Shown here: positions 1 through 62,720 of the stretch, in pieces
Layout of the letters: each line of letters begins with the position of its first letter
Position numbering within the stretch: the stretch's first letter is position 1
NCBI GenBank assembly: GCA_029856105.1
Contig: JAHQWH010000013.1
Coordinates: forward strand, 1 to 62,720
From: Promethearchaeia archaeon
GTDB taxonomy: Archaea > Asgardarchaeota > Lokiarchaeia > Sigyniarchaeales > SOKP01
DNA: 62,720 nt
Direction of reading: 5' to 3'
Notes under the pieces: generated by a model
The model's database searches: none
Told to the model about the DNA's origin: nothing
Seen by the model: only the letters and a program-made list of their open reading frames with translations
Position numbers and translations under genes: made by a program

Positions 1-2
1 AA

Positions 3-341
3 GAAAAGTATAACGTTATAAGGTCTATGTACTTTCAAGGATGTGTTGGTGCATTGTTAGTTTTTGATCTTACACGACATAACACCTTTGACAATATTAA
101 GTCAAAATGGTTAAAGGATTTTAAAAACTACGTCAAAAAAGAAGGTGCATACATATTAATCGGTAATAAAGTCGATTTAAACGACCAACGCGTAGTCAAT
201 AGCGAAGAGGGTGTTAACCTCGCTAAAGAGATTAGTGCTAGCGATTTTATTGAAACGAGCGCTAAATATGGCGAAAATGTAGAGAAAGCCTTCAAAAACT
301 TAGTGTTTCAGATATTACGAAATTATGGAGAAAAAATCTGA
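3..341 (+). CDS. Rab-like small GTPase, 5'-truncated by window edge
   Basis: Frame is open from position 3 (EKYNVIRSMYFQGCVGALLVFD, the region after switch II); G4 GNKVD, G5 ETSAK. Confidence 0.9.
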   Translation, partial: EKYNVIRSMYFQGCVGALLVFDLTRHNTFDNIKSKWLKDFKNYVKKEGAYILIGNKVDLNDQRVVNSEEGVNLAKEISASDFIETSAKYGENVEKAFKNLVFQILRNYGEKI

Positions 342-430
342 GATAAAATTGGTTGGTTAAGAAATTTTCAATTATACTTCTTTTAAATTAGTAATAATTC
401 TATTTAATTACAATTCGAGAAACGAAAAAA

Positions 431-1582
431 ATGAAAGAGTTATCAAAAAAGGTTAATTTAGCGCCAAAGTCGAAAATCCGGGAATTGTTCAATCTTGCCG
501 CAGGGCGCCCTGATGTTATAAGCTTGGGAATTGGACAACCTGATTTCTCAACTCCTGAACCCGCAATAAAAGGAACTATTAAGGCGTTAAACGAGAAAAT
601 TACGTATTATGCTCCGACTAAAGGCGTTCCAGAATTATTGCAGCAGCTTGAACATAAATTGAAATCAGCGAATAACATTGAAGCAAATTGGAAAGAAAAT
701 ATTATTGTTACTAACGGGGGCTCACAAGCGCTTAATCTCACGTTTGCCTCGTTGTTTAACCCTGGTGATGAGCTTATTATTTCTTCTCCAAATTTTATCT
801 CATATTTTTATTTAGGTCTTTTTTTTGGCGTGAAAGTAATTGAAGTTGAGAGGAAAAATGATTTTAGTCCAGATATCGAGAAAACAAAAAAATTAATCAC
901 AGATAAAACTAAAGCGATTTTAATAAATTCGCCTAACAACCCTACAGGGCATTCTTTGAGCGGAAAGGAATTGCAAGGAATTGATGAAATTGTTAAGAAT
1001 AACGACTTGTATTTAATTTCCGACGAAGTTTATGAGAATTACCTTTATGATGGGACGGAACATACGAGCCCAGCTTCGTTAAAAGGTATGTTTGAGCGGA
1101 CTATCACCTTAAATGCAATGTCTAAATTGTATTCCGCTACAGGATTTAGATTGGGATATGTGGCTGCTAATAAGGAAATAATTGATTTAATGGAAAAATA
1201 TCATCAATACACAGCAGCAGGCACAAATCACGCGGCCCAATACGGTTTCTTAGAGGCTTTGAAAATGGGAAACGGCTTTTTTGATGAGATTTTGGAGAGT
1301 TTCAATATAAGACGTTTACTAGCTTATAACCGGCTAAAGGAAATGGGTTTTGAAGTTGTTAAACCGAAAGGAGCGTTTTATATTATGCCAAAAATAAACC
1401 AATTTGGTCTTACGGGAGCTGAATTTTCGAAAAAAATAATGGAAGATCAAGCAGTTGCAGTAGTACCGGGTAATATATTTGGATCCTACTCAGAATACAT
1501 GTTAAGAATGTCGTATGCTACTAAATTAGAAAAACTTGAAGAGGCTATGGATAGGGTAGAAAAATTTGTTAAAACTTTATAA
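431..1582 (+). CDS. PLP-dependent aminotransferase class I/II
   Basis: SLGIGQPDF, NSPNNPTG, SDEVY, SKLYSATGFRLG (PLP lysine). Confidence 0.92.
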   Translation: MKELSKKVNLAPKSKIRELFNLAAGRPDVISLGIGQPDFSTPEPAIKGTIKALNEKITYYAPTKGVPELLQQLEHKLKSANNIEANWKENIIVTNGGSQALNLTFASLFNPGDELIISSPNFISYFYLGLFFGVKVIEVERKNDFSPDIEKTKKLITDKTKAILINSPNNPTGHSLSGKELQGIDEIVKNNDLYLISDEVYENYLYDGTEHTSPASLKGMFERTITLNAMSKLYSATGFRLGYVAANKEIIDLMEKYHQYTAAGTNHAAQYGFLEALKMGNGFFDEILESFNIRRLLAYNRLKEMGFEVVKPKGAFYIMPKINQFGLTGAEFSKKIMEDQAVAVVPGNIFGSYSEYMLRMSYATKLEKLEEAMDRVEKFVKTL

Positions 1583-1593
1583 TAATTAAATTA

Positions 1594-2754
1594 TCAATCT
1601 TTTTCTTTGCTGTAAGTCTGTAGAAGAGCGTTTGTTAAATACTCCGTTGCTTGAAATATTTGTTCTAGTTCAATAAATTCGTCTATTTTATGAATATTGC
1701 TTGGATCTCCGGGGCCAAATATTACAAAAGGGATTGGATTATTAACGTTAACGAGATGAGCTGCATCAGTTGCATAGGATAAACCTAAAACCTCGCTTTT
1801 AGAAATTTCTTTTAGGTTTTGAATGAATGGATGGTTTGAGTCTGTTTGAAGCGCAGTTAGCTCATTAATAATCTCTATATCGATAGAGAAGTTTTGTTTT
1901 TGTAGATTCTTCAAATTATCAATTAAAGAGTTATGATCTTGTTCGGGGATTATCCTATAGTCAAGATCTAAGATGGCTTGATCTGGAACTATATTAATTG
2001 CGGTACCTCCATTAATTTTTCCAATATTCAAGGTTGATTTTCCTAAAATAACATTTGATTTTTCTTCTAAACAATCGTATAATTGAGGAATAATTTTTAA
2101 CGCTCCTTCAATTGCGTTAATTCCTTCATGGGGCGTTGACCCATGCGCAGATTTCCCAATTATTTTCAATTTGACCCACAACAAACCTTTTTCACCGATC
2201 CCAATTTTTAAGTTTGTAGGTTCTGCTATTATTAGAAGGATTGAGTCGTTCATAACCCCTTGTTTTGAAAGAGTAATAGAACCTGCCATTCCTGCTTCTT
2301 CATCAGCAGTTCCTACGAATACTAATTTATATTTCTCTAAAAAATCGGGAATTTTACTTAAGTTTTTTATTACGCCTATTAAGGACACGACACCACCTTT
2401 CATATCGGCTGATCCACGACCATATAATCTTCCATTTTTAATTTTAGCTGAAAAAGGAGGGTATTCCCATCGAACAGCGTCTCCAGCAGGCACTACATCA
2501 AAGTGTCCAGATAATACAATTTTTTCTTTTCCATTTCCAATAGTAGATACAAGGTTATGGAGCTCTACACCGTTTTTTATATTTACAATAACCTGGTTTT
2601 GAAAACCGAGTTCTTCCTTAAAAATATCATCTATAAGAAAATTTACAATTTCTTTAGTTGTTCCAGGTGGATTTTCTGAAGGGATTTGGACCAACTTTTT
2701 CAAGATTAAAATAATTTCGTCTCTTAAGAGCTTGGAAATCTTCATTTTTATCAT
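1594..2754 (-). CDS. M20 family metallo-deacylase (ArgE/DapE-like)
   Basis: SGHFDVVP, GRGSADMKGG, ADEE, GKSAHGSTP, HKIDE metal-binding motifs. Confidence 0.92.
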   Translation of the reverse strand: MIKMKISKLLRDEIILILKKLVQIPSENPPGTTKEIVNFLIDDIFKEELGFQNQVIVNIKNGVELHNLVSTIGNGKEKIVLSGHFDVVPAGDAVRWEYPPFSAKIKNGRLYGRGSADMKGGVVSLIGVIKNLSKIPDFLEKYKLVFVGTADEEAGMAGSITLSKQGVMNDSILLIIAEPTNLKIGIGEKGLLWVKLKIIGKSAHGSTPHEGINAIEGALKIIPQLYDCLEEKSNVILGKSTLNIGKINGGTAINIVPDQAILDLDYRIIPEQDHNSLIDNLKNLQKQNFSIDIEIINELTALQTDSNHPFIQNLKEISKSEVLGLSYATDAAHLVNVNNPIPFVIFGPGDPSNIHKIDEFIELEQIFQATEYLTNALLQTYSKEKD

Positions 2755-2756
2755 AC

Positions 2757-2767
2757 TATACGAAAGT
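2757..2767 (+). repeat. Left copy of 11-bp direct repeat TATACGAAAGT (candidate att/target site)
   Basis: Exact copy at 31240-31250; 15/18 identity when extended to the right. Confidence 0.4.
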
Positions 2768-3069
2768 GGAAATCTATTTTTTCTTACTATTTATTATTTT
2801 CTATTTTTAACAATCAAACAATTTAAACGCCTTGTTTAGAAATATATTATGGATAGTCATTGTTTTATATTAAATGTCAAAAAACAGCTTTTCCTAAATC
2901 ATAATGAGTATATGAATAATAAATTTAAATTCTTTTTATTATTTAAATAGCGCAATTTTTAATACCACAAAAAATTCTTAGATTATTCTTTTATAGATAA
3001 ACACTTAAATTAAGATCTCTATTATTGATTTACTAAAATCAGAAATAAAAAATCTAGAGTTAAAAAAAA

Positions 3070-3330
3070 ATGACAAAAAAAAAGTGTTCTTATTGTGGTA
3101 GTACATGGAATCCAGAAAAGGATCATATAAAAGCTAAAAGTAAAGGGGGGAAAACAACTACTAATGCGTGCCAATCATGTAATAGATCAAAAAGCAATGA
3201 TTCTGTTCTTTCTTGGCTAAGAAGACTCAAAAAAAACAAAGAATATCGTTGGACAAGAATTAAAGACTATCAAAAAGGGAAAAGGAATGAGATTGCTAGT
3301 AAAGTTCGAAAGGTTGCAAACGAGAAATAG
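3070..3330 (+). CDS. Small HNH endonuclease
   Basis: CSYC...DHIKAKSKGG...ACQSCNRSK zinc/HNH signature. Confidence 0.8.
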   Translation: MTKKKCSYCGSTWNPEKDHIKAKSKGGKTTTNACQSCNRSKSNDSVLSWLRRLKKNKEYRWTRIKDYQKGKRNEIASKVRKVANEK

Positions 3331-3388
3331 CTAAAAAATTAAAGAATGTAATTTTCTTAATAATAAAAAAAAAAATTATTTAATTATT

Positions 3389-3643
3389 CTAATACTCTTT
3401 TAATCTTTCTTGTTCGTAAATGTCAATCATTCTTGCTGCTAAATCGTCGTTCCAAATCCATTCTATAAATTGACCAGTTATTTTACCGTTCCAAATAGCG
3501 TGTGTATTTAAATATAGTTTCTCAAAAAATTTCATTTTCTTCAAAGCACGTTTGCCAATAATCCGTTTAATGCCGTCTGCGTCGAGAAATTCGTCTCCAA
3601 TTTTTACATGATCGAGATTTGAACTGAATTTTTTACTTGCCAT
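3389..3643 (-). CDS. Hypothetical protein
   Basis: 84-aa ATG ORF with GAGG SD-like sequence upstream; no motif recognised. Confidence 0.6.
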   Translation of the reverse strand: MASKKFSSNLDHVKIGDEFLDADGIKRIIGKRALKKMKFFEKLYLNTHAIWNGKITGQFIEWIWNDDLAARMIDIYEQERLKEY

Positions 3644-3708
3644 TTAAATTTTTCCTCTATCTTGTTTATTTTTTATTTTACTTCTTTTTTTTAAATTCGT
3701 TTTTATCG

Positions 3709-3729
3709 GTGCTCTGGAAGCCAGACCAC
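3709..3729. other. GC-rich hairpin GTG-C-TCTGG-AAG-CCAGA-C-CAC
   Basis: Inverted repeat in an AT-rich intergenic space, just downstream of the 3746..4234 gene. Confidence 0.4.
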
Positions 3730-3745
3730 ACTTACAATAAAAAAA

Positions 3746-4234
3746 CTATTTTAATGATTCTATATTACCCTTAAATCCTTTCAACTGTTCTTCCCAGTCA
3801 TCTGAAAAATTAGGTCTTGGTATTAAATAGAACTCTCTCTGTGGTATATCCTTATGTGCTGAACCATCTCTTTTAGGCGTTTTCAAATAAATTTCATACG
3901 ATTTTTTAATTACTGGTGCTACAATAGTAGATGGAACTATCCAAAACTCTGGAACATTATCTGGCATATTTAACCTTACAAAAGCATAGAATAAGCTTTC
4001 TTTTATCAATGTTTCGGCTTTTTTATTAATCCAAAGAAATTTGTTTACTTTTAAATATGTCGGCTTAACTGAAACAGTTAAAAGTTTGCCTTGTGGATTC
4101 TGAACAAACAAATCAAATCCTTCTGTTCTACCTAAAGACACATTGACTTTAAATCCATGCTTGGCTAACATGTGAGCTATATAGAACTCACCCGCAATAC
4201 CTATATCGTTATTAGATACTTTTAATTTGCTCAT
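3746..4234 (-). CDS. PD-(D/E)XK-fold nuclease-like protein
   Basis: GIAGEFYIAHML...GFDLFV...VSVK pattern typical of small restriction/resolvase-like nucleases. Confidence 0.7.
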   Translation of the reverse strand: MSKLKVSNNDIGIAGEFYIAHMLAKHGFKVNVSLGRTEGFDLFVQNPQGKLLTVSVKPTYLKVNKFLWINKKAETLIKESLFYAFVRLNMPDNVPEFWIVPSTIVAPVIKKSYEIYLKTPKRDGSAHKDIPQREFYLIPRPNFSDDWEEQLKGFKGNIESLK

Positions 4235-4490
4235 ATTTTACCATCCTCTCTGAAAGCACATATATATCTTAATTCACATTTACTACAATCCCCTATATCT
4301 TCCTCGAAATAACTTAAAAACTTTTCTCTTGATTTAGAATCATTTATATTGCCAGTATAATTTAATAACATTTAAGTTTCTTTTAATATGTTTTGAAGTA
4401 GTTCTGAAAATTCAATAGATTCAATTGTTTTATAAACACCTTCTTTATTATATAACTCTAACACTGGAATTATGTTTATATAACTACTAC
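4231..4490 (-). pseudogene. Decayed gene with C-terminal CxxC-x5-C motif, coupled to the downstream nuclease
   Basis: Frame reads ...LLQNILKET*MLLNYTG...DCSKCELRYICAFREDGKI*; in-frame TAA at 4372-4374; TGA overlaps the ATG of 4234 (ATGA). Confidence 0.5.
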
Positions 4491-4772
4491 AACATTAATT
4501 CAATTATTACTTGATGGAAAAACATATTTAGATTAATTTTATTCAAAGAGAGAGCAAGGATTTTCTCTAAAATTGTTATTTAAAGAATCAATTCTTCTAT
4601 TAACCCACACCTTAATTAAAAAGATTTACCAACGATTTATTTTATTAATTCCATTATATTAGTGCCAAATAGCAAAATTTGATTGTTCGTTAAATCCAAT
4701 TTGATAAACTAAGAAAAGTTTTTTAATTTCTAAATACTTATCATTTTAAAATCTAAAAATTAGCATTTTATC

Positions 4773-5522
4773 ATGTTTAATATCATATTACAATCGATTT
4801 ATAGACTTACTCCAAAGAATAGATGGATGGTTGCCGCTCCTATATCATTTGCCTTTAATAACTTGTATTATTTAGAGCTCGAGATATTTCGCCCATTGGA
4901 TGATAAAAGAAAACAAATTCAAGGAAGGTATAGTATTAGGAATATTTATGGTGATCGGAAAACTTTCATAAATGAAAAATTTCTCAATATTATAAAAAGA
5001 AGAATTGTAAAAAAAGAAGAGCCCGAAAAACCGCTCGATATGGATTATAAAGTATGTTTATTGGGTTTAGAAATAAGTGATCCGTTAGATACCCAATACT
5101 TAATTGTAGCAAAAATGTCAGCAATTAATAAAGATCTAATTGATACCCTTCAAACATCAACTCAAAGGAAAACAGAATTAATTAAATTAACTCAAAGATT
5201 TCTTACGCAAGATTATCAAGGTGCGATAAAGGAAGCGGGAATATTTGGTGAATATATTGCTAAGGAATTTCTTAAGAAATTAAAAAAAAAGTTTACTAAT
5301 TTTAAATCAGCAATTGATTGTTTGACAAATTTACCAAAAACTAGCAGATCAAAAATCAACTACAATTATATTGGAAATTTACTACATCCAATATATTACA
5401 TTAGAAATGAAGCAATGCATCCAAATCCAGAAATTTCATTGAATAAAAATACAGCATCAGTAGTTTTAAAAAATTTATCGGGGTTAATTAAATACATTTC
5501 CATCAATAAAATAAAAATCTAA
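4773..5522 (+). CDS. C-terminal HEPN-domain protein (putative RNase toxin/effector)
   Basis: Helical C-terminus DYQGAIKEAGIFGE...IRNEAMHP = E...R-x4-H HEPN motif. Confidence 0.7.
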   Translation: MFNIILQSIYRLTPKNRWMVAAPISFAFNNLYYLELEIFRPLDDKRKQIQGRYSIRNIYGDRKTFINEKFLNIIKRRIVKKEEPEKPLDMDYKVCLLGLEISDPLDTQYLIVAKMSAINKDLIDTLQTSTQRKTELIKLTQRFLTQDYQGAIKEAGIFGEYIAKEFLKKLKKKFTNFKSAIDCLTNLPKTSRSKINYNYIGNLLHPIYYIRNEAMHPNPEISLNKNTASVVLKNLSGLIKYISINKIKI

Positions 5523-5575
5523 AATTAAAATAAGTCTTACCTTGAGATAAAATTTTGTTATCAATTTTTCATAAT

Positions 5576-6139
5576 TTAAGTGTTTAATTCGATTCCAAAT
5601 TCTTTTTTAACATAATCCTTCAAATCTTTCAACATTTGTATGTACAAAGCTTTTGCTTTAACTTTATATAAAGTTAAGTTAGCTTCATCTCTATTATTTC
5701 TATCATTTAAATATATTGTAGGCGAATTATGATATTTAAAATAATGGATTCTATACTTCTCTTTCAGAAAATAAAAATTCTGAACGCTATTAACAGTCGT
5801 CATTTCTCTATGAAATCCAAAATACTTACCTAACTCTCTCTGGTTTCCATCCAGATATCTTAAAATGAAGTCAAGATTTGATGAATGTGGAGTTTCTCCG
5901 AAAAGTTCATCAAGAAAAGTCTTTATTTCTTTATAGTGACGGTTAATAATACTTTTTTCTTCACCAATCTTTATATATCTTTGAAAAAAATATTGTATTA
6001 TTACTGAAACCAATACAACCGAAATCAAATTCAAAAATAAATCTTTTATTTCAATAATTTGAAAAACAAATAATATGATTAAAGAAACAATACAGATACT
6101 AATTATAATGATTAAAATGATTGGACTTTTAATTTTCAT
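5576..6139 (-). CDS. Two-TM membrane protein with soluble C-terminal domain
   Basis: Two N-terminal hydrophobic stretches (about residues 6-29 and 33-51). Confidence 0.7.
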   Translation of the reverse strand: MKIKSPIILIIIISICIVSLIILFVFQIIEIKDLFLNLISVVLVSVIIQYFFQRYIKIGEEKSIINRHYKEIKTFLDELFGETPHSSNLDFILRYLDGNQRELGKYFGFHREMTTVNSVQNFYFLKEKYRIHYFKYHNSPTIYLNDRNNRDEANLTLYKVKAKALYIQMLKDLKDYVKKEFGIELNT

Positions 6140-6236
6140 AATTCTTTAAGATTCATTCCAATTTATTATGTATTAGTTAAGTTTTAATTATTTAAATTAA
6201 TGCTAAGAAAATTAATATAATATTTAAAAATAAACG

Positions 6237-7361
6237 TCATCCATCTCCGTTCCCTGCTTTTTCGATTGACTCCGTTTTCTTTTTTTTTCGCTTGTATTTT
6301 TCGTAGCGAACCCTGTTTATTTCGACAACTTCCCTTAATTCTTCGATTTTCTTAATCCTATAACTCTTTATCAGCGTTTTATACCGTATTTCGTGCCCTA
6401 ACTCTAATTCGTGGTCGATTAGCCGAACGTGGATGGTTTGCGGAAACTTTCCTCCCGTTATCACTAACCCTTTTTTTATTCTTCTTGTTGGTTTTTTGCA
6501 AACTTTACATTTGTGGGGGATGTATTTCGTTACCGTGTGAATAGGTTCTAAATGCTTAGAACTTACGAACCCCGTCGTCTCGTAGGCAGGCTTTAGTTTT
6601 CCGTCGTCTTTTCTCCACAACGCGCAATGGGTAAGTGTGTAAAAAAGCGTGTGGTAAGCGTCTTCCCTGCTTCCAAAATTAACGTAGACCCAATCTTTAA
6701 ATTTTTCCCTAAAATCGTTCGCGTGTAGCACGTAACCGTACCCTATGTAGTGAAAGTGGGGGCTTAGAACCCGTTTTAAGTCTTTGGTTTCGCAAGAACA
6801 CTCGTAGTCTTTTTTTCCGCAAGTTCTACACTGCTTAACCCATAGATCGAGTATTAAAACTCCTCCAAACAGTCCAGATTCTTCTAAAATAGTTTTTACG
6901 ACGAGTTCCCTTCTAAATTTGAGAAAGCTATCGTAATTAGTTAGTATTTCCTTCATTAGCTCTTTTGTCGGGCTTAAGGCGATGTGCTTTACCATACCAA
7001 TTTTAACGCCTTCTTTTGACGCTTTGGCTCTAAGTTCTTTTAATTTCCCGTTTAAATCTCTCGCTCTCGTCGAGGAAGCTTGGATAAAACAAGTTTCGCA
7101 ATCCATTTTGTTGCAATGGTTGTAATGTAGCGTGAGGCTTTTGTATACGTGGTCTTTACACGCGCTAGCTCCTCGAAAGGTGTTGCAGTTGTCCCTGTAC
7201 CTCCCGTCGTCGTGCGTTTTCTCGAAATTCCCGCTCCCAGCGATTATCCAGTTTGCTATTCTCTCGAATTCTAAAGTTTGGTTCTCTTTTATCTGGTCTA
7301 TTACGTTAAATTTGCTTTCAGTTAGGGTTTCTACTTCTACAGCCATTTTTTGTCGTTGCAA
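6237..7361 (-). CDS. HUH rolling-circle initiator/transposase (IS91 / SNJ1 RepA-like)
   Basis: N-terminal Cys cluster (C..C..CNKMDCETC), motif I KHIALSP, GLFGG, motif II SPHFHYIGYG, motif III YHTLFYTLTH, C-terminal CKVC; likely start is the ATG at 7346. Confidence 0.8.
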   Translation of the reverse strand: MQRQKMAVEVETLTESKFNVIDQIKENQTLEFERIANWIIAGSGNFEKTHDDGRYRDNCNTFRGASACKDHVYKSLTLHYNHCNKMDCETCFIQASSTRARDLNGKLKELRAKASKEGVKIGMVKHIALSPTKELMKEILTNYDSFLKFRRELVVKTILEESGLFGGVLILDLWVKQCRTCGKKDYECSCETKDLKRVLSPHFHYIGYGYVLHANDFREKFKDWVYVNFGSREDAYHTLFYTLTHCALWRKDDGKLKPAYETTGFVSSKHLEPIHTVTKYIPHKCKVCKKPTRRIKKGLVITGGKFPQTIHVRLIDHELELGHEIRYKTLIKSYRIKKIEELREVVEINRVRYEKYKRKKKKTESIEKAGNGDG

Positions 7362-7428
7362 ATTTTTTTGATTTCGTTAGATTTTTGTACTTTAATTACT
7401 TCCAATCGACCTTTAAAAACTGCCCGAC

Positions 7429-7449
7429 AAAATTTCGTGTCACGATATT
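7429..7449. promoter_or_regulatory. Palindromic putative operator upstream of rep
   Basis: AAAATTTCG-TGTCA-CGATATT, same layout as AAAATTTCG-CGACT-CGAAAAT at 31147-31167. Confidence 0.4.
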
Positions 7450-7653
7450 CTAAATCTGTTATTTCTCTTAAGAATTCCCCCTTCAATCATTTTGAATAAT
7501 CATTAGATTCTTTAAAATATAATTAATTCTTTTCTTTGAATTATTTCATTTTTTATCTATAAAATCACCCAATTCATATTCCATGATATCTAACTTTAAT
7601 AAAAACATTTTAAAGATTCTTTCTATATGAACCTACCAAAAAATCGGAAAAAA

Positions 7654-8949
7654 TTACTGTTTATTAATATTAAGTTTTTTATGTTTAATAGTACTGGGGT
7701 AAGGAAAATTCCCCCTCAATAGGATGACAATAATTTTAAATCCTTTTTCTTCAAATACGCTAACATCTTTAGTGGAATAATTCTTGGTTTTCTCTGTATT
7801 ATCGTAAACAACAAGAAATCCCACATCTTCCTTTCTATTATAACAATAGTATGCAACTTGATCCTTATGAGCTTCATAGATTTTATCTAAGTCTTGTTCC
7901 GTGTCTTCCACCTTGACATCAACGGGATAATTGTAGATCAAGAAATCAATATCTCCCTTTGCCACTTTCTTGTGGTTTTCTACTTTAGAACCTAAATTGG
8001 AATATAATTGACGATATACCTTATTGTGAAAATCCTCTTCGTCAATATCTTCTTTAGTTTTAAAAAGCGGAATTTGTAGATGTGAACCGTATATGGATAA
8101 AAGATTATCGATAACGGCATTAAACTGCCTTTTGCTCCTCACTTTCTCGTCAATCTCACTACAAATTGCTTTCTTAATCCTTTTTATTTGGTTTTCAAGA
8201 ACAACTTCTGGATAATTTTCATTCCAGTATTCGTCAATTTTATCAAGGATTCGTCTTATACCCTTTCGAGTGCAGCTAAAGAATAGGGAAAGATTCTCCA
8301 TTATTTTCCAACCAGTAGTGTTAAATATTTGCTTGGAGAAATCGGGGGGTCCTGTTCGTGAAGTATATTCGGGGTCTACTGAATCGTAATAATCACCATA
8401 TATACGCCATTTAGTATCTTCATAAATTGTGATTCCATTTCCATCTTTCACGCCAATAGCAAATTCAACGCAATATTTATCAAATTTAGGATCATCTTGA
8501 GGGATTTCGTCTTGATTTCTTGAAACAGCATCATTCTTACTAGAACCCCAAATATCCCAGTAATATAGCATAATTAATGCAAGTTCGTCTTTTTCGTTTA
8601 AGAATTCTACATAAGCTAATAATTCATTAATTATAGCTGAATGCTCTTCAGTGAAGGTCTTTATTTTTTGAATAATTTCTTCATAAGATTCATAAGAAGG
8701 ATTGTTCTTTAATTGATGCATCTGATCTCTGAAGTCTTCTAAAACTTTCAATATATATCGTGTCTTTTCTTCCAATTCATCGATGTTTCTCTCTTTATCT
8801 TTAATCCACCATCGATAAATATGAATTGGTTTGTAATTATTCTTCTTTATATAGATATTCTCGGCTGTCACGAAATACTTGTGAATACGACCAATTGTCA
8901 GTGTTGCTCCTTCAAATAAATCTTTGTGCAACTCTTTGAACGATGCCAT
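7654..8949 (-). CDS. Protein with C-terminal PD-(D/E)XK nuclease domain and unknown N-terminal domain
   Basis: EEDFH...GDIDFLIYNYPVDVKVE...DQVAYYC...GFLVVYD. Confidence 0.72.
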   Translation of the reverse strand: MASFKELHKDLFEGATLTIGRIHKYFVTAENIYIKKNNYKPIHIYRWWIKDKERNIDELEEKTRYILKVLEDFRDQMHQLKNNPSYESYEEIIQKIKTFTEEHSAIINELLAYVEFLNEKDELALIMLYYWDIWGSSKNDAVSRNQDEIPQDDPKFDKYCVEFAIGVKDGNGITIYEDTKWRIYGDYYDSVDPEYTSRTGPPDFSKQIFNTTGWKIMENLSLFFSCTRKGIRRILDKIDEYWNENYPEVVLENQIKRIKKAICSEIDEKVRSKRQFNAVIDNLLSIYGSHLQIPLFKTKEDIDEEDFHNKVYRQLYSNLGSKVENHKKVAKGDIDFLIYNYPVDVKVEDTEQDLDKIYEAHKDQVAYYCYNRKEDVGFLVVYDNTEKTKNYSTKDVSVFEEKGFKIIVILLRGNFPYPSTIKHKKLNINKQ

Positions 8950-9179
8950 TTTTTAATGATATTTTATTTCAATTTTTTTTCTAAATTTTTCTTTAAATAA
9001 TAATGAAAATATTGAAGTATTAAAGTTTAGGTTGAAATAACTATTTTGAATACAGAAAGAAAATTGAAAATATTATGTTTTTTTATATGAAGTGATGGTG
9101 AAAATAACAATAATTCCACAATATGAACACCGTACTATCTTTATTTTTTTCTATTAAACCTTTCATTCCATTATTCTTG

Positions 9180-11231
9180 CTAATAAAAATCATATAATTT
9201 CGTTTGTTTTTTATCATCGTCCATTGATATCTTGTTTGCGATTTCATTTCTAACGATTTCTTCACTTTGTAATAATTGTTCATTATCTGAGTGGTTTTCT
9301 TTATCATTAGATATGGTGTCAATTTTCAATTCTTCTATATCTTCGCGTGTTTCATCTATTTGAAATGCTAATATAAAATTAATTATTTTTGGTAAAACCT
9401 CGCTCATATTTTCTATTGAAAGATTTTTAGCAAATGTAAAAGCTTTAAGACCTTTTTTGTCTCCGTGTTGCGTTATTCCGATTAATTTTTCAAAATTAGG
9501 ATTTATTGTAATTAAACCAATTTTATTATTGCCTATTGAAATAAGCTCATTTATCTTATTATTTTCCTTAAATCGTCTTTTCTTCCCTTGAATTTGCTCA
9601 ATTTTTCGATTATCATATCCTAACTCTCGTAATTTATCTGCAGATTTTTCTTGTTCAGCGGTTAACGGATCAATATCGTGAATAACGATAATCGGTTTAT
9701 CGTAATAGAATAATATCTTGATAAAATAAGATAGCATAGTTTTTCCACCGCATTCTACTATTGAGAAATTTAATTTATCAAAATTTTTACCCATTAGCTC
9801 AGCAACGTGAGATAATACAATTTTTTCCACATTACCTTCAACTAATATAACTTTTTTTGCAAAAAACATTTCGTTTCTTTCAGGATTGAATCTCATTAAA
9901 AGTTCATATTCTTTTTGCACCTTTGGTTTAAATAACTCTTTTTCTATAAAACTTATTCGAGAACCCGTTTCTATCGGTTCTTTAATTGTTAATCCTATTG
10001 ATAAATAGTTACTTATATCAATGAAATTAGAACTATGAGTGCTATAAAACACTTGATCGTATTCAGATATTAGAATTAATATATCTCTAAGGGATTTCTG
10101 TGCTTGGGGATGTAAATATAATTCAGGCTCTTCTATTATAAATAAAAATGGTTTATCTTCTGAAATTCCTTTATCTTTTATCTTATTCTTTAGATATTCT
10201 GAATATGTAATAAAAAGAGAAAAAATTAATGCTCTTTTTAATCCATCGCCTTTATTTTCTATTGAGCTTTCTATTCCGTCATTAATTATTATATCCGTAT
10301 TCGTAAAAAAATCTTGTAATCTTGGGGGAAAAATCTTAATTTCTATGCTATTTGTAGCAATATTTTGATTTAAATTTTTCAATAAATTACTTTCAATTTG
10401 TTTAATTATTTCAAATCGTTTATCTTCTTCATCTTCTCCTTTTTTTAGAAGGGTTTCTAGCTCGTTGCGATTTTTTTTAAATTCTTCAATTATCTTTGAA
10501 TCGTCCGAATTGTCCTCTATGCTTTTTAAAATTATTTTCTCTAAAATTTTTTTATAAATTGATTTACTTTTTTCAGATGTTTTTACTTCTTCCGAAATTT
10601 TTTTTGTCGCCTCAATGTATAACACTTCTGGTAAAAAGCTAGAAATTTCTTTCCATTTTAGTTTTGTACTACACTCTTTTTTTTTGAGTTCACATTCATT
10701 ACCTTTTTCTTTTATAAATTGAGGTATAGCTTTTTCTACACTTGCTTTAGTTATTTTCCCTTTATCATTTTTAATTCCATCTTCATAATCATGTTCCTTA
10801 AAAAAGTTAATAATTGCTTCGCTATTTTCTCCCCATTTATTAAATTTACTACCATCAAAATGGGGAATTTCTGGAAGTTCTCGCGTTATTAGAAGATCTG
10901 ATGAAACTCTTTCAGTTTCTTCGTTCATCGATATAATTTTTGTTATAATTAGATTGTTATCACACAAGTAATCTTCAAAAAATATATTTTCCAACTCGGT
11001 TAAATTGAAAAATGTTATTGATATTTTAATCAAGTTTTTTATGGTCTTTTGAAAAAAATCTTCTTGTGTAATTCCAGCAACAGAACTTTTAAAGAATAAG
11101 TCTATAGCTCTAAAAACATTTGTTTTCCCTGAATTGTTTTCTCCAATCAATTGTAAAAAGTTATTTTTTATTTTAATGGTTAATTTCTTTATGGAGCGAT
11201 AATTCTCAATTGATATCGTTTCTATTAACAT
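9180..11231 (-). CDS. OLD-family ATP-dependent nuclease (ABC ATPase + TOPRIM)
   Basis: IENYRSI, Walker A GENNSGKT, signature KGDGLKR, Walker B IEEPELYLHP, STHS, TOPRIM LVEG...CGGK...DID. Confidence 0.9.
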   Translation of the reverse strand: MLIETISIENYRSIKKLTIKIKNNFLQLIGENNSGKTNVFRAIDLFFKSSVAGITQEDFFQKTIKNLIKISITFFNLTELENIFFEDYLCDNNLIITKIISMNEETERVSSDLLITRELPEIPHFDGSKFNKWGENSEAIINFFKEHDYEDGIKNDKGKITKASVEKAIPQFIKEKGNECELKKKECSTKLKWKEISSFLPEVLYIEATKKISEEVKTSEKSKSIYKKILEKIILKSIEDNSDDSKIIEEFKKNRNELETLLKKGEDEEDKRFEIIKQIESNLLKNLNQNIATNSIEIKIFPPRLQDFFTNTDIIINDGIESSIENKGDGLKRALIFSLFITYSEYLKNKIKDKGISEDKPFLFIIEEPELYLHPQAQKSLRDILILISEYDQVFYSTHSSNFIDISNYLSIGLTIKEPIETGSRISFIEKELFKPKVQKEYELLMRFNPERNEMFFAKKVILVEGNVEKIVLSHVAELMGKNFDKLNFSIVECGGKTMLSYFIKILFYYDKPIIVIHDIDPLTAEQEKSADKLRELGYDNRKIEQIQGKKRRFKENNKINELISIGNNKIGLITINPNFEKLIGITQHGDKKGLKAFTFAKNLSIENMSEVLPKIINFILAFQIDETREDIEELKIDTISNDKENHSDNEQLLQSEEIVRNEIANKISMDDDKKQTKLYDFY

Positions 11232-11502
11232 GTTCTGATTTTAGATTTAATTGTTTATTTTGTGTATTATCAAAAAAAAAAAGGGTTCAAACTTTTGTCT
11301 TACCTAAGCTAAATTCTATTAATTCAATTTATCTGTTTTTCAATAACAGAGTAGAATTTAAGGTTTTTATATTTGTGTCAATTTTTATTATTATTTTTTT
11401 TCTTTTTTGCTCGTTTTATCTGCGTGCGACTGAATTCTTCGGGCAGCTTTAGAGGTTATTTTATTTTTTCCCATACAAACACCTATGAAATGTGATTTTG
11501 AT

Positions 11503-12438
11503 TTATTTACCGAAAAGTTTCTCCCACTGGTTGTTTTTAGCTAAGTTGTTCGCGTGTCGTAGTTTATTATTAAAAGTGCTTACTTGTTTCTTATTGTAAT
11601 CGTTTAGAATTGATTTATAAGTGTATACTCTATCTTTTAATATCAATTCGTTATCAAAATGTTTTCCGAAAAGAATGACAGATTCTCTAAAAAAAGTTCG
11701 TACAGCACCTTTCCACCCGTTTATTTCGTGATCAATAAAAATTTCTTCGACTAATCTTTGAATCACATAAGATTTTAACGGTTTTTTCCAATGCCAGTTC
11801 CAATATTTTAGTAGCAAAATGAGCTTTGTTCCGTTACCGTGGTGTTTCTTGTTCAATTTGTTAAGTCCTTTTTCCTCGGATTTTAGATTAATTTTTTTTT
11901 GGTCATTCCATCCATCAGGAACGAGCAATAAGTTTTTAGGTAACTCTATCGCAGGAATGCAATCCATCTTCAGAACCTTATTTTGATAATGTAATTCAAT
12001 GGGTATGGCGTGAGTGCGTGGAAGTGCCTTTAATATTACAAGGTCTTTGTTAATTCTTTCGTGAATTGTGTCTAAATCGTCATATAATGTCGTGAACATG
12101 CATTCTCCGTCTAAAATTTCGAGGTTTAAAGAAAATCCATCGTTTTCCTTGTATATCATATAGATATCGATGTCAAACTTTTTATTTATGTGCACTCCTA
12201 AATCAAAAGAGCCACCGTACCAAAATCCTTTCACTTGGACAGCGTTAGAAAATTCTTGAATAGCATTTTGGGGAGGAGTGAATATCCATTCTGATACCTT
12301 GATTAGTTCTTTTTTCACATAATTAACCTGATTTCTAAGATATTTTTCTTTTCCTTCCTTAATGGTTAAACCGTCAATTAATTGTTCAAACCAATGTTCT
12401 GTATATTTTTTCGACAAATCAGTAATTAAAGAAAACAT
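11503..12438 (-). CDS. cGAS/DncV/OAS-like nucleotidyltransferase (CD-NTase/SMODS)
   Basis: GGSFDLGVHINKKFDIDI catalytic motif, third Asp in MDCIPA, LLVPD, helical KLILLLKYWN...LKSYVIQRLV. Confidence 0.82.
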   Translation of the reverse strand: MFSLITDLSKKYTEHWFEQLIDGLTIKEGKEKYLRNQVNYVKKELIKVSEWIFTPPQNAIQEFSNAVQVKGFWYGGSFDLGVHINKKFDIDIYMIYKENDGFSLNLEILDGECMFTTLYDDLDTIHERINKDLVILKALPRTHAIPIELHYQNKVLKMDCIPAIELPKNLLLVPDGWNDQKKINLKSEEKGLNKLNKKHHGNGTKLILLLKYWNWHWKKPLKSYVIQRLVEEIFIDHEINGWKGAVRTFFRESVILFGKHFDNELILKDRVYTYKSILNDYNKKQVSTFNNKLRHANNLAKNNQWEKLFGK

Positions 12439-12553
12439 GCATATTTAAATTTGATCATCTTAGAACCATCAGTAAAATGAAAAGTTTATAAAAATTAGAT
12501 CTGAACAGTTAAACCTTTTTATTTCGAAAGTGGTATATTTCTTTCTCCAATTA

Positions 12554-15535
12554 TTAAAAATCTAATAAGCTTTTTTGACTCTTTTCATATACCTTTTTTG
12601 CGCCTTTTAAATCTAATTTCCTTTTTTTTACTCTTTTTCCATCATCCAAAAGAATTTCGGGATCAACACCCTTTCTTCTTGCGTCTGATATCTTTATTAC
12701 TACTTCACTAAGCTCATCAACTAATTCCTCTGAGTTTAATCCAGATAATACTGCTTTATCAAGCTTTTTGAGTTTTGCATAATACTCATCTGTGTTTATT
12801 GGCACATCTTGTAATTCTCTGAATCTCATTTTTATATTTTGTTTTTGATCCTCTGATAATTTAGAAGGATCTGGAATTTTCATAGTCTCGACTTCATATA
12901 TTACTACTCTAGAAGCGCCCCCTCCAGTGGTTCTTCCTTCAATCTCTCTAACGAGTTTGAAGTAATTTGAATTAAGAATCCCCGCTATTACATCCCTATC
13001 AATATCCTCTTTCAAATTAATATCATATAAGTTACGATCGGCAACAATTCCGTCTAAATTAACGGGTATAAAAATACGTTCCCAACAAGTTTCAGGTATA
13101 AACATATCTGGGATTGAAAGCTCTCCAAGATTAAACCAACATTGATATCTGTTTCTGTTAGCGATACACGTAGGTCTTAAATGTGGAAGTTTATGAGAAC
13201 CCCAATCTCTTTCCCACATATTGTGAATTATGTAAGAATAAGTTCCTTGATATCCATCATCATATAAACATTTTAAAATATACCGTTCTAAATTAGTTAA
13301 GTCTTTTAAATTCGCGTTCGAAGGTAAATCTGGTAGTTTTATAATTTGTAGATCCTTTTCTGCGAAATTTTTTAATTTCTTATAAATATAATTATTTAAA
13401 TCAAGAACCATAAATTTTGAATTAGACTTCCTAAAAGAAATTGTTTCAGTTTGCCTTATCGATTTTGCTATAGGTCTAAGAAATTTCATATTTATACCCC
13501 ACTTTTTGTATTCAGCTTCCTCTATGTAAAAAAAATCGTTACATCCACTGGTTATTCTCCTGCTTATAGTTACTATTTCTTTTAATTCTAGCATGTCGGA
13601 TCGCGAAATTATGTCCCAATATATATTGGGGGCATAGATAAATTTATCCCATTTTCTTTCTCTACAAAGATCTTTCTGGCTTTTACTTAAAATTCTTATT
13701 TGGTTATTTTCCAAAAGTGTCTCAGGTTCACTCTTTTCTGAAACTCTAGATATGATTTCATCTAATTTCATTTTTCTTTTAATTCGTATAAATTTTACAA
13801 CATTTTCATTTCTCTTTTCTTTCTCTTCACACTTGGTTAAAAGAGTAATACATGTTGGAACTAAAGCCTCTTCAAAAACACTTTTAGAAAACTCAATTAC
13901 TGCTTGAATTTTAAATGTATTTAAAAAAAAGTCTTGTAAATCTTCTCCATACCTAGTTGTTAGCCATTTATTAGATGTAATAAATCCTAATCTCCCATTA
14001 TTATCTAAAAATTCTGAAGAATGAGTAAAAAAATAAACATAAATATCTGATCTATCACTAAATTTTTTATATCCTATTCTTTTTAGATGTCTTCGGCATA
14101 ACTCTTTATTCGCTATTTTTTCTTGTCGTATATAAGGAGGATTACCAATAATCACATTTACTTTTGTGGGAACATTTAATTTTGTAGAATCGGTCACTTT
14201 TTTGATACCACTAATTGTTGCTAATTCAACAACAATTCTATTCTGTTTAGGATTAAGATTAAAGTAATCTTGAACCTCAAGATTTAAACTCTTCGTGTTA
14301 GAATTTAAATCTCTTAAAGCGAGGTTGATTGCCGTTAAATGTATTGGAAATCGATTTATATCAATTCCGTATAATTGATTTAATAACTCGTTATGTGTTT
14401 TTATAATTTTCTCTTTTTTATTAATAGCCTTTAATCTTTCATATGCCCCTACCAGAAAACTACCGCTACCACAACCAGGATCCAACAAACGATCATTTGC
14501 ATCTAATATAGTTAATTTAGTTATTAAATCTACAACTTCTTTTGGTGTGTAATATTGTCCTAAATCGTGTCTTTCTTTAATGGGGATAATACTTTCGTAG
14601 ATCTTTCCCACAACATCATGATCGAACTGTGATAAGTCATATTGTTCAAGTTCCTCTAAAAATTCCTTTATTTCAACTACAACCTCGTCGTTAAACGGTA
14701 CTTCATCAAAAATGGGATCATGTTCATATACAACTTCAAAATCTATTTTGTTTATTAGTTCCATAAATTTTTCTTTTAAAGAATTAGCAAAATCATCAGT
14801 TTCTTCGATGGTTAGTTTAGGAATCTTTTCGTAGGCAGGTTGATCTTCAATAATTTTATAAAAAACCAATTTATTCATCAAAAGATATGCCCATTGCGTA
14901 TTAAATCGCATTAGACTTTCAGCAAAATTTGCAAAAGCCCATCCTTGATTTTTTATCCATTCCTCAATATTTTTTTTAAACTGAATATTTGCATTAAGCT
15001 TCTCGTAAACACCATGCTTGTTTTTTAATATTAACCGATTGTGAAAGCCCTTTAAACGCTTTATAAAAGCTTGATGTCGTGGATCCCATTTTCTAATGCC
15101 TTTTTCTAAACCTGCTACTTCTTTAAGTAATGAGGGAGTAAATTCACCTATGTTTTTTACTAAGTAAGCGCTAGTTTTTCTTTCAAGTAAATGAGTTCCT
15201 TCTTCAAATGTGTGAAATAAAACAAGAGTATCGCCGTTATAAGTTGCGAAATAATTCGCTCCTATTTTCGAGGCGTACCCAAATGCTTGTTCTATTACTT
15301 TAGGAGAGTAAGGGTCAAGATCTCTTTTATATCCTCCTTTCATCTTTCTCTTAGCTTCAATTACCAAAAAGGGTCTTCTATTCTCAACATAAATAACGAT
15401 ATCTGCAAAACCGCTATTCACTTTTACTTCCGGTCTTACACTTGTAAATTTAATTCCATGATATTCTTTACCTTGTTGGATACTGTTTTTCAAATGTCTA
15501 TAGAGTTCAAAATGAATTATAGCTTCTGTGCTCAT
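12554..15535 (-). CDS. Type IIG fused restriction endonuclease / N6-adenine methyltransferase
   Basis: N-terminal ADIV..IEAK..QAFGYA nuclease; GQYYTP, LLDPGCGSGSFL (motif I), GNPPY (motif IV); C-terminal target-recognition region. Confidence 0.9.
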   Translation of the reverse strand: MSTEAIIHFELYRHLKNSIQQGKEYHGIKFTSVRPEVKVNSGFADIVIYVENRRPFLVIEAKRKMKGGYKRDLDPYSPKVIEQAFGYASKIGANYFATYNGDTLVLFHTFEEGTHLLERKTSAYLVKNIGEFTPSLLKEVAGLEKGIRKWDPRHQAFIKRLKGFHNRLILKNKHGVYEKLNANIQFKKNIEEWIKNQGWAFANFAESLMRFNTQWAYLLMNKLVFYKIIEDQPAYEKIPKLTIEETDDFANSLKEKFMELINKIDFEVVYEHDPIFDEVPFNDEVVVEIKEFLEELEQYDLSQFDHDVVGKIYESIIPIKERHDLGQYYTPKEVVDLITKLTILDANDRLLDPGCGSGSFLVGAYERLKAINKKEKIIKTHNELLNQLYGIDINRFPIHLTAINLALRDLNSNTKSLNLEVQDYFNLNPKQNRIVVELATISGIKKVTDSTKLNVPTKVNVIIGNPPYIRQEKIANKELCRRHLKRIGYKKFSDRSDIYVYFFTHSSEFLDNNGRLGFITSNKWLTTRYGEDLQDFFLNTFKIQAVIEFSKSVFEEALVPTCITLLTKCEEKEKRNENVVKFIRIKRKMKLDEIISRVSEKSEPETLLENNQIRILSKSQKDLCRERKWDKFIYAPNIYWDIISRSDMLELKEIVTISRRITSGCNDFFYIEEAEYKKWGINMKFLRPIAKSIRQTETISFRKSNSKFMVLDLNNYIYKKLKNFAEKDLQIIKLPDLPSNANLKDLTNLERYILKCLYDDGYQGTYSYIIHNMWERDWGSHKLPHLRPTCIANRNRYQCWFNLGELSIPDMFIPETCWERIFIPVNLDGIVADRNLYDINLKEDIDRDVIAGILNSNYFKLVREIEGRTTGGGASRVVIYEVETMKIPDPSKLSEDQKQNIKMRFRELQDVPINTDEYYAKLKKLDKAVLSGLNSEELVDELSEVVIKISDARRKGVDPEILLDDGKRVKKRKLDLKGAKKVYEKSQKSLLDF

Positions 15536-15672
15536 TCTTCATAACCTTATTTTATTGAATCAATTGATTCTCCTAAAACATCAATATATTTTAATGGAAT
15601 AAATATTTTTACGACTTTTTTATAATTATCTGTTAATATTTCTTCGGATTCATTATTTTTAAAGAAAAAAAA

Positions 15673-16188
15673 TCAAAAATGTAGTTGTTTAAAAGCCCCT
15701 TCTCTTTTCCATCTTGTTTGATCTCTACCAGGTGTTTCAAGATCTAGAGCGCAAATACCATTTTTTAAAATCAAAATTTCATCTCTAAAGGGAGCGATAA
15801 TTTTCTCTACATTTAATTCTCCAATTTTTACAATGTTTGGCACTGATTGTTTTTGATTACGGGCTACTGGCTTATTATATCGATATTGAAAACTTTTTTG
15901 CTCTATGGTGTTTTTTCTCAATGCTTCAATTAATAATTTTCCTAATGGTCTTATTTCATGTGGCAAGACATAAAGATCAGCTCTTAAGTGTTGACCAGGT
16001 ATTCGCATTTTACTTATGATATAGTCTGATATTTTTATAACAAGAAAAAGGATTTGGTTCAAATTTTCATAGGAAAAATTAAGCGACACAGTTTCAGTTT
16101 CAGACGGATGCTCAAGAACCTGTAATTTTTTAGTCCAATAAACTTTAAAGTGCCTACCTTCACAATTATAACTAAAGTAGGTTGTCAT
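15673..16188 (-). CDS. Hypothetical protein
   Basis: 171-aa ATG ORF, co-oriented with neighbours; no reliable motif. Confidence 0.55.
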   Translation of the reverse strand: MTTYFSYNCEGRHFKVYWTKKLQVLEHPSETETVSLNFSYENLNQILFLVIKISDYIISKMRIPGQHLRADLYVLPHEIRPLGKLLIEALRKNTIEQKSFQYRYNKPVARNQKQSVPNIVKIGELNVEKIIAPFRDEILILKNGICALDLETPGRDQTRWKREGAFKQLHF

Positions 16189-16510
16189 TTCATTAACTCA
16201 AGAAGTTTTGATTAATTGAGAATTCATCTTATGATTGATTAAAATTTTATTCTTATAATAAACTTAATTAAACTTTGTTTTAAGGATAGAGGTCATTACA
16301 AAATGTTAATTGAATAAATCTTTAGGATTATATATAATTTGTAATTGATTTTAATATTAAGATAATTTCTCCCTATTAATACATATCTCTTTATGGTTAG
16401 TTAATATTTTAATTTATTCTTCCTAAATAAGCTTAGATTTACCTTTATTCCTTATCTTATCGATATTTTCCAAAAATCACAATTCTCTTTATTGATTATT
16501 ACTTTTTAAT

Positions 16511-17458
16511 TCAAATCCGAAATATCTTATGTGGATTATTACCTATTTCCCATTTTAGCAAATTTTTATATAATACATATTTTTTCAAATGATTTAATCC
16601 AAAAGCAACCTCAAAGAATTTATGTATATCTAAACTTGGCATTCTGCAGTCTTTTTTTCTTTTTGATAAAAAAGTATTTATTCCAACTGCCAATATAGAA
16701 AAAGCGTCATGCCCTTGACAAAATTGGCAAATTAAATTTTTATCGAAGGATTTAAGTTCTTCTTCTAATTCATTTTTAAGCCTTTTTTTAAAATCAGAAG
16801 TTTTATCATTAGTCACTATGATATCTGTAATTAATCTATTAATATCAATTTCAAGTGAATTATTTTTAATTAAACTGTAATAATTTAGTGTTTTAAATAA
16901 TAAATTAAAATTCTTCAAATCATTTATCCATCTTAAGATACCGATAGTTTTAGTACTATCTAATATATATTCACGTAATTTATTGGCAATTTCTTCGTCC
17001 TTAATATTAGTTTTATATTTTTTTTTTAAATGATGTTTTATTCGTTCTTTTTCAGTACAATGGCGATTAAAAAATTTATTAAAAACTTTTGATTTTAACA
17101 TCATAATATTAATATCATGATAATCTGTTCGAAATAATGATTTATGAACATAAAATTTCTTGTTTGTATAATCAAAATCTGCATCTACTATAGCAACAAT
17201 ACCTATTACAGAAAATTGACCGGATAATTCTCTATATAATATTTTTAAAGCTTCAATAGATACTTTCTTATCACCAGAAACCTTAATAATTACATCTTTG
17301 TGCTTGAAATTGTCATTCCAGAGATTTAAATCAGCTTCCCCTTCAACGATTAAATAGGTTTTGTTTTCTCTAGTCTCTTGATATTGCGTTAAAATTGATG
17401 TAGCAAATGCTTTAGCGCTTATTCTTATCATTTTTCTCTTAATCTCAAGAAGATTCAA
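16511..17458 (-). CDS. DUF4435/TOPRIM-like nuclease (PARIS AriB-like)
   Basis: LIVEGEAD, IVDADFD, TDYHDINIMM, CQGHD; overlaps the upstream ATPase by 14 nt. Confidence 0.82.
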   Translation of the reverse strand: MNLLEIKRKMIRISAKAFATSILTQYQETRENKTYLIVEGEADLNLWNDNFKHKDVIIKVSGDKKVSIEALKILYRELSGQFSVIGIVAIVDADFDYTNKKFYVHKSLFRTDYHDINIMMLKSKVFNKFFNRHCTEKERIKHHLKKKYKTNIKDEEIANKLREYILDSTKTIGILRWINDLKNFNLLFKTLNYYSLIKNNSLEIDINRLITDIIVTNDKTSDFKKRLKNELEEELKSFDKNLICQFCQGHDAFSILAVGINTFLSKRKKDCRMPSLDIHKFFEVAFGLNHLKKYVLYKNLLKWEIGNNPHKIFRI

Positions 17459-18896
17459 TTTTTTCTAGCCTTCTAATAAGCCCGAAACGACCATTGATTA
17501 TTTCTGAAGAATGTGTTGCTATCAAAAAATATAATGATTTTTCTTTTCCCATTTTAATAATATCATCGACAAAATTATTTTGCCAGATTGAATGAAGTGA
17601 TATTTCGGGTTCATCTATTAGGACTAATGCATTTTTCTCTGCTTTAAAAATTAAGTTATAGGATAGTACAACGATGTGTTGTTCCCCTGATGATAATTTA
17701 TCACTAGATAATTTTTCGTCTAAGTTTGTGAAAAAATAAAAACCGTCATTACTATCAAACATTATATCCTTTTCATTTAAATGATTATTAACCACATCTC
17801 TAAATAATCTAAGTTTGTTCATTAAGTCTTTAAATTGTAAATGTTTTTTATTTGTATCATCCACCCATAGTGATATAGACTTAGCGATCTCAGAAATCTC
17901 AAGATTTTCTTTATTAATTTCAGCGATCTCTTTTTCCTTTTTAGTTACTAAACCAAATGAAATTAATTCCTCTTCCAGCTGTCTAATTTCTTCTATTTGT
18001 TTTTCAAGCACAGAACTTGTTGGAAATTTTTCTTTTTCGGTTTTTAAAATATCAACAACACGTTTAGGAAAAGTTCTATTCAGAGTTTGGGAAATCTCAT
18101 TATAATTTCCAATAAATTCATCTTTTATTTCTTGTAATTGTCTAGAAAAAATAGAGATTACTCTTTCAGGCTCAAGTTCGTCCGACGGGATGGAATATTT
18201 GGAAAACCTTCTTTTATCAAATTTTTTATATTGAACCAATCTTTCAGATTCAATATACAATAATGGATTGAATTTTATAACATCATAAAACCATTGAGAT
18301 ATTGGAATTTTTTTTTTTTCAAAAAATAGTTCAAAGAGACTAAATACTTCATGTGGGCTAAGTTCTTTTGTATATATGTAATATTCTTTATTAATTTTCC
18401 TTAATTCAAGGATCAAGTCGTAGATTTCATCGTAATTGTTGTTTTTAAATAATTCAATAAATTTTTCTGCCAAATCAGTGTGTATTAAATAATTATAGAA
18501 AGATATATAATCAAAAGGTTTCTTTTTATAACTCCTTGAAATTCTTTTTATTATTTGTAAATCAATAGGTTTCCATTTTCTTTTAGAGCTTTTAGAAAAT
18601 AGAATAACTTCAGATTTTTCTGGTTTATCACCTTTTTTATATTCAATGAAAGAACCGTTTTTTAATTTAAGAGTAAAAGATTTAAAATTATTTTTTTCCA
18701 AACTAATGAAATTCAATGATAAAATATTATGAATCATTCTAAGAATTGTTGTCTTTCCTGTTCCATTTAATCCATAGATTATAGTAACATTTGGATCTTC
18801 ATTAAAGTCAATGTCATAATTTTTTGTATTAAATAAATCTTCTACTTTTACTCCAATTATTCTCAAATCATCTTTTTCTACTGTCATTTTATTCAA
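17445..18896 (-). CDS. ABC-type ATPase (PARIS AriA-like)
   Basis: Walker A GLNGTGKT, LSSGEQ, Walker B LIDEPEISLH, ATHS. Confidence 0.88.
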   Translation of the reverse strand: MNKMTVEKDDLRIIGVKVEDLFNTKNYDIDFNEDPNVTIIYGLNGTGKTTILRMIHNILSLNFISLEKNNFKSFTLKLKNGSFIEYKKGDKPEKSEVILFSKSSKRKWKPIDLQIIKRISRSYKKKPFDYISFYNYLIHTDLAEKFIELFKNNNYDEIYDLILELRKINKEYYIYTKELSPHEVFSLFELFFEKKKIPISQWFYDVIKFNPLLYIESERLVQYKKFDKRRFSKYSIPSDELEPERVISIFSRQLQEIKDEFIGNYNEISQTLNRTFPKRVVDILKTEKEKFPTSSVLEKQIEEIRQLEEELISFGLVTKKEKEIAEINKENLEISEIAKSISLWVDDTNKKHLQFKDLMNKLRLFRDVVNNHLNEKDIMFDSNDGFYFFTNLDEKLSSDKLSSGEQHIVVLSYNLIFKAEKNALVLIDEPEISLHSIWQNNFVDDIIKMGKEKSLYFLIATHSSEIINGRFGLIRRLEKIESS

Positions 18897-19150
18897 CGAT
18901 TTATATGTATTGGTTTTAATTTTTATCTTTTGCTAATAATTTGGAATTTATATATATAGGTATATTAATTTTTGCCAATTGTTGACACAATTTATTCAAT
19001 ATAAATAATAATGTCTTATCATATTTATATTAAGAATTATCAAAACAATGTTTAACAGACAAATAAAAATTCTTAACTACAGAAACTGTCTAAAAATGCA
19101 AATATTAATAAAATTCTTAAACTTATGATTCAAATTCTATCTTTTGATTA

Positions 19151-20875
19151 TCATTCCTTGTCCTTATCCGTCTCTTCCAAAAATCCTTCGGTTAGCAATA
19201 AGTTATCGATAAACTTATCAAATTCCTCAACCTTTTTGTCTTCCTCTTCCAATTTGACCGAACACAGTTCGCAATAATCGGAGTTTGTCTCGATTTCTTT
19301 CCCGCAAAACTTACAAAAACTTTTCGTTTCAAGTTTTTTTTCTCTTGATATCGTGCCTTCTTTTTGCGTTTCCTTTTGCTTTTTTGTCTGTTCCAAAATC
19401 TCCTCGTTTTTTTTCGCGATTTCCTCGTCCGAAAGCCAACTCCTCTTAACGTGTTCCGATTCCATCGCGAACGGTTTCTCGATCGAATTCACTCTGATTA
19501 TGCACTGCCCCCTTTTTAACATCGACAAGTATTCCTTCTGCCAATCCTTTAAATTGAGTAACTCTTGCATCAAATCTTTTTGCATGTGTACTTGAAACGA
19601 AACGAGCACCCCGCAATTTGCTAATATTTCTCTGCTAATGTTAGGGCGGGTCGCGAGCGAAATCAAACATTCACCAGTCCCCCTCAACAACAACGCGATA
19701 TCCTCGATGTAAGAAGTGAGTTTTGTTCTACTACTAAGTTCTTGGGGGGCGAAATACTGCGCGTCCTCTATTATCGTTACGTGTTTAATTCCCTCGTAAT
19801 TTTTGCTCCCCGTTTCTATGTTTTTGTCCCACAAATATTTTAGCACCATGTTCAAAAAAAACAACGCGTCTTCTTTTTCTCCCCCTTTGCGGATGATCGA
19901 GCTCAAGTCTAATAAAACCCTGTGGTTAAACAGTTCTTTCACGTTAAGACCGCTTTTCTTGTCGAATATGTTTTTTAACGTGCTTACAGAATAGCGACGA
20001 ATTCTATTTCTGATAGCTTGAACGCTTTTTTTCATGGTAAAATCTTCTTGTTTCGCGTAGTATTTATCAAATTCGCTAAAAAACTTGTCCCAGCTCCTAT
20101 TTTCTTCTTTTGGACAAATTTCGTATAGAATGTCGATAAATACTTTTTCCATTTGAGGCGAATAATCGACATTCTCTAACAAACCCCCGCTCTCAAAGAT
20201 TTTAAACACCCGTTCCGCGTGAATGTGCGGGTCGCCCCCTTCGGGATCGAAAATGTTAATCGAAAAGTTCTCGCCCGGCTTTAATATAAGCAAATTGTCG
20301 ATTTTCTTCTGCAAAAATTGGTATTCCCCCTTAAATTCCGTTAAAAGAAAGGGGACGTCGTATTTTTTAGTAAAATCCAACAGAAAACGTTGCAAAAAAT
20401 TGCTTTTTCCCGTCCCCGTCGTTCCGCACACAAACATTTGTTGCGCTAAATCTTCAATGTTGAGGTTAAATTTATGCTTTACTTTGTTCTTGTCGATAAT
20501 TCTTCCTATGTTTATGTTCCCGATCTTAGATTCGGATTTTGACGGATATTCCATTATCAATTCGAATATTTTCGGAGATTTAAAAGTATATATGAACAAA
20601 ATTGAAGAAATTACTAAAATTAATTGAGAACACCCTATAAAAACTATTTCTATAATAGATGACGATGGCTCTGCTGTAAATATTTCTAAATTAATTATAA
20701 AAAAAACGAATAAAATCACAAACATAACTATAATAACGCATCGCATCGCTATTATCATAATGCGGTGCTTTATATCTCGTTTCTTACGCTTCTCTTTTGA
20801 ATCTGAGAAAAATATAAACAAAATAAGAGCAAAAGGAATAAGCGATAAAATAAAATACGGTAGTAGCGCGTCCAT
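19151..20875 (-). CDS. Membrane-anchored HerA/FtsK-family ATPase with C-terminal zinc ribbon
   Basis: Three N-terminal TM segments; GTTGTGKS; EFKGEY; SINIFD; Walker B IIEDAQ; LRGTG..LATRP; CKFC...CELC. Confidence 0.82.
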   Translation of the reverse strand: MDALLPYFILSLIPFALILFIFFSDSKEKRKKRDIKHRIMIIAMRCVIIVMFVILFVFFIINLEIFTAEPSSSIIEIVFIGCSQLILVISSILFIYTFKSPKIFELIMEYPSKSESKIGNINIGRIIDKNKVKHKFNLNIEDLAQQMFVCGTTGTGKSNFLQRFLLDFTKKYDVPFLLTEFKGEYQFLQKKIDNLLILKPGENFSINIFDPEGGDPHIHAERVFKIFESGGLLENVDYSPQMEKVFIDILYEICPKEENRSWDKFFSEFDKYYAKQEDFTMKKSVQAIRNRIRRYSVSTLKNIFDKKSGLNVKELFNHRVLLDLSSIIRKGGEKEDALFFLNMVLKYLWDKNIETGSKNYEGIKHVTIIEDAQYFAPQELSSRTKLTSYIEDIALLLRGTGECLISLATRPNISREILANCGVLVSFQVHMQKDLMQELLNLKDWQKEYLSMLKRGQCIIRVNSIEKPFAMESEHVKRSWLSDEEIAKKNEEILEQTKKQKETQKEGTISREKKLETKSFCKFCGKEIETNSDYCELCSVKLEEEDKKVEEFDKFIDNLLLTEGFLEETDKDKE

Positions 20876-20977
20876 TAAAATAACTATTTTGACAGAATGT
20901 TATAAACTCCTATTTTTTAAAGTTATATTTTCTCCGTTAAATAGAGTCCTCTTCTAGTACTATTAAAAAGAAGGTAA

Positions 20978-23239
20978 CTAATTTTGTTCAGGTTTTTCAA
21001 AAAAATTCGGCAATATATCGAATAGCTCGATCATACTATTATTTAAACTTTCTGCAGATTCAAATGAAATTATTGATAATCCACGAATTTTAAGTTTTCT
21101 TTTGTTTTCTTTTATAATACTGATGATTTTATATTGTTCTGAATTTTCTTCAATGAGTTCTTTAAATTTTTCTATTTCTTCTATATGATTGTGAGTAATC
21201 AAAATCTGACGCGAATAATCGTTAGTAGATATAACTAAAGGATTGAAATTTACAAATACCCTTTTAAATTCTCCTAAATCACCAGTAAAAAGCTTGCGAT
21301 CACTTTGTAATTGTAAGGTTTTCAATCTATACCCAGGATATATCTTTATTATACTTTTAGATAGTGTAGTTTGAAAATTATTAAATAAAGCGTCATGTTG
21401 TCCTAGAATCTGATTGGTTGTTGCTTCAAGATTTTCCCTTCTATACTCAAACGGAGGTTTTTCATTTTTTAAAGTATTATAAATTACAAAATTTCCTTCG
21501 TTAATTACACTAGGATTATAACCCCATTCACTTAATTCTTGTGAGAATTTATAAGGAGTTGATTTAAAACTATTTAATTCAATCAATTCCACTCCTTTTA
21601 TTTTTCTCTTAGCGTTATACACTGGTAATAAAAAATCTCTAAACTGCTCAAAAACTTGCAAATAGCGTTGCTCAAACTCAGTTAGTTGGTCTAGTTTATC
21701 AGGCGGTTCTTTTGGTATCTTTCCAATGTATTGGTAATTTCTTATTGGCGTTTGAAACCCTCTTATCATTTTCTTTTCTTCTTTTGCAATTCTGAAAGCT
21801 CCAAGTCGATGTAATAGAGAATTAAAATCTCTAATAATTTCTTCGTTAATTGTTTCACCAGATGGATCATCAATAGTCAGATTTGGACTTAAGTTAAATA
21901 CGTAATGTGCGTGCTTGAAAAGTTGTCTTAAAAGCATTTCGTTTTTTTCCCACTCGTTAAATCTCGCAGATATATATTTTTCTTCAAAAATTATTACGCT
22001 AGATCTATAAAATCTATTTTTTTGTATATCTTCATCGTTCTCTTCATATATAATGACAGGATTATCGTTTTCATCAAAATCTACGATTCTTGATTTAATG
22101 TACGATTTTAGATCAAACAAATCGTTACTAGCTTCAAAAAATAGAGCATTTCTTAGTATTGAAATACTATCATTTTCAAAACTTGAAGTATTTAAAACGA
22201 TTTGTGTAAAATAATTATTTAAATCAGACCAATTCGGTCTTGAAAGAAAATATTTTGACGTAAAATAAGTATATTCTTTTGCTCTATATATTATACTTTG
22301 ATTTTGTGAAAGTATACCCTCCAAATCGAATATTTCTTCTCCTCCTATAAAAATAAATAGAGCATCTGAAAGCGTAAATAAGTTTTTAAAGAATTTTAAA
22401 ACTTCTATCACTTGCTCAGGGTTAAGTTTATCCAATTCATCTATAATATAGATTAACTTTTGACCGCTATCTCTAATTTCCCTATGTATTCTCTCCAAAT
22501 CGTATTCGATATTGCCGATACTTGCGTCGAATTTATATAATAACTCTGATTTTTTATCCTTCAAATTAATTATCTTGTTTGTTTTGCTTTTAGAATAAAT
22601 ATAATTTAGAGATAAGGGAAAGGGCAAAGCAATTATAAGCGATAATAGATCATTTAGCCACTCTATTGGTATTATCTTTGTAAAAATTAATAATAATGAT
22701 ACTAACCATGGGACAAGAAAAATTAATATCCTCAAATCCTTAAAGGTGAAATTAATAGAAGAGCTTTGTTGTCTAATAATTTCATCAGAAATTTGACTTT
22801 TTAAGCTGATAGTTTCTGATTTCTCGTAATTAGAAGCTATAGTTTTATAGTATAAATCAGTTATCAAGGAATTGACTTTATCGTCTAAAGAACCCACGTC
22901 CCGTGTCATTGAATAAAGCCTTCTTATTAAGTTTTCTAAGATTTTCTTTGCTTCAATGTTATCCTTTACGGATTCGGCTTCGAGCTGGGCGGCGTTAAGG
23001 AGAATGGGGATTATTGTACTATCTTTTTTTTTTAATTCCCAAAGTGTTTTATAAACGAACGATGTTTTTCCGACTCCACGATGTCCACAAACCAATATTG
23101 ATCCTGTTTCTCTTCTTTTCAACTCGTTAATTAGAAAAGATAATTCTTTCTTTCTGCCTATAAAAAGACCTTTTATTTTACTCTTGGTGTATGGAAATCT
23201 TATCGGAATGTCCCAATTACTTTTTAATGTTATCTCCAT
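20978..23239 (-). CDS. KAP-family P-loop NTPase
   Basis: Walker A GHRGVGKT; two TM helices inserted in the NTPase domain; Walker B IIDELDKL; FIFIG. Confidence 0.8.
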   Translation of the reverse strand: MEITLKSNWDIPIRFPYTKSKIKGLFIGRKKELSFLINELKRRETGSILVCGHRGVGKTSFVYKTLWELKKKDSTIIPILLNAAQLEAESVKDNIEAKKILENLIRRLYSMTRDVGSLDDKVNSLITDLYYKTIASNYEKSETISLKSQISDEIIRQQSSSINFTFKDLRILIFLVPWLVSLLLIFTKIIPIEWLNDLLSLIIALPFPLSLNYIYSKSKTNKIINLKDKKSELLYKFDASIGNIEYDLERIHREIRDSGQKLIYIIDELDKLNPEQVIEVLKFFKNLFTLSDALFIFIGGEEIFDLEGILSQNQSIIYRAKEYTYFTSKYFLSRPNWSDLNNYFTQIVLNTSSFENDSISILRNALFFEASNDLFDLKSYIKSRIVDFDENDNPVIIYEENDEDIQKNRFYRSSVIIFEEKYISARFNEWEKNEMLLRQLFKHAHYVFNLSPNLTIDDPSGETINEEIIRDFNSLLHRLGAFRIAKEEKKMIRGFQTPIRNYQYIGKIPKEPPDKLDQLTEFEQRYLQVFEQFRDFLLPVYNAKRKIKGVELIELNSFKSTPYKFSQELSEWGYNPSVINEGNFVIYNTLKNEKPPFEYRRENLEATTNQILGQHDALFNNFQTTLSKSIIKIYPGYRLKTLQLQSDRKLFTGDLGEFKRVFVNFNPLVISTNDYSRQILITHNHIEEIEKFKELIEENSEQYKIISIIKENKRKLKIRGLSIISFESAESLNNSMIELFDILPNFFEKPEQN

Positions 23240-23429
23240 CTAAAATCATCGTTGAATTTTATTTGTTTGTTAAAAAAATTAAACTGAAAACATGATTAGT
23301 ATTTTTCTATAATTTACTTGTTGGATTTTAATAAGTTAAAAATGATTTACTTATTTAAATCTTTATGTGATTGTTGTTACTTGAAGTCTGGAAAAAGTAG
23401 AGTTAATATCGCGAAAAAAAAGCCATAAA

Positions 23430-24830
23430 CTACAAGTTTTTAAATCTTCCTTTTGAATCTCTTGAATAATTCTTAGTTATCTGTTTCATTTTATTTTTAT
23501 GTCTTTCTTGAGAACATTTGGGACACCAAGAACCTTCTGGTCTCGACGGTTTTCCCCTTATATCGCTCGGAGTTGCCTTCCAAGTAAAATCGTGCTTGTT
23601 ACAGTACCATTCTAAAGGTATTACTTCTCCAAAAAAATGGTGTGACAATAGCTTTCCGTCCCGTTGCTTCGCAATTTCCTGCAATTCTTTTACGTAATTA
23701 GGTAAAGAAACGTCAAACTTTCTCCAATCTATTTTCTTTGCTTTCGGTGGCGGATAAATTCCGTTCGCTACGCAGGTTTTCCTAATGTAAGTTTCCATCT
23801 CCTTAATTTTAATCTTGCGTAATTTTCCATTTCTCCACTCGTAACCGACTTCGATCAATACGATTCCGCGTCTCTCGCATTCTTTACGCTTATAATCGTC
23901 AGCTCGTTTTTGTTTTTCGAAAAGCTTAGGATTATCTCTGTGAAAATATGGGTGGTAAACGTAGTGTTGTATGCCCTGACTTTCGAAAGCTAGTTTTAGC
24001 TCCTCGTTGTATCCGTCCAAATGTAAACCGTATTTTTTTAACCAAGATAATTTGTTTTCTTTACGAAATTCTTTTCCAAATAGTTCTTGAAAGAAATTCT
24101 TACATATCCTTTCTGATCTTCCGCTCGCACAATTAGGACACCAAGAACCTTCTGGTCTTTGTGGTTTACCAATCACGTCGCACGGTTTTGCTTCCCAAAC
24201 GTGTCCGCACGTTCCACATTTCCATAAATGGCGCTCTGTAACGCCTAAAAAGTTAGGCGATAAACATTCCCCTCCGCCCGCTTTTGATCCCGCAATTCTT
24301 TGCATGTCTTCAATCGTGTACCTGTAATTATTCTGCGGGTTTGATTCAATTGCACATCTTGGACACCAAGTACCTTTTTTCGAGGGATAATCTTTTATGG
24401 TGCTTGGTTTCGCTTTCCACGCGTAGTTATGTTTGTTACAATACCATAAATGCGGTTTTGTCGTTCCTAAAAACTCCGTCGATAATAGTTTTCCCCCTCG
24501 TTCTATCGCCAAGTTCTTAAAATATTCGAATAAAACAACTTTAGATTTTTTACTACAATAGGGACACTTAAAGGTATTTCTTTTAACCTTTTGTGTAATA
24601 TTAGCTCGAAAATCTGCCCATTTGTTCTTACATACAACGCACTCTAATTCGAGCGGAGCCATGTTGTTTAAGTATTCTTTTGATAAGACCGTTATATTTT
24701 CTTTGCGAGAAAGTTCAATTATTCTTTGTAAGTATTCGTTCCTTTTTTCTGGCGATAGTCTTGGTTTATTGAATTTGTAAGTTACTTTTGAATTACTGCG
24801 TTTCTTATCGTTTTTATTTTCGTTATTCAT
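23430..24830 (-). CDS. Zinc-ribbon repeat protein with Vsr/PD-(D/E)XK-like endonuclease domain
   Basis: Four C..H.W.A.P..I...G.WCP.C-type units (first degenerate); LHLDGYNEELKLAFESQGIQHY...DDYKRKEC. Confidence 0.8.
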   Translation of the reverse strand: MNNENKNDKKRSNSKVTYKFNKPRLSPEKRNEYLQRIIELSRKENITVLSKEYLNNMAPLELECVVCKNKWADFRANITQKVKRNTFKCPYCSKKSKVVLFEYFKNLAIERGGKLLSTEFLGTTKPHLWYCNKHNYAWKAKPSTIKDYPSKKGTWCPRCAIESNPQNNYRYTIEDMQRIAGSKAGGGECLSPNFLGVTERHLWKCGTCGHVWEAKPCDVIGKPQRPEGSWCPNCASGRSERICKNFFQELFGKEFRKENKLSWLKKYGLHLDGYNEELKLAFESQGIQHYVYHPYFHRDNPKLFEKQKRADDYKRKECERRGIVLIEVGYEWRNGKLRKIKIKEMETYIRKTCVANGIYPPPKAKKIDWRKFDVSLPNYVKELQEIAKQRDGKLLSHHFFGEVIPLEWYCNKHDFTWKATPSDIRGKPSRPEGSWCPKCSQERHKNKMKQITKNYSRDSKGRFKNL

Positions 24831-24851
24831 TATTATATCGCTCTCTTTACT

Positions 24852-25148
24852 TTAAATCCCGCAATTAATTCGAATCTCGTCTTCAGAAAAGAATTTGTCG
24901 CATTCTTTACAATAGCACGTTCCGTTGTCTAAAATTTCTAAAACCGTATCGCACTCGTAACAGTAAATCTTTATCTCTATATGTTTGTAGTTTATATCTT
25001 CTTTCAACTCGCTTAATTTCGTTATTAATAGTTCTAAATCCTCATTTTTAAAGTAAAAGGGAACGTCGCTATTTTTTTGCAAAACGAAATAATCGTTTGC
25101 CACAGATTTATACAATTTAATTTCGGTCATTTTTTTTATCGTTTCCAT
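24852..25148 (-). CDS. Small zinc-finger protein
   Basis: CYEC...CYCKEC. Confidence 0.65.
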   Translation of the reverse strand: METIKKMTEIKLYKSVANDYFVLQKNSDVPFYFKNEDLELLITKLSELKEDINYKHIEIKIYCYECDTVLEILDNGTCYCKECDKFFSEDEIRINCGI

Positions 25149-25218
25149 ATCTATTATTAAAACTGTTATAGTTAATATAACACATAAGCGCAGTTAAATA
25201 ACCTAAGAGTCCTATAAT

Positions 25219-25246
25219 TTTTCGTATAACAGAAAAAGATATATAT
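25219..25246 (+). other. dif-like 11-6-11 site (or promoter of the AbrB-like gene)
   Basis: TTTTCGTATAA-CAGAAA-AAGATATATAT; arms match the inverted site at 31222-31249. Confidence 0.35.
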
Positions 25247-25270
25247 ACTATAATTGTTTCTATTACTATT

Positions 25271-25423
25271 ATGGAAAGTAAAAAAATTACGACTTTAATA
25301 AAAAGTCCTACTAAGAAAGGAGATCAGTATTATTTCAGCATACCTATAGAATTTATTCGCTCAAAAAAAATTGACCCTGAGAAAAACTACGAAATTCAAA
25401 TTTTCTCTTTAGCTCAGGAGTAA
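25271..25423 (+). CDS. AbrB/SpoVT-like small DNA-binding protein (not in ORF track)
   Basis: MESKKITTLIKSPTKKGDQYYFSIPIEFIRSKKIDPEKNYEIQIFSLAQE; G-x-x-Y-Y-F-S-I-P swapped-hairpin pattern; TATA-like sequence ~25-30 nt upstream. Confidence 0.7.
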   Translation: MESKKITTLIKSPTKKGDQYYFSIPIEFIRSKKIDPEKNYEIQIFSLAQE

Positions 25424-25460
25424 ATTTATTACTAATATATTAAAAAATTAAAGCAAGTTA

Positions 25461-25690
25461 TCGTTTCCCGCTCGTTCTTTGAGGATCGGGGTTGATGGGG
25501 GGGATTTGTCCCCTTCTTAATTGTGATATTTTTGCGTTTAAAAAATATGGCTTAAAAACTCTAAGACAAAAATCGTCCCGTTAAAAAGTAGATACGTGCA
25601 AGTTAAAAGTTTCAGAGCGACCCGTTAGCCCTTGATGGTTGCGGAGCGAAGCGTAGCAAGGTCGCGACAGCGGAGCGTAAGCGAAGCCAA
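25461..25690. other. GC-rich multi-hairpin non-coding region (candidate origin or ncRNA)
   Basis: GCGACC/GGTCGC and TTGC/GCAA stems; GCGAAGC at 25646-25652 and 25681-25687; GTCGCGAC palindrome. Confidence 0.5.
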
Positions 25691-26204
25691 ATACTATTTT
25701 TTTGAGTGAAAAAATCCCTATTAAAAATTTCTATTCTTAAGGTGTTATTTTAAAAGTTGATTATAATAAATGCACTCCCTATGTGGCTAAAAATCGCTCT
25801 AAAATGATAAAGGATAAGGTTAATTGGTTAGAGATTAAAGAAACGATATCATCTGTATCAAAAGCTGAGTTACGCAAAGAATTTTTTAGTAAAAAAGGGA
25901 TTATCAAATTATTGAATAGAATAAATGAATTATGCAATTTTAAGGTTTAAAATTTCAGATCTCTTAACACAAGCACCTATTCTTCCCTTTTTTGAAGTAG
26001 AATCTGCCATAGTATTTTTTTAACACTAAGATTCATTTTTTAAAATTATTATCTAATTTACCCTACGCATATTTAAACCAGCATTAGAAGCAATTAAATT
26101 GAGACAAAAAAAAATCGATTGAGGAACAATTGAGGAACGGTTGTATTAAAAGATTAGTAGATATTAAATTAAAAGAATTTAATTAAAAAAAAGGATGGAA
26201 GAAT

Positions 26205-26729
26205 TTAGGTTTGATATCTTACCATAGCATAATCGATCTTAACGCTTCCAGGTACGAACAAGGAATAACCATCAAAACCAACATCTTTAACTTTTTTATA
26301 AGGATCTAAAGTGTAGATGCTATAATGAGAACCACTTACAGCCCATGAATCGCTCGTCCCATCGGTATAATCAACTGATAAAGTACACCCCCATAGATTA
26401 ACTATACTATAATCAATGTACAGATAAACATCTGGATAACTACTACTAGGAGTATGAAAAAATACACCCATTATTACCCGAAAATAGAAAATTGGAGAAA
26501 ATGGGTATAAGGTTACAGCCAAAACTTCATACACACTATTATCATTAGTATGTGTTGAGATGTAATTTCCTTGTAATACTATTCCGACTGGATTTCCTGT
26601 AGAATAAGCTTTATAATCGTAGCTAGCTGCTTTAACATAAACTGGTAAAAAACTCATTATTGAAACTGTTAGAACTAATGTAAGAAGTAAAGATCGATTT
26701 TTTCCTAACGATTTTTTAATAATTTTCAC
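26205..26729 (-). CDS. Secreted beta-rich protein
   Basis: Basic N-terminus, hydrophobic core and VKA-A cleavage-like site; Tyr/Ser-rich mature part. Confidence 0.7.
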   Translation of the reverse strand: MKIIKKSLGKNRSLLLTLVLTVSIMSFLPVYVKAASYDYKAYSTGNPVGIVLQGNYISTHTNDNSVYEVLAVTLYPFSPIFYFRVIMGVFFHTPSSSYPDVYLYIDYSIVNLWGCTLSVDYTDGTSDSWAVSGSHYSIYTLDPYKKVKDVGFDGYSLFVPGSVKIDYAMVRYQT

Positions 26730-27003
26730 CTTATTTATTTAAATAAAAATATTTTTTTGTCTTACTATAATTTTTTTATTTTAGATTATAGTTGGGAAAT
26801 AATAAAGAACATTGAATATTTAAACTTTTTTGTCTATATTCCCAAACAATTGAATCGATTAAAATTGAAAAAAAATTTTAGTCCTAAAAATACTTATATT
26901 AAATAGATTAATTAAAATATCTCGTTAAAATTTGCTTTGTTAATTTATTAAATAATTCGCCGTTTTAAAAGCATTTAAATCAATGGTAATCTCTCTGTTA
27001 CAT

Positions 27004-27798
27004 CTAATTGATCCGTATATCTAATTTATTGAATTGATAAAAAGTAACTAATACAATGATTACTGGTGCACAAATAACGACAATAAAACTAAGTAACAAC
27101 ATTTCGTAATTACTATTTTGATTAAATAGAGTTTCATAAAAGAAAAAATAGATGTTCTTCCTAAAATAATTGTAATTTAGAAATTTCATGTTATAATATT
27201 CAAATGTGGGGCTTATGCTCATGTAGAAGTAAGAAAATCCTAACGCAATCAAAGCACTATGTGTTAAAGCTGAAAAAATTAAAGTTAATGCTAGCCAGAA
27301 GATTAACTCAATAAATATTAAAAAAAACCCCATAAGTAAGATATTAATTGATATTGTTAAGTTCATAGTTAATAAAACTACAATTTCAAACAATAGAAAA
27401 GAAAAAATTATAATAAATAATAAATGAATAATCGAAAAAATCATTTTTGAGACGAGAATTCTATTCCGAGATACTGTCGAATATAAAATCATCGCTGTCT
27501 TACTAGAGAATTCTCCAGAAACTAAGTTGGCAGCAATTATGATAGGGATAAACTTAAAAAAAGGACTGCTATAACCAGCACCAATAAAACCTAACCAAAA
27601 AATATTCGTTTCTAATATATTTTGATCAAAAAATTCAATTCCACTTAAACTATATATAATTAGAATAATCGATAGACTTATACATATTAATGTTTTGATT
27701 GATAGAAATTCTTTTTTAAAGTGATGAATGAATAAAATTTTTTCGTGATAAAACCAAATACTAATTTTGTCTTTTTTTTTCATAAATATTCTCCTCAA
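27004..27798 (-). CDS. ABC-2 type transporter permease
   Basis: About six TM helices; VSGEFSSKT...VSRNRILVSK motif. Confidence 0.85.
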   Translation of the reverse strand: MRRIFMKKKDKISIWFYHEKILFIHHFKKEFLSIKTLICISLSIILIIYSLSGIEFFDQNILETNIFWLGFIGAGYSSPFFKFIPIIIAANLVSGEFSSKTAMILYSTVSRNRILVSKMIFSIIHLLFIIIFSFLLFEIVVLLTMNLTISINILLMGFFLIFIELIFWLALTLIFSALTHSALIALGFSYFYMSISPTFEYYNMKFLNYNYFRKNIYFFFYETLFNQNSNYEMLLLSFIVVICAPVIIVLVTFYQFNKLDIRIN

Positions 27799-28723
27799 TA
27801 ATTTTTTTATATAATTTACTTAAAGTTCCACTAAGAGGACCCAAATTAAAGTCTTGGTAATCTTTTAAAAATGTTTTAACTTTTTCTGGATTCTCAGTGC
27901 TAAAAATTATCTTTTCGCTTAAAATTTTTGGTTTATCAAGAAATAAATCTTTTTTCAAGCAAAATAAACCAAAAACTTCATTTATTGATAGATTGCTTTT
28001 GTGAGATACACGATTTATCTCACATTCTTTATATCCTAATATTTGAGCTAATGCTAAAATTGGACCTGATTTTTTTATTTTACCATTATCAATAATAGCA
28101 ACATAATCTGCTAATTGTTCTATTTCAGAAACTATATGACTTGAAATAATTATTGTAATACCTCCTTTTCTTTTTTCTCTTATTTTCTTAATCAAATCCT
28201 CGCGTCCCAATGGATCTATACTAGACAATGGCTCATCTAAGAAAACTAATTTAGGATTACCGGCAAAGGCTTGAGCAATTCCGAGTCGTTGACGCATTCC
28301 CCGAGAATATGTTCTAATTTTTTTATCCCAATACTCATTTTGTAAGCCGCTCCAATTTAAGATGTTTTCGGTTAATTCCTTCTTTTCTTTTCTGTTTCCT
28401 CTTAGAGAGATAATTAGTTCAAGAAAATCTCGCCCGGTAAAACTAGAATAAAATCCAACATTTTCAGGGAGGAAACCAATCTTATTAAGAATATCAGTCA
28501 AATTTTTTGAGATCTCCTTTCCTAGAACATATGCCGTCCCTATAGAAGGTTTTACTAATCCGATTAACATTAAAAATGTCGTAGTCTTTCCAGCTCCATT
28601 CGGACCTAAGAAAGCAAAACAAGATTCTGGAATTTCTAAATTGATGTTATCAACAACTGTTTTTTTATTGTACTTTTTGGACAAATCTTGAATTTTTATA
28701 ATAGGTTTTAACTCTTGTCTCAT
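27761..28723 (-). CDS. ABC transporter ATP-binding protein
   Basis: GPNGAGKTT, YSRGMRQR, LDEP, SSH. Confidence 0.93.
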   Translation of the reverse strand: MRQELKPIIKIQDLSKKYNKKTVVDNINLEIPESCFAFLGPNGAGKTTTFLMLIGLVKPSIGTAYVLGKEISKNLTDILNKIGFLPENVGFYSSFTGRDFLELIISLRGNRKEKKELTENILNWSGLQNEYWDKKIRTYSRGMRQRLGIAQAFAGNPKLVFLDEPLSSIDPLGREDLIKKIREKRKGGITIIISSHIVSEIEQLADYVAIIDNGKIKKSGPILALAQILGYKECEINRVSHKSNLSINEVFGLFCLKKDLFLDKPKILSEKIIFSTENPEKVKTFLKDYQDFNLGPLSGTLSKLYKKIIEENIYEKKRQN

Positions 28724-29214
28724 AATACTGAAATTTATTTTTAGTTAGATTATTATATGAACATTATATTTAAAAATATTTTCTAAAAAAGTTTTAGATA
28801 AATTGAGATTACATCATGTCCCTACTTTCCTAGCAAGGAATAATTATTTTTTCCAAAATAAGGATGTGGAATATTGGATATAGTATTCAGAAAATTCAAA
28901 AAAAATAAAATAAGTAATACTCGCAATTTTTCTGCTGTAAAAACCTCTCTTTGTAGTTTTCGCAAGTTTCGGAATTGATTCGTCGCAAATGAGGTTTTAT
29001 ATAGCACGTGCAGGACATAGATATATCTTTATCATTTTAGAATGGAATGGATAACCAAACTTTTCGATAATTCCGCTTTTGATCAGTACATTTTGTAAAA
29101 ATATTGCTTCACGGAAATAGCAAACAAGATTAATGCTTTTGTGAAATATTTCTATAAAATTATAAAAGGAACAGTTTAAATATTAAAGTGATTAAGATCA
29201 GTGCATTGAAAAAT

Positions 29215-29414
29215 ACACTCCCACAGTGTCGACTCGGGCGCATTCGATCCGAAGGGGCAGTAGGACGCCAAGACACGCAATAAGCGAGGCGCCATTACTA
29301 ACGCTGAATTTTTAGAGTAGCGAAGGTTGTGAAGCGATAATTATGAACATAAAAGCGAATATCTTTTAAAATGAGCGGGAAGGTTCGCGAAGGAAACCGA
29401 AGGGGTTTCCTTGC
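29215..29414. other. Second GC-rich multi-hairpin non-coding region
   Basis: ACACT/AGTGT, TTCG/CGAA, CGC/GCG and CGCT/AGCG stems; 9-bp stem AAGGAAACC-GAAGG-GGTTTCCTT at 29390-29412. Confidence 0.5.
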
Positions 29415-29430
29415 AATATTAAATATATGG

Positions 29431-29994
29431 CTATTTTATGTTTTTTTTTTTAGGAAAACCACTTTCAATATCTCGTATAATCGAATTATATCTTGAACGC
29501 CCCCAAAGGTATCTATCCTTACTTCTTAAATCTTTGAATTCTTTCTCTAATTTTAACGCCTTAAATGCTTCTATAAATTCTAAATATCTTTCTGATTTTT
29601 TAGAACCTAAATTTTTAAATCTTTTTAATTCTTCGTGTTCTACGACTCTATAATCGTATACAGTGAATCTTTGGGGATATAGCACGGTTAATATGGCAGA
29701 AGCAGTAGCTATCCGAAACTCCCAATCAAATAGAATTTTTATTCTTTCTAAATCGGAGAGAGCACTATATATTTCGCCCGTTAATGTTATAACGTTCTCG
29801 TCAAATGTTTTAGATTCTTCTTTTTTTATTATTTTTCTAGCGTTTTTCCTTTTTGCTCTATCAGCCTTCCAAATTAAAATGCAATAAAACTGGACTCCGC
29901 TGATATACCCGTTATGTTGAAAGAATTCCGTAATATCCTTAAATAAATAACTTTCCAAATCGTAAAATTTCTCGTAATCTATTTTCTCGCTCAT
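29431..29994 (-). CDS. HhH/OGG-like DNA glycosylase-fold protein
   Basis: ILIWK...IATASAILTVLYPQRFTVYDYRV...RSKDRYLW. Confidence 0.55.
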   Translation of the reverse strand: MSEKIDYEKFYDLESYLFKDITEFFQHNGYISGVQFYCILIWKADRAKRKNARKIIKKEESKTFDENVITLTGEIYSALSDLERIKILFDWEFRIATASAILTVLYPQRFTVYDYRVVEHEELKRFKNLGSKKSERYLEFIEAFKALKLEKEFKDLRSKDRYLWGRSRYNSIIRDIESGFPKKKNIK

Positions 29995-30012
29995 TTTGGT
30001 TTTTACATCCTT

Positions 30013-30567
30013 TTATTTGATCGCTTTTTCATTTTTAGGAAATGAAATCTGTTCTTTTATTATTAATTCTTTGAATTTCTCTCTAAATTGCGTCTGATTA
30101 CCACGTGATGGAAAATTCAACATCTCAGTATTAATAACGTTAAATCCAAGTTTTCTAAGTCTCCCATTTAAAGAATTGAAAACAACTTTCTTTATTAGAA
30201 TTATTTTAGTGTCCTTATCTGTTAATTTTTTAAGCTTTTCAAGTAAATATGCAAAATCGTCGTTAATTAAACCTGCTATTACTTTATCGCTTAAACCGCT
30301 TGGAATTGGCGTGTGAATGGCATCTATTAAAAAAAAACCTATAGATTGTAATTCAATCAACCACTGCTTTTTATCGCTCCTTTCATATTTCATCGAAAAA
30401 AGAATTTCCACTATATTTTTAAAGAGATGGTCGTGTTTTTCCACTTTTTCAGAATAAAAATATCTTAACTCTTCTCCCTCTTTTTTCTCTGGGGGAGCTT
30501 CTGCGATAAATAAGTATTTTATTTTATAGGTTGGTTTATATTTCTCTGCTGCAGCTTCATATATCAT
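30013..30567 (-). CDS. Uracil-DNA glycosylase superfamily protein
   Basis: LFIAEAPP (motif A), YFY, FFLIDA, IILI, LNFPS (motif B-like). Confidence 0.65.
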   Translation of the reverse strand: MIYEAAAEKYKPTYKIKYLFIAEAPPEKKEGEELRYFYSEKVEKHDHLFKNIVEILFSMKYERSDKKQWLIELQSIGFFLIDAIHTPIPSGLSDKVIAGLINDDFAYLLEKLKKLTDKDTKIILIKKVVFNSLNGRLRKLGFNVINTEMLNFPSRGNQTQFREKFKELIIKEQISFPKNEKAIK

Positions 30568-30728
30568 CTTTCCTAACCTTTTTTATTTGATTTTTCTTAA
30601 CTACTTTGAATATTTAATAAATATGCTAGTAATAAACATTTATCCCAAATTCTTTCTCTTTAATTATTACAAGATCGATTAAATATAAAAAGAGTTCTAA
30701 AAAAACCCCCGACCTACTTCGTTCTCTT

Positions 30729-31055
30729 TCATTTCCCCTCGGAAAAATCTTTAAAATCCCGAAATCGACAACCGCTTTCGACGGACGTTTTACGCTCGTC
30801 TTCGGAACATTTAGCTCCCACTTCCTTCTCGAGCAAACCCTTTACGAAACCCTCCACGGCGACTTTGTACTCGCCAACTCTGCTTTTAGGCACTTGAAAA
30901 AACAAAAAGGCGGAACCTTCCCCCAAAGTTGACTCTATAGCATACTTACCCTCGACGAACTCCCGAACTGCCTCTCGGTACTCCAATATCTTGCTCGTAG
31001 GAACCCGAACGCTCACCCAGCCCGATGCCTCGCCAAACTTACGCTTTCTACCCAA
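30729..31055 (-). CDS. Tandem ribbon-helix-helix-like DNA-binding protein
   Basis: MGRKRKF; internal duplication WVSVRVPTSKILEYREAVREFVEG / FLFFQVPKSRVGEYKVAVEGFVKG. Confidence 0.55.
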   Translation of the reverse strand: MGRKRKFGEASGWVSVRVPTSKILEYREAVREFVEGKYAIESTLGEGSAFLFFQVPKSRVGEYKVAVEGFVKGLLEKEVGAKCSEDERKTSVESGCRFRDFKDFSEGK

Positions 31056-31150
31056 GAACCCAAACCAAACTTTGTTAAATCTTTCTTAAATTATAAGTTA
31101 AAGGCAACGATTTTAAACCGCTTGAATTTTAAAAGAAAAACATTCGAAAA

Positions 31151-31216
31151 TTTCGCGACTCGAAAATATGCGTTCCGAGACTCGAAATGGCCCCCCTCCT
31201 TTTCCGAGACTCGTAA
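31151..31216. repeat. Three imperfect 15-bp quasi-palindromic repeats TTYCG-MGACT-CGWAA
   Basis: Copies at 31151-31165, 31173-31187 and 31202-31216. Confidence 0.7.
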
Positions 31217-31221
31217 AACCT

Positions 31222-31250
31222 CTATGTATCTTGATATATTATACGAAAGT
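31222..31250 (-). repeat. dif-like site containing the right copy of the 11-bp boundary repeat
   Basis: Minus strand CTTTCGTATAA-TATATC-AAGATACATAG. Confidence 0.4.
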
Positions 31251-31348
31251 AGCAAACCAAACAAAAAAAATATTTCTCTTAGTTGATGCAATCTTAGTGT
31301 ATTCTTCAAATTCAATTTGAAGTTAAAAATGTAATAAGAATTAGATAT

Positions 31349-33634
<2,286 letters not shown>

Positions 33635-33742
33635 TTAATCATTTTATAGTATTAAAAAATACAATTTTAAATTTATATAATAAATGGCAATTTATGTTTT
33701 TTTCTATTTTTTTTTATAACTGTCTAGTAAGAATTAATAAAT

Positions 33743-34543
33743 TTAATAGGAAATTTCTAAGTTTAAATTCTTTTCTAGAAATGTTATATATTCTTTTGAA
33801 ATCTTTGAGTCATTAAGAGATAAATTTAAAGATTTTTTGATAAATAATTTTCTTAATTTTAATATTCTATTTTTATAGATTTGCAACTCTGGATTCTTTA
33901 ATAACTCTCCAACAATAAGCCGAGTTTGTTTATCTAATACCTTATGATATCGATCAATAATTTTAACTTCGTTTCTCCTTGTTGTATCGCTTATTCTCGC
34001 TAATTTTAATTGCTTATTAAAAATTTTAACTAAGTCCGTAATTTCTATTTTTAGATTCTCAGTTTTCGATAAATCATAGCTTTTTAGTGGTTTATCCCAA
34101 TTATAATTATGAAAAGAATCAAATTTTACGTTCACATTAGAAATTACTTGGTTTGGAATCGTATAACCCCTTTTTTCGTTCCATTTAACACATATTTCGA
34201 AGGGCGTTGCTATATAAATAAAAAAGAAGGATTTTTTTAAATTCTCAGCGATTTCTTTTAAATCATGCCTCATGCTTGTATAATAATTTAAATCGTCGCT
34301 AATAACAATAAAATTATTCTTTAAAGCAAATTCTATTCTCTCTAAATTAGTTTTTCTTACAAAATGTTCATTTTTGGAATTAAATTTATTTGGAAAATGA
34401 ATACTCCTTATTTTGTCAGGGTCTATTATTTTAACCTTATACGAAGTTATTTGCTCTATAGTTTCTTTTAGCAAGATTGCAAATGTAGTTTTACCCGAAG
34501 CTGGTAATCCAACTAAAACTATTAAAAAGTTTTGATCAATCAC
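33743..34543 (-). CDS. pstK: O-phosphoseryl-tRNA(Sec) kinase (PSTK/Kti12 family)
   Basis: GLPASGKT, DKIR, DDLNYYTSMRHDL, YNWDKP. Confidence 0.8.
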   Translation of the reverse strand: MIDQNFLIVLVGLPASGKTTFAILLKETIEQITSYKVKIIDPDKIRSIHFPNKFNSKNEHFVRKTNLERIEFALKNNFIVISDDLNYYTSMRHDLKEIAENLKKSFFFIYIATPFEICVKWNEKRGYTIPNQVISNVNVKFDSFHNYNWDKPLKSYDLSKTENLKIEITDLVKIFNKQLKLARISDTTRRNEVKIIDRYHKVLDKQTRLIVGELLKNPELQIYKNRILKLRKLFIKKSLNLSLNDSKISKEYITFLEKNLNLEISY

Positions 34544-34820
34544 TTACTTCTTCAGCTTCATCAAAGGTTTTTATTAATTCTATTTTTTGTTTTCTTGTAA
34601 AAGTTTTAATTTCTAGCTCACGTCTCATAGCATCACCCCTTTCGTCAAAAGTTTGAAAATACTTAAGTCTTATACTCTTTTTCCCTCGACAAAACTTAGC
34701 CCCAGTTCCCTTTTTATGTTCTTGTAATCTTCTGTTAAGATTATTAGTATATCCCGTATAGAATCTTTTTTTGTTATTTTTCGCAATCGTTTCTAATATA
34801 TACACGTAATAAAGAGACAT
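34536..34820 (-). CDS. GIY-YIG nuclease (UPF0213-like)
   Basis: YYVYIL, FYTGYTNNLNRRLQEH, GAKF, AMRRELEIK. Confidence 0.88.
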   Translation of the reverse strand: MSLYYVYILETIAKNNKKRFYTGYTNNLNRRLQEHKKGTGAKFCRGKKSIRLKYFQTFDERGDAMRRELEIKTFTRKQKIELIKTFDEAEEVSD

Positions 34821-35023
34821 GTCAGACTCACTATTTATAAAATGCCTTTTTTTCTATTTATTCTTTTAGGCGTATATTTAATCTTTTAATGTTGTTAAAA
34901 GAAAGTGCGAAATTCAGTATATATACATATTATATTTTTTTAATTAAAAATTAAAAATTAAATTTATTAATAAAAACTTTTATATTTTTTTAAGGAAGCT
35001 TTTGATTTTTTAGGTGTGATGTT

Positions 35024-35659
35024 ATTCCTTTAGGTATTTGCTTGATTAAGTGGGATGAGATTCTTGGCGGAAATATATACATGAAATATCCCAATGAAGT
35101 AGCAATTCCTGATAATGTCGTGCAACAGATCCAAATTTCACACAATTTTGTTGAATCGTACATTACTATTGAAGAAAAAAATTGGAATTCAATTTCATAT
35201 TATAACGAAAACAAAGAAATCATTATCGTATTAGTTTTAGATAAATACGACGACAGTTCAGATTATACCGTTATTTTAGATGAATTTAAAAAAGAATTAG
35301 AGCTAGAGTTAAACGAAGATAGGCTCAAAGAACATATAGAAAGAATATATAATCTTTCCTTAAAAGTTTTTAGAACGAGAGACGAGGTAATAGCGAAATT
35401 AAGCAATGAAGTAGCTCAATTGAAAACTTTAGAATATGATTTAATAAAGAAATTTGAAAGGATTTCAAAATCAGATCATCTAAAAGTAAAGAGCAAAATT
35501 CAGTTTTTATTAGCTATTAACGATGAGATGAAATATGAGGATATTAAAAAATCTATTAATACGAGTAAAAGATGGTTAGATAGCGTTCTTGACACTCTTT
35601 CTAAAAATAATATTATCAAGTTTGATAACGAAAAAGATACCTATTATCTTATTGTTTGA
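35024..35659 (+). CDS. Longin/uDENN-like N-terminus + coiled coil + winged-helix C-terminus
   Basis: (P)LGICLIKWDEILGGNIYMKYP; heptad region; wHTH-like end; start is either ATT 35024 or TTG 35042. Confidence 0.55.
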   Translation: MPLGICLIKWDEILGGNIYMKYPNEVAIPDNVVQQIQISHNFVESYITIEEKNWNSISYYNENKEIIIVLVLDKYDDSSDYTVILDEFKKELELELNEDRLKEHIERIYNLSLKVFRTRDEVIAKLSNEVAQLKTLEYDLIKKFERISKSDHLKVKSKIQFLLAINDEMKYEDIKKSINTSKRWLDSVLDTLSKNNIIKFDNEKDTYYLIV

Positions 35660-35754
35660 ATAATTCTAAACACTCTTTTATAAAAAAATACATTATTAAA
35701 AAAGTTCTTACTTTAATTATTATAAATTCAAAATTTGAATCTTTTAAAAAATAA

Positions 35755-36903
35755 TTGGGTAAAAAAAGCATGAACCTTTCAGATGAAGAACAAAACGAAG
35801 TCCTAAAAGTAATGAAATCTCAAATGTTGACGCTTTTACACGGCGAATATGTAAAAAAATTTGAGGAAGAATTCGCTCGTTACATTGGCGTAAAACACGC
35901 TATTGGAGTTAATACTGGAACTGCTGCGTTACATATGTCTATAGCCGCTTTGGATATAGGGCCCGGAGATGAGGTTATTGTCCCTCCTTTTACCTTTATA
36001 GCAACAGCAACTTCAATATTACACAATAATGCAATACCGATATTTGCGGATATTGATAATAAATCCTATACTATCGATCCCGAATCCGTGAAAAAACATA
36101 TTACAGATAAAACTAAAGCAATTATTCCAGTCCATTTAGCGGGTATTTCAGCCGATATGGGTGCCCTTAAAGACCTTGCAAACGATTTTAATTTATATCT
36201 GATTGAAGACGCTTGCCAATCGCACGGAACAAAATATTTGGGTAAGAAAGTTGGTTCTCTTGGAGATATTAGCACTTTTAGTTTTTATCCTTCAAAGAAT
36301 ATAACTACTGGGGAGGGCGGTATGATAACGACTAACAGCGATGAATTAGCTGAACAATGCCGTTTACTAAGACATCACGGTGAACCAGAGTGGTATGTAT
36401 ACAATCGTTTAGGTTATAATTATAGGATGACTGAAATACAAGCCGCAATAGGAAGGGTTCAATTAAAAAAAATCGATAATTTTATAAAAATAAGAAATAA
36501 AAACGCTATGTACTTAACAGAAGCAGTAAACAAAATAGAAGGAATTGAGCCGCCTTATGTTCCTGAATATTGTGAACCCGCTTTTAATTATTGGATAGGG
36601 CGTTTTGATCCAAATAAACTCGGTTTGAATAAAGCTGAATTTTTAAACAAATTTCCAAAGAGTAAAGTCCTTTACCCTAAACCCTTATACGAAACTAAAT
36701 TATTCAAGGAAAAAATTGCGTATCCAAAAGGATGTCCATGGTCGTGTCCTTTTTATGGCAAAGAAATAGATTATAATAAAATAGAATTACCTATAGTTGA
36801 AAAAGTTACCAAAGAGATTTTTGCTTTAGATATCCACCCAAAAACGACTAAAGAGGGCCTAGATCACAACATTAATTCAATGCAGAACTTAATCAAGAAA
36901 TAA
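35755..36903 (+). CDS. DegT/DnrJ/EryC1/StrS aminotransferase
   Basis: NTGTAALH, IEDACQSHG, SFYPSKNITTGEGG, GYNYRM. Confidence 0.93.
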   Translation: MGKKSMNLSDEEQNEVLKVMKSQMLTLLHGEYVKKFEEEFARYIGVKHAIGVNTGTAALHMSIAALDIGPGDEVIVPPFTFIATATSILHNNAIPIFADIDNKSYTIDPESVKKHITDKTKAIIPVHLAGISADMGALKDLANDFNLYLIEDACQSHGTKYLGKKVGSLGDISTFSFYPSKNITTGEGGMITTNSDELAEQCRLLRHHGEPEWYVYNRLGYNYRMTEIQAAIGRVQLKKIDNFIKIRNKNAMYLTEAVNKIEGIEPPYVPEYCEPAFNYWIGRFDPNKLGLNKAEFLNKFPKSKVLYPKPLYETKLFKEKIAYPKGCPWSCPFYGKEIDYNKIELPIVEKVTKEIFALDIHPKTTKEGLDHNINSMQNLIKK

Positions 36904-36925
36904 TAAGCAAGGGAATCTTATTTTT

Positions 36926-37198
36926 ATGAAAAGAATTATAATCAAAGTATATGGAAGCGTTCAGGGCGTCTTCTTTCGCTACACTACACGTAAAGTGGCA
37001 CGTAAAATAGGTTTAGTTGGATTTGTTAAAAACTTAGCTGATGGAAGCGTTTATATCGAAGCTGAAGGAACAGAAAGCGAGCTAAAGAAATTACTTGAGT
37101 TCGCAAAAAGAGGTCCGAAATATGCTAAAGTTGAAAATATAAAATATGAATTTAAAGAAGCTCAGAATAGATATAAGGGTTTCGATTACTTTGTTTAA
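36926..37198 (+). CDS. acyP: Acylphosphatase
   Basis: VYGSVQGVFFR, GFVKNLADGSV. Confidence 0.93.
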   Translation: MKRIIIKVYGSVQGVFFRYTTRKVARKIGLVGFVKNLADGSVYIEAEGTESELKKLLEFAKRGPKYAKVENIKYEFKEAQNRYKGFDYFV

Positions 37199-37304
37199 TG
37201 AATCTTTTTCTCAAATAAGTTCAAATCGTTCTGCTTTAATTTTCAATGATCATATTATGTAGATATTATTAAAGAAAATAAATAATATTTCGATATTATT
37301 ACTC

Positions 37305-37658
37305 ATGTCGGTATTATTAAAGAGAAATAAATTCCTTCAATTCTTTCAATCTATCAACCATAACAAGATAAAATATCAAGGACCAATAATTTTAAGGATG
37401 TATGGTTTATTAAATGAATTTGAATTGCGTAATGAAAATAGATACATTCTCTGTAATTTCATAGATCAAAATAGTGATTTATTCGATTTAAAAAGGGATA
37501 TATACAAAAGCAATCACGATGTATCCTTAAAGCAATTATTTCTCTTTGCCTATCATAAAGCTAGGACAAACAATCTATTAAACGACTTATATGGGGAATA
37601 TTTTAACTGTATTGCTGCAATATCGAAGAAAGTTGACACTCAAACTAATTTATCTTAA
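37305..37658 (+). CDS. Hypothetical protein
   Basis: 117-aa ATG ORF. Confidence 0.65.
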   Translation: MSVLLKRNKFLQFFQSINHNKIKYQGPIILRMYGLLNEFELRNENRYILCNFIDQNSDLFDLKRDIYKSNHDVSLKQLFLFAYHKARTNNLLNDLYGEYFNCIAAISKKVDTQTNLS

Positions 37659-37786
37659 ATCCCGGTAATCGAGTTGAATTTTCATTACACCACAATTAAA
37701 TACTCCTAAAGATTTAGGTGAAAATTATTATTAAGGATAAGTATTATTATGAAAGTAAATAAAGTCAATAATTTATGTGAACAATT

Positions 37787-38323
37787 ATGACCACTGAACC
37801 TGAACCAAACTATATTATAAAGGTGTGTTTACTGGGGGAAGCAAATGTGGGTAAAACCTCATTGGTTTATAGATTTATCGAAAATAAATTTAAAGATAAT
37901 TATAAAAGCACCCTTGGTGTAAACCTTTTAAAGAAAGATATGGAACTTAAAGGGTATGGCGATATTTCTGCTCAGATATGGGATCTTGGCGGGCAAGAAA
38001 GCTTTAGAAGTCTTCGGAGATTGTATTTAGAAGGTGCAAATGGCGCTTTAGTTATATACGATTGTACTAAAAGAAATTCTTATGAAAAGCTCGATGAGTG
38101 GATCGAAGATTTTAAAAATGCCAGAGGAGACGAGCCTTTGGTTCTAATTGGAAACAAAAACGATTTAACCGATAAAATTAAAATTACTGAGAGCGAAGCT
38201 AGCGAATTTGCGAAGAGCTATAACATGGAATTTATATCCACTTCTGCTAAAACAGGATCTAATGTAGAAGACGCTTTTTTAGAAATTACAAAAAAAATTT
38301 TGGATAAAAATTTGAATAAATAG
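37787..38323 (+). CDS. Rab-like small GTPase
   Basis: GEANVGKT, YKSTLG, WDLGGQ, GNKND, STSAK. Confidence 0.93.
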   Translation: MTTEPEPNYIIKVCLLGEANVGKTSLVYRFIENKFKDNYKSTLGVNLLKKDMELKGYGDISAQIWDLGGQESFRSLRRLYLEGANGALVIYDCTKRNSYEKLDEWIEDFKNARGDEPLVLIGNKNDLTDKIKITESEASEFAKSYNMEFISTSAKTGSNVEDAFLEITKKILDKNLNK

Positions 38324-38376
38324 AGATGTAGATTTAAGCTATAGGTTATTTCTAATTAACTTCAATTTTAAGAAAA

Positions 38377-38432
38377 TTATAAACAAAAAATCATTTATAA
38401 AGACTTTATAAACAAAAAATCATTTATAAAGA
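38377..38432 (+). promoter_or_regulatory. Tandemly duplicated 27-bp TATA-containing element upstream of tbp
   Basis: TTATAAACAAAAAATCATTTATAAAGA at 38377-38403 and 38406-38432. Confidence 0.75.
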
Positions 38433-38502
38433 AATACCCTTTTTAGAAGAATTTAATTTTTCTTAAATTAATTCAAATCATATTTATCAATATTGATGTA
38501 AG

Positions 38503-39183
38503 ATGGTAAAAGAAGTAAAAGAAGTAGAAGAAGTAGAGGACGAAGAGGAAGTAGAGGAAGAAGTGGACTTCGATGATGAAAAAGATAAGGCCGAAGGAAT
38601 CGATTATAAGATTGAGAACGTTGTTGCGACTGTAGTTGTCGAGATCACAGAAAAAATCGATTTAAATATAATTGCTCGCAAACACGCTGATGTTGAATAT
38701 AATCCTGAAAGATTTCCAGGATTAGTTATGAGAATTTTAAAACCTAAAGCAACCATATTAATTTTCTCGACTGGAAAGATGGTAGTTACCGGTATGCGCA
38801 GAGCTTCGGAAGCTGATAGGGTTGTGGAGAAGGTGTTAAAGAATATAAGAAAAGCCGGAATAAAAGTATCCAATCCCGAAATTACCATTCAAAATATAGT
38901 AGCTAGTGGAGATTTGCACACAAATATAGATTTAAATATGGCTGCTATCGTTATGGAGTTCGCTATGTACGAGCCAGAAGTCTTCCCAGGGTTAATCTAC
39001 CGGATGCCAGATCCAAAAACCGTATTTTTAATATTCAGCACTGGAAGGATTGTTTGCACAGGAGCAAAAAAAAAAGAGATTGTTAGAGAAGCTGTAAAGG
39101 AGTTAAATAAACAAGTGCGGGAGCTTGGTGTCGCAAAAAAGGAATTAGGTGATACCGATTATCAAGATATAACCTTCATTTAA
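38503..39183 (+). CDS. tbp: TATA-box binding protein
   Basis: IENVVA, YNPERFPGL, LIFSTGKMVVTG; second repeat IQNIVA, YEPEVFPGLIYR. Confidence 0.97.
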   Translation: MVKEVKEVEEVEDEEEVEEEVDFDDEKDKAEGIDYKIENVVATVVVEITEKIDLNIIARKHADVEYNPERFPGLVMRILKPKATILIFSTGKMVVTGMRRASEADRVVEKVLKNIRKAGIKVSNPEITIQNIVASGDLHTNIDLNMAAIVMEFAMYEPEVFPGLIYRMPDPKTVFLIFSTGRIVCTGAKKKEIVREAVKELNKQVRELGVAKKELGDTDYQDITFI

Positions 39184-39416
39184 TTTATTCATTATTTATT
39201 TTTTTATTTTTAATACTAATAAGGCTAATCTTGCTTGGTTGATCTTAAATTACTTAATTAAATTTATAAACTAATAATTAAGGCAAATTAATCTTAAAAA
39301 AAGCTGAACTGAAATTAAAACTAATTCGACGAGTCTTAACTAGTATTTTAATTTCAACTTTGTTTTTATACCTACACTGACAAACTCAAAAAAATTGAAA
39401 GATAATGGATTTTAAA

Positions 39417-39896
39417 TTAATCTTTTTGAAACACGATCATAAATTCACAGTAAGGATTTCCTGATTGTAAACTGCAATCTACTTCTTGAGCGAAACAATG
39501 AATATTTGTCATTCTTTCAACCAAACCTGCTAATAAACCTGCTTCGAAGGAACAAAAACTTCCTTCTGTTTTAATCCCTCTATTGATAAGATCTTTAATT
39601 GAAGAATGCCCTCTTAGTTTCAATTGAACTAATTCCTCTGAACTTTCCGTAATCTCGACCTCTCCTAGATTATATTCGGCGATTTTTTCTTTTAATGCTT
39701 CAGGTATGTTTTTTACGTCCTTAAGTTGTTTTACTTTAAGGATAGTTCCCAATTCATGACCTAAATAGTAAAATATAGCTTCTAATTGGTGACCAAGAGC
39801 TAATAAAGCCCCCACTTTCATATCTCCAATTTCTTTTCCATCTTCCAAATGTTTTCTCATTTGTACTAAAATTTTCGAAAGCAACGATCTATCCAT
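39417..39896 (-). CDS. V4R-domain protein
   Basis: FYYLGHELG, CSFEAGLLAG, EVDC...GNPYCEF. Confidence 0.85.
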   Translation of the reverse strand: MDRSLLSKILVQMRKHLEDGKEIGDMKVGALLALGHQLEAIFYYLGHELGTILKVKQLKDVKNIPEALKEKIAEYNLGEVEITESSEELVQLKLRGHSSIKDLINRGIKTEGSFCSFEAGLLAGLVERMTNIHCFAQEVDCSLQSGNPYCEFMIVFQKD

Positions 39897-39933
39897 TTTT
39901 TTTAAACTCCCTTTTTCTTATTTTTTTTTATAA

Positions 39934-40227
39934 TTATATTTTTACGGATGAAATAAATCCGAGTAGGATCGCGTCAACAATATCCTCCTCTTGAATATTT
40001 AAACTTAACCTTTTACCTGCCACAATTACCGTAGGCAAGGAGGTGATTTTATATTCGCTAGTTAATTGGTAATTTTTTTCTACATCTATTTTTTCTATAT
40101 ACAATTTTTTACCAAACATTGATATATTAATTTTCTTCAACATTTCTTCTACTGGTTTACAAGGAGTGCAATAGGATGATGAAAAGAATAAAATCCTCGG
40201 GTAACCCTGTTGAAAATTTACTGACAT
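39934..40227 (-). CDS. Thioredoxin-fold protein
   Basis: CTPC, KIDVE, ITSLPT (cis-Pro). Confidence 0.85.
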   Translation of the reverse strand: MSVNFQQGYPRILFFSSSYCTPCKPVEEMLKKINISMFGKKLYIEKIDVEKNYQLTSEYKITSLPTVIVAGKRLSLNIQEEDIVDAILLGFISSVKI

Positions 40228-40267
40228 AAATTAACCTTATGAATACCAGTAGATTATTGAATTTATT

Positions 40268-40816
40268 TTATTGATCCTTATATTTTTCATAAAGGGTTTT
40301 TATGATTGCTTGAAATGCTTTATAAACGCCAGTTCCTGTTTTTGCGCTGGTTTTGTAATATCCCAGAAAACTCCTTTCATTAGTTATCTTTTCAACCTTG
40401 CTATCATCTAATGATTCTTTGCTCACTAAATCAATCTTATTACCAAATAATACAATTGGAATATCTCCACAATATTTTTTAATATCTTGATGCCATTCTG
40501 AGATGTGAGTAAAGCTTTTTTCCTCTTCTTTCGGAGCATGAGAAAAAACTATAATTGCGGCTTTACTCCCTTTATAGAACGTTGGTCGCATAAAAGAGAA
40601 TTCTGCTTGACCCGCAATATCCCAGAAGAATAATTTAACATGGCTATTCTCAATTTTTTCGTCATATTTCGAAAATTGCGCGCCTAAAGTTTTTATATAT
40701 TCTTTTTTAAAACTGCCTTTAGTATATTTTTTGATTAGGGATGTTTTTCCAACGCCACCATCGCCTATTACCGTGATTTTAAATACAAAATCTTTCCTCT
40801 CATCACTTTCGTTCAT
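40268..40816 (-). CDS. Rab-like small GTPase
   Basis: GDGGVGKT, YIKTLG, WDIAGQ, GNKID, KTSAK. Confidence 0.93.
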   Translation of the reverse strand: MNESDERKDFVFKITVIGDGGVGKTSLIKKYTKGSFKKEYIKTLGAQFSKYDEKIENSHVKLFFWDIAGQAEFSFMRPTFYKGSKAAIIVFSHAPKEEEKSFTHISEWHQDIKKYCGDIPIVLFGNKIDLVSKESLDDSKVEKITNERSFLGYYKTSAKTGTGVYKAFQAIIKTLYEKYKDQ

Positions 40817-41001
40817 AGAATCACATTATGATTTTTATTTTGTATCTCTATTTATTTCTTCTAAACTACTTTAAAATATAAATTATAAATATTGTTTTTT
40901 ATTTATATTGCTTTTTATTATACAATGAATTGTTATAAATCTTCCAGTTTCTTACAATATTAACCAGAAAAAATAACATATAAAATAGTGATAGAAAAAT
41001 T

Positions 41002-41478
41002 ATGGTAAATTTAGATAATGTCAAAGATATTGTCGTTAAATTTGCAAAGAATAATATTAAATTAGCAATTGCAGAATCGTGTACAGGAGGGTATATTTCA
41101 AATGCAATAACTAATATTTCTGGCGCTTCTAAAGTATTTGAACGTGGGATCATCTGTTATAGCAATAATTCTAAAATTGATCTTTTAAATGTTGATCCCG
41201 GTAGGATTGATCAATTTGGAGCAGTGTCAGAAATAGTAGCAAAACAATTGGCGCATAACATTAGAGTCCTCTCCAATGTTGAAATAGGGATAGGGATTAC
41301 CGGCATTGCAGGACCTACTGGTGGTACAGCTGAAAAACCTGTAGGCTTAGTTTTTATTGGTTTTTCAACTGAAAAGGATACTATTGTGGAAAAGCATCAA
41401 TTTAAGGTGGAAAGAATTACATTTAAAGAAAAGATTTTAGAAAAAGTTCTTTCTCTGCTTCAAAATTTCTCCTTATGA
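41002..41478 (+). CDS. CinA C-terminal / NMN deamidase (PncC-like)
   Basis: AESCTGG, GAVS, ITGIAGPTGG, KPVGLV. Confidence 0.9.
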   Translation: MVNLDNVKDIVVKFAKNNIKLAIAESCTGGYISNAITNISGASKVFERGIICYSNNSKIDLLNVDPGRIDQFGAVSEIVAKQLAHNIRVLSNVEIGIGITGIAGPTGGTAEKPVGLVFIGFSTEKDTIVEKHQFKVERITFKEKILEKVLSLLQNFSL

Positions 41479-41574
41479 GACAACCTTTTTTTCTCTAATT
41501 TTCAAATTTTCATATCTTTTTATAGATTAAGTAAAAAAGAATGAATAAGCAAAAAAAATACCGAGCTTTTTTGA

Positions 41575-42762
41575 ATGGAGATATTAAAGACAAATTATTT
41601 ATCATTTTTCATGGTCTATTTAATCATATCTTTGATTAACACATTTATAATTTTATATATCCCCGTTTTCATGTTAGAGATTTTAAATGTAAACAGAATA
41701 CAATTATCGTTTGTTCAATTTCTTTCGTATTTAACATTGTTTTTAGGACCAATTACAGGGTTGTTTTTTGATAAATTTTCCCATAAGAAAAAACAGTTTT
41801 TGTTAGTTTCAAGCCTCCTTTTGATTATAAGTTTCTCATTTTTTAATTTAAACGTTAACAACTTATCCTATTTTGGTATATTTCTATCGTTGAATTTTAC
41901 AAGTCGATTGATAATCAAAGCAGGAATGAGTAAATTGATGTTGGAAGTCTCACAATATAGAAATGCAAAAAAAAATATAATTTTGATTTCAAATGTTAGC
42001 GCTTCGCTTGGAAGTATTATTCCAATAATTATATTTAATTTAATAGTTTACGATATAAATTCCATTGATTTATGGACTTCATTTTTTAATGTTTGCTGGT
42101 TTTTGTCATTTCCTATCATGCTTACCTTCTTTTTAATAAAAGATGTCTCCCTTAATGAAGATTTTATAACTGAAACTAAAATAATAAAACCAATAGCACA
42201 AAAGAAAATAATAAACAAACATTTAAGTTTGGTATTAATTTTATTAGCGAATTTTCTAATCTGGGGGGATAAATTAATTGAATTCCCCCTCGCAAGTTAT
42301 ATCTTTACCAAATTTGGAGAAGAGGGTTTTAGGAATTATTCGTACTTATTTTTTATTTTCTTGTATTTAAATATTGGCGGGTGGTTTATTGCAAGGCGGC
42401 TTAAAAACGAAAAGAACTCAATCATTAATATATCAATTTCAATCACGATTTATGCTTCATTAATGTTCTTTATCGTCTTTTCGAATTTAACAACCTTCTT
42501 ATTAATTATGGCCGCAAATCAACTAATAGGTGGAATTATGATGTCCCAGTTTACTGAAAGAAACATTGATGTTTCAAATTTAGGTAAAAATACTGCCCTA
42601 TCATACGAGTTAATAAGAGGCTCTAGTCTATTGGCAAATCTTATATTTGTGCCATTAGGAACGTTATTAAGCACATTTGTACCGCTGGAATTTCTAATCA
42701 CTATTGTGGTTGTAATGTCTTTGTTTTCGATTACGCCTTTATATTTTTCGAAAATATATTAG
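41575..42762 (+). CDS. MFS-type transporter
   Basis: About 12 TM helices; GLFFDKFSHKK loop motif A. Confidence 0.8.
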   Translation: MEILKTNYLSFFMVYLIISLINTFIILYIPVFMLEILNVNRIQLSFVQFLSYLTLFLGPITGLFFDKFSHKKKQFLLVSSLLLIISFSFFNLNVNNLSYFGIFLSLNFTSRLIIKAGMSKLMLEVSQYRNAKKNIILISNVSASLGSIIPIIIFNLIVYDINSIDLWTSFFNVCWFLSFPIMLTFFLIKDVSLNEDFITETKIIKPIAQKKIINKHLSLVLILLANFLIWGDKLIEFPLASYIFTKFGEEGFRNYSYLFFIFLYLNIGGWFIARRLKNEKNSIINISISITIYASLMFFIVFSNLTTFLLIMAANQLIGGIMMSQFTERNIDVSNLGKNTALSYELIRGSSLLANLIFVPLGTLLSTFVPLEFLITIVVVMSLFSITPLYFSKIY

Positions 42763-43985
42763 GCATTGTTGATTAATTTGCCTTTTTCCATAACAAGTTT
42801 TTTTGTGCCATCTTTGTATTCAACTGTAATATTAGCTTGTGGAGCTGTAACGAAATCCCAATGTATTGAAGAAACCGAAGTTCCTCCCATCATTTTATTT
42901 CCTCCAAAGGCAACATGTACGCTTCCATTTATTTTTTCATCCGTAAGAATGTACCCGATTGCCTTTGTTATTTCGGGATTGCAGCCGATCCCGAGTTCTG
43001 CAACATTGTAAGTGCGCAATTCAGCTAAATTCTTTTCCTTATCTATTTTTTCACATTGTTTAAATGTAGCTACTAACTCATTCAAGTTCTCATCGGCAGT
43101 AACTTTATCGATTAATAGTCTTCCGTTCTTAAAAATTAGTTCGATATTTCTTAAGATTTTATTACTAAACCTATCTTTAGTTAAAGGGCAAAATATCGTT
43201 CCTTCTCCCTGTTTTTCGTGAGGGGGAAAGAATACTTCTCCAGCAGGTAAATTTCCTCCTAGATCTCCAATAGCAACCTGTTCATCTGATAATAATCCAT
43301 CATCGAGGACGATTACACGGTCTTCTATCGAAACCCAAAAGTCTGTTCCCAAATCATCAGTAACGTGAACTTTCTTCGCGTTTTTAAAATTTTTAGATAA
43401 ATTTGAGGTGATTTGTTGTAGATCTTTCTGAGGAACACTTATTCCACCCACGATAAATTTTTCAAGTAAATCATAATTTACATTATAAAAAGCTGCTGCT
43501 TTTTGGGAAGGCCATCCTGCGTAACACCACTTTTTTCCTGGAGAAAACTCTTCTGTAGCTCCATAGAGGACATCTTTAATAGGAGCAAGAGATTTAGCTC
43601 TAGCTAACAGTTTCTCTCTAGGTACTTCGTTTACAATCGATGGATCTTCGTAAGGTTCAATGACAATATAAGCGTCTATGTTTTCGATTAACTTCAAATA
43701 ATGTTTGGGGGTAATTGCCAGAATTTCACTTGAAATTTTTTTATCAAGGAAGAAAGTTTCTGTAAAACGATCGCTTGTGGACGAAATATGAGGAATTCCC
43801 CCTTTTCTATAAACATTTAACGCAATTTCCTCTAATAAATCTTGACAATAAATCCCTCCTTTGATGAAAACACATTCCCCTTTCTTTTTTATGTTAATAC
43901 TATTAACAATATTTTCTGCGCAAAGTTCAATAGTCTCTCTATCGATCATATCTGGTTTAATTTTTCTTATGTTATTAATTTTCAA
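42759..43985 (-). CDS. M29 aminopeptidase
   Basis: NLPAGEVF, AELGIG, DEK, HVAFG, SIHWD. Confidence 0.9.
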   Translation of the reverse strand: MKINNIRKIKPDMIDRETIELCAENIVNSINIKKKGECVFIKGGIYCQDLLEEIALNVYRKGGIPHISSTSDRFTETFFLDKKISSEILAITPKHYLKLIENIDAYIVIEPYEDPSIVNEVPREKLLARAKSLAPIKDVLYGATEEFSPGKKWCYAGWPSQKAAAFYNVNYDLLEKFIVGGISVPQKDLQQITSNLSKNFKNAKKVHVTDDLGTDFWVSIEDRVIVLDDGLLSDEQVAIGDLGGNLPAGEVFFPPHEKQGEGTIFCPLTKDRFSNKILRNIELIFKNGRLLIDKVTADENLNELVATFKQCEKIDKEKNLAELRTYNVAELGIGCNPEITKAIGYILTDEKINGSVHVAFGGNKMMGGTSVSSIHWDFVTAPQANITVEYKDGTKKLVMEKGKLINNA

Positions 43986-44141
43986 TTTTATATTATGTCT
44001 AAAAGTAAATCATTTATTGAGAAACTGAAAAAATTGTTTTACCAACAATGAATTTATTACGCATAATTGTTATATTTAAAATATCGGAAAAACGAAATCT
44101 TGATAAGATTAGAGAATAATACACATAAAATAAGATAAATA

Positions 44142-44603
44142 ATGATTCGAGAAACAGGTTTGCTTTTTAGGGGTTTTACATTAGTGAAAAAAAGTTATCA
44201 CAAAACTACTTTAGGAAAAATCGATACCGATTTAAGAAGTGGTTTGCTTACAGCACTCTTGAATTTTGCAGAGGCTGCATTTGATACAGGTGCTGTAGAA
44301 TATTTTGAAGGAAATAAATTTACTTTAGCTTTTATTAATGACAAAATTTTGGCAGATGATAGTGTCGAGCCCGAGCTTTTAGTTTCGTATGCGATTATCG
44401 ATAAACAGAAAAAAGTAGATAAATATGTTTTTAAAATCGTCCACCCTCTATTGATTAAAGTTGCTAAGGAGTTTAAAGCTCAAAATGAGGGAAAAAATTT
44501 ATCAGAAATCTCTCAATTTAAGATCTTTAAGAACAATCTTGATGAAATTTTTGGATCTAATACGAAAAATATTGATCAAAAACTAAGAGGATTATTTTAT
44601 TAA
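44142..44603 (+). CDS. Longin-like domain protein
   Basis: GFTLVKKSY...DLRSGLLTALLNFAE...VEYFEG pattern. Confidence 0.65.
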   Translation: MIRETGLLFRGFTLVKKSYHKTTLGKIDTDLRSGLLTALLNFAEAAFDTGAVEYFEGNKFTLAFINDKILADDSVEPELLVSYAIIDKQKKVDKYVFKIVHPLLIKVAKEFKAQNEGKNLSEISQFKIFKNNLDEIFGSNTKNIDQKLRGLFY

Positions 44604-44636
44604 ACTATATAATAATTCAAGTAAAATTTCAAGATG

Positions 44637-45593
44637 TTAACTATTTTTCTTTGTTCTCTTTAGAAACCACAATATTAATGGCAATGCGATCGTTGCATCT
44701 GAGATAACCGTTGAGTACTTCGCTTCTTGACTTACTTTTCCCCAAGATTTTGCTTCTTCAAAAGTTGCTCCACTAAGACCGCCTTGTTCTGGGCGATCCA
44801 TTGTTATTTGAATTGCGTACTTCGCGGAATTAGGACAAAATTGCAATGATTGCATAATAAAGTTCTTAGGAACACCTCCACCAATAATACAAACGCCCGC
44901 TTGTTTAGCATCCCAAGCCAGATCAACCATCTTTAACATGTCTTTAAAGTGGTTAAGATTTAAATTTTGGTGATGAAATCCTAACTGTAAAGCCAAACCT
45001 GAATCCGTAAAAGCGGGACAAAATATTGGGACATTTTTATTTGCACAGATTTTTAAAATAGAATTTTCATTATCAGGTAATTGGTCTCCAAGGAGCTTTA
45101 AAAAAGAACTAACAGGCATATTTTCGTCAGGAATATCTAAATTTTTTACGTAATCTTCAATACCTTCGTAAACCTTATTCGGTAAGTATACATCGTAGAT
45201 TCTGTTTAAATCTTGTTTATGTAATTCATAATCATCAACCTCTTTTACGTTTAATTCCCCTTGTAAATGATGATATCCTAAGGTTTCGGCAATATCGTGA
45301 GTTAAAGAAGCGCCAGTAGTAACAAGAATGTCAATAAAACCTTCTTCAACGAAGTCGTGAATAACTCTTTGCATTCCTGCAGGAACTAAAGCCCCAGCAA
45401 GACCAAAAAATTTGATACATTTTTTATCTTCAATCATCTCCTTGTAAATTTCACAAGCTAAAGCTAAACGCTTAGCGTTAAATCCAGTGTTTTTTAATGA
45501 TTGAATAAGATCGACAATGTCATCATTCTTATCGATTTTGAATTGATTTACGTTTTTCAACTTCTTTTTTATATTTTCATTTGTCATAATCAT
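44637..45593 (-). CDS. dys: Deoxyhypusine synthase
   Basis: GFNA, TTGASLTHD, FCPAFTDS, GGGVPKN, GGLSGA..EAKSWGK. Confidence 0.93.
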   Translation of the reverse strand: MIMTNENIKKKLKNVNQFKIDKNDDIVDLIQSLKNTGFNAKRLALACEIYKEMIEDKKCIKFFGLAGALVPAGMQRVIHDFVEEGFIDILVTTGASLTHDIAETLGYHHLQGELNVKEVDDYELHKQDLNRIYDVYLPNKVYEGIEDYVKNLDIPDENMPVSSFLKLLGDQLPDNENSILKICANKNVPIFCPAFTDSGLALQLGFHHQNLNLNHFKDMLKMVDLAWDAKQAGVCIIGGGVPKNFIMQSLQFCPNSAKYAIQITMDRPEQGGLSGATFEEAKSWGKVSQEAKYSTVISDATIALPLILWFLKRTKKNS

Positions 45594-46500
45594 AAATTTT
45601 ATGTTTGTTTTGTATAAAAGAAATTAATTCTATTATTAACTTAGCCGCTAAATTAGATGTCACATTATTTAACAAATCTAAATTTGGACAAACTTCAACT
45701 AAATCAAAGGCAACAACATTAAAGTTTTTAGCCAAATTTCTCAATATTTTCCATAATTCGCGATAAGTAAATCCTCCAGGAATAGCATATCCGGTTCCCG
45801 GTGCTATAGAAGGGTCTAATGCATCGATATCAATCGAAATATATATCTGTTTTATTTGGGAATTTTCAAAAAAATCAATGATATTATCCGTAAATTTGTC
45901 AATACCGAAATCATGAAGTAAGTAAGCGTTAAAATGAACTATATCTTCCTTTTTTGCAAAATCTAATTCAGGGATATCTATATCCCTCGTTCCAACAATA
46001 AGCATATTATATTTATTGATAAAATCTAATTCATATAAACGATGGGAGATCGTTGCGTGAGAATACAACTTTTTATCCCATTCTTTATATAAATCGAGGT
46101 GAGCGTCAAAAATTAAAACGCCAAATTCATTCTTATTTTCAACAGAATCTGCTAAAGCTTTTACAACTGGAAAGGTGCAAAAATGGTCTCCGCCTATCAT
46201 TATTGGAACGACATCCTTTTTTTGACGGAAAATCAAACTTATAAATTTTTTAATTTCCTCAAGACTTTTATTAACATTAGTGGGTTCAATCGATACATCT
46301 CCTATATCAACAACTTTTAACTTAGGTATTTCAACGCCCATTTCAGTTGTTAATGCTAAATTCGATGTAATTTCTCGAATTTTTTGAGGGGCTATAGCAG
46401 AATTAACAGCCTTAAGAGAAGTCAAGTAGTCCCAGGGGATTCCAAATATTACGAATCTAGTATCATTATCAATTGTTTCGCCAAAATCATAAAAAGTCAT
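45577..46500 (-). CDS. speB: Agmatinase (ureohydrolase)
   Basis: GGDH, DAHLD, SHA, SIDIDALDPSIAPGTG..PGG, DLVEVCP. Confidence 0.88.
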   Translation of the reverse strand: MTFYDFGETIDNDTRFVIFGIPWDYLTSLKAVNSAIAPQKIREITSNLALTTEMGVEIPKLKVVDIGDVSIEPTNVNKSLEEIKKFISLIFRQKKDVVPIMIGGDHFCTFPVVKALADSVENKNEFGVLIFDAHLDLYKEWDKKLYSHATISHRLYELDFINKYNMLIVGTRDIDIPELDFAKKEDIVHFNAYLLHDFGIDKFTDNIIDFFENSQIKQIYISIDIDALDPSIAPGTGYAIPGGFTYRELWKILRNLAKNFNVVAFDLVEVCPNLDLLNNVTSNLAAKLIIELISFIQNKHKIYDYDK

Positions 46501-46526
46501 GATCCAATCCTTTTAATTATAGTTTG

Positions 46527-48254
46527 TTACATTTGATTTAACGTATCTATTCCCAATATATCTAATCCTATTTTGATCACGATTTGAACGCATCTAATTA
46601 ATAGTAACCTCGCTTTTTCTAAATCTTTATTATCAGATAAAACTTGGCAAGAAGAATAAAAAGAATTAAACGCTTGACATAAAGTTAAAAGGTATTGTGG
46701 GATTAGATGAATGTTATAATTTCTTGTTATGGAATCTAACATCTCAGGAAAATAATTTAATTGTTTAACTAAGGATATTTCTTTTTTGTGTTTTATTAAG
46801 TCCCATTCAATATCTAAGTCAATTAATTCTTTTGATTTCGTCATTATCGATTCAATTCTTGCGTAACAATATTGAATGTAAGGTCCTGTTTCACCTTCAA
46901 ACGAAATGCTTTGCTTAGGATTAAAAATAAAATCCGATTTAGGGTTAAATTTCAATATGAAAAAGGATAGCGCCGCCATACTAATAGATTTAGCCCTTTC
47001 TTTTTTTTTCTCTTCTGTAAGCTCTGGATATCTTTTATTTACTTCTTCATAAGCCAGTAATTGAATTTTATCAATTATATCATCTGCATCGACTATTGTT
47101 CCTTCCCGGCTTTTCATTTTTCCTTCTGGTAAATAAATCATTCCATATGACAAGTGAAATTTATCTTCCTTAAATCCGATCATATCCAAAACAGCAAATA
47201 ACTGTTTAAAATATAAATCCTGTTCATTTCCCACTACATAAATAGATTTGTCGTAATTGAAATCTTCTTTTTTTTGGAAGGCTAAGTAAATGTCTTGGGT
47301 AATGTACAAAGATGTCCCATCATTTCTCAATAAGATCTTATCTGGCAAATTAAACATTTCTTTTAGATTAGCTATAATCGCTCCATTTTCAGTTTTGCCA
47401 AAAATGTCTTTATCTAAGCATTCAAGGACTTTATCTTTTCCCTTCCAATAAATATCCGATTCAAAATACTCTTTATCAAACGATATATTTAATTTTTTAT
47501 AAGTTTCCTTAAAGCCCTTAAGTGCCCAACTGTTCATTTTTTTCCATAATGCCCTAACCTCAGGATCATTTTCTTCCCATAACCTAAGCATGTCGTAGAC
47601 TTCTTCTATTAACTTATCGTTTTTTTTTTCCATCTGATTATATTTAACGTAAAATTCTCCTACGAAGTGATCAGATTTTATATTTGGCTCTTTTTTATTT
47701 CCCCACTTTTTGTAAGCGAACATAGATTTACATATGTGGATTCCTCTATCATTATTTAGATTCACCTCGAAAACAAGTTCTTCTTTATATTTAAAAAGGT
47801 TCGAGAGAGAACGCCCTAATAACATATTACGGACGTGTCCTAAGTGAAGCGGTTTATTTGTATTTGGTGCGGGGTATTCTATTACGATTCTCAACGGGTC
47901 TGATTTACCTTTACTCAATTTTTCATAAATTCTTCCGTAATCTTCTTGAAGTTTAAAAATTTCTTGTAAAACTACCTGTGGTCTTACTTTAAAATTTAAA
48001 TAAGGTCCAGTTGCTTCTATGATTTCTAAATAATCAGCTAATTTTATTCTCTTTTTTAACTCTTTTGCTATGATGTTGGGCGCTTTTTTTTCAAATTTTG
48101 CCAGCTGAAAACAAGGAAATGCATAGGAAAAATCAAAATCTTGAGGAGGTATCTCAATTAAATTCTCAATTTCAGATATTGAGAGATTTGTGATATATTC
48201 GGCTAAAAATTCCGCGATTGTTTTTTTATCGATGATAATCATTTTCAATTTCAA
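46527..48254 (-). CDS. argS: Arginyl-tRNA synthetase
   Basis: PNTNKPLHLGH, DGTSLY, KMKSREG, FEGETGPYIQY, C-terminal anticodon domain. Confidence 0.96.
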   Translation of the reverse strand: MKLKMIIIDKKTIAEFLAEYITNLSISEIENLIEIPPQDFDFSYAFPCFQLAKFEKKAPNIIAKELKKRIKLADYLEIIEATGPYLNFKVRPQVVLQEIFKLQEDYGRIYEKLSKGKSDPLRIVIEYPAPNTNKPLHLGHVRNMLLGRSLSNLFKYKEELVFEVNLNNDRGIHICKSMFAYKKWGNKKEPNIKSDHFVGEFYVKYNQMEKKNDKLIEEVYDMLRLWEENDPEVRALWKKMNSWALKGFKETYKKLNISFDKEYFESDIYWKGKDKVLECLDKDIFGKTENGAIIANLKEMFNLPDKILLRNDGTSLYITQDIYLAFQKKEDFNYDKSIYVVGNEQDLYFKQLFAVLDMIGFKEDKFHLSYGMIYLPEGKMKSREGTIVDADDIIDKIQLLAYEEVNKRYPELTEEKKKERAKSISMAALSFFILKFNPKSDFIFNPKQSISFEGETGPYIQYCYARIESIMTKSKELIDLDIEWDLIKHKKEISLVKQLNYFPEMLDSITRNYNIHLIPQYLLTLCQAFNSFYSSCQVLSDNKDLEKARLLLIRCVQIVIKIGLDILGIDTLNQM

Positions 48255-48342
48255 TTCAATTACTATTTCAATTACTATTTATTTATTAATTATTAGCTCA
48301 TAAAATTTTTGTTATTATAATAATAGAAAAGTTGATTCGAGT

Positions 48343-49554
48343 ATGTCATTTGAACAAGACGCTAAGAGAAATTTTCCTAAATGGCCAATATATGACGACA
48401 AAGAGATAAATGCCTTAAAGAATGTAATAAAATCTGGCGATTGGTGGTGCGGTGCTCCAGGTACCCACCAAGGTGAGAATGTTTGGGAGTTTCAAGTAGA
48501 ATTTGCTAGATTTCAAGAAGCAAAGTATTGCGTAGCAGTATGCAATGGAACAGTAGCCATAGAAGCGGCACTGATGGGATTTAATATTGGTTTAGGTGAT
48601 GAAGTTATTGTTTCAGATTACACCTTTGTTGCATCATCATCAGCAGTAATAGCTACAAACGCAGTTCCAATATTCTGTGATATCGATCCAGAAACCCTAG
48701 TTATGGATGTGAATAAAATCGAGAATCTCATCACCAAAAGAACTAAAGCAATTATACCCGTTCATTTAGGTGGTAATCCCGTAGAAATGGATAAATTAAC
48801 GGAAATATCTTCAAAAAACAACCTATACGTTATTGAAGATTGCGCACACGCACACGGTTCTAGATTTAAAGGAAAAAGACTGGGTAACTGGGGGGATGCA
48901 GGAGCATTTAGTTATCAAGCTTCAAAAGTCTTAACAAGTGGTGAAGGTGGGGCAATAATTTGTAATTCCAAGGAATTAGCAGATAATATTTATTCTTATA
49001 TTGATTGCGGTAGGAAAAAAAACGCTTACTTTTACAAACATTTTAGCTATGGTACAAATTATAGGATGACCGAGTACCAGGCAGCAGTGCTTAGAACCCA
49101 GTTAGAAAAATTTCCCTCTCAACATAAACTAAGAAACGAGAATGCTAATTACTTAATGAATAAGTTAAATGAGATTGATGGGATTAAAACTATGAAACCA
49201 ACTCCCGGTACAACAGAACTTGGGTGGTATGTTTTCCCAATAGTATTTGAACCAGAAAAATTTAGTGGCCTTAGCAAGGTGGAATTTTATAAAAAGTTGA
49301 ATAGAAATGGCATACCTACTGATAGTTGTTACCCCCCATTACATAGCTTAGATTGTTTTAAAGAAGTAAATTTAAAAAAAGGAATTGACTATTCTAAAGC
49401 TAATTGGGGCGGAGAGAAAAGCGATGATAAAGATTTCCCCGTTGTTTCAAGTATCTATTCAAGAAGCATAGAATTTCCACAAGAAATGTTATTAGCTTCC
49501 AGAGAAAAATTGGATGGCGTAGTAGAATTTATAAAATCTTTAAAAAAGGAATAA
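48343..49554 (+). CDS. DegT/DnrJ/EryC1/StrS aminotransferase
   Basis: NGTVA, IEDCAHAHG, SYQASKVLTSGEGG, NYRMTEYQAA. Confidence 0.92.
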   Translation: MSFEQDAKRNFPKWPIYDDKEINALKNVIKSGDWWCGAPGTHQGENVWEFQVEFARFQEAKYCVAVCNGTVAIEAALMGFNIGLGDEVIVSDYTFVASSSAVIATNAVPIFCDIDPETLVMDVNKIENLITKRTKAIIPVHLGGNPVEMDKLTEISSKNNLYVIEDCAHAHGSRFKGKRLGNWGDAGAFSYQASKVLTSGEGGAIICNSKELADNIYSYIDCGRKKNAYFYKHFSYGTNYRMTEYQAAVLRTQLEKFPSQHKLRNENANYLMNKLNEIDGIKTMKPTPGTTELGWYVFPIVFEPEKFSGLSKVEFYKKLNRNGIPTDSCYPPLHSLDCFKEVNLKKGIDYSKANWGGEKSDDKDFPVVSSIYSRSIEFPQEMLLASREKLDGVVEFIKSLKKE

Positions 49555-49567
49555 TTGAGAATTAAAC

Positions 49568-50611
49568 TTAATCAACTTCTTCTATTTTCCTAGACTTTGC
49601 ACTTTTATACATCGTTTCGACAATTTTTAGAATTTTATAACCGTACTTGCCATCAGTAAGCGGTTTTTTATTATATAACATGCAATCGATAAAATGTGCT
49701 ATTTCTTGGGGGTAACCAAAAGACCAAGCTTCAGCTGGAACGGGAAACGTCCAACCCTTTGTAGTTCCAGCTTTTTCTACGGCATACCCAAACCCTTTTT
49801 CGGAATAAACGCTCATTAAATTAGAAAATGTTGGAGAGACTTTAACTTGTCCTTCAGTACCAAATAATTCAAATCTCATGTCATAACCTCCTGGCGCGGT
49901 CCACGACTCTTCAATTACTACTTGGGCGTCGTTTTCAAAGTATAGAACTCCTACAACGTTATCTTCGACTTCACACTTACCAAATTTACCTCGATCTGGT
50001 TGTATCGTTTTTACTTGACAGTATACCTCTCTAACATCGCATCCAAGATACCAAACTAAACAGGCAATATCGTGTATTCCTAAATCTAATAAAGCACCGC
50101 CTCCTGAATCCTTTAACTTATAAAACCATGCAGAATGAGGTCCAGAATGTTGTTCTTTTCCGCGACCCATGTAAATCTTCCCTAAAGCGCCCTCCTCGAT
50201 AATCTCTTTAACTTTACTAAATGAGGGCGCGTACATGTTATTTTCACAGTAAAGAATCTTCCTGTTTGAAGATTTCTCGACATCTAACATCTCTTTTCCT
50301 TCATTGATGTTTCTAGCTAAAGGTTTCTCTATAAGCGCGTGCTTTCCAGAATTTAAAATGTCAATGGCTATATCTTTATGTAAATAATTTGGTATACAAG
50401 CAGAGATAGCATCACAATCGAGTTTCAATAAATTTTTGTAGTTTTTATATGGATTACCAAGGATTCCATACCTATTCATTAGACTTTTAGCTTCATCTTC
50501 ATTTATAGAAGAGATTCCCACAATTTCCACATTTGGGAGCAATGAATAAGAATGACAATGATGTTCAGCAATAAAACCAGACCCAATAATTCCTACTTTA
50601 ATTTTATCCAT
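49568..50611 (-). CDS. Gfo/Idh/MocA oxidoreductase
   Basis: GIIGSGFIA, EKP, GGGALLDLGIH. Confidence 0.92.
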   Translation of the reverse strand: MDKIKVGIIGSGFIAEHHCHSYSLLPNVEIVGISSINEDEAKSLMNRYGILGNPYKNYKNLLKLDCDAISACIPNYLHKDIAIDILNSGKHALIEKPLARNINEGKEMLDVEKSSNRKILYCENNMYAPSFSKVKEIIEEGALGKIYMGRGKEQHSGPHSAWFYKLKDSGGGALLDLGIHDIACLVWYLGCDVREVYCQVKTIQPDRGKFGKCEVEDNVVGVLYFENDAQVVIEESWTAPGGYDMRFELFGTEGQVKVSPTFSNLMSVYSEKGFGYAVEKAGTTKGWTFPVPAEAWSFGYPQEIAHFIDCMLYNKKPLTDGKYGYKILKIVETMYKSAKSRKIEEVD

Positions 50612-50681
50612 AATTATACCTTCTTGATAATTTAATTTTGATTTAGTTTAACATGTTTAAATTTAAAATTATAATTGTTTG

Positions 50682-51791
50682 TTATTCCCAAAATTCTAAA
50701 GCTGAGTAGTATTTCTTAATTCCAGAAAAAGGACATGCCGCGATACAATTTCCACAATCGGAAGAGTTTTCGATCCAAAATTCAAAACATTTTTCTACAT
50801 CTACGTAATACTTTTTAACCCCCGAATTGTTAGATATGGTTGGTGGTTCAAAACTAGGCTCTTTGTCTTTTGTTATAGCCTTGGGTTCACAAGCTTCGGC
50901 GCATTTATGACAATTTTTGCAAAATTTTTCAACTTTTTTAATAAACTTTAGATTGGGTTCATCCGATATTAATGGAAGGTCAGTATAAACTTTACAAATC
51001 CGCACTCTTGGTCCATATTCAGGCGTAATCAATAGCCCGTTTCTACCTAAAGCTCCAAACCCCGCGTCAATTGCTATTGGTATACTAAGTGCGGTATCAT
51101 TACCACATTGGATTGCTCGATAACCTAAATTTCTAATAAATTCCCCGAGACAAGAAATTACAAAAGCCATTTTTGAGTAAGCTATAGCAGATGCTGCGGC
51201 TGCGGGTTGAGCAGGCGAGGTAGAAACTGCATTTTTGTCCATTTCAATGCCCATGACAATAACTTTGTTTATACCTTCTGGTAAATTGATAGGGCTTTCT
51301 AATATTGAATTTTGGACGTTTCCTTCTCTAATATCTTTTTTTGAGTCTGATTCGCTAGTTAATGGAGGTCTTTTGAAACCCGTTTTATAAATCCATTTCT
51401 CATTAACCTTAGCAACTCCTACTAATGAAGCACCAAAAAATTTAGCAACTTTTTTTAATTGGTGAGTAAAGGTTTTAGGATTCTCTATTTTATATTTTGA
51501 CTGCATCCAATTAACCCCATAATCTCCTCCTTCTGGTTTTTCTCTTTCCCAAGCAAAAGCAAAAGCAAACTTTTCGTACACCGTCCATCCAGCAGCAACT
51601 AACGCAAAATCAATCCGAGAATAACCTTCCTTCTTTGAATTAATGTGATGTAGTATATTCTCATCAAACATTTTTCCATAGGTTGTTAGTGTTTTGTCCC
51701 AAGTACGCCGGTAAAGTATATTATATTTTTCTTCAAATCTTTGGTAAATACTTTCATTAATTTCATAGTAATTTTCTGCTCTTTTTTCCAT
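50682..51791 (-). CDS. Reductive dehalogenase-like cobalamin/Fe-S protein
   Basis: FFGASLVG, SIPIAIDAG.G..GRNGLLITPEYGPRVR, FCKNCHKCAEAC, CGNCIAACP. Confidence 0.85.
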   Translation of the reverse strand: MEKRAENYYEINESIYQRFEEKYNILYRRTWDKTLTTYGKMFDENILHHINSKKEGYSRIDFALVAAGWTVYEKFAFAFAWEREKPEGGDYGVNWMQSKYKIENPKTFTHQLKKVAKFFGASLVGVAKVNEKWIYKTGFKRPPLTSESDSKKDIREGNVQNSILESPINLPEGINKVIVMGIEMDKNAVSTSPAQPAAAASAIAYSKMAFVISCLGEFIRNLGYRAIQCGNDTALSIPIAIDAGFGALGRNGLLITPEYGPRVRICKVYTDLPLISDEPNLKFIKKVEKFCKNCHKCAEACEPKAITKDKEPSFEPPTISNNSGVKKYYVDVEKCFEFWIENSSDCGNCIAACPFSGIKKYYSALEFWE

Positions 51792-51940
51792 CTGAACCCT
51801 TTCTCTTCACTTATATTTATTACAAATTCTTTTTTCAATTATTCTCTCTTAAAAAGAAAATAGTCCTTTAAATATTAGTTTAAAGCAAGAAATAAAATTT
51901 TTAATATAGATTTATAAGTTAAAGTATAATAATTTTCTCT

Positions 51941-52234
51941 ATGCCTATATATATACTTGCAACTAAACTTCAAAATCCTGATTTAGTAGCAAAAAGGAAA
52001 GAACAGGGTGAAAAATATCTAGAATTAGTTAAAGAGAAAGTTCCTAATATTAAATGGATCGCACATTACGCGATGTTAGGTCCTTATGACTTTCTTGATA
52101 TTTTCGAAGCAAAAAATGAATTAGAAGCCGCAAAGGTTTCGCTGCTTTCCCGTGCTGCGGGAGCTACTTTCGCTGAGAGTTGGACAGCCATTCCATACAC
52201 AGACTTTCTTAAACTAGTTGAGGATTTGAAATAA
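51941..52234 (+). CDS. GYD-domain protein
   Basis: YAMLGPYDFLDIFEA. Confidence 0.85.
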   Translation: MPIYILATKLQNPDLVAKRKEQGEKYLELVKEKVPNIKWIAHYAMLGPYDFLDIFEAKNELEAAKVSLLSRAAGATFAESWTAIPYTDFLKLVEDLK

Positions 52235-52252
52235 AATAAAGAGATATAAATT

Positions 52253-52624
52253 ATGAAGCGTTTTATCGTACAACTAGGGTTTGGCATAGATCAGCACGGA
52301 CACGATGATGATTGCACTAATGCTGCTATTAAGGCTATCAAAAATGCTATTTCAAATAACTGTCTTGCGGGATTATTAGAGATTTGTGGCTTAAAAGAAC
52401 CAAACGATCTATTAAAAATGATTGTACATGTAAAGATTGGAGCGCCTTATCCTGATAACATTAAAAAAGAAAAAGTCTTAAAAGCGATACCATTTGGTGA
52501 AAAATCGATCGCGATAGAGAAGGGAGGCTTGGTTGCTAAAGGAATAATGATTAAAGAACTAGGAGATACTTCTGATAAAATAATTGTTTGTAATGCGGCT
52601 GTAACTGTATCAATCACAGCTTAA
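52253..52624 (+). CDS. Lin0512-family protein
   Basis: LGFGIDQHG..DCTNAAIKAIKNAI, PFG, GGL, NAAVTV. Confidence 0.82.
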   Translation: MKRFIVQLGFGIDQHGHDDDCTNAAIKAIKNAISNNCLAGLLEICGLKEPNDLLKMIVHVKIGAPYPDNIKKEKVLKAIPFGEKSIAIEKGGLVAKGIMIKELGDTSDKIIVCNAAVTVSITA

Positions 52625-52655
52625 AATTTATACAATAAATAAAGTTGATACAATT

Positions 52656-53228
52656 ATGGTGAAAAGATGCGAATGGGCAGAAAATAATGCACTAATGGAG
52701 GAATATCACGATAGAGAATGGGGTACCCCTGAACATGATGATAAAATTCTATTTGAACTCTTAATTTTAGAGGGTATGCAAGCTGGTTTAAGTTGGAACA
52801 CTGTACTTCAAAAAAGAAATAATTTTAGGAAAGCATTTGATAATTTTGATTATATAAGAATTTCAAAGTATGCCGAACTTAAAATTGAAGAATTAATGCA
52901 AAATAAAGGAATTATTAGAAATCGATTAAAAATCCAGTCAGTAATCTCAAACGCAAAATCATTCATTAAAATACAAGAAGAATTTGGTTCTTTTGATAGT
53001 TACATTTGGGATTTTGTTAATAATAAGGTAGTTCATAATTCTTGGAAAGCATTAGAAGAATTACCATCCAACACAGAACTTTCTGATAGAATTAGTAAAG
53101 ATTTGAAAAGAAGAGGTTTCAAATTTGTAGGGTCAACAATAATTTACTCCTTTTTACAAGCAGTTGGAATTGTAAATGACCATACAACCTATTGTTTTCG
53201 ATATAGTAAATTAAAAAATAAAGCTTAG
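52656..53228 (+). CDS. tag: 3-methyladenine DNA glycosylase I
   Basis: RCEW, YHDREWG, LEGMQAGLSW, IIRNRLKI, NDH...C. Confidence 0.95.
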   Translation: MVKRCEWAENNALMEEYHDREWGTPEHDDKILFELLILEGMQAGLSWNTVLQKRNNFRKAFDNFDYIRISKYAELKIEELMQNKGIIRNRLKIQSVISNAKSFIKIQEEFGSFDSYIWDFVNNKVVHNSWKALEELPSNTELSDRISKDLKRRGFKFVGSTIIYSFLQAVGIVNDHTTYCFRYSKLKNKA

Positions 53229-54532
53229 TTTATAATTAAATTCTCTAAACCTATTTCTTTTTCTGCATATTCCTTTAGCGCAATCCATTGAGCATCAGTT
53301 GTTCCAAAATATTTAAAAACCGCGATACCCAAACCAAAATCAAATGTTCTCATTTGTTTTAGCATCTCTTGAACATTGCACTCGACTGAGTTTGTAACTG
53401 CTAATACAGGGCCTTTATATTCGTGGATTCTCTTTTTCATATTTCTCACAAAATACCAATAAAAAAAATCGCCAATTAAACCCCAAAAGATTCCATCATC
53501 TCGAGTTCCTGCTAAATAGGGATATTCCATAGGAATTGATATATCTAAAATAGAAGAGAGCTTCTTCCAATCTTGACCGTGTCTTTTTAAAGTAACAAGT
53601 TTTTTAGGTCCTACCTGGCTATACCAGCCTGTAAGGCAATTTTTATCAATATCCTTTACAGCAGTTTGGACTTTTCTAGCATAATTAGCAATTGTATTTG
53701 TCTTAAACTCAATCCAGTCATTGCTTTTTAATATTTTAGCTTTTTCACCAAATTCTGCTCTGAATTTTTTTATACATCGGGAGCATGCACATACATCTGT
53801 AAAAGAACCATCATATCTAATGTAATCCGCTGTGAAAGCTTTGATTGGGTAATTTTTTACAACTTCTTTTATAAGATCTACTAAATAATCGACATGAGCA
53901 CTATTAGGGCACATAAAACTTGTAGATGGTATATAACCCGTTCCTCTTGCGCCCCTTACCTTCCCTTGTTTCTTATCTATGTTTTCTGTTAGAAAAGGAA
54001 CTTTTGCTTTATATTCTTTAAATGAAACATTCTCAGGTAAATCTATTCTCATTTCTCCCTCGTCGTGAGTTGAAATATCGCCTTTTCTATATTTTATACC
54101 ATACTTTTTTCCATTTTTTCCATGAACGCTAACTCGTTCAGGATTTAAATTCCCTTGGTACGCGTCGTTCATGCTTGTAAAAGAAACCATTATTTTTATA
54201 TTTCTATCCTTTCCAGCATCGCAAAACTCCCCCAAAATATCTCTCTCAGTAGGATTCCATCCCAAATCCGTATCCCACACGCATGCTCCATCAGTATCTT
54301 TGATAACAAGCCCAAAAACATTGAAATGGCACTCATCTAATTTATTCATAACTTCAATAACATCTAGCTTTTTTTCAGCAAATTCGTAATCTAATTTCCT
54401 AAAACCTTCTACGCCTCTAACTGGCATTAATCCCATAGCGTATATTCTTTTCACGCCTAATGCTGATGTTACGATTTCAAACTTCTTAGTGTCAAACTCA
54501 ATATATTCTGACCAATCAAATTTTCTTTTCAT
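53225..54532 (-). CDS. Glycoside-hydrolase-like TIM-barrel protein
   Basis: KDTDGACVWDT, DILGEFC, MCPNS, DYIRY, CACSRC, QDW, PMEY. Confidence 0.6.
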   Translation of the reverse strand: MKRKFDWSEYIEFDTKKFEIVTSALGVKRIYAMGLMPVRGVEGFRKLDYEFAEKKLDVIEVMNKLDECHFNVFGLVIKDTDGACVWDTDLGWNPTERDILGEFCDAGKDRNIKIMVSFTSMNDAYQGNLNPERVSVHGKNGKKYGIKYRKGDISTHDEGEMRIDLPENVSFKEYKAKVPFLTENIDKKQGKVRGARGTGYIPSTSFMCPNSAHVDYLVDLIKEVVKNYPIKAFTADYIRYDGSFTDVCACSRCIKKFRAEFGEKAKILKSNDWIEFKTNTIANYARKVQTAVKDIDKNCLTGWYSQVGPKKLVTLKRHGQDWKKLSSILDISIPMEYPYLAGTRDDGIFWGLIGDFFYWYFVRNMKKRIHEYKGPVLAVTNSVECNVQEMLKQMRTFDFGLGIAVFKYFGTTDAQWIALKEYAEKEIGLENLIIN

Positions 54533-54782
54533 GTTATCATCTAAATAAATTTAATTTAAATTTCTTAAATTTCCAAATTAGATAGTTTTTTAACATAGTT
54601 CTTTCAATAAATTTTTAAGGCTATTTGATATTTTAATAACAGATACATTTAAAGATTTATATATGTAAATACGATTATTTATTATAGAAATCGAATTAAA
54701 ATATTTGTATAAATATCAAATTATTGAAATAGACAAAATATTTAAGATTTGAATTTGTGCTTGGGAGGAATACTGAACAAAA

Positions 54783-55313
54783 ATGTACGATGCAACCTTT
54801 AAAATTATCATTTTTGGTGACGCTGGATGCGGCAAAACCACTCTAACTCAAAGATTTTTGACTAATTTGTTTGTTTCTGATTCAAAAATGACCATTGGAG
54901 TAGACTTTGAGGTTAAGAGCTTAGAAGTTGACAAACAGAAAGTAAAATTACAGATATGGGATTTTGGTGGAGAGGAGAGGTTTAGGTTTTTACTTCCTAC
55001 ATATGTTAGAGGCGCCCGGGGAGGGCTATTCTTATTTGACATAACAAATTATTCTTCCCTCGCTCACATAGACGATTGGCTTAACGTTATTAGGAAAGAA
55101 ATTCGAGCCGAGGATGTATTTCCCATTATTGTAGTGGGAGGTAAAGCAGATTTAGCAGAGAATAGGGAAGTTTCAGCAGCAGAAGGAATAAAAATTGCGA
55201 AATCGAGAAATGTCGACGGTTTTATTGAAACTAGCTCTAAATCGGGAGAAAATGTTGAGAAGACGTTCGAGGCATTAACAAGCTTAATGCTTAATAATTC
55301 CAAAAGATACTAA
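54783..55313 (+). CDS. Rab-like small GTPase
   Basis: GDAGCGKT, TIGVDF, KLQIWDFGGEERF, GGKAD, ETSSK. Confidence 0.93.
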   Translation: MYDATFKIIIFGDAGCGKTTLTQRFLTNLFVSDSKMTIGVDFEVKSLEVDKQKVKLQIWDFGGEERFRFLLPTYVRGARGGLFLFDITNYSSLAHIDDWLNVIRKEIRAEDVFPIIVVGGKADLAENREVSAAEGIKIAKSRNVDGFIETSSKSGENVEKTFEALTSLMLNNSKRY

Positions 55314-55378
55314 GTTAAATTAAAACTTGTTTTTAAAGAATATAGTTTGATTACTACTAATAATTGAGAATAATTTGG

Positions 55379-56242
55379 TTATTTATTATTTACAGGAACC
55401 TTTTCAAGTAATCGTGTATTAATTCTCCTATTCAAAACCATAGTTTGATATTCCATATCCTTCTTGTATTGGTTCGCAAAAATTAGAAGTTGTTCAATCA
55501 TTTCGATTTCTTTATTATCATCTCTGAAATAATATCCTCCAAAATTTGGGATTTCCGCGTAATTTATCTTCAATATTTCTTGTAATTCGCTAGGTAATAC
55601 ATCAGTTCTATCCTTTATTGCCGTACCTAAGGCTCTTAATAGCTCTTCATACCTTTCTTGTTTACTAAACTGACATAAAACGCATTTTGAGCTTCTATTT
55701 TTAAGAATGTATAAAATAATAATTCCAGTTAAATACCTAAATGTATCGACTAACTCGTCGTAATTTCCTTTTTTCATGTGTTTTTGAACTATTATTTCCG
55801 CAATTGAGTACAAACTCGAAAAATAAATCGCTCTAGAAAAGTATGCTGGATCAACACAAAACAATCTAGTAAACCAAAATGCGCTAACTTCTTTAGGTGG
55901 ATCTTCAAAAAATATGTAGTAAACTAACCTTCCGTCTCTTTCTTTATATAATGTAGATTCTTTTTTCAACATATTTAAATACGTTGATATGGTGGAACGC
56001 GCGATTTCTTTAAAGAATTTTTTATATTCTATTTCGACATCTCTCGTAGTTACCTTTTTTTTTCCCTCGAGATAGAATTTTAGGATTATACCCAAAATTC
56101 GATTCTCATGAAGTCTTCCCGTTTTAACTTGTGTTTCTTCCGATTCGTCTTCTCTAATGTTATAAATATCAATTAGTTCAGGAGCGATTTCGTGAATAAC
56201 CTTTTCCAAGATATAAATGTTTAATTCAGTAATTTCTAACAA
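55379..56242 (-). CDS. Winged-helix domain protein
   Basis: IARSTISTYLNMLKKE...ERDGRLVYY. Confidence 0.7.
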   Translation of the reverse strand: MLEITELNIYILEKVIHEIAPELIDIYNIREDESEETQVKTGRLHENRILGIILKFYLEGKKKVTTRDVEIEYKKFFKEIARSTISTYLNMLKKESTLYKERDGRLVYYIFFEDPPKEVSAFWFTRLFCVDPAYFSRAIYFSSLYSIAEIIVQKHMKKGNYDELVDTFRYLTGIIILYILKNRSSKCVLCQFSKQERYEELLRALGTAIKDRTDVLPSELQEILKINYAEIPNFGGYYFRDDNKEIEMIEQLLIFANQYKKDMEYQTMVLNRRINTRLLEKVPVNNK

Positions 56243-56446
56243 TCCTCAAAATTGATATTTATATTTTATTAAAAAAAACGTATACTTTTAATAATTGACT
56301 TTCTAATTAAATAGAAGATTTAATCTATTTAGTGTAAGTATATTATAAATACAGTAAATAAATAGAAATAATTAATCCTTTAAAATTTAAAAAAGAAAAT
56401 AAAAAAAAAAATCAAAACTTGATAGTATTAATAATTTTATTAGGGT

Positions 56447-58276
56447 TTATTCCCCTTGTTTTTCTTTCCAGATAGGATCGTTGATTTGAAGTATCCTTCG
56501 TTGAACTTTACCAAGAATATTTTTAGGAACTTCTTGTATAAATTCGATCATTCGTGGACACTTCCATTTCGTCATGTTTTCCAGAGTCCAAGCTATTAAT
56601 TCCTCTTCAGTGATCTTCCCAACATATTCGGGTTTTAATTCAACCCAAGCTTTTGTTATTTCGCCAACTTTTCCAGCAGGGTCCGGTAGACCAGAAACTG
56701 CCGCCTCTGATACAGCTTCGTGCTTCATTAACATCGATTCAACTTCTTTAGGGAAAACAGAATGTCCAGCTACTTTAATTAATTGTTTTTTACGATCTCT
56801 GATTTCAATTGTGCCATCATCGTTCATAAAACCGATGTCACCAGTTAACAACCACAGGTTACCATCGTATTTTTTGATTGTATCATTTGTTTCTTCAGTT
56901 TGATTGAGGTATTCGTACATAACTTGGGGTCCATGGACACAAATTTCACCCGTATGTTCTTCTCCAAAATTAGTATCGTTTGGGTTTCCTAAGCAAATAG
57001 GTCCTTCGTCAAAGTTTTCAGATGGCCAAATTCCCCATTCCGTGCCCGGTACAGGTAGTCCAATAACTCCAATAGGGCTTTCACCAAATAAATTTCCTGC
57101 GCTAACAAGTGGTGTAGTTTCTGTTAATCCATAACCTTCCACAATATTTCCTCCAGTGTTTTTCACAAAAGCATCGCGAATGGGTCCATGTAAAGGTCCA
57201 GCTCCAGACGCACATAATGTCAATTTACCCATAACTTTAGGATATTTTTCTTTTATGTTTGGAAAATCAGCTAATCGCTTAAATAAAATCTCAGCTCCCG
57301 CATATACTAAACCTTCAGGGGCAGGTAACTCTTCAATGTGCTCTAATAGTTCTTCTGTAGGTGGAGGTGTTGGAAAAATCATTATCCATCCTCCAAAAGC
57401 AATAGTAGCGTTCATGACTATTGTATGGGCAAAGCTGTGAAAGAAGGGAAGCACTCCGACATTCCCAATTCCCGGTTTCTCGCCGCCTAACCAATATTTG
57501 GCTTGTTCCGCATTAGAAACTACATTAAAATGAGATAGAACAGCTGCTTTAGGTAATCCCGTAGTTCCGCCCGTCATAATATATGTAGAGGGATGAGTTT
57601 TAACATCAATATCAATTTTTGGAACGTTTGGTTCTGTTTTTAACAAATCCATAAAACTAACAGCTCCCGGTACATTCACTTTTCCCTTAGGGATCATTCC
57701 TATTGCTTTACCCAAAGTTCTTTTAAAGCCTAAACCGTGGGCTAAATCAGCGAGATTAGTGTAAATTACCTTCTCAACAGTACTTTTACCTAGGATTTCA
57801 CCTATATATGGTAAATTTTTCTTTATTCGAGATTTACTCTTTTCGTCAAAGAACGCATCGTAAGCGATAAGATATTTAGCTTGTGTTACGTCTAATTGGT
57901 GTAAAATCTCTAATGGTTTGTACGTTGGATTGATCCCAGATGCGATTGCTCCTATTCTCGTTATAGCATAATATCCTATTACGTATTGAATACAATTTCC
58001 CATAAGCATCGCAACAACATCGCCTTTTTTAACTCCTAGATCGTGTAAAGCAGTTGCAAATCTTAACACATAATCGTGAAATTCACTATAAGTAACCCAT
58101 GTTTCTAAAAACCAAATAAAATTTTGATCTCCATACTTTTCTACTTGTGCGTCTAAAAATTGGTTTACGGTTTTGTCTTCAAATTCAACGTTTTTTGGAA
58201 CGCTCTCTGGCCACCACTTTTTGAACCAGATTTTATTTTCATTTACTTGATATGTATCTTCTTTTATAATTGGTAT
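56447..58276 (-). CDS. Long-chain acyl-CoA synthetase (start extended to ATA 58276)
   Basis: MTGGTTGLPK, EGYGLTE, TGD, PKNILGK; similarity to the neighbouring paralog continues 69 codons upstream of the track start. Confidence 0.9.
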   Translation of the reverse strand: MPIIKEDTYQVNENKIWFKKWWPESVPKNVEFEDKTVNQFLDAQVEKYGDQNFIWFLETWVTYSEFHDYVLRFATALHDLGVKKGDVVAMLMGNCIQYVIGYYAITRIGAIASGINPTYKPLEILHQLDVTQAKYLIAYDAFFDEKSKSRIKKNLPYIGEILGKSTVEKVIYTNLADLAHGLGFKRTLGKAIGMIPKGKVNVPGAVSFMDLLKTEPNVPKIDIDVKTHPSTYIMTGGTTGLPKAAVLSHFNVVSNAEQAKYWLGGEKPGIGNVGVLPFFHSFAHTIVMNATIAFGGWIMIFPTPPPTEELLEHIEELPAPEGLVYAGAEILFKRLADFPNIKEKYPKVMGKLTLCASGAGPLHGPIRDAFVKNTGGNIVEGYGLTETTPLVSAGNLFGESPIGVIGLPVPGTEWGIWPSENFDEGPICLGNPNDTNFGEEHTGEICVHGPQVMYEYLNQTEETNDTIKKYDGNLWLLTGDIGFMNDDGTIEIRDRKKQLIKVAGHSVFPKEVESMLMKHEAVSEAAVSGLPDPAGKVGEITKAWVELKPEYVGKITEEELIAWTLENMTKWKCPRMIEFIQEVPKNILGKVQRRILQINDPIWKEKQGE

Positions 58277-58489
58277 TTTTATTCCACTCTTTTTTATGTA
58301 AAATTTTAATAGTCTAAATGCAACATATTATTATTATTTTCGTTATTCTAGATGAAATAAATTATCTATTAAAAAAAGATACTAATAAAAAGAAAATTGA
58401 AAAATAAGACATCTATGAGTAGAGATAGTTCAAAATAAAGACACTACAAAAAATCAAAATGTGTTTTTATTTAAAAAAACTTAAGAAAT

Positions 58490-60310
58490 TTATTTAGTTT
58501 CACCGTACTTCTCTTTCCAGATAGGATCGTTAATTTGGAGCGCTCTTCGCTGTACTTTTCCAATTACATTTTTTGGCAAGTCTCCAATTATAGCAATGTG
58601 TTGAGGGACTTTATAGTGTGCCATGTTTTCGTTAGCCCACTCTTTAATTGATCTAGGCGACAAATCAGAATCGTCCCTAATGGAAACCCAAGCTTTTATT
58701 ACTTCACCGTATTCATCGTGAGGTAAACCTGAAACAGCAACTTCTAATATGTCGGCGTGTTTCATTAAAAGTTCTTCAACTTCTTTTGGAAAAACAGAAA
58801 ACCCTTTGTACTTGATGAGTTGTTTTTTACGGTCCCTAATCTCAACGGTGCCATCATCGTTCATAAATCCAATATCGCCAGTTAAAAGCCAAATTTTTCC
58901 ATCGTATTCAATTAGCGCATCAGCAGTTTCCTCTGGTTGATTTAGATAACCTATCATTAGTTGAGGTCCGTGAATACATATTTCGCCCGTTTTTTCAATT
59001 CCAAAATTCGTATCTTCTGGATTTCCTAAACAGATTGGACCTTTTGAAAAATCATCTGCGTGAAAAATGCCCCATTCTGTTCCTGGAAAAGGCATTCCTA
59101 TGACTCCTACGGGACTATCACCAAATAAGTTGCCTGCACTTACCGCTGGACTAGCTTCAGATAATCCATAAGCTTCGACAATTCGACCTCCTGTGTTTTC
59201 TATAAACGCATCTCTAACTTGTTTGTGCAATGGACCAGCGCTAGATACGCACAACCTTAATTTACCCATTACCCCGGGATATCTCCTCTTCAAATGCTTT
59301 AATTCAGCTAATTTTATAAATAATATCTCGGCTCCTGCGTAGACCAATCCTTCCGAACACGGCAATTTTTCAATAAGTTCGCATAGCTCATCTTGGGATG
59401 GTGGTGTGGCAAAAAGCATCATCCAACCTCCGATTTCTACTGTAGTGTTCATAACAACAGTATGGGCAAAACTATGAAATAATGGAAGTATCCCTATGTT
59501 TCCAATACCGGGCATTTCACCGCCTAGCCACTGTTTACATTGCTCAGCATTTGATACAACATTAAAATGCGTCAAAACTGCAGCCTTAGGCAAGCCTGTT
59601 GTACCCCCCGTCATAATATAGGTGGCTGGGTCCTTTTTTACGTCTATCTTTACGTTTATATCAGAATCCCTTGGTTCTGTTTTTAAAAGATCTTTAAACT
59701 TAATAGCGTTTCCAAAATCACATTTTCCCGTCGGGATTTTTTTCAAAAACTTTCCAAGCACTTTTTTAGTTCCAAACATCTGAGCTAAATCAGCAATATT
59801 TGTATAAATCACCATTTCAACGCTTGAATTTTCAATAATCGGATTTATACAAGGTTTATATAACGCGTCTAATACAATAAGCGTTTTTGGCTTAACAATG
59901 TCAAGTTGATGTAAAATTTCCATAGGTTGATAAGTTGGATTAATTCCATTTGCAATTGCTCCTATTCTTGTAATTGCGTAATATGCTACTATGTATTGAA
60001 TGCAATTTGGTAAATGAATAGCAATTACATCGCCCTTCTTTATTCCCAAATCGAGTAAAGCCGTGGCAAACCTTTTTACATAATCTTGAAATTGTCTATA
60101 TGTAACCCATGTATCGAGAAACCAGATTAAATTTTGGTCAGGATACTTCTCAACTTGTTCGTCTAACATTTGATTTAAAGATTTTTCTTTGAAATCTATG
60201 TTGTGTGGAACATTCGATGGCCACCATTTTTGGAACCAGCGTTTCTTCTCATCAACTTGATATGAATCGTTTAATTTGGATTGCATTTCGTAACCTTCTT
60301 TGTTTTGCAT
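58490..60310 (-). CDS. Long-chain acyl-CoA synthetase
   Basis: MTGGTTGLPK, EAYGLSE, TGD, PKNVIGK; tandem paralog. Confidence 0.92.
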   Translation of the reverse strand: MQNKEGYEMQSKLNDSYQVDEKKRWFQKWWPSNVPHNIDFKEKSLNQMLDEQVEKYPDQNLIWFLDTWVTYRQFQDYVKRFATALLDLGIKKGDVIAIHLPNCIQYIVAYYAITRIGAIANGINPTYQPMEILHQLDIVKPKTLIVLDALYKPCINPIIENSSVEMVIYTNIADLAQMFGTKKVLGKFLKKIPTGKCDFGNAIKFKDLLKTEPRDSDINVKIDVKKDPATYIMTGGTTGLPKAAVLTHFNVVSNAEQCKQWLGGEMPGIGNIGILPLFHSFAHTVVMNTTVEIGGWMMLFATPPSQDELCELIEKLPCSEGLVYAGAEILFIKLAELKHLKRRYPGVMGKLRLCVSSAGPLHKQVRDAFIENTGGRIVEAYGLSEASPAVSAGNLFGDSPVGVIGMPFPGTEWGIFHADDFSKGPICLGNPEDTNFGIEKTGEICIHGPQLMIGYLNQPEETADALIEYDGKIWLLTGDIGFMNDDGTVEIRDRKKQLIKYKGFSVFPKEVEELLMKHADILEVAVSGLPHDEYGEVIKAWVSIRDDSDLSPRSIKEWANENMAHYKVPQHIAIIGDLPKNVIGKVQRRALQINDPIWKEKYGETK

Positions 60311-60433
60311 TATAACAATAACAATTGATTAATATCACTTAGATAACTCAGAATTTAAAATTTTCTTTAAAGTTATAAAATTGTTAAAAATAATAAAATA
60401 AAAAAAAAATAAAATTATTGATTTGGTTGAGAT

Positions 60434-62566
60434 TTAAAATCTCATGTCTTTACGCCTTTTAATTAAAATGGTAGCAACACCAACAAAGCCAACACCGGCA
60501 ATTAGTAGAATTAACGCCCAGAAGCCCTTAGCTTCGAACACCATGAACACGCTGAATGTAGGATCGTGCCATATTCCAGTTCCGTTATTAAACATTGGAA
60601 AACATACGGCATAAACCATAACATTGAAACTCATGTTCAAACTGATATCAGCAGCAAAAATTTCAACTTCATCAGGTGTACCTTCGAACGTCTCATGTTT
60701 ATCCACCTCAGCTTCAAATAAAGCAACTGGAAGTATGTTTGTGCTTGCTGGAGCAGTATCATTTGATATAATACTACCATAAATATAATCGGGTCCAGCA
60801 ATGTCAACAAAGTCTAACTTGTCTCTGATTTTCGGAGAGAGGTAATTGCCTATCTTTAGTTTATGGCTTGTTTCTTCGTAGTCATCGGCAGGGTCTAATA
60901 CATCGTTTGGATCTGCACCAAAAGTTTCGACGTTAAGGTGGAAGTGTAGTACGGTTGAAACGTAAATTATCGCTAAGTCTAAACCATCGATCGTATTAAT
61001 AGCATATGGTGCTGAAAGATCGTTCCAAGGAGCAAAAAATTGATCTAACTTAACGGCGCCATGTAAAACGGGTACAGTTCCTCCATCTATAGTGGGAAGG
61101 TCAATGAACTTTGGTTCGAAAGTAAATCCAAAGTGAATGTAGGCAAGAGATTCTTCAGAAGCTCCTAAGTACGAGTCTAAATCTACTCCAACTGGAACAG
61201 GAACAACAGTTGCTTGATCCATAGTTAAACCCCATGAGATTTTATTACCATCCTTAGTAGGTGACTCATAATTGAAATCACCAACTTCACCTAAAATTAA
61301 TCTGTGCGTAAGTTCTGAACTACATGGAACTTCTATTGTTTCTCCATTTAATAATATTGGATCGCCATCAGTATTATTTACTTGTACATAATTAGCAGAA
61401 AGTTTACCGTCTGGAGGTGTGATTCCACCATCAAGACTAGTATCGTTGTATAAGAAAGTGCCTGCTAAATGATGCGTGAATAAATAGAATTCAATGTCTA
61501 ACCCCTGAAAGATTTCGGCAGGGTTAACAGGATCGCTTGAACCGCCAACCAAGTTCATGATTGCTCCAACATCAATATGAATTTCAAAGTTTTTAACCCA
61601 AAATTGAATTAAATCAAAGGTAAACGAAGTAAAAATAGTTTCAAGTAATGGAATATCCTCAGTTTCAGTTAATAGCCATTCCATGTAACTATCTTTTTTA
61701 GCTTCTGCTGTGGCATTCCATGTGTCTAATAAATCGGTTCCACTTATGTTATGGCCCCCCATTGTCATTGAGTTGATTTCTATATCATCTCCATTACCAA
61801 TTTCCCAATCCTCAGTAACTTTCCACTTTTTTTGAATTTCGAAAGAAGGATCTGGGTCAATTGATAATTTTTGCCAAGTTATAGGATTTAATACAAATAA
61901 TTCTTCTCCAGTAAAGATATCGTTGATGTGAATTAAGAACCAAGTAATTAATTCGACGCCTTCCCTGATTAGTTCTTCAGGGATTTCTTCTACCATTGAA
62001 CCCTCCATGTAAGGTCTTACACTATGGAAAAAAGCGATTATTTTTTTCACTGCATTAACAAAAGAATTATCGTTGTCCCAAATAACCAAAGTAACTCCAG
62101 CACCATAGGTTAAAGTAAAATTATAAGATCCAGACTTTGTAACTTCGCAGTAGGCATAACCATGTTGAGTAAGATTTTCGACTCCTTCGTAATATTCGTA
62201 AGGGACCATATGAATCTCTTGTTCGCCTGAACCAAAATTTCTTTCATCAGAAACAGTTGATTCATTGAATGCGCTTAACACATAGACTCCAGGTAAAATT
62301 TCCTTACCACTGAAGTTGGTTAAGACCTGCATAAATAACAGATCAAAAACAGTTGCTAGTAAATTTCCTCCGTAACCTAATCCCCTAAAAATACTTCCAA
62401 AACCACCTGAAAACCCAGTAACGATATCAGATGGGTCTGTGATTCCGAATTGATCAAAAGCATAGTCGTTATCGTAATCGTATCCAGCTACCATCATTGG
62501 TGTGGCTGCAAAAGAAGCTACCATTAATGTTAAAACCATTAAGGTTTTAGTGTTTACTTTTTTCAT
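60434..62566 (-). CDS. Large acidic cell-surface protein (signal peptide, C-terminal TM anchor)
   Basis: N-terminal signal sequence; several N-x-S/T sequons; WHDPTF followed by TM helix and KRRK. Confidence 0.8.
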   Translation of the reverse strand: MKKVNTKTLMVLTLMVASFAATPMMVAGYDYDNDYAFDQFGITDPSDIVTGFSGGFGSIFRGLGYGGNLLATVFDLLFMQVLTNFSGKEILPGVYVLSAFNESTVSDERNFGSGEQEIHMVPYEYYEGVENLTQHGYAYCEVTKSGSYNFTLTYGAGVTLVIWDNDNSFVNAVKKIIAFFHSVRPYMEGSMVEEIPEELIREGVELITWFLIHINDIFTGEELFVLNPITWQKLSIDPDPSFEIQKKWKVTEDWEIGNGDDIEINSMTMGGHNISGTDLLDTWNATAEAKKDSYMEWLLTETEDIPLLETIFTSFTFDLIQFWVKNFEIHIDVGAIMNLVGGSSDPVNPAEIFQGLDIEFYLFTHHLAGTFLYNDTSLDGGITPPDGKLSANYVQVNNTDGDPILLNGETIEVPCSSELTHRLILGEVGDFNYESPTKDGNKISWGLTMDQATVVPVPVGVDLDSYLGASEESLAYIHFGFTFEPKFIDLPTIDGGTVPVLHGAVKLDQFFAPWNDLSAPYAINTIDGLDLAIIYVSTVLHFHLNVETFGADPNDVLDPADDYEETSHKLKIGNYLSPKIRDKLDFVDIAGPDYIYGSIISNDTAPASTNILPVALFEAEVDKHETFEGTPDEVEIFAADISLNMSFNVMVYAVCFPMFNNGTGIWHDPTFSVFMVFEAKGFWALILLIAGVGFVGVATILIKRRKDMRF

Positions 62567-62720
62567 TATTTATGATCACATTAAATTTTTTTAAAAAATT
62601 AATTTATTAAAATAATAAATAAAATCTATATTTTTAATAGTTTATATTCTAGGCAATTAGAAATTTCAAAATCAAGAGTTTTAGTAGCAATAAGTTTCGC
62701 TTTTTTTATTCTATCCGGCA

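What the first reader, a model, noticed from the sequence alone, without database searches (positions are those of the whole stretch)
2757..31250. Integrase-less ~28.5 kb defence island whose only recognisable mobility enzyme is an IS91/SNJ1-like HUH protein
Seen: no tyrosine or serine recombinase, DDE transposase or tRNA target. There is one HUH protein with Zn clusters, and ~24 kb of genes upstream of it, all on the same strand except a 50-aa AbrB-like gene. Established: IS91/ISCR elements move by rolling circle and capture DNA lying upstream of the transposase gene, and haloarchaeal SNJ1 RepA is related to IS91 transposases. Inference: an Asgard rolling-circle transposon/plasmid hybrid (ISCR- or Helitron-like behaviour) that collects defence cassettes.
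Basis: partly seen in the sequence, partly recalled or inferred. Interest (0 to 1): 0.75.

Follow-up and report, generated by a model that had tools for sequence, protein, structure and literature searches.

The report
Asgard integrase-less rolling-circle cargo element
This 28.5-kb island is one copy of a family of mobile elements in Loki-group Asgard archaea that have no integrase, keep fixed end signals resembling a rolling-circle nick site, swap defence and other cargo between those ends, and most likely move using their single-strand-nicking (HUH) protein.

Summary
The island has no recombinase, DDE transposase or tRNA. Its 374-aa protein is a HUH Rep homologous to SNJ1 RepA (hhalign 98.8%) and only remotely to IS91 transposases. 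On rep's template strand the 28-bp site shares 13 bases with the pGT5 nick site. Relatives have the same ends at seven or more host loci, a backbone of rep plus a membrane HerA/TrwB-like ATPase, different cargo, and rep-less derivatives. Empty alleles lack the motif, which argues against Xer/dif integration. Cargo changes between fixed ends, so ISCR-style read-through past the upstream end is not supported. Junctions are imprecise: host deletions of 6 nt to 5 kb and tails from earlier sites. At three loci the element carries an intact foreign copy of the gene it splits. Best reading: Rep-driven transposition finished by host end-joining (0.6). Main rival: an integrated rolling-circle plasmid inserted by host recombination (0.25). 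Nicking and circles are untested. This scan noted the family before in another genome (e1-5564749).

The parts
2757..2767 (-). Downstream (R) end: 11-bp half-site ACTTTCGTATA, ending about 11 nt before the M20 peptidase start codon
   Evidence: same half-site downstream of rep on its coding strand in 14 of 35 rep loci, 0.86 expected, 0 on the other strand
31223..31250 (-). Upstream (L) end: near-invariant 28-bp site; on the window + strand it contains the candidate nick between 31233 and 31234
   Evidence: 13-base identity with the pGT5 origin (PMC9569500); nick position is inference
31251..31264 (-). T-rich non-host overhang (12-13 nt here, 5-40 nt in relatives) between the L site and host DNA after cdc48
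6237..7361 (-). HUH Rep, SNJ1 RepA family, with Zn clusters; H202/H204, Y241
19151..20875 (-). Backbone membrane-anchored HerA/TrwB/FtsK-type ATPase; candidate DNA pump
   Evidence: near rep in more than 10 other loci
25219..25246 (+). Inverted internal half-site overlapping the likely promoter of the 50-aa gene; probable binding/operator site
   Evidence: also in G113 of another genus
25271..25423 (+). 50-aa small backbone gene (AbrB-like by eye only)
   Evidence: conserved in G017, G015, G008 elements; no profile hit
25600..25706 (.). Conserved non-coding block A, kept in a rep-less copy; candidate single-strand origin or transfer site
   Evidence: no better folding than shuffles; no Rfam hit
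29208..29421 (.). Conserved non-coding blocks C and B with a 9-bp-stem hairpin, kept in a rep-less copy
30729..31055 (-). 108-aa backbone gene next to the L end (RHH-like by eye only)
   Evidence: 85-89% in G017 and G026 elements
4528..4575 (.). Conserved non-coding block D downstream of rep
3070..6139 (.). Cargo downstream of rep: HNH nuclease, PD-(D/E)XK-like protein, 249-aa and 187-aa unknown proteins
7654..15535 (-). Cargo: LmuA-like nuclease, OLD nuclease, CD-NTase-like cyclase, type IIG restriction-modification enzyme
16511..18896 (-). Cargo: PARIS-like AriA/AriB pair
20978..24830 (-). Cargo: KAP-family NTPase and multi-zinc-finger protein
   Evidence: KAP gene shared with L061 at 85%
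26205..28723 (-). Non-defence cargo: secreted protein and ABC transporter pair
29431..30567 (-). Two unassigned genes (187 and 184 aa); the first is shared with the G017 element

Best explanation
The island is an autonomous copy of a Lokiarchaeia family of rolling-circle cargo elements. Shown: SNJ1-type HUH Rep, two strand-specific end signals, a rep + membrane ATPase backbone, many insertion loci, rep-less copies that keep both ends, and variable internal cargo. Inferred: Rep binds the 11-bp arm and cuts and rejoins the strand complementary to its own gene, as IS91 does. The end downstream of rep is joined to the target almost flush. The strand is finished 5-40 nt beyond the upstream site and sealed by host microhomology end-joining, which deletes host DNA (here the M24 peptidase and neighbouring genes). 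The ATPase probably exports the single strand to another cell. Cargo is exchanged internally by recombination between family members rather than by read-through.
For: Rep homology to SNJ1 RepA; HUH Reps lead the fold search, weakly (Z 5.5 and 4.7). Half-site downstream of rep on one strand only, 15-17 nt after the stop codon in several loci. Nick-like 13-mer shared with pGT5 and pC194-like; IS91 uses the bottom strand and a CTTG target. No tyrosine recombinase on any rep contig in the 10 genomes tested. At least 7 host loci. R junction falls within a few nt of one position of the DUF6786 gene in lineages with 43-93% identical Reps. Patchy distribution, 12 of 161 genomes, and a 40%-identical Rep in a host 89-94% identical in DNA.
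Against: Neither end is exact at the predicted nick: all L ends keep the whole site plus an overhang, and several R ends carry 43-170 nt from earlier loci, which strict IS91 polarity does not explain. No target consensus found. A distant subfamily has a variant L site without the exact 13-mer (L261). Known homologues (SNJ1, WyrdV4/5) are replication proteins. One rep copy per genome here, no circular family member found, no reads available. The motif was defined from the same loci that were counted, and the loci are related.
Confidence: 0.6

Rival explanations
1. Integrated rolling-circle plasmid. Rep only replicates a free circle from the L site; integration is done by host homologous and microhomology recombination, using host fragments that the element carries.
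For: Rep homologues replicate SNJ1 and Wyrdviruses; distant homologues lie on circular contigs. Intact foreign copies of the split gene inside elements at three loci, a foreign 5' replacement of Sua5, microhomologies at L junctions.
Against: Host repair alone would not place the half-site flush against the host in so many independent loci. A single crossover predicts overlapping duplications, but small deletions are seen. The L overhang is not a direct copy of the R-internal sequence.
Confidence: 0.25
2. IMEX-like element: the L site is an 11-6-11 dif mimic and the host XerA integrates the element.
For: The arm resembles XerC arms (own knowledge); a second two-arm copy lies at 25219; most hosts tested encode one Xer-like recombinase of about 316 aa.
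Against: Empty alleles lack the arm. Insertions are inside different coding genes. R ends have no conserved second arm. The 22-mer is in 14 of 161 genomes and a dif-type palindrome is no more frequent than its control.
Confidence: 0.08
3. Piecemeal hotspot: the cdc48-M20 interval collected genes independently, and rep is a passenger.
For: The interval is variable across the genus, with motif-less cargo scraps in G004 and G006.
Against: The same ends and backbone in the same order occur at unrelated loci; cargo genes recur beside rep elsewhere.
Confidence: 0.05

Closest known systems
SNJ1 RepA family of rolling-circle initiators (Simuloviridae; PMC12642351), including WyrdV4/WyrdV5 of Asgard archaea (bioRxiv 10.1101/2021.07.29.453957) and NitAQ6f-E2 (PMC6563490)
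   Same: Homologous Rep with N-terminal Zn cluster, HUH motif and one invariant Tyr; 21-28% matches on JABUBK010000290 (named as a Wyrdvirus) and the similar contig JABUBK010000395.
   Different: No virion genes; chromosomal, multi-locus, fixed ends, up to 24 kb cargo; extra CxxC-CxC insertion; SNJ1 stays extrachromosomal.
IS91 / ISCR rolling-circle insertion sequences (PMC13181058)
   Same: No integrase, no regular target duplication, near-flush end downstream of the gene, CTTG-type nick-like sequence on the bottom strand, non-autonomous copies.
   Different: Protein is not Y2_Tnp; no tetranucleotide target seen; ends imprecise with host deletions; direct-repeat arm at both ends; cargo inside fixed ends; extra membrane ATPase.
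Replitrons (PMC10288648)
   Same: Stand-alone HUH Rep, short direct terminal repeats, fuzzy end derived from DNA downstream of the parent copy.
   Different: Eukaryotic, CRESS-related Rep, small and multi-copy; here an SNJ1-type Rep, large cargo, both ends fuzzy. Probably convergent.
pGT5 / pTN1 / pC194 rolling-circle plasmids (PMC9569500, PMC5037232)
   Same: 13-base identity with the pGT5 origin.
   Different: Rep75 only marginally similar (hhalign 47.9%); the site is on the strand opposite to rep's coding strand and far upstream; not known to integrate without an integrase.
IMEX elements such as TLCphi and CTXphi (own knowledge)
   Same: No integrase, rolling-circle Rep, dif-like appearance of one end.
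   Different: No dif target; many loci; empty alleles lack the arm.

Membership tests
SNJ1 RepA-type HUH Rep | Sequence homology over Zn cluster, HUH motif and catalytic Tyr | tested here: met
   hhalign 98.8%, E 6.7e-17, 198 columns; hmmsearch 78.7 bits
SNJ1 RepA-type HUH Rep | HUH Rep fold | tested here: inconclusive
   model pLDDT 91; top four rows are HUH Reps but Z only 5.5-4.5; microvirus Reps among viral hits
SNJ1 RepA-type HUH Rep | Nicking and rolling-circle initiation activity | not testable with these tools
   needs biochemistry
IS91/ISCR | Y2_Tnp (PF04986) transposase | tested here: not met
   no Pfam hit; not found by PF04986 in own genome; hhalign 40.6% to a true IS91-type protein
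IS91/ISCR | oriIS downstream and terIS upstream, bottom strand moved | tested here: inconclusive
   geometry fits, but R-side tails and intact L sites do not
IS91/ISCR | Precise insertion at a CTTG/GTTC tetranucleotide | tested here: not met
   junctions vary, with host deletions of 6 nt to about 5 kb
IS91/ISCR | Capture of long upstream flanks by failed termination | tested here: not met
   upstream end conserved, overhang only 5-40 nt, no nested same-strand ends
Helitron | Rep fused to a helicase (RepHel) | tested here: not met
   this ORF is 374 aa with no helicase domain; longer fused homologues were not searched
Replitron | Short direct terminal repeats | tested here: met
Replitron | Fuzzy end from DNA downstream of the parent copy | tested here: met
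   43-67 nt of the CxxCxxCC gene found at two other loci; inferred from standing copies, not new insertions
Replitron | Replitron-family (CRESS-related) transposase | not tested
   no Replitron sequence compared; SNJ1 affinity is strong
IMEX (Xer/dif) | Insertion at a conserved chromosomal dif present in the empty allele | tested here: not met
Wyrdvirus provirus | Virion genes shared with Wyrdviruses | tested here: not met
   only Rep matches L106/L110 in tblastn of all island proteins; no PHROG structural family among the 10 unassigned proteins

The most novel reading that the evidence does not exclude
A self-transmissible HUH transposon class in Asgard archaea: one Rep serves as initiator, relaxase and transposase, a TrwB-like pump exports the strand, and carried host-gene copies or tails steer insertion to the homologous gene and compensate for splitting it (homology-guided, self-repairing insertion).
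Probability: 0.25. Interest if true: 0.88.

Novelty: new variant of a known kind. Interest (0 to 1): 0.66.

Why it matters
[quoted passage not shown] It also gives a testable intermediate between viral/plasmid HUH Reps and HUH transposases: an SNJ1-type Rep that appears to act on defined ends without an integrase. A candidate nick site, ends and rep-less copies are now defined, so a simple oligonucleotide assay can test it. The backbone could also seed genetic tools for Lokiarchaeia, which have none (own knowledge). I found no description in the searched literature, which omits most subscription journals.

Tried and rejected
Foldseek against PDB gave nothing useful. Rep found no match in annotated phages or plasmids, IMG/VR or PHROGs. 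The 14 viral hits of the end motif lie inside one coding gene of unrelated phages, so chance; several two-mismatch hits in other genera are also coding. Rfam: nothing in the island. Non-coding block A and both ends do not fold clearly better than shuffles; only block B has a clear hairpin. The idea that the L overhang is an inverted copy of the R-internal sequence was not supported overall (2 of 6 borderline). No shared motif at cargo-module borders by eye; attC models were not run. Genus g28 and G076/G096/G028 reps lack the motif nearby, so the end signals hold for part of the family only. The SNJ1 replicon paper was not available.
Full report
Host and content. Homologue names place the window in Promethearchaeota (Lokiarchaeia). 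The interval between the M20 peptidase (1594-2754) and cdc48 (31349-33622) holds an OLD nuclease, a CD-NTase-like cyclase, a type IIG R-M enzyme, a PARIS-like pair, a KAP NTPase, several nucleases, an ABC transporter pair and unknown genes. There is no tRNA and no integrase, resolvase or DDE hit in the ORFs or, for PF00589, PF00239 and PF01609, in six frames of the assembly. The strand bias is as described.

The Rep. ORF 6237-7361 has 23 close homologues and 634 profile hits. In an 84-row alignment H202, H204, Y241, C83 and C88 are invariant. The profile matches SNJ1 RepA at 98.8%, E 6.7e-17, with the HUH motif and the tyrosine in register. It matches an IS91-type transposase (40.6%) and pGT5 Rep75 (47.9%) only marginally. 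It also reaches the Rep of contig JABUBK010000290, described as a Wyrdvirus, and of a similar circular contig. The model is confident (pLDDT 91); the best structural matches are HUH Reps, at weak Z. So it is an SNJ1-type Rep, a family known for replication.

Empty site. cdc48 and M20 are 130-160 bp apart in G010, G020 and G015, and the closest relatives carry one to four host genes there, usually an M24 peptidase. G000 has no orthologue of the M24, hydrolase or lyase genes in its assembly. The island therefore replaced host genes rather than inserting cleanly.

Ends. A 28-bp site at 31223-31250 is invariant in five aligned copies and differs by at most a few bases in 11. Its first 11 bases recur at 2757-2767. 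In 35 rep loci this half-site occurs 14 times within 6 kb downstream of rep on the coding strand, never on the other strand, against 0.86 expected; the pattern came from these loci and they are related, so the P value overstates. On the strand complementary to rep the 28-mer contains TATCTTGATATAT, also found in pGT5 at its published origin (PMC9569500), and resembling the pC194 origin and the IS91 CTTG target. This predicts a nick at 31233/31234 on the window + strand. A distant subfamily has a variant site (L261), so the exact position is a hypothesis.

The family. G017 holds a 15.5-kb copy at another locus with the same end, the 108-aa and 187-aa genes, the ATPase (93%) and rep (90%), but other cargo. 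The membrane HerA/TrwB-type ATPase lies near rep in more than ten loci. Rep-less copies with both ends exist (4.5 kb in G017, 2.9 kb in G014, 8.2 kb in G008); the last keeps non-coding blocks A-C. Host loci include cdc48/M24, a DUF6786 gene, Sua5, a CxxCxxCC gene, a CbiA/ParA-like gene and at least two more. No rep contig carries a tyrosine recombinase in ten genomes tested. Cargo such as the IIG enzyme, cyclase, OLD and KAP NTPase recurs beside rep elsewhere.

Junctions. At the R end the half-site usually abuts host DNA within 0-8 nt, and one position in the DUF6786 gene is hit by lineages with very different Reps. Four copies at two other loci carry 43-67 nt of the CxxCxxCC gene after the half-site, like the fuzzy ends of Replitron-1 (PMC10288648). 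At the L end 5-40 nt of T-rich non-host sequence precede the site, often joined at short microhomologies or T-runs, and 6 nt to about 5 kb of host DNA is missing. At Sua5 the element supplies a foreign promoter region and 5' end that restore the gene. At three loci it carries an intact copy of the gene it splits, only 71-77% identical to the split allele. Empty alleles never contain the motif.

Mechanism. Shown: Rep family, strand-specific ends, backbone, multiple loci, non-autonomous copies, internal cargo turnover, imprecise joining. Inferred: Rep cuts and joins the template strand, fixing the R end at the target, while the L end is finished by host end-joining; the ATPase may export the strand. 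Not explained: how R-side tails travel under this polarity, and why replacement genes are so common. These two facts keep alive the rival in which Rep only replicates and host recombination integrates (0.25). Xer/dif integration is unlikely because there is no dif in the empty alleles or conserved across the genus.

Comparison and verdict. The element works partly like IS91 (geometry) and partly like Replitrons (direct repeats, fuzzy end), but fails the IS91 membership tests, and its enzyme belongs to the SNJ1 RepA family. The searched papers on Asgard mobile elements do not describe it. An earlier agent in this scan reached a similar reading on another genome (e1-5564749); that is not independent support, and I took the Replitron comparison from it and checked the paper. 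New here are the nick-site match and its strand, the junction series and the replacement genes. Verdict: new variant of a known kind, interest 0.66. No activity data exist; the read test could not be run.

Noticed in passing
L123:12157-12777, L126:5556-6170, L067:5241-6305, L261:6407-7186, L104:1697-2473: Elements carry an intact, diverged copy of the host gene they interrupt, at three unrelated loci.
   Followed up: partly
L011:2828-3100 and L124:9450-9621: The element's R tail supplies a foreign promoter region and 5' end for the split Sua5 gene.
   Followed up: partly
L051:2789-3135 (G004, just after cdc48): A fragment of the AriB-like gene is 90% identical to the window's although cdc48 is only about 69% identical in DNA: recent transfer of cargo to the same locus.
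   Followed up: partly
window 9183-9206 and 12557-12577: OLD nuclease and IIG enzyme both end in PIP-box-like motifs, seen in the translations (noted earlier as e1-5701191).
   Followed up: no
window 11503-12438: CD-NTase-like cyclase without an obvious adjacent CBASS effector; homologues lie near rep in L091 and L152.
   Followed up: no
L010:19563 to L011:914 (G015 C11): rep has lost its N-terminus and is fused to an upstream small gene, apparently by internal deletion (P0003).
   Followed up: no
L148-L151 (G130, G135; genus g28): A larger conserved module with rep, a 700-aa PD-(D/E)XK-like protein and the ATPase lacks the end motif; possibly a distinct subfamily with other ends.
   Followed up: partly
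G000 whole assembly: No PF00589 match at all, although most relatives tested have a Xer-like gene of about 316 aa; probably an assembly gap.
   Followed up: no
G000 C34:2489-3637: A paralogue of the membrane ATPase lies elsewhere in the genome without rep.
   Followed up: no
L124:10816-12831: A rep-less copy carries a 671-aa leucine-rich-repeat protein as cargo.
   Followed up: no
L221, L222: True IS91-family transposases occur in 4 of 161 genomes of the class, separate from this family.
   Followed up: partly
L102, L105, L108, L112: Distant Rep homologues lie on small contigs with terminal repeats, i.e. likely circular replicons.
   Followed up: no

Follow-up and report, generated by a model that had tools for sequence, protein, structure and literature searches.

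Archaeal proteins described as binding the sliding clamp PCNA through a C-terminal PIP box include Fen1, the DP2 subunit of PolD, NucS/EndoMS, NreA and Pab0431 (PMC4929162; PMC3820547). These clients replicate and repair DNA and are encoded in the core genome, and those papers describe no restriction-modification or OLD enzyme as a client; the same literature records a putative adenine methylase that co-purified with NucS and PCNA. The eukaryotic DNA methylase DNMT1 is also recruited by PCNA (PMC9690074), and the published motifs for the beta clamp read Q-phi-x-L-F and Q-phi-x-L-x-L (10.64898/2026.05.27.728225). Restriction-modification enzymes fused in one chain and acting alone must distinguish new host DNA that is still unmodified from invading DNA that is unmodified too, an acknowledged puzzle (Loenen and colleagues, PMC3874165). 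Among OLD nucleases, that of phage P2 is triggered in bacteria by hairpins at a phage origin and by DNA ends, upon which it cleaves tRNA, in an account that mentions no link to the clamp (10.64898/2026.07.10.737580). According to a second-hand remark in an OLD preprint, an archaeal OLD homologue regulates replication.

We analysed a 62,720-nucleotide stretch of a Promethearchaeia contig (the window), in which three adjacent, co-oriented genes on the minus strand encode a type IIG restriction-modification enzyme, a CD-NTase-like nucleotidyltransferase and an OLD nuclease. Those close homologues that bear names in the databases come from Promethearchaeota, which makes the host a Lokiarchaeia-like Asgard archaeon. 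The original prediction held that the outer two enzymes carry PCNA-docking tails and that the three genes form a clamp-coupled module. Comparative support for the clamp link is unusually good, and for the proposed module there is none. PIP tethering, type IIG enzymes and OLD nucleases are each known. Their combination was not found in the literature that we searched, and that search, thin on subscription papers, returned no clamp-bound restriction-modification or OLD enzyme.

Two nucleases and their terminal motifs

The type IIG enzyme is a single chain of 993 residues (12554-15535, minus strand). Its assignment is borne out by N6_Mtase/Eco57I and HSDR_N-like nuclease domains, by a PADLOC match to REase_MTase_IIG (E 6e-44) and by its fold, best matched by BpuSI (3s1s, E 1.7e-26). 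The nuclease is of the PD-(D/E)xK type (E36, D45, E60, K62) and the methylase is of the gamma class of N6-adenine enzymes, with NPPY at residues 465-468; a target-recognition domain and a disordered tail follow. Across 139 sequences of the family, the nuclease residues are conserved, and so is NPPY. The enzyme thus resembles BpuSI, Eco57I, MmeI (5hr4) and DrdV (7lo5), which likewise combine a nuclease, a gamma-class methylase and a recognition domain in a single chain. Unlike Eco57I (PMC3874165), it has no companion methylase: no such gene lies beside it within the window, and none was found at 11 of 12 loci of the family, the twelfth having an unrelated type ISP piece. Lack of a companion methylase is a criterion of the type IIL (lone-strand, MmeI-like) enzymes, and on this point the enzyme agrees with them.

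What sets it apart from known type IIG enzymes is an extra tail of 35 residues bearing a clamp motif that appears to track the host domain. Confidence in the AlphaFold model is high as far as about residue 955, and pLDDT is below 50 for most of residues 959-991; both pLDDT and composition mark residues 956-986 (12578-12670, minus strand) as a flexible tail. The chain ends, as had been claimed, in QKSLLDF, whose seven codons are the last of the gene (12557-12577, minus strand), and the PIP-type motif that they encode (Q987, L990, F993) falls within the flexible terminal segment. Measured against the PIP consensus Q-x-x-[LIM]-x-x-[FY]-[FY], it has the glutamine, the leucine and the first aromatic residue and lacks the second, since the chain ends there; the NreA-like and DUF72-like tails of the same host likewise end without it. 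A second conserved tail motif, L-x-G-A (residues 976-979; 12599-12610, minus strand), lies 9-13 residues upstream of the clamp motif in both archaeal-type and bacterial-type tails, and its G978 is nearly invariant. The tail had also been called basic. This is true of residues 956-993, which hold 11 K/R and 7 D/E, but the charge is not conserved and is acidic in halophile homologues, so we rejected the idea that a basic tail matters.

The second enzyme is a stand-alone ABC-ATPase/TOPRIM nuclease of the OLD family, 683 residues long (9180-11231, minus strand). It was correctly named: it has AAA_15 and OLD-like TOPRIM domains, its best solved match is the Thermus scotoductus OLD structure 6p74 (E 2.4e-50), and its Walker A, Walker B and TOPRIM residues (E465, D519/D521) are invariant. 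We found no UvrD helicase or retron beside it in the window, and the sole UvrD match is on another contig. Intact catalytic residues and the lack of a UvrD neighbour together indicate a class 1-type OLD, like those of T. scotoductus, P2 (P2 Old) and Vibrio (Vc OLD); Gabija (GajA with GajB) was rejected as no UvrD-like GajB adjoins the gene. Unlike these three, the present OLD carries a clade-specific tail of 45 residues. The stretch beyond the TOPRIM domain is acidic, as noted earlier (18 D/E and 8 K/R in residues 626-683), and it includes a variable linker confined to this clade (residues 639-675; 9207-9317, minus strand). The last eight codons encode QTKLYDFY exactly where it had been placed (9183-9206, minus strand), a strict PIP box (Q676, L679, F682, Y683) that matches the consensus in full.

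To ask how often such endings arise by chance, we counted them in the 3.66-Mb assembly of the host (92% complete; 2969 predicted proteins), which has one PCNA gene. The strict terminal form QxxhxxAA occurs in six of the 2969 proteins, against 0.58 expected from internal pseudo-ends and 0.67 from shuffled tails, and the loose form QxxhxxA in 16, against about six expected. Per protein, the chance is about 2e-4 for the strict form, as in OLD, and about 2e-3 for the loose form, as in the IIG enzyme. A chance match is therefore unlikely for OLD, and the IIG match taken alone is the weaker of the two. The other convincing carriers are, as we judge from their sequences, presumably FEN1-like, PolD large subunit-like, NreA-like and DinB-like proteins and two DUF72 proteins. 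The terminal PIP-bearing proteins of this host are thus mostly known PCNA clients, and their enrichment and identities together suggest that this organism makes use of the motif. The OLD and IIG enzymes share their ending with the host's own replication and repair proteins; unlike those described archaeal clients, they are mobile defence enzymes.

Next to these counts we have a structure prediction. Co-folding of IIG residues 958-993 with host PCNA gave a score of 0.82, the best of three controls reaching 0.02; the runs shared at least 66% of their contacts, with a partner pLDDT of at least 50. Of solved complexes, 51 of 78 reach the mark that we used, as do 2 of 108 mismatched pairs. Contacts involve only IIG residues 983-993 and fall on PCNA residues 41-48, 128-135, 232 and 248-255, which we take to be the usual PIP pocket. 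The peptide is thus predicted to dock in the PCNA pocket of its host, with a score that measures likeness rather than proving binding, because PCNA-PIP complexes had already been solved. In the model, as in the described archaeal clients, a Q-x-x-h-x-x-aromatic motif at the end of a flexible tail occupies this pocket.

The tail motif across archaea and bacteria

If the motifs serve clamp binding, they should be kept while the linkers before them drift, a check proposed at the outset. For OLD, the tail is present in 8 of the 120 homologues matched (7 after merging a near-duplicate), all in one clade, and absent from the other 112. Every one of the 7 tailed members retains Q, L/M and F. By contrast, five homologues with 55-88% identity in the core have 11-24% in the linker. 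At 50% identity, the proteins of the sister clade are tail-less and stop about 45 residues earlier. A distant OLD of another family (25% identity) has a tail of its own with a PIP-type motif, which suggests that such a tail was gained a second time. We considered that the PIP box might have replaced a lost UvrD partner and rejected this, as UvrD stands at only one of three tail-less sister loci. As separate observations, the tail-less sister OLDs end a NurA-HerA-Mre11-Rad50 run in two genomes (L233:7153-17479 and L234:2712-10851), possibly a defence-associated second resection operon; UvrD follows in one of the genomes, and restriction genes adjoin in both. An 87% identical OLD from a genome of the same genus has a frameshift near residue 100 and keeps its strict PIP box (L052:18329-19998).

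The IIG subfamily gave the same result on a wider sample. We took a census of 139 tails (the subfamily itself being put at about 120 homologues) and found 48 with a Q-type PIP motif, 52 with a PIP motif lacking Q, 16 with a beta-clamp-type motif and 23 with none. The Q-less forms are mostly S/T-T-L-x-D-F, and about half of the archaeal-type tails lack the glutamine; position 4 of the motif is L/I and position 7 is aromatic. Here too, then, the motif is retained and the linker is not. PIP-type tails are carried by Hadarchaeota, Methanonatronarchaeia, Halobacteria, haloarchaeal plasmids and the halovirus HRTV-11, and homologues exist in cultured Halorubrum and Halostella. The viral copy, which has intact active sites and a PIP-like end, belongs to a family member found beside an integrase in the haloviruses HRTV-11, HCTV-6 and HCTV-15 (L142:2968-6066). 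On a Halorubrum lacusprofundi plasmid an in-frame stop divides the gene, and the second of the two parts keeps the tail (L143:2001-4928).

The beta-clamp-type tails end in QxxLF (QQSLF, QRSLF) or QxxLxL (QIELSL, QMELGF), shortened to QLGF in four sequences, and fit the published beta-clamp consensus, some only partly. In trees built without the tail (IQ-TREE, quick search), they form two groups nested inside the PIP-bearing part, so that two motif changes are needed, forced by well-supported branches. Most contigs with such tails carry no taxonomic label; five of the beta-clamp-tailed members could be placed and all look bacterial, and a sixth is ambiguous. One sits in an Aegiribacteria genome in which we found a beta clamp and no PCNA, and whose MutS carries QLELGF. 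Contigs of others encode a TonB receptor, type IX secretion tails, a TrfA-like initiator or an alphaproteobacterial-like type ISP gene. Our searches of the Hadarchaeota and Natronomonas genomes turned up PCNA and no beta clamp. Judged by sequence, the IIG tail motif therefore tracks its host, with PIP forms in archaea and the halovirus and beta-clamp-type forms in the bacterial members that could be checked. This swap of motif from archaea to bacteria amounts to a natural experiment and argues for function independently of structure prediction.

About 70 more distant IIG homologues, from archaea and bacteria alike, have no such tail, so the tail marks a subfamily. It would be too simple to say that archaeal homologues all keep the motif and bacterial ones lose it, as distant archaeal members are tail-less and close bacterial ones carry another motif. 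The existence of tail-less homologues on both sides (these 70 IIG homologues and the 112 OLD matches) also implies that the clamp is dispensable for the core chemistry of either enzyme.

These comparisons bear on whether the two motifs could be accidental or vestigial, with no clamp binding in the cell. That about six of the 16 loose terminal matches in the genome are expected by chance, and that the IIG motif lacks its second aromatic residue, would be in keeping with this; the motif columns are nevertheless fixed while the linkers diverge, and the type of motif switches with the host domain, which makes an accidental origin highly improbable. The claim that both tails are PCNA-docking motifs is accordingly upheld as very probably correct, on conservation for both enzymes and on co-folding for the IIG peptide. 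We consider it very likely that the IIG enzyme really binds PCNA, and probable that OLD does.

An exchangeable slot in a mobile element

The gene between the two nucleases encodes a CD-NTase-like nucleotidyltransferase of 311 residues without a clamp motif (11503-12438, minus strand). Like the CBASS enzymes CdnC and CdnD (6p80, 6p82), it has the fold (TM about 0.7) and an intact active site (GS, DxD and the third Asp), at a sequence identity of 13-16% and with an NCBIfam score of 33 bits against a cut-off of 200. Unlike them, it has no HORMA, Trip13, NucC or other effector adjoining: neither Pfam nor PADLOC revealed a CBASS effector beside it in the window, and CBASS type III was rejected on these grounds. 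The family is confined to this archaeal group, and its members mostly stand alone among housekeeping genes in 21 related genomes (L155-L178); no shared neighbour emerged from 28 homologous loci with short flanks. Two genes near one close homologue, one of them for a C5 methylase, encode proteins with Q-less PIP-like peptides at the end (L232:2800-5443).

All three genes lie in an integrated element, whose extent is best seen by comparison with a sister element. The two match at 81-97% DNA identity, and the blastn blocks stop at 7526 and restart at 19139. Between these points is a variable cargo slot (7527-19138) with a 431-residue nuclease-like protein, OLD, the CD-NTase, the IIG enzyme, a 171-residue protein and a PARIS-like pair. 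The conserved backbone on either side includes an HUH rolling-circle Rep-like gene (6237-7361, minus strand), identified by comparison and by a Rep_1 match that is only a lead, and a membrane-anchored HerA/FtsK-like ATPase (19151-20875, minus strand), identified by its domains and by comparison. At the element in the window we saw neither an integrase nor a tRNA site, nor an att repeat that was convincing, and promoter and terminator scans stayed at chance level. Elements that combine an HUH Rep-like gene with a membrane HerA-like ATPase were found in 8 of the 134 genomes of the family that we searched (loci L195, L200, L203 and L205-L208).

Several genes of these elements deserve mention in their own right. 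The PARIS-like pair consists of overlapping genes for an ABC ATPase and an AriB-like protein (window 16511-18896; PADLOC E 1e-23 and 2e-13). The 431-residue protein directly downstream of OLD (window 7654-8949) has a C-terminal PD-(D/E)xK-like region and a weak LmuA match. After the ATPase come a KAP/STAND-like NTPase and a protein with three treble-clef zinc fingers (window 20978-24830), absent from the sister element. In other elements, large proteins of 640-715 residues between ATPase and Rep start with PIP-like N-terminal peptides (L203:3500-5611, L205:2024-4168, L208:3081-4994), one of them with a weak match to a Cas4-like nuclease. A related element encodes a 158-residue coiled-coil protein with a strict PIP box at its end (L140:6357-6830).

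The content of the slot differs from element to element. In the sister element it is a 2-kb pair of an endonuclease-like gene and an N4/N6 methylase (L195:11709-13568), the methylase ending in a PIP-type motif and its endonuclease-like partner lacking one. In each of three other elements, the gene immediately upstream of Rep is a tailed IIG or a tailed OLD, and in one the cyclase is found between ATPase and Rep. The IIG homologues at 64-65% identity have neither OLD nor a cyclase alongside, the 87% identical OLD is flanked by C5 methylase genes, and the other tailed OLDs have other neighbours. IIG, CD-NTase and OLD are thus separate arrivals, interchangeable cargo in one slot.

This leaves little of the predicted module, in which IIG, CD-NTase and OLD would form one clamp-coupled system and OLD would act as the effector to which the cyclase signals. 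In favour of this proposal, the genes lie next to one another in one orientation, and the CD-NTase is intact with no known effector alongside. Yet no homologous locus examined has two of the three genes adjacent (many contigs are short, and a longer-range linkage is possible), the cyclase family mostly stands alone, the intergenic gaps are 115 and 271 bases, and OLD has no known cyclic-nucleotide sensor domain. The middle protein, moreover, lacks a clamp motif, and the sister element fills its slot with a different restriction-modification pair. We therefore rejected a conserved three-gene module; gene context largely refutes the single-system reading, which we regard as barely credible.

Another possibility is that the tails serve the mobile element more than the defence of the host, riding on the PCNA of the host so as to label or protect the element's own replication by rolling circle, or to force the element to be maintained. 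The tailed homologues directly upstream of Rep-like genes would suit this, as would the family members that adjoin integrases or reside on plasmids and in viruses. However, members from many archaeal lineages and from bacteria have the same tail amid unrelated neighbours, and the slot content is freely exchanged, so that a role of this kind seems improbable.

What a clamp tether may serve

The explanation that we prefer, and on balance think probable as a whole, is that two unrelated defence enzymes gained PCNA-docking tails separately and came to share one mobile-element slot, each tethered to the clamp independently, with the IIG tether biased to methylation and the OLD tether serving surveillance. 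Clamps stay on newly copied DNA. A tether would therefore put the IIG methylase on those sites first. Without a companion methylase, the IIG enzyme would meet unmodified or half-modified host sites after replication; docking on the clamps left behind would concentrate it there, and it would methylate these sites before its own nuclease or that of another copy could cut. Incoming foreign DNA would carry no clamp yet and would be cut. OLD has no methylase, and surveillance is thus the natural reading for its tail, which may place the sensor-nuclease on clamp-loaded DNA, where ends and single-strand hairpins of the kind that trigger bacterial OLD proteins would arise during invader replication. 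Sequence, conservation, the host-matched type of motif, the intact active sites and the gene context are observed directly, and the docking pose of the IIG peptide is predicted; we infer real binding by the tails, the bias to methylation and everything that concerns OLD activation.

Alternatively, the IIG tail too may aim its nuclease at invaders, so that virus or plasmid DNA replicating with a loaded clamp is found and cut. The nuclease residues are as well conserved as those of the methylase, and for that reason sequence cannot tell which of the two activities the clamp serves; furthermore, the OLD of Vibrio nicks DNA and stops phage genomes from replicating (PMC12392090). Against this, clamps are constantly present on the host's own new, unmethylated DNA, where cutting would do most harm, the virus-borne IIG copy keeps its tail, and in the sister element it is the methylase and not the endonuclease that has the motif. 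The last two points fit methylation better than attack, and the indirect evidence favours a methylation role for the IIG tether, leaving nuclease targeting unlikely. Under the methylation reading, a virus replicating on host PCNA could itself be methylated and protected by the same tether.

If our preferred explanation holds, the IIG enzyme would be like DNMT1, a DNA methylase tethered to the clamp and acting on new DNA. The PIP box of DNMT1 lies in its N-terminal region, not at the C-terminus. The IIG motif is terminal rather than internal, and the enzyme modifies N6 of adenine and not C5, and has a nuclease; the likeness is one of analogy, not ancestry. More broadly, and as a tentative proposal that we rate somewhat short of probable, the IIG subfamily may use the clamp as a self-marker, methylating when bound and cutting when free; the link would be important enough for the tail to have changed from a PCNA motif to a beta-clamp motif on transfer to bacteria, and the Asgard OLD clade would have acquired the same tether for watching replication forks.

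A clamp tether would offer a concrete mechanism by which lone fused enzymes spare newly copied host DNA. If true, it would widen the list of archaeal PCNA clients to immune enzymes and would mean that replication-coupled methylation, as in DNMT1, arose by convergence in prokaryotes. It would also point to a general, undescribed coupling of immunity to replication.
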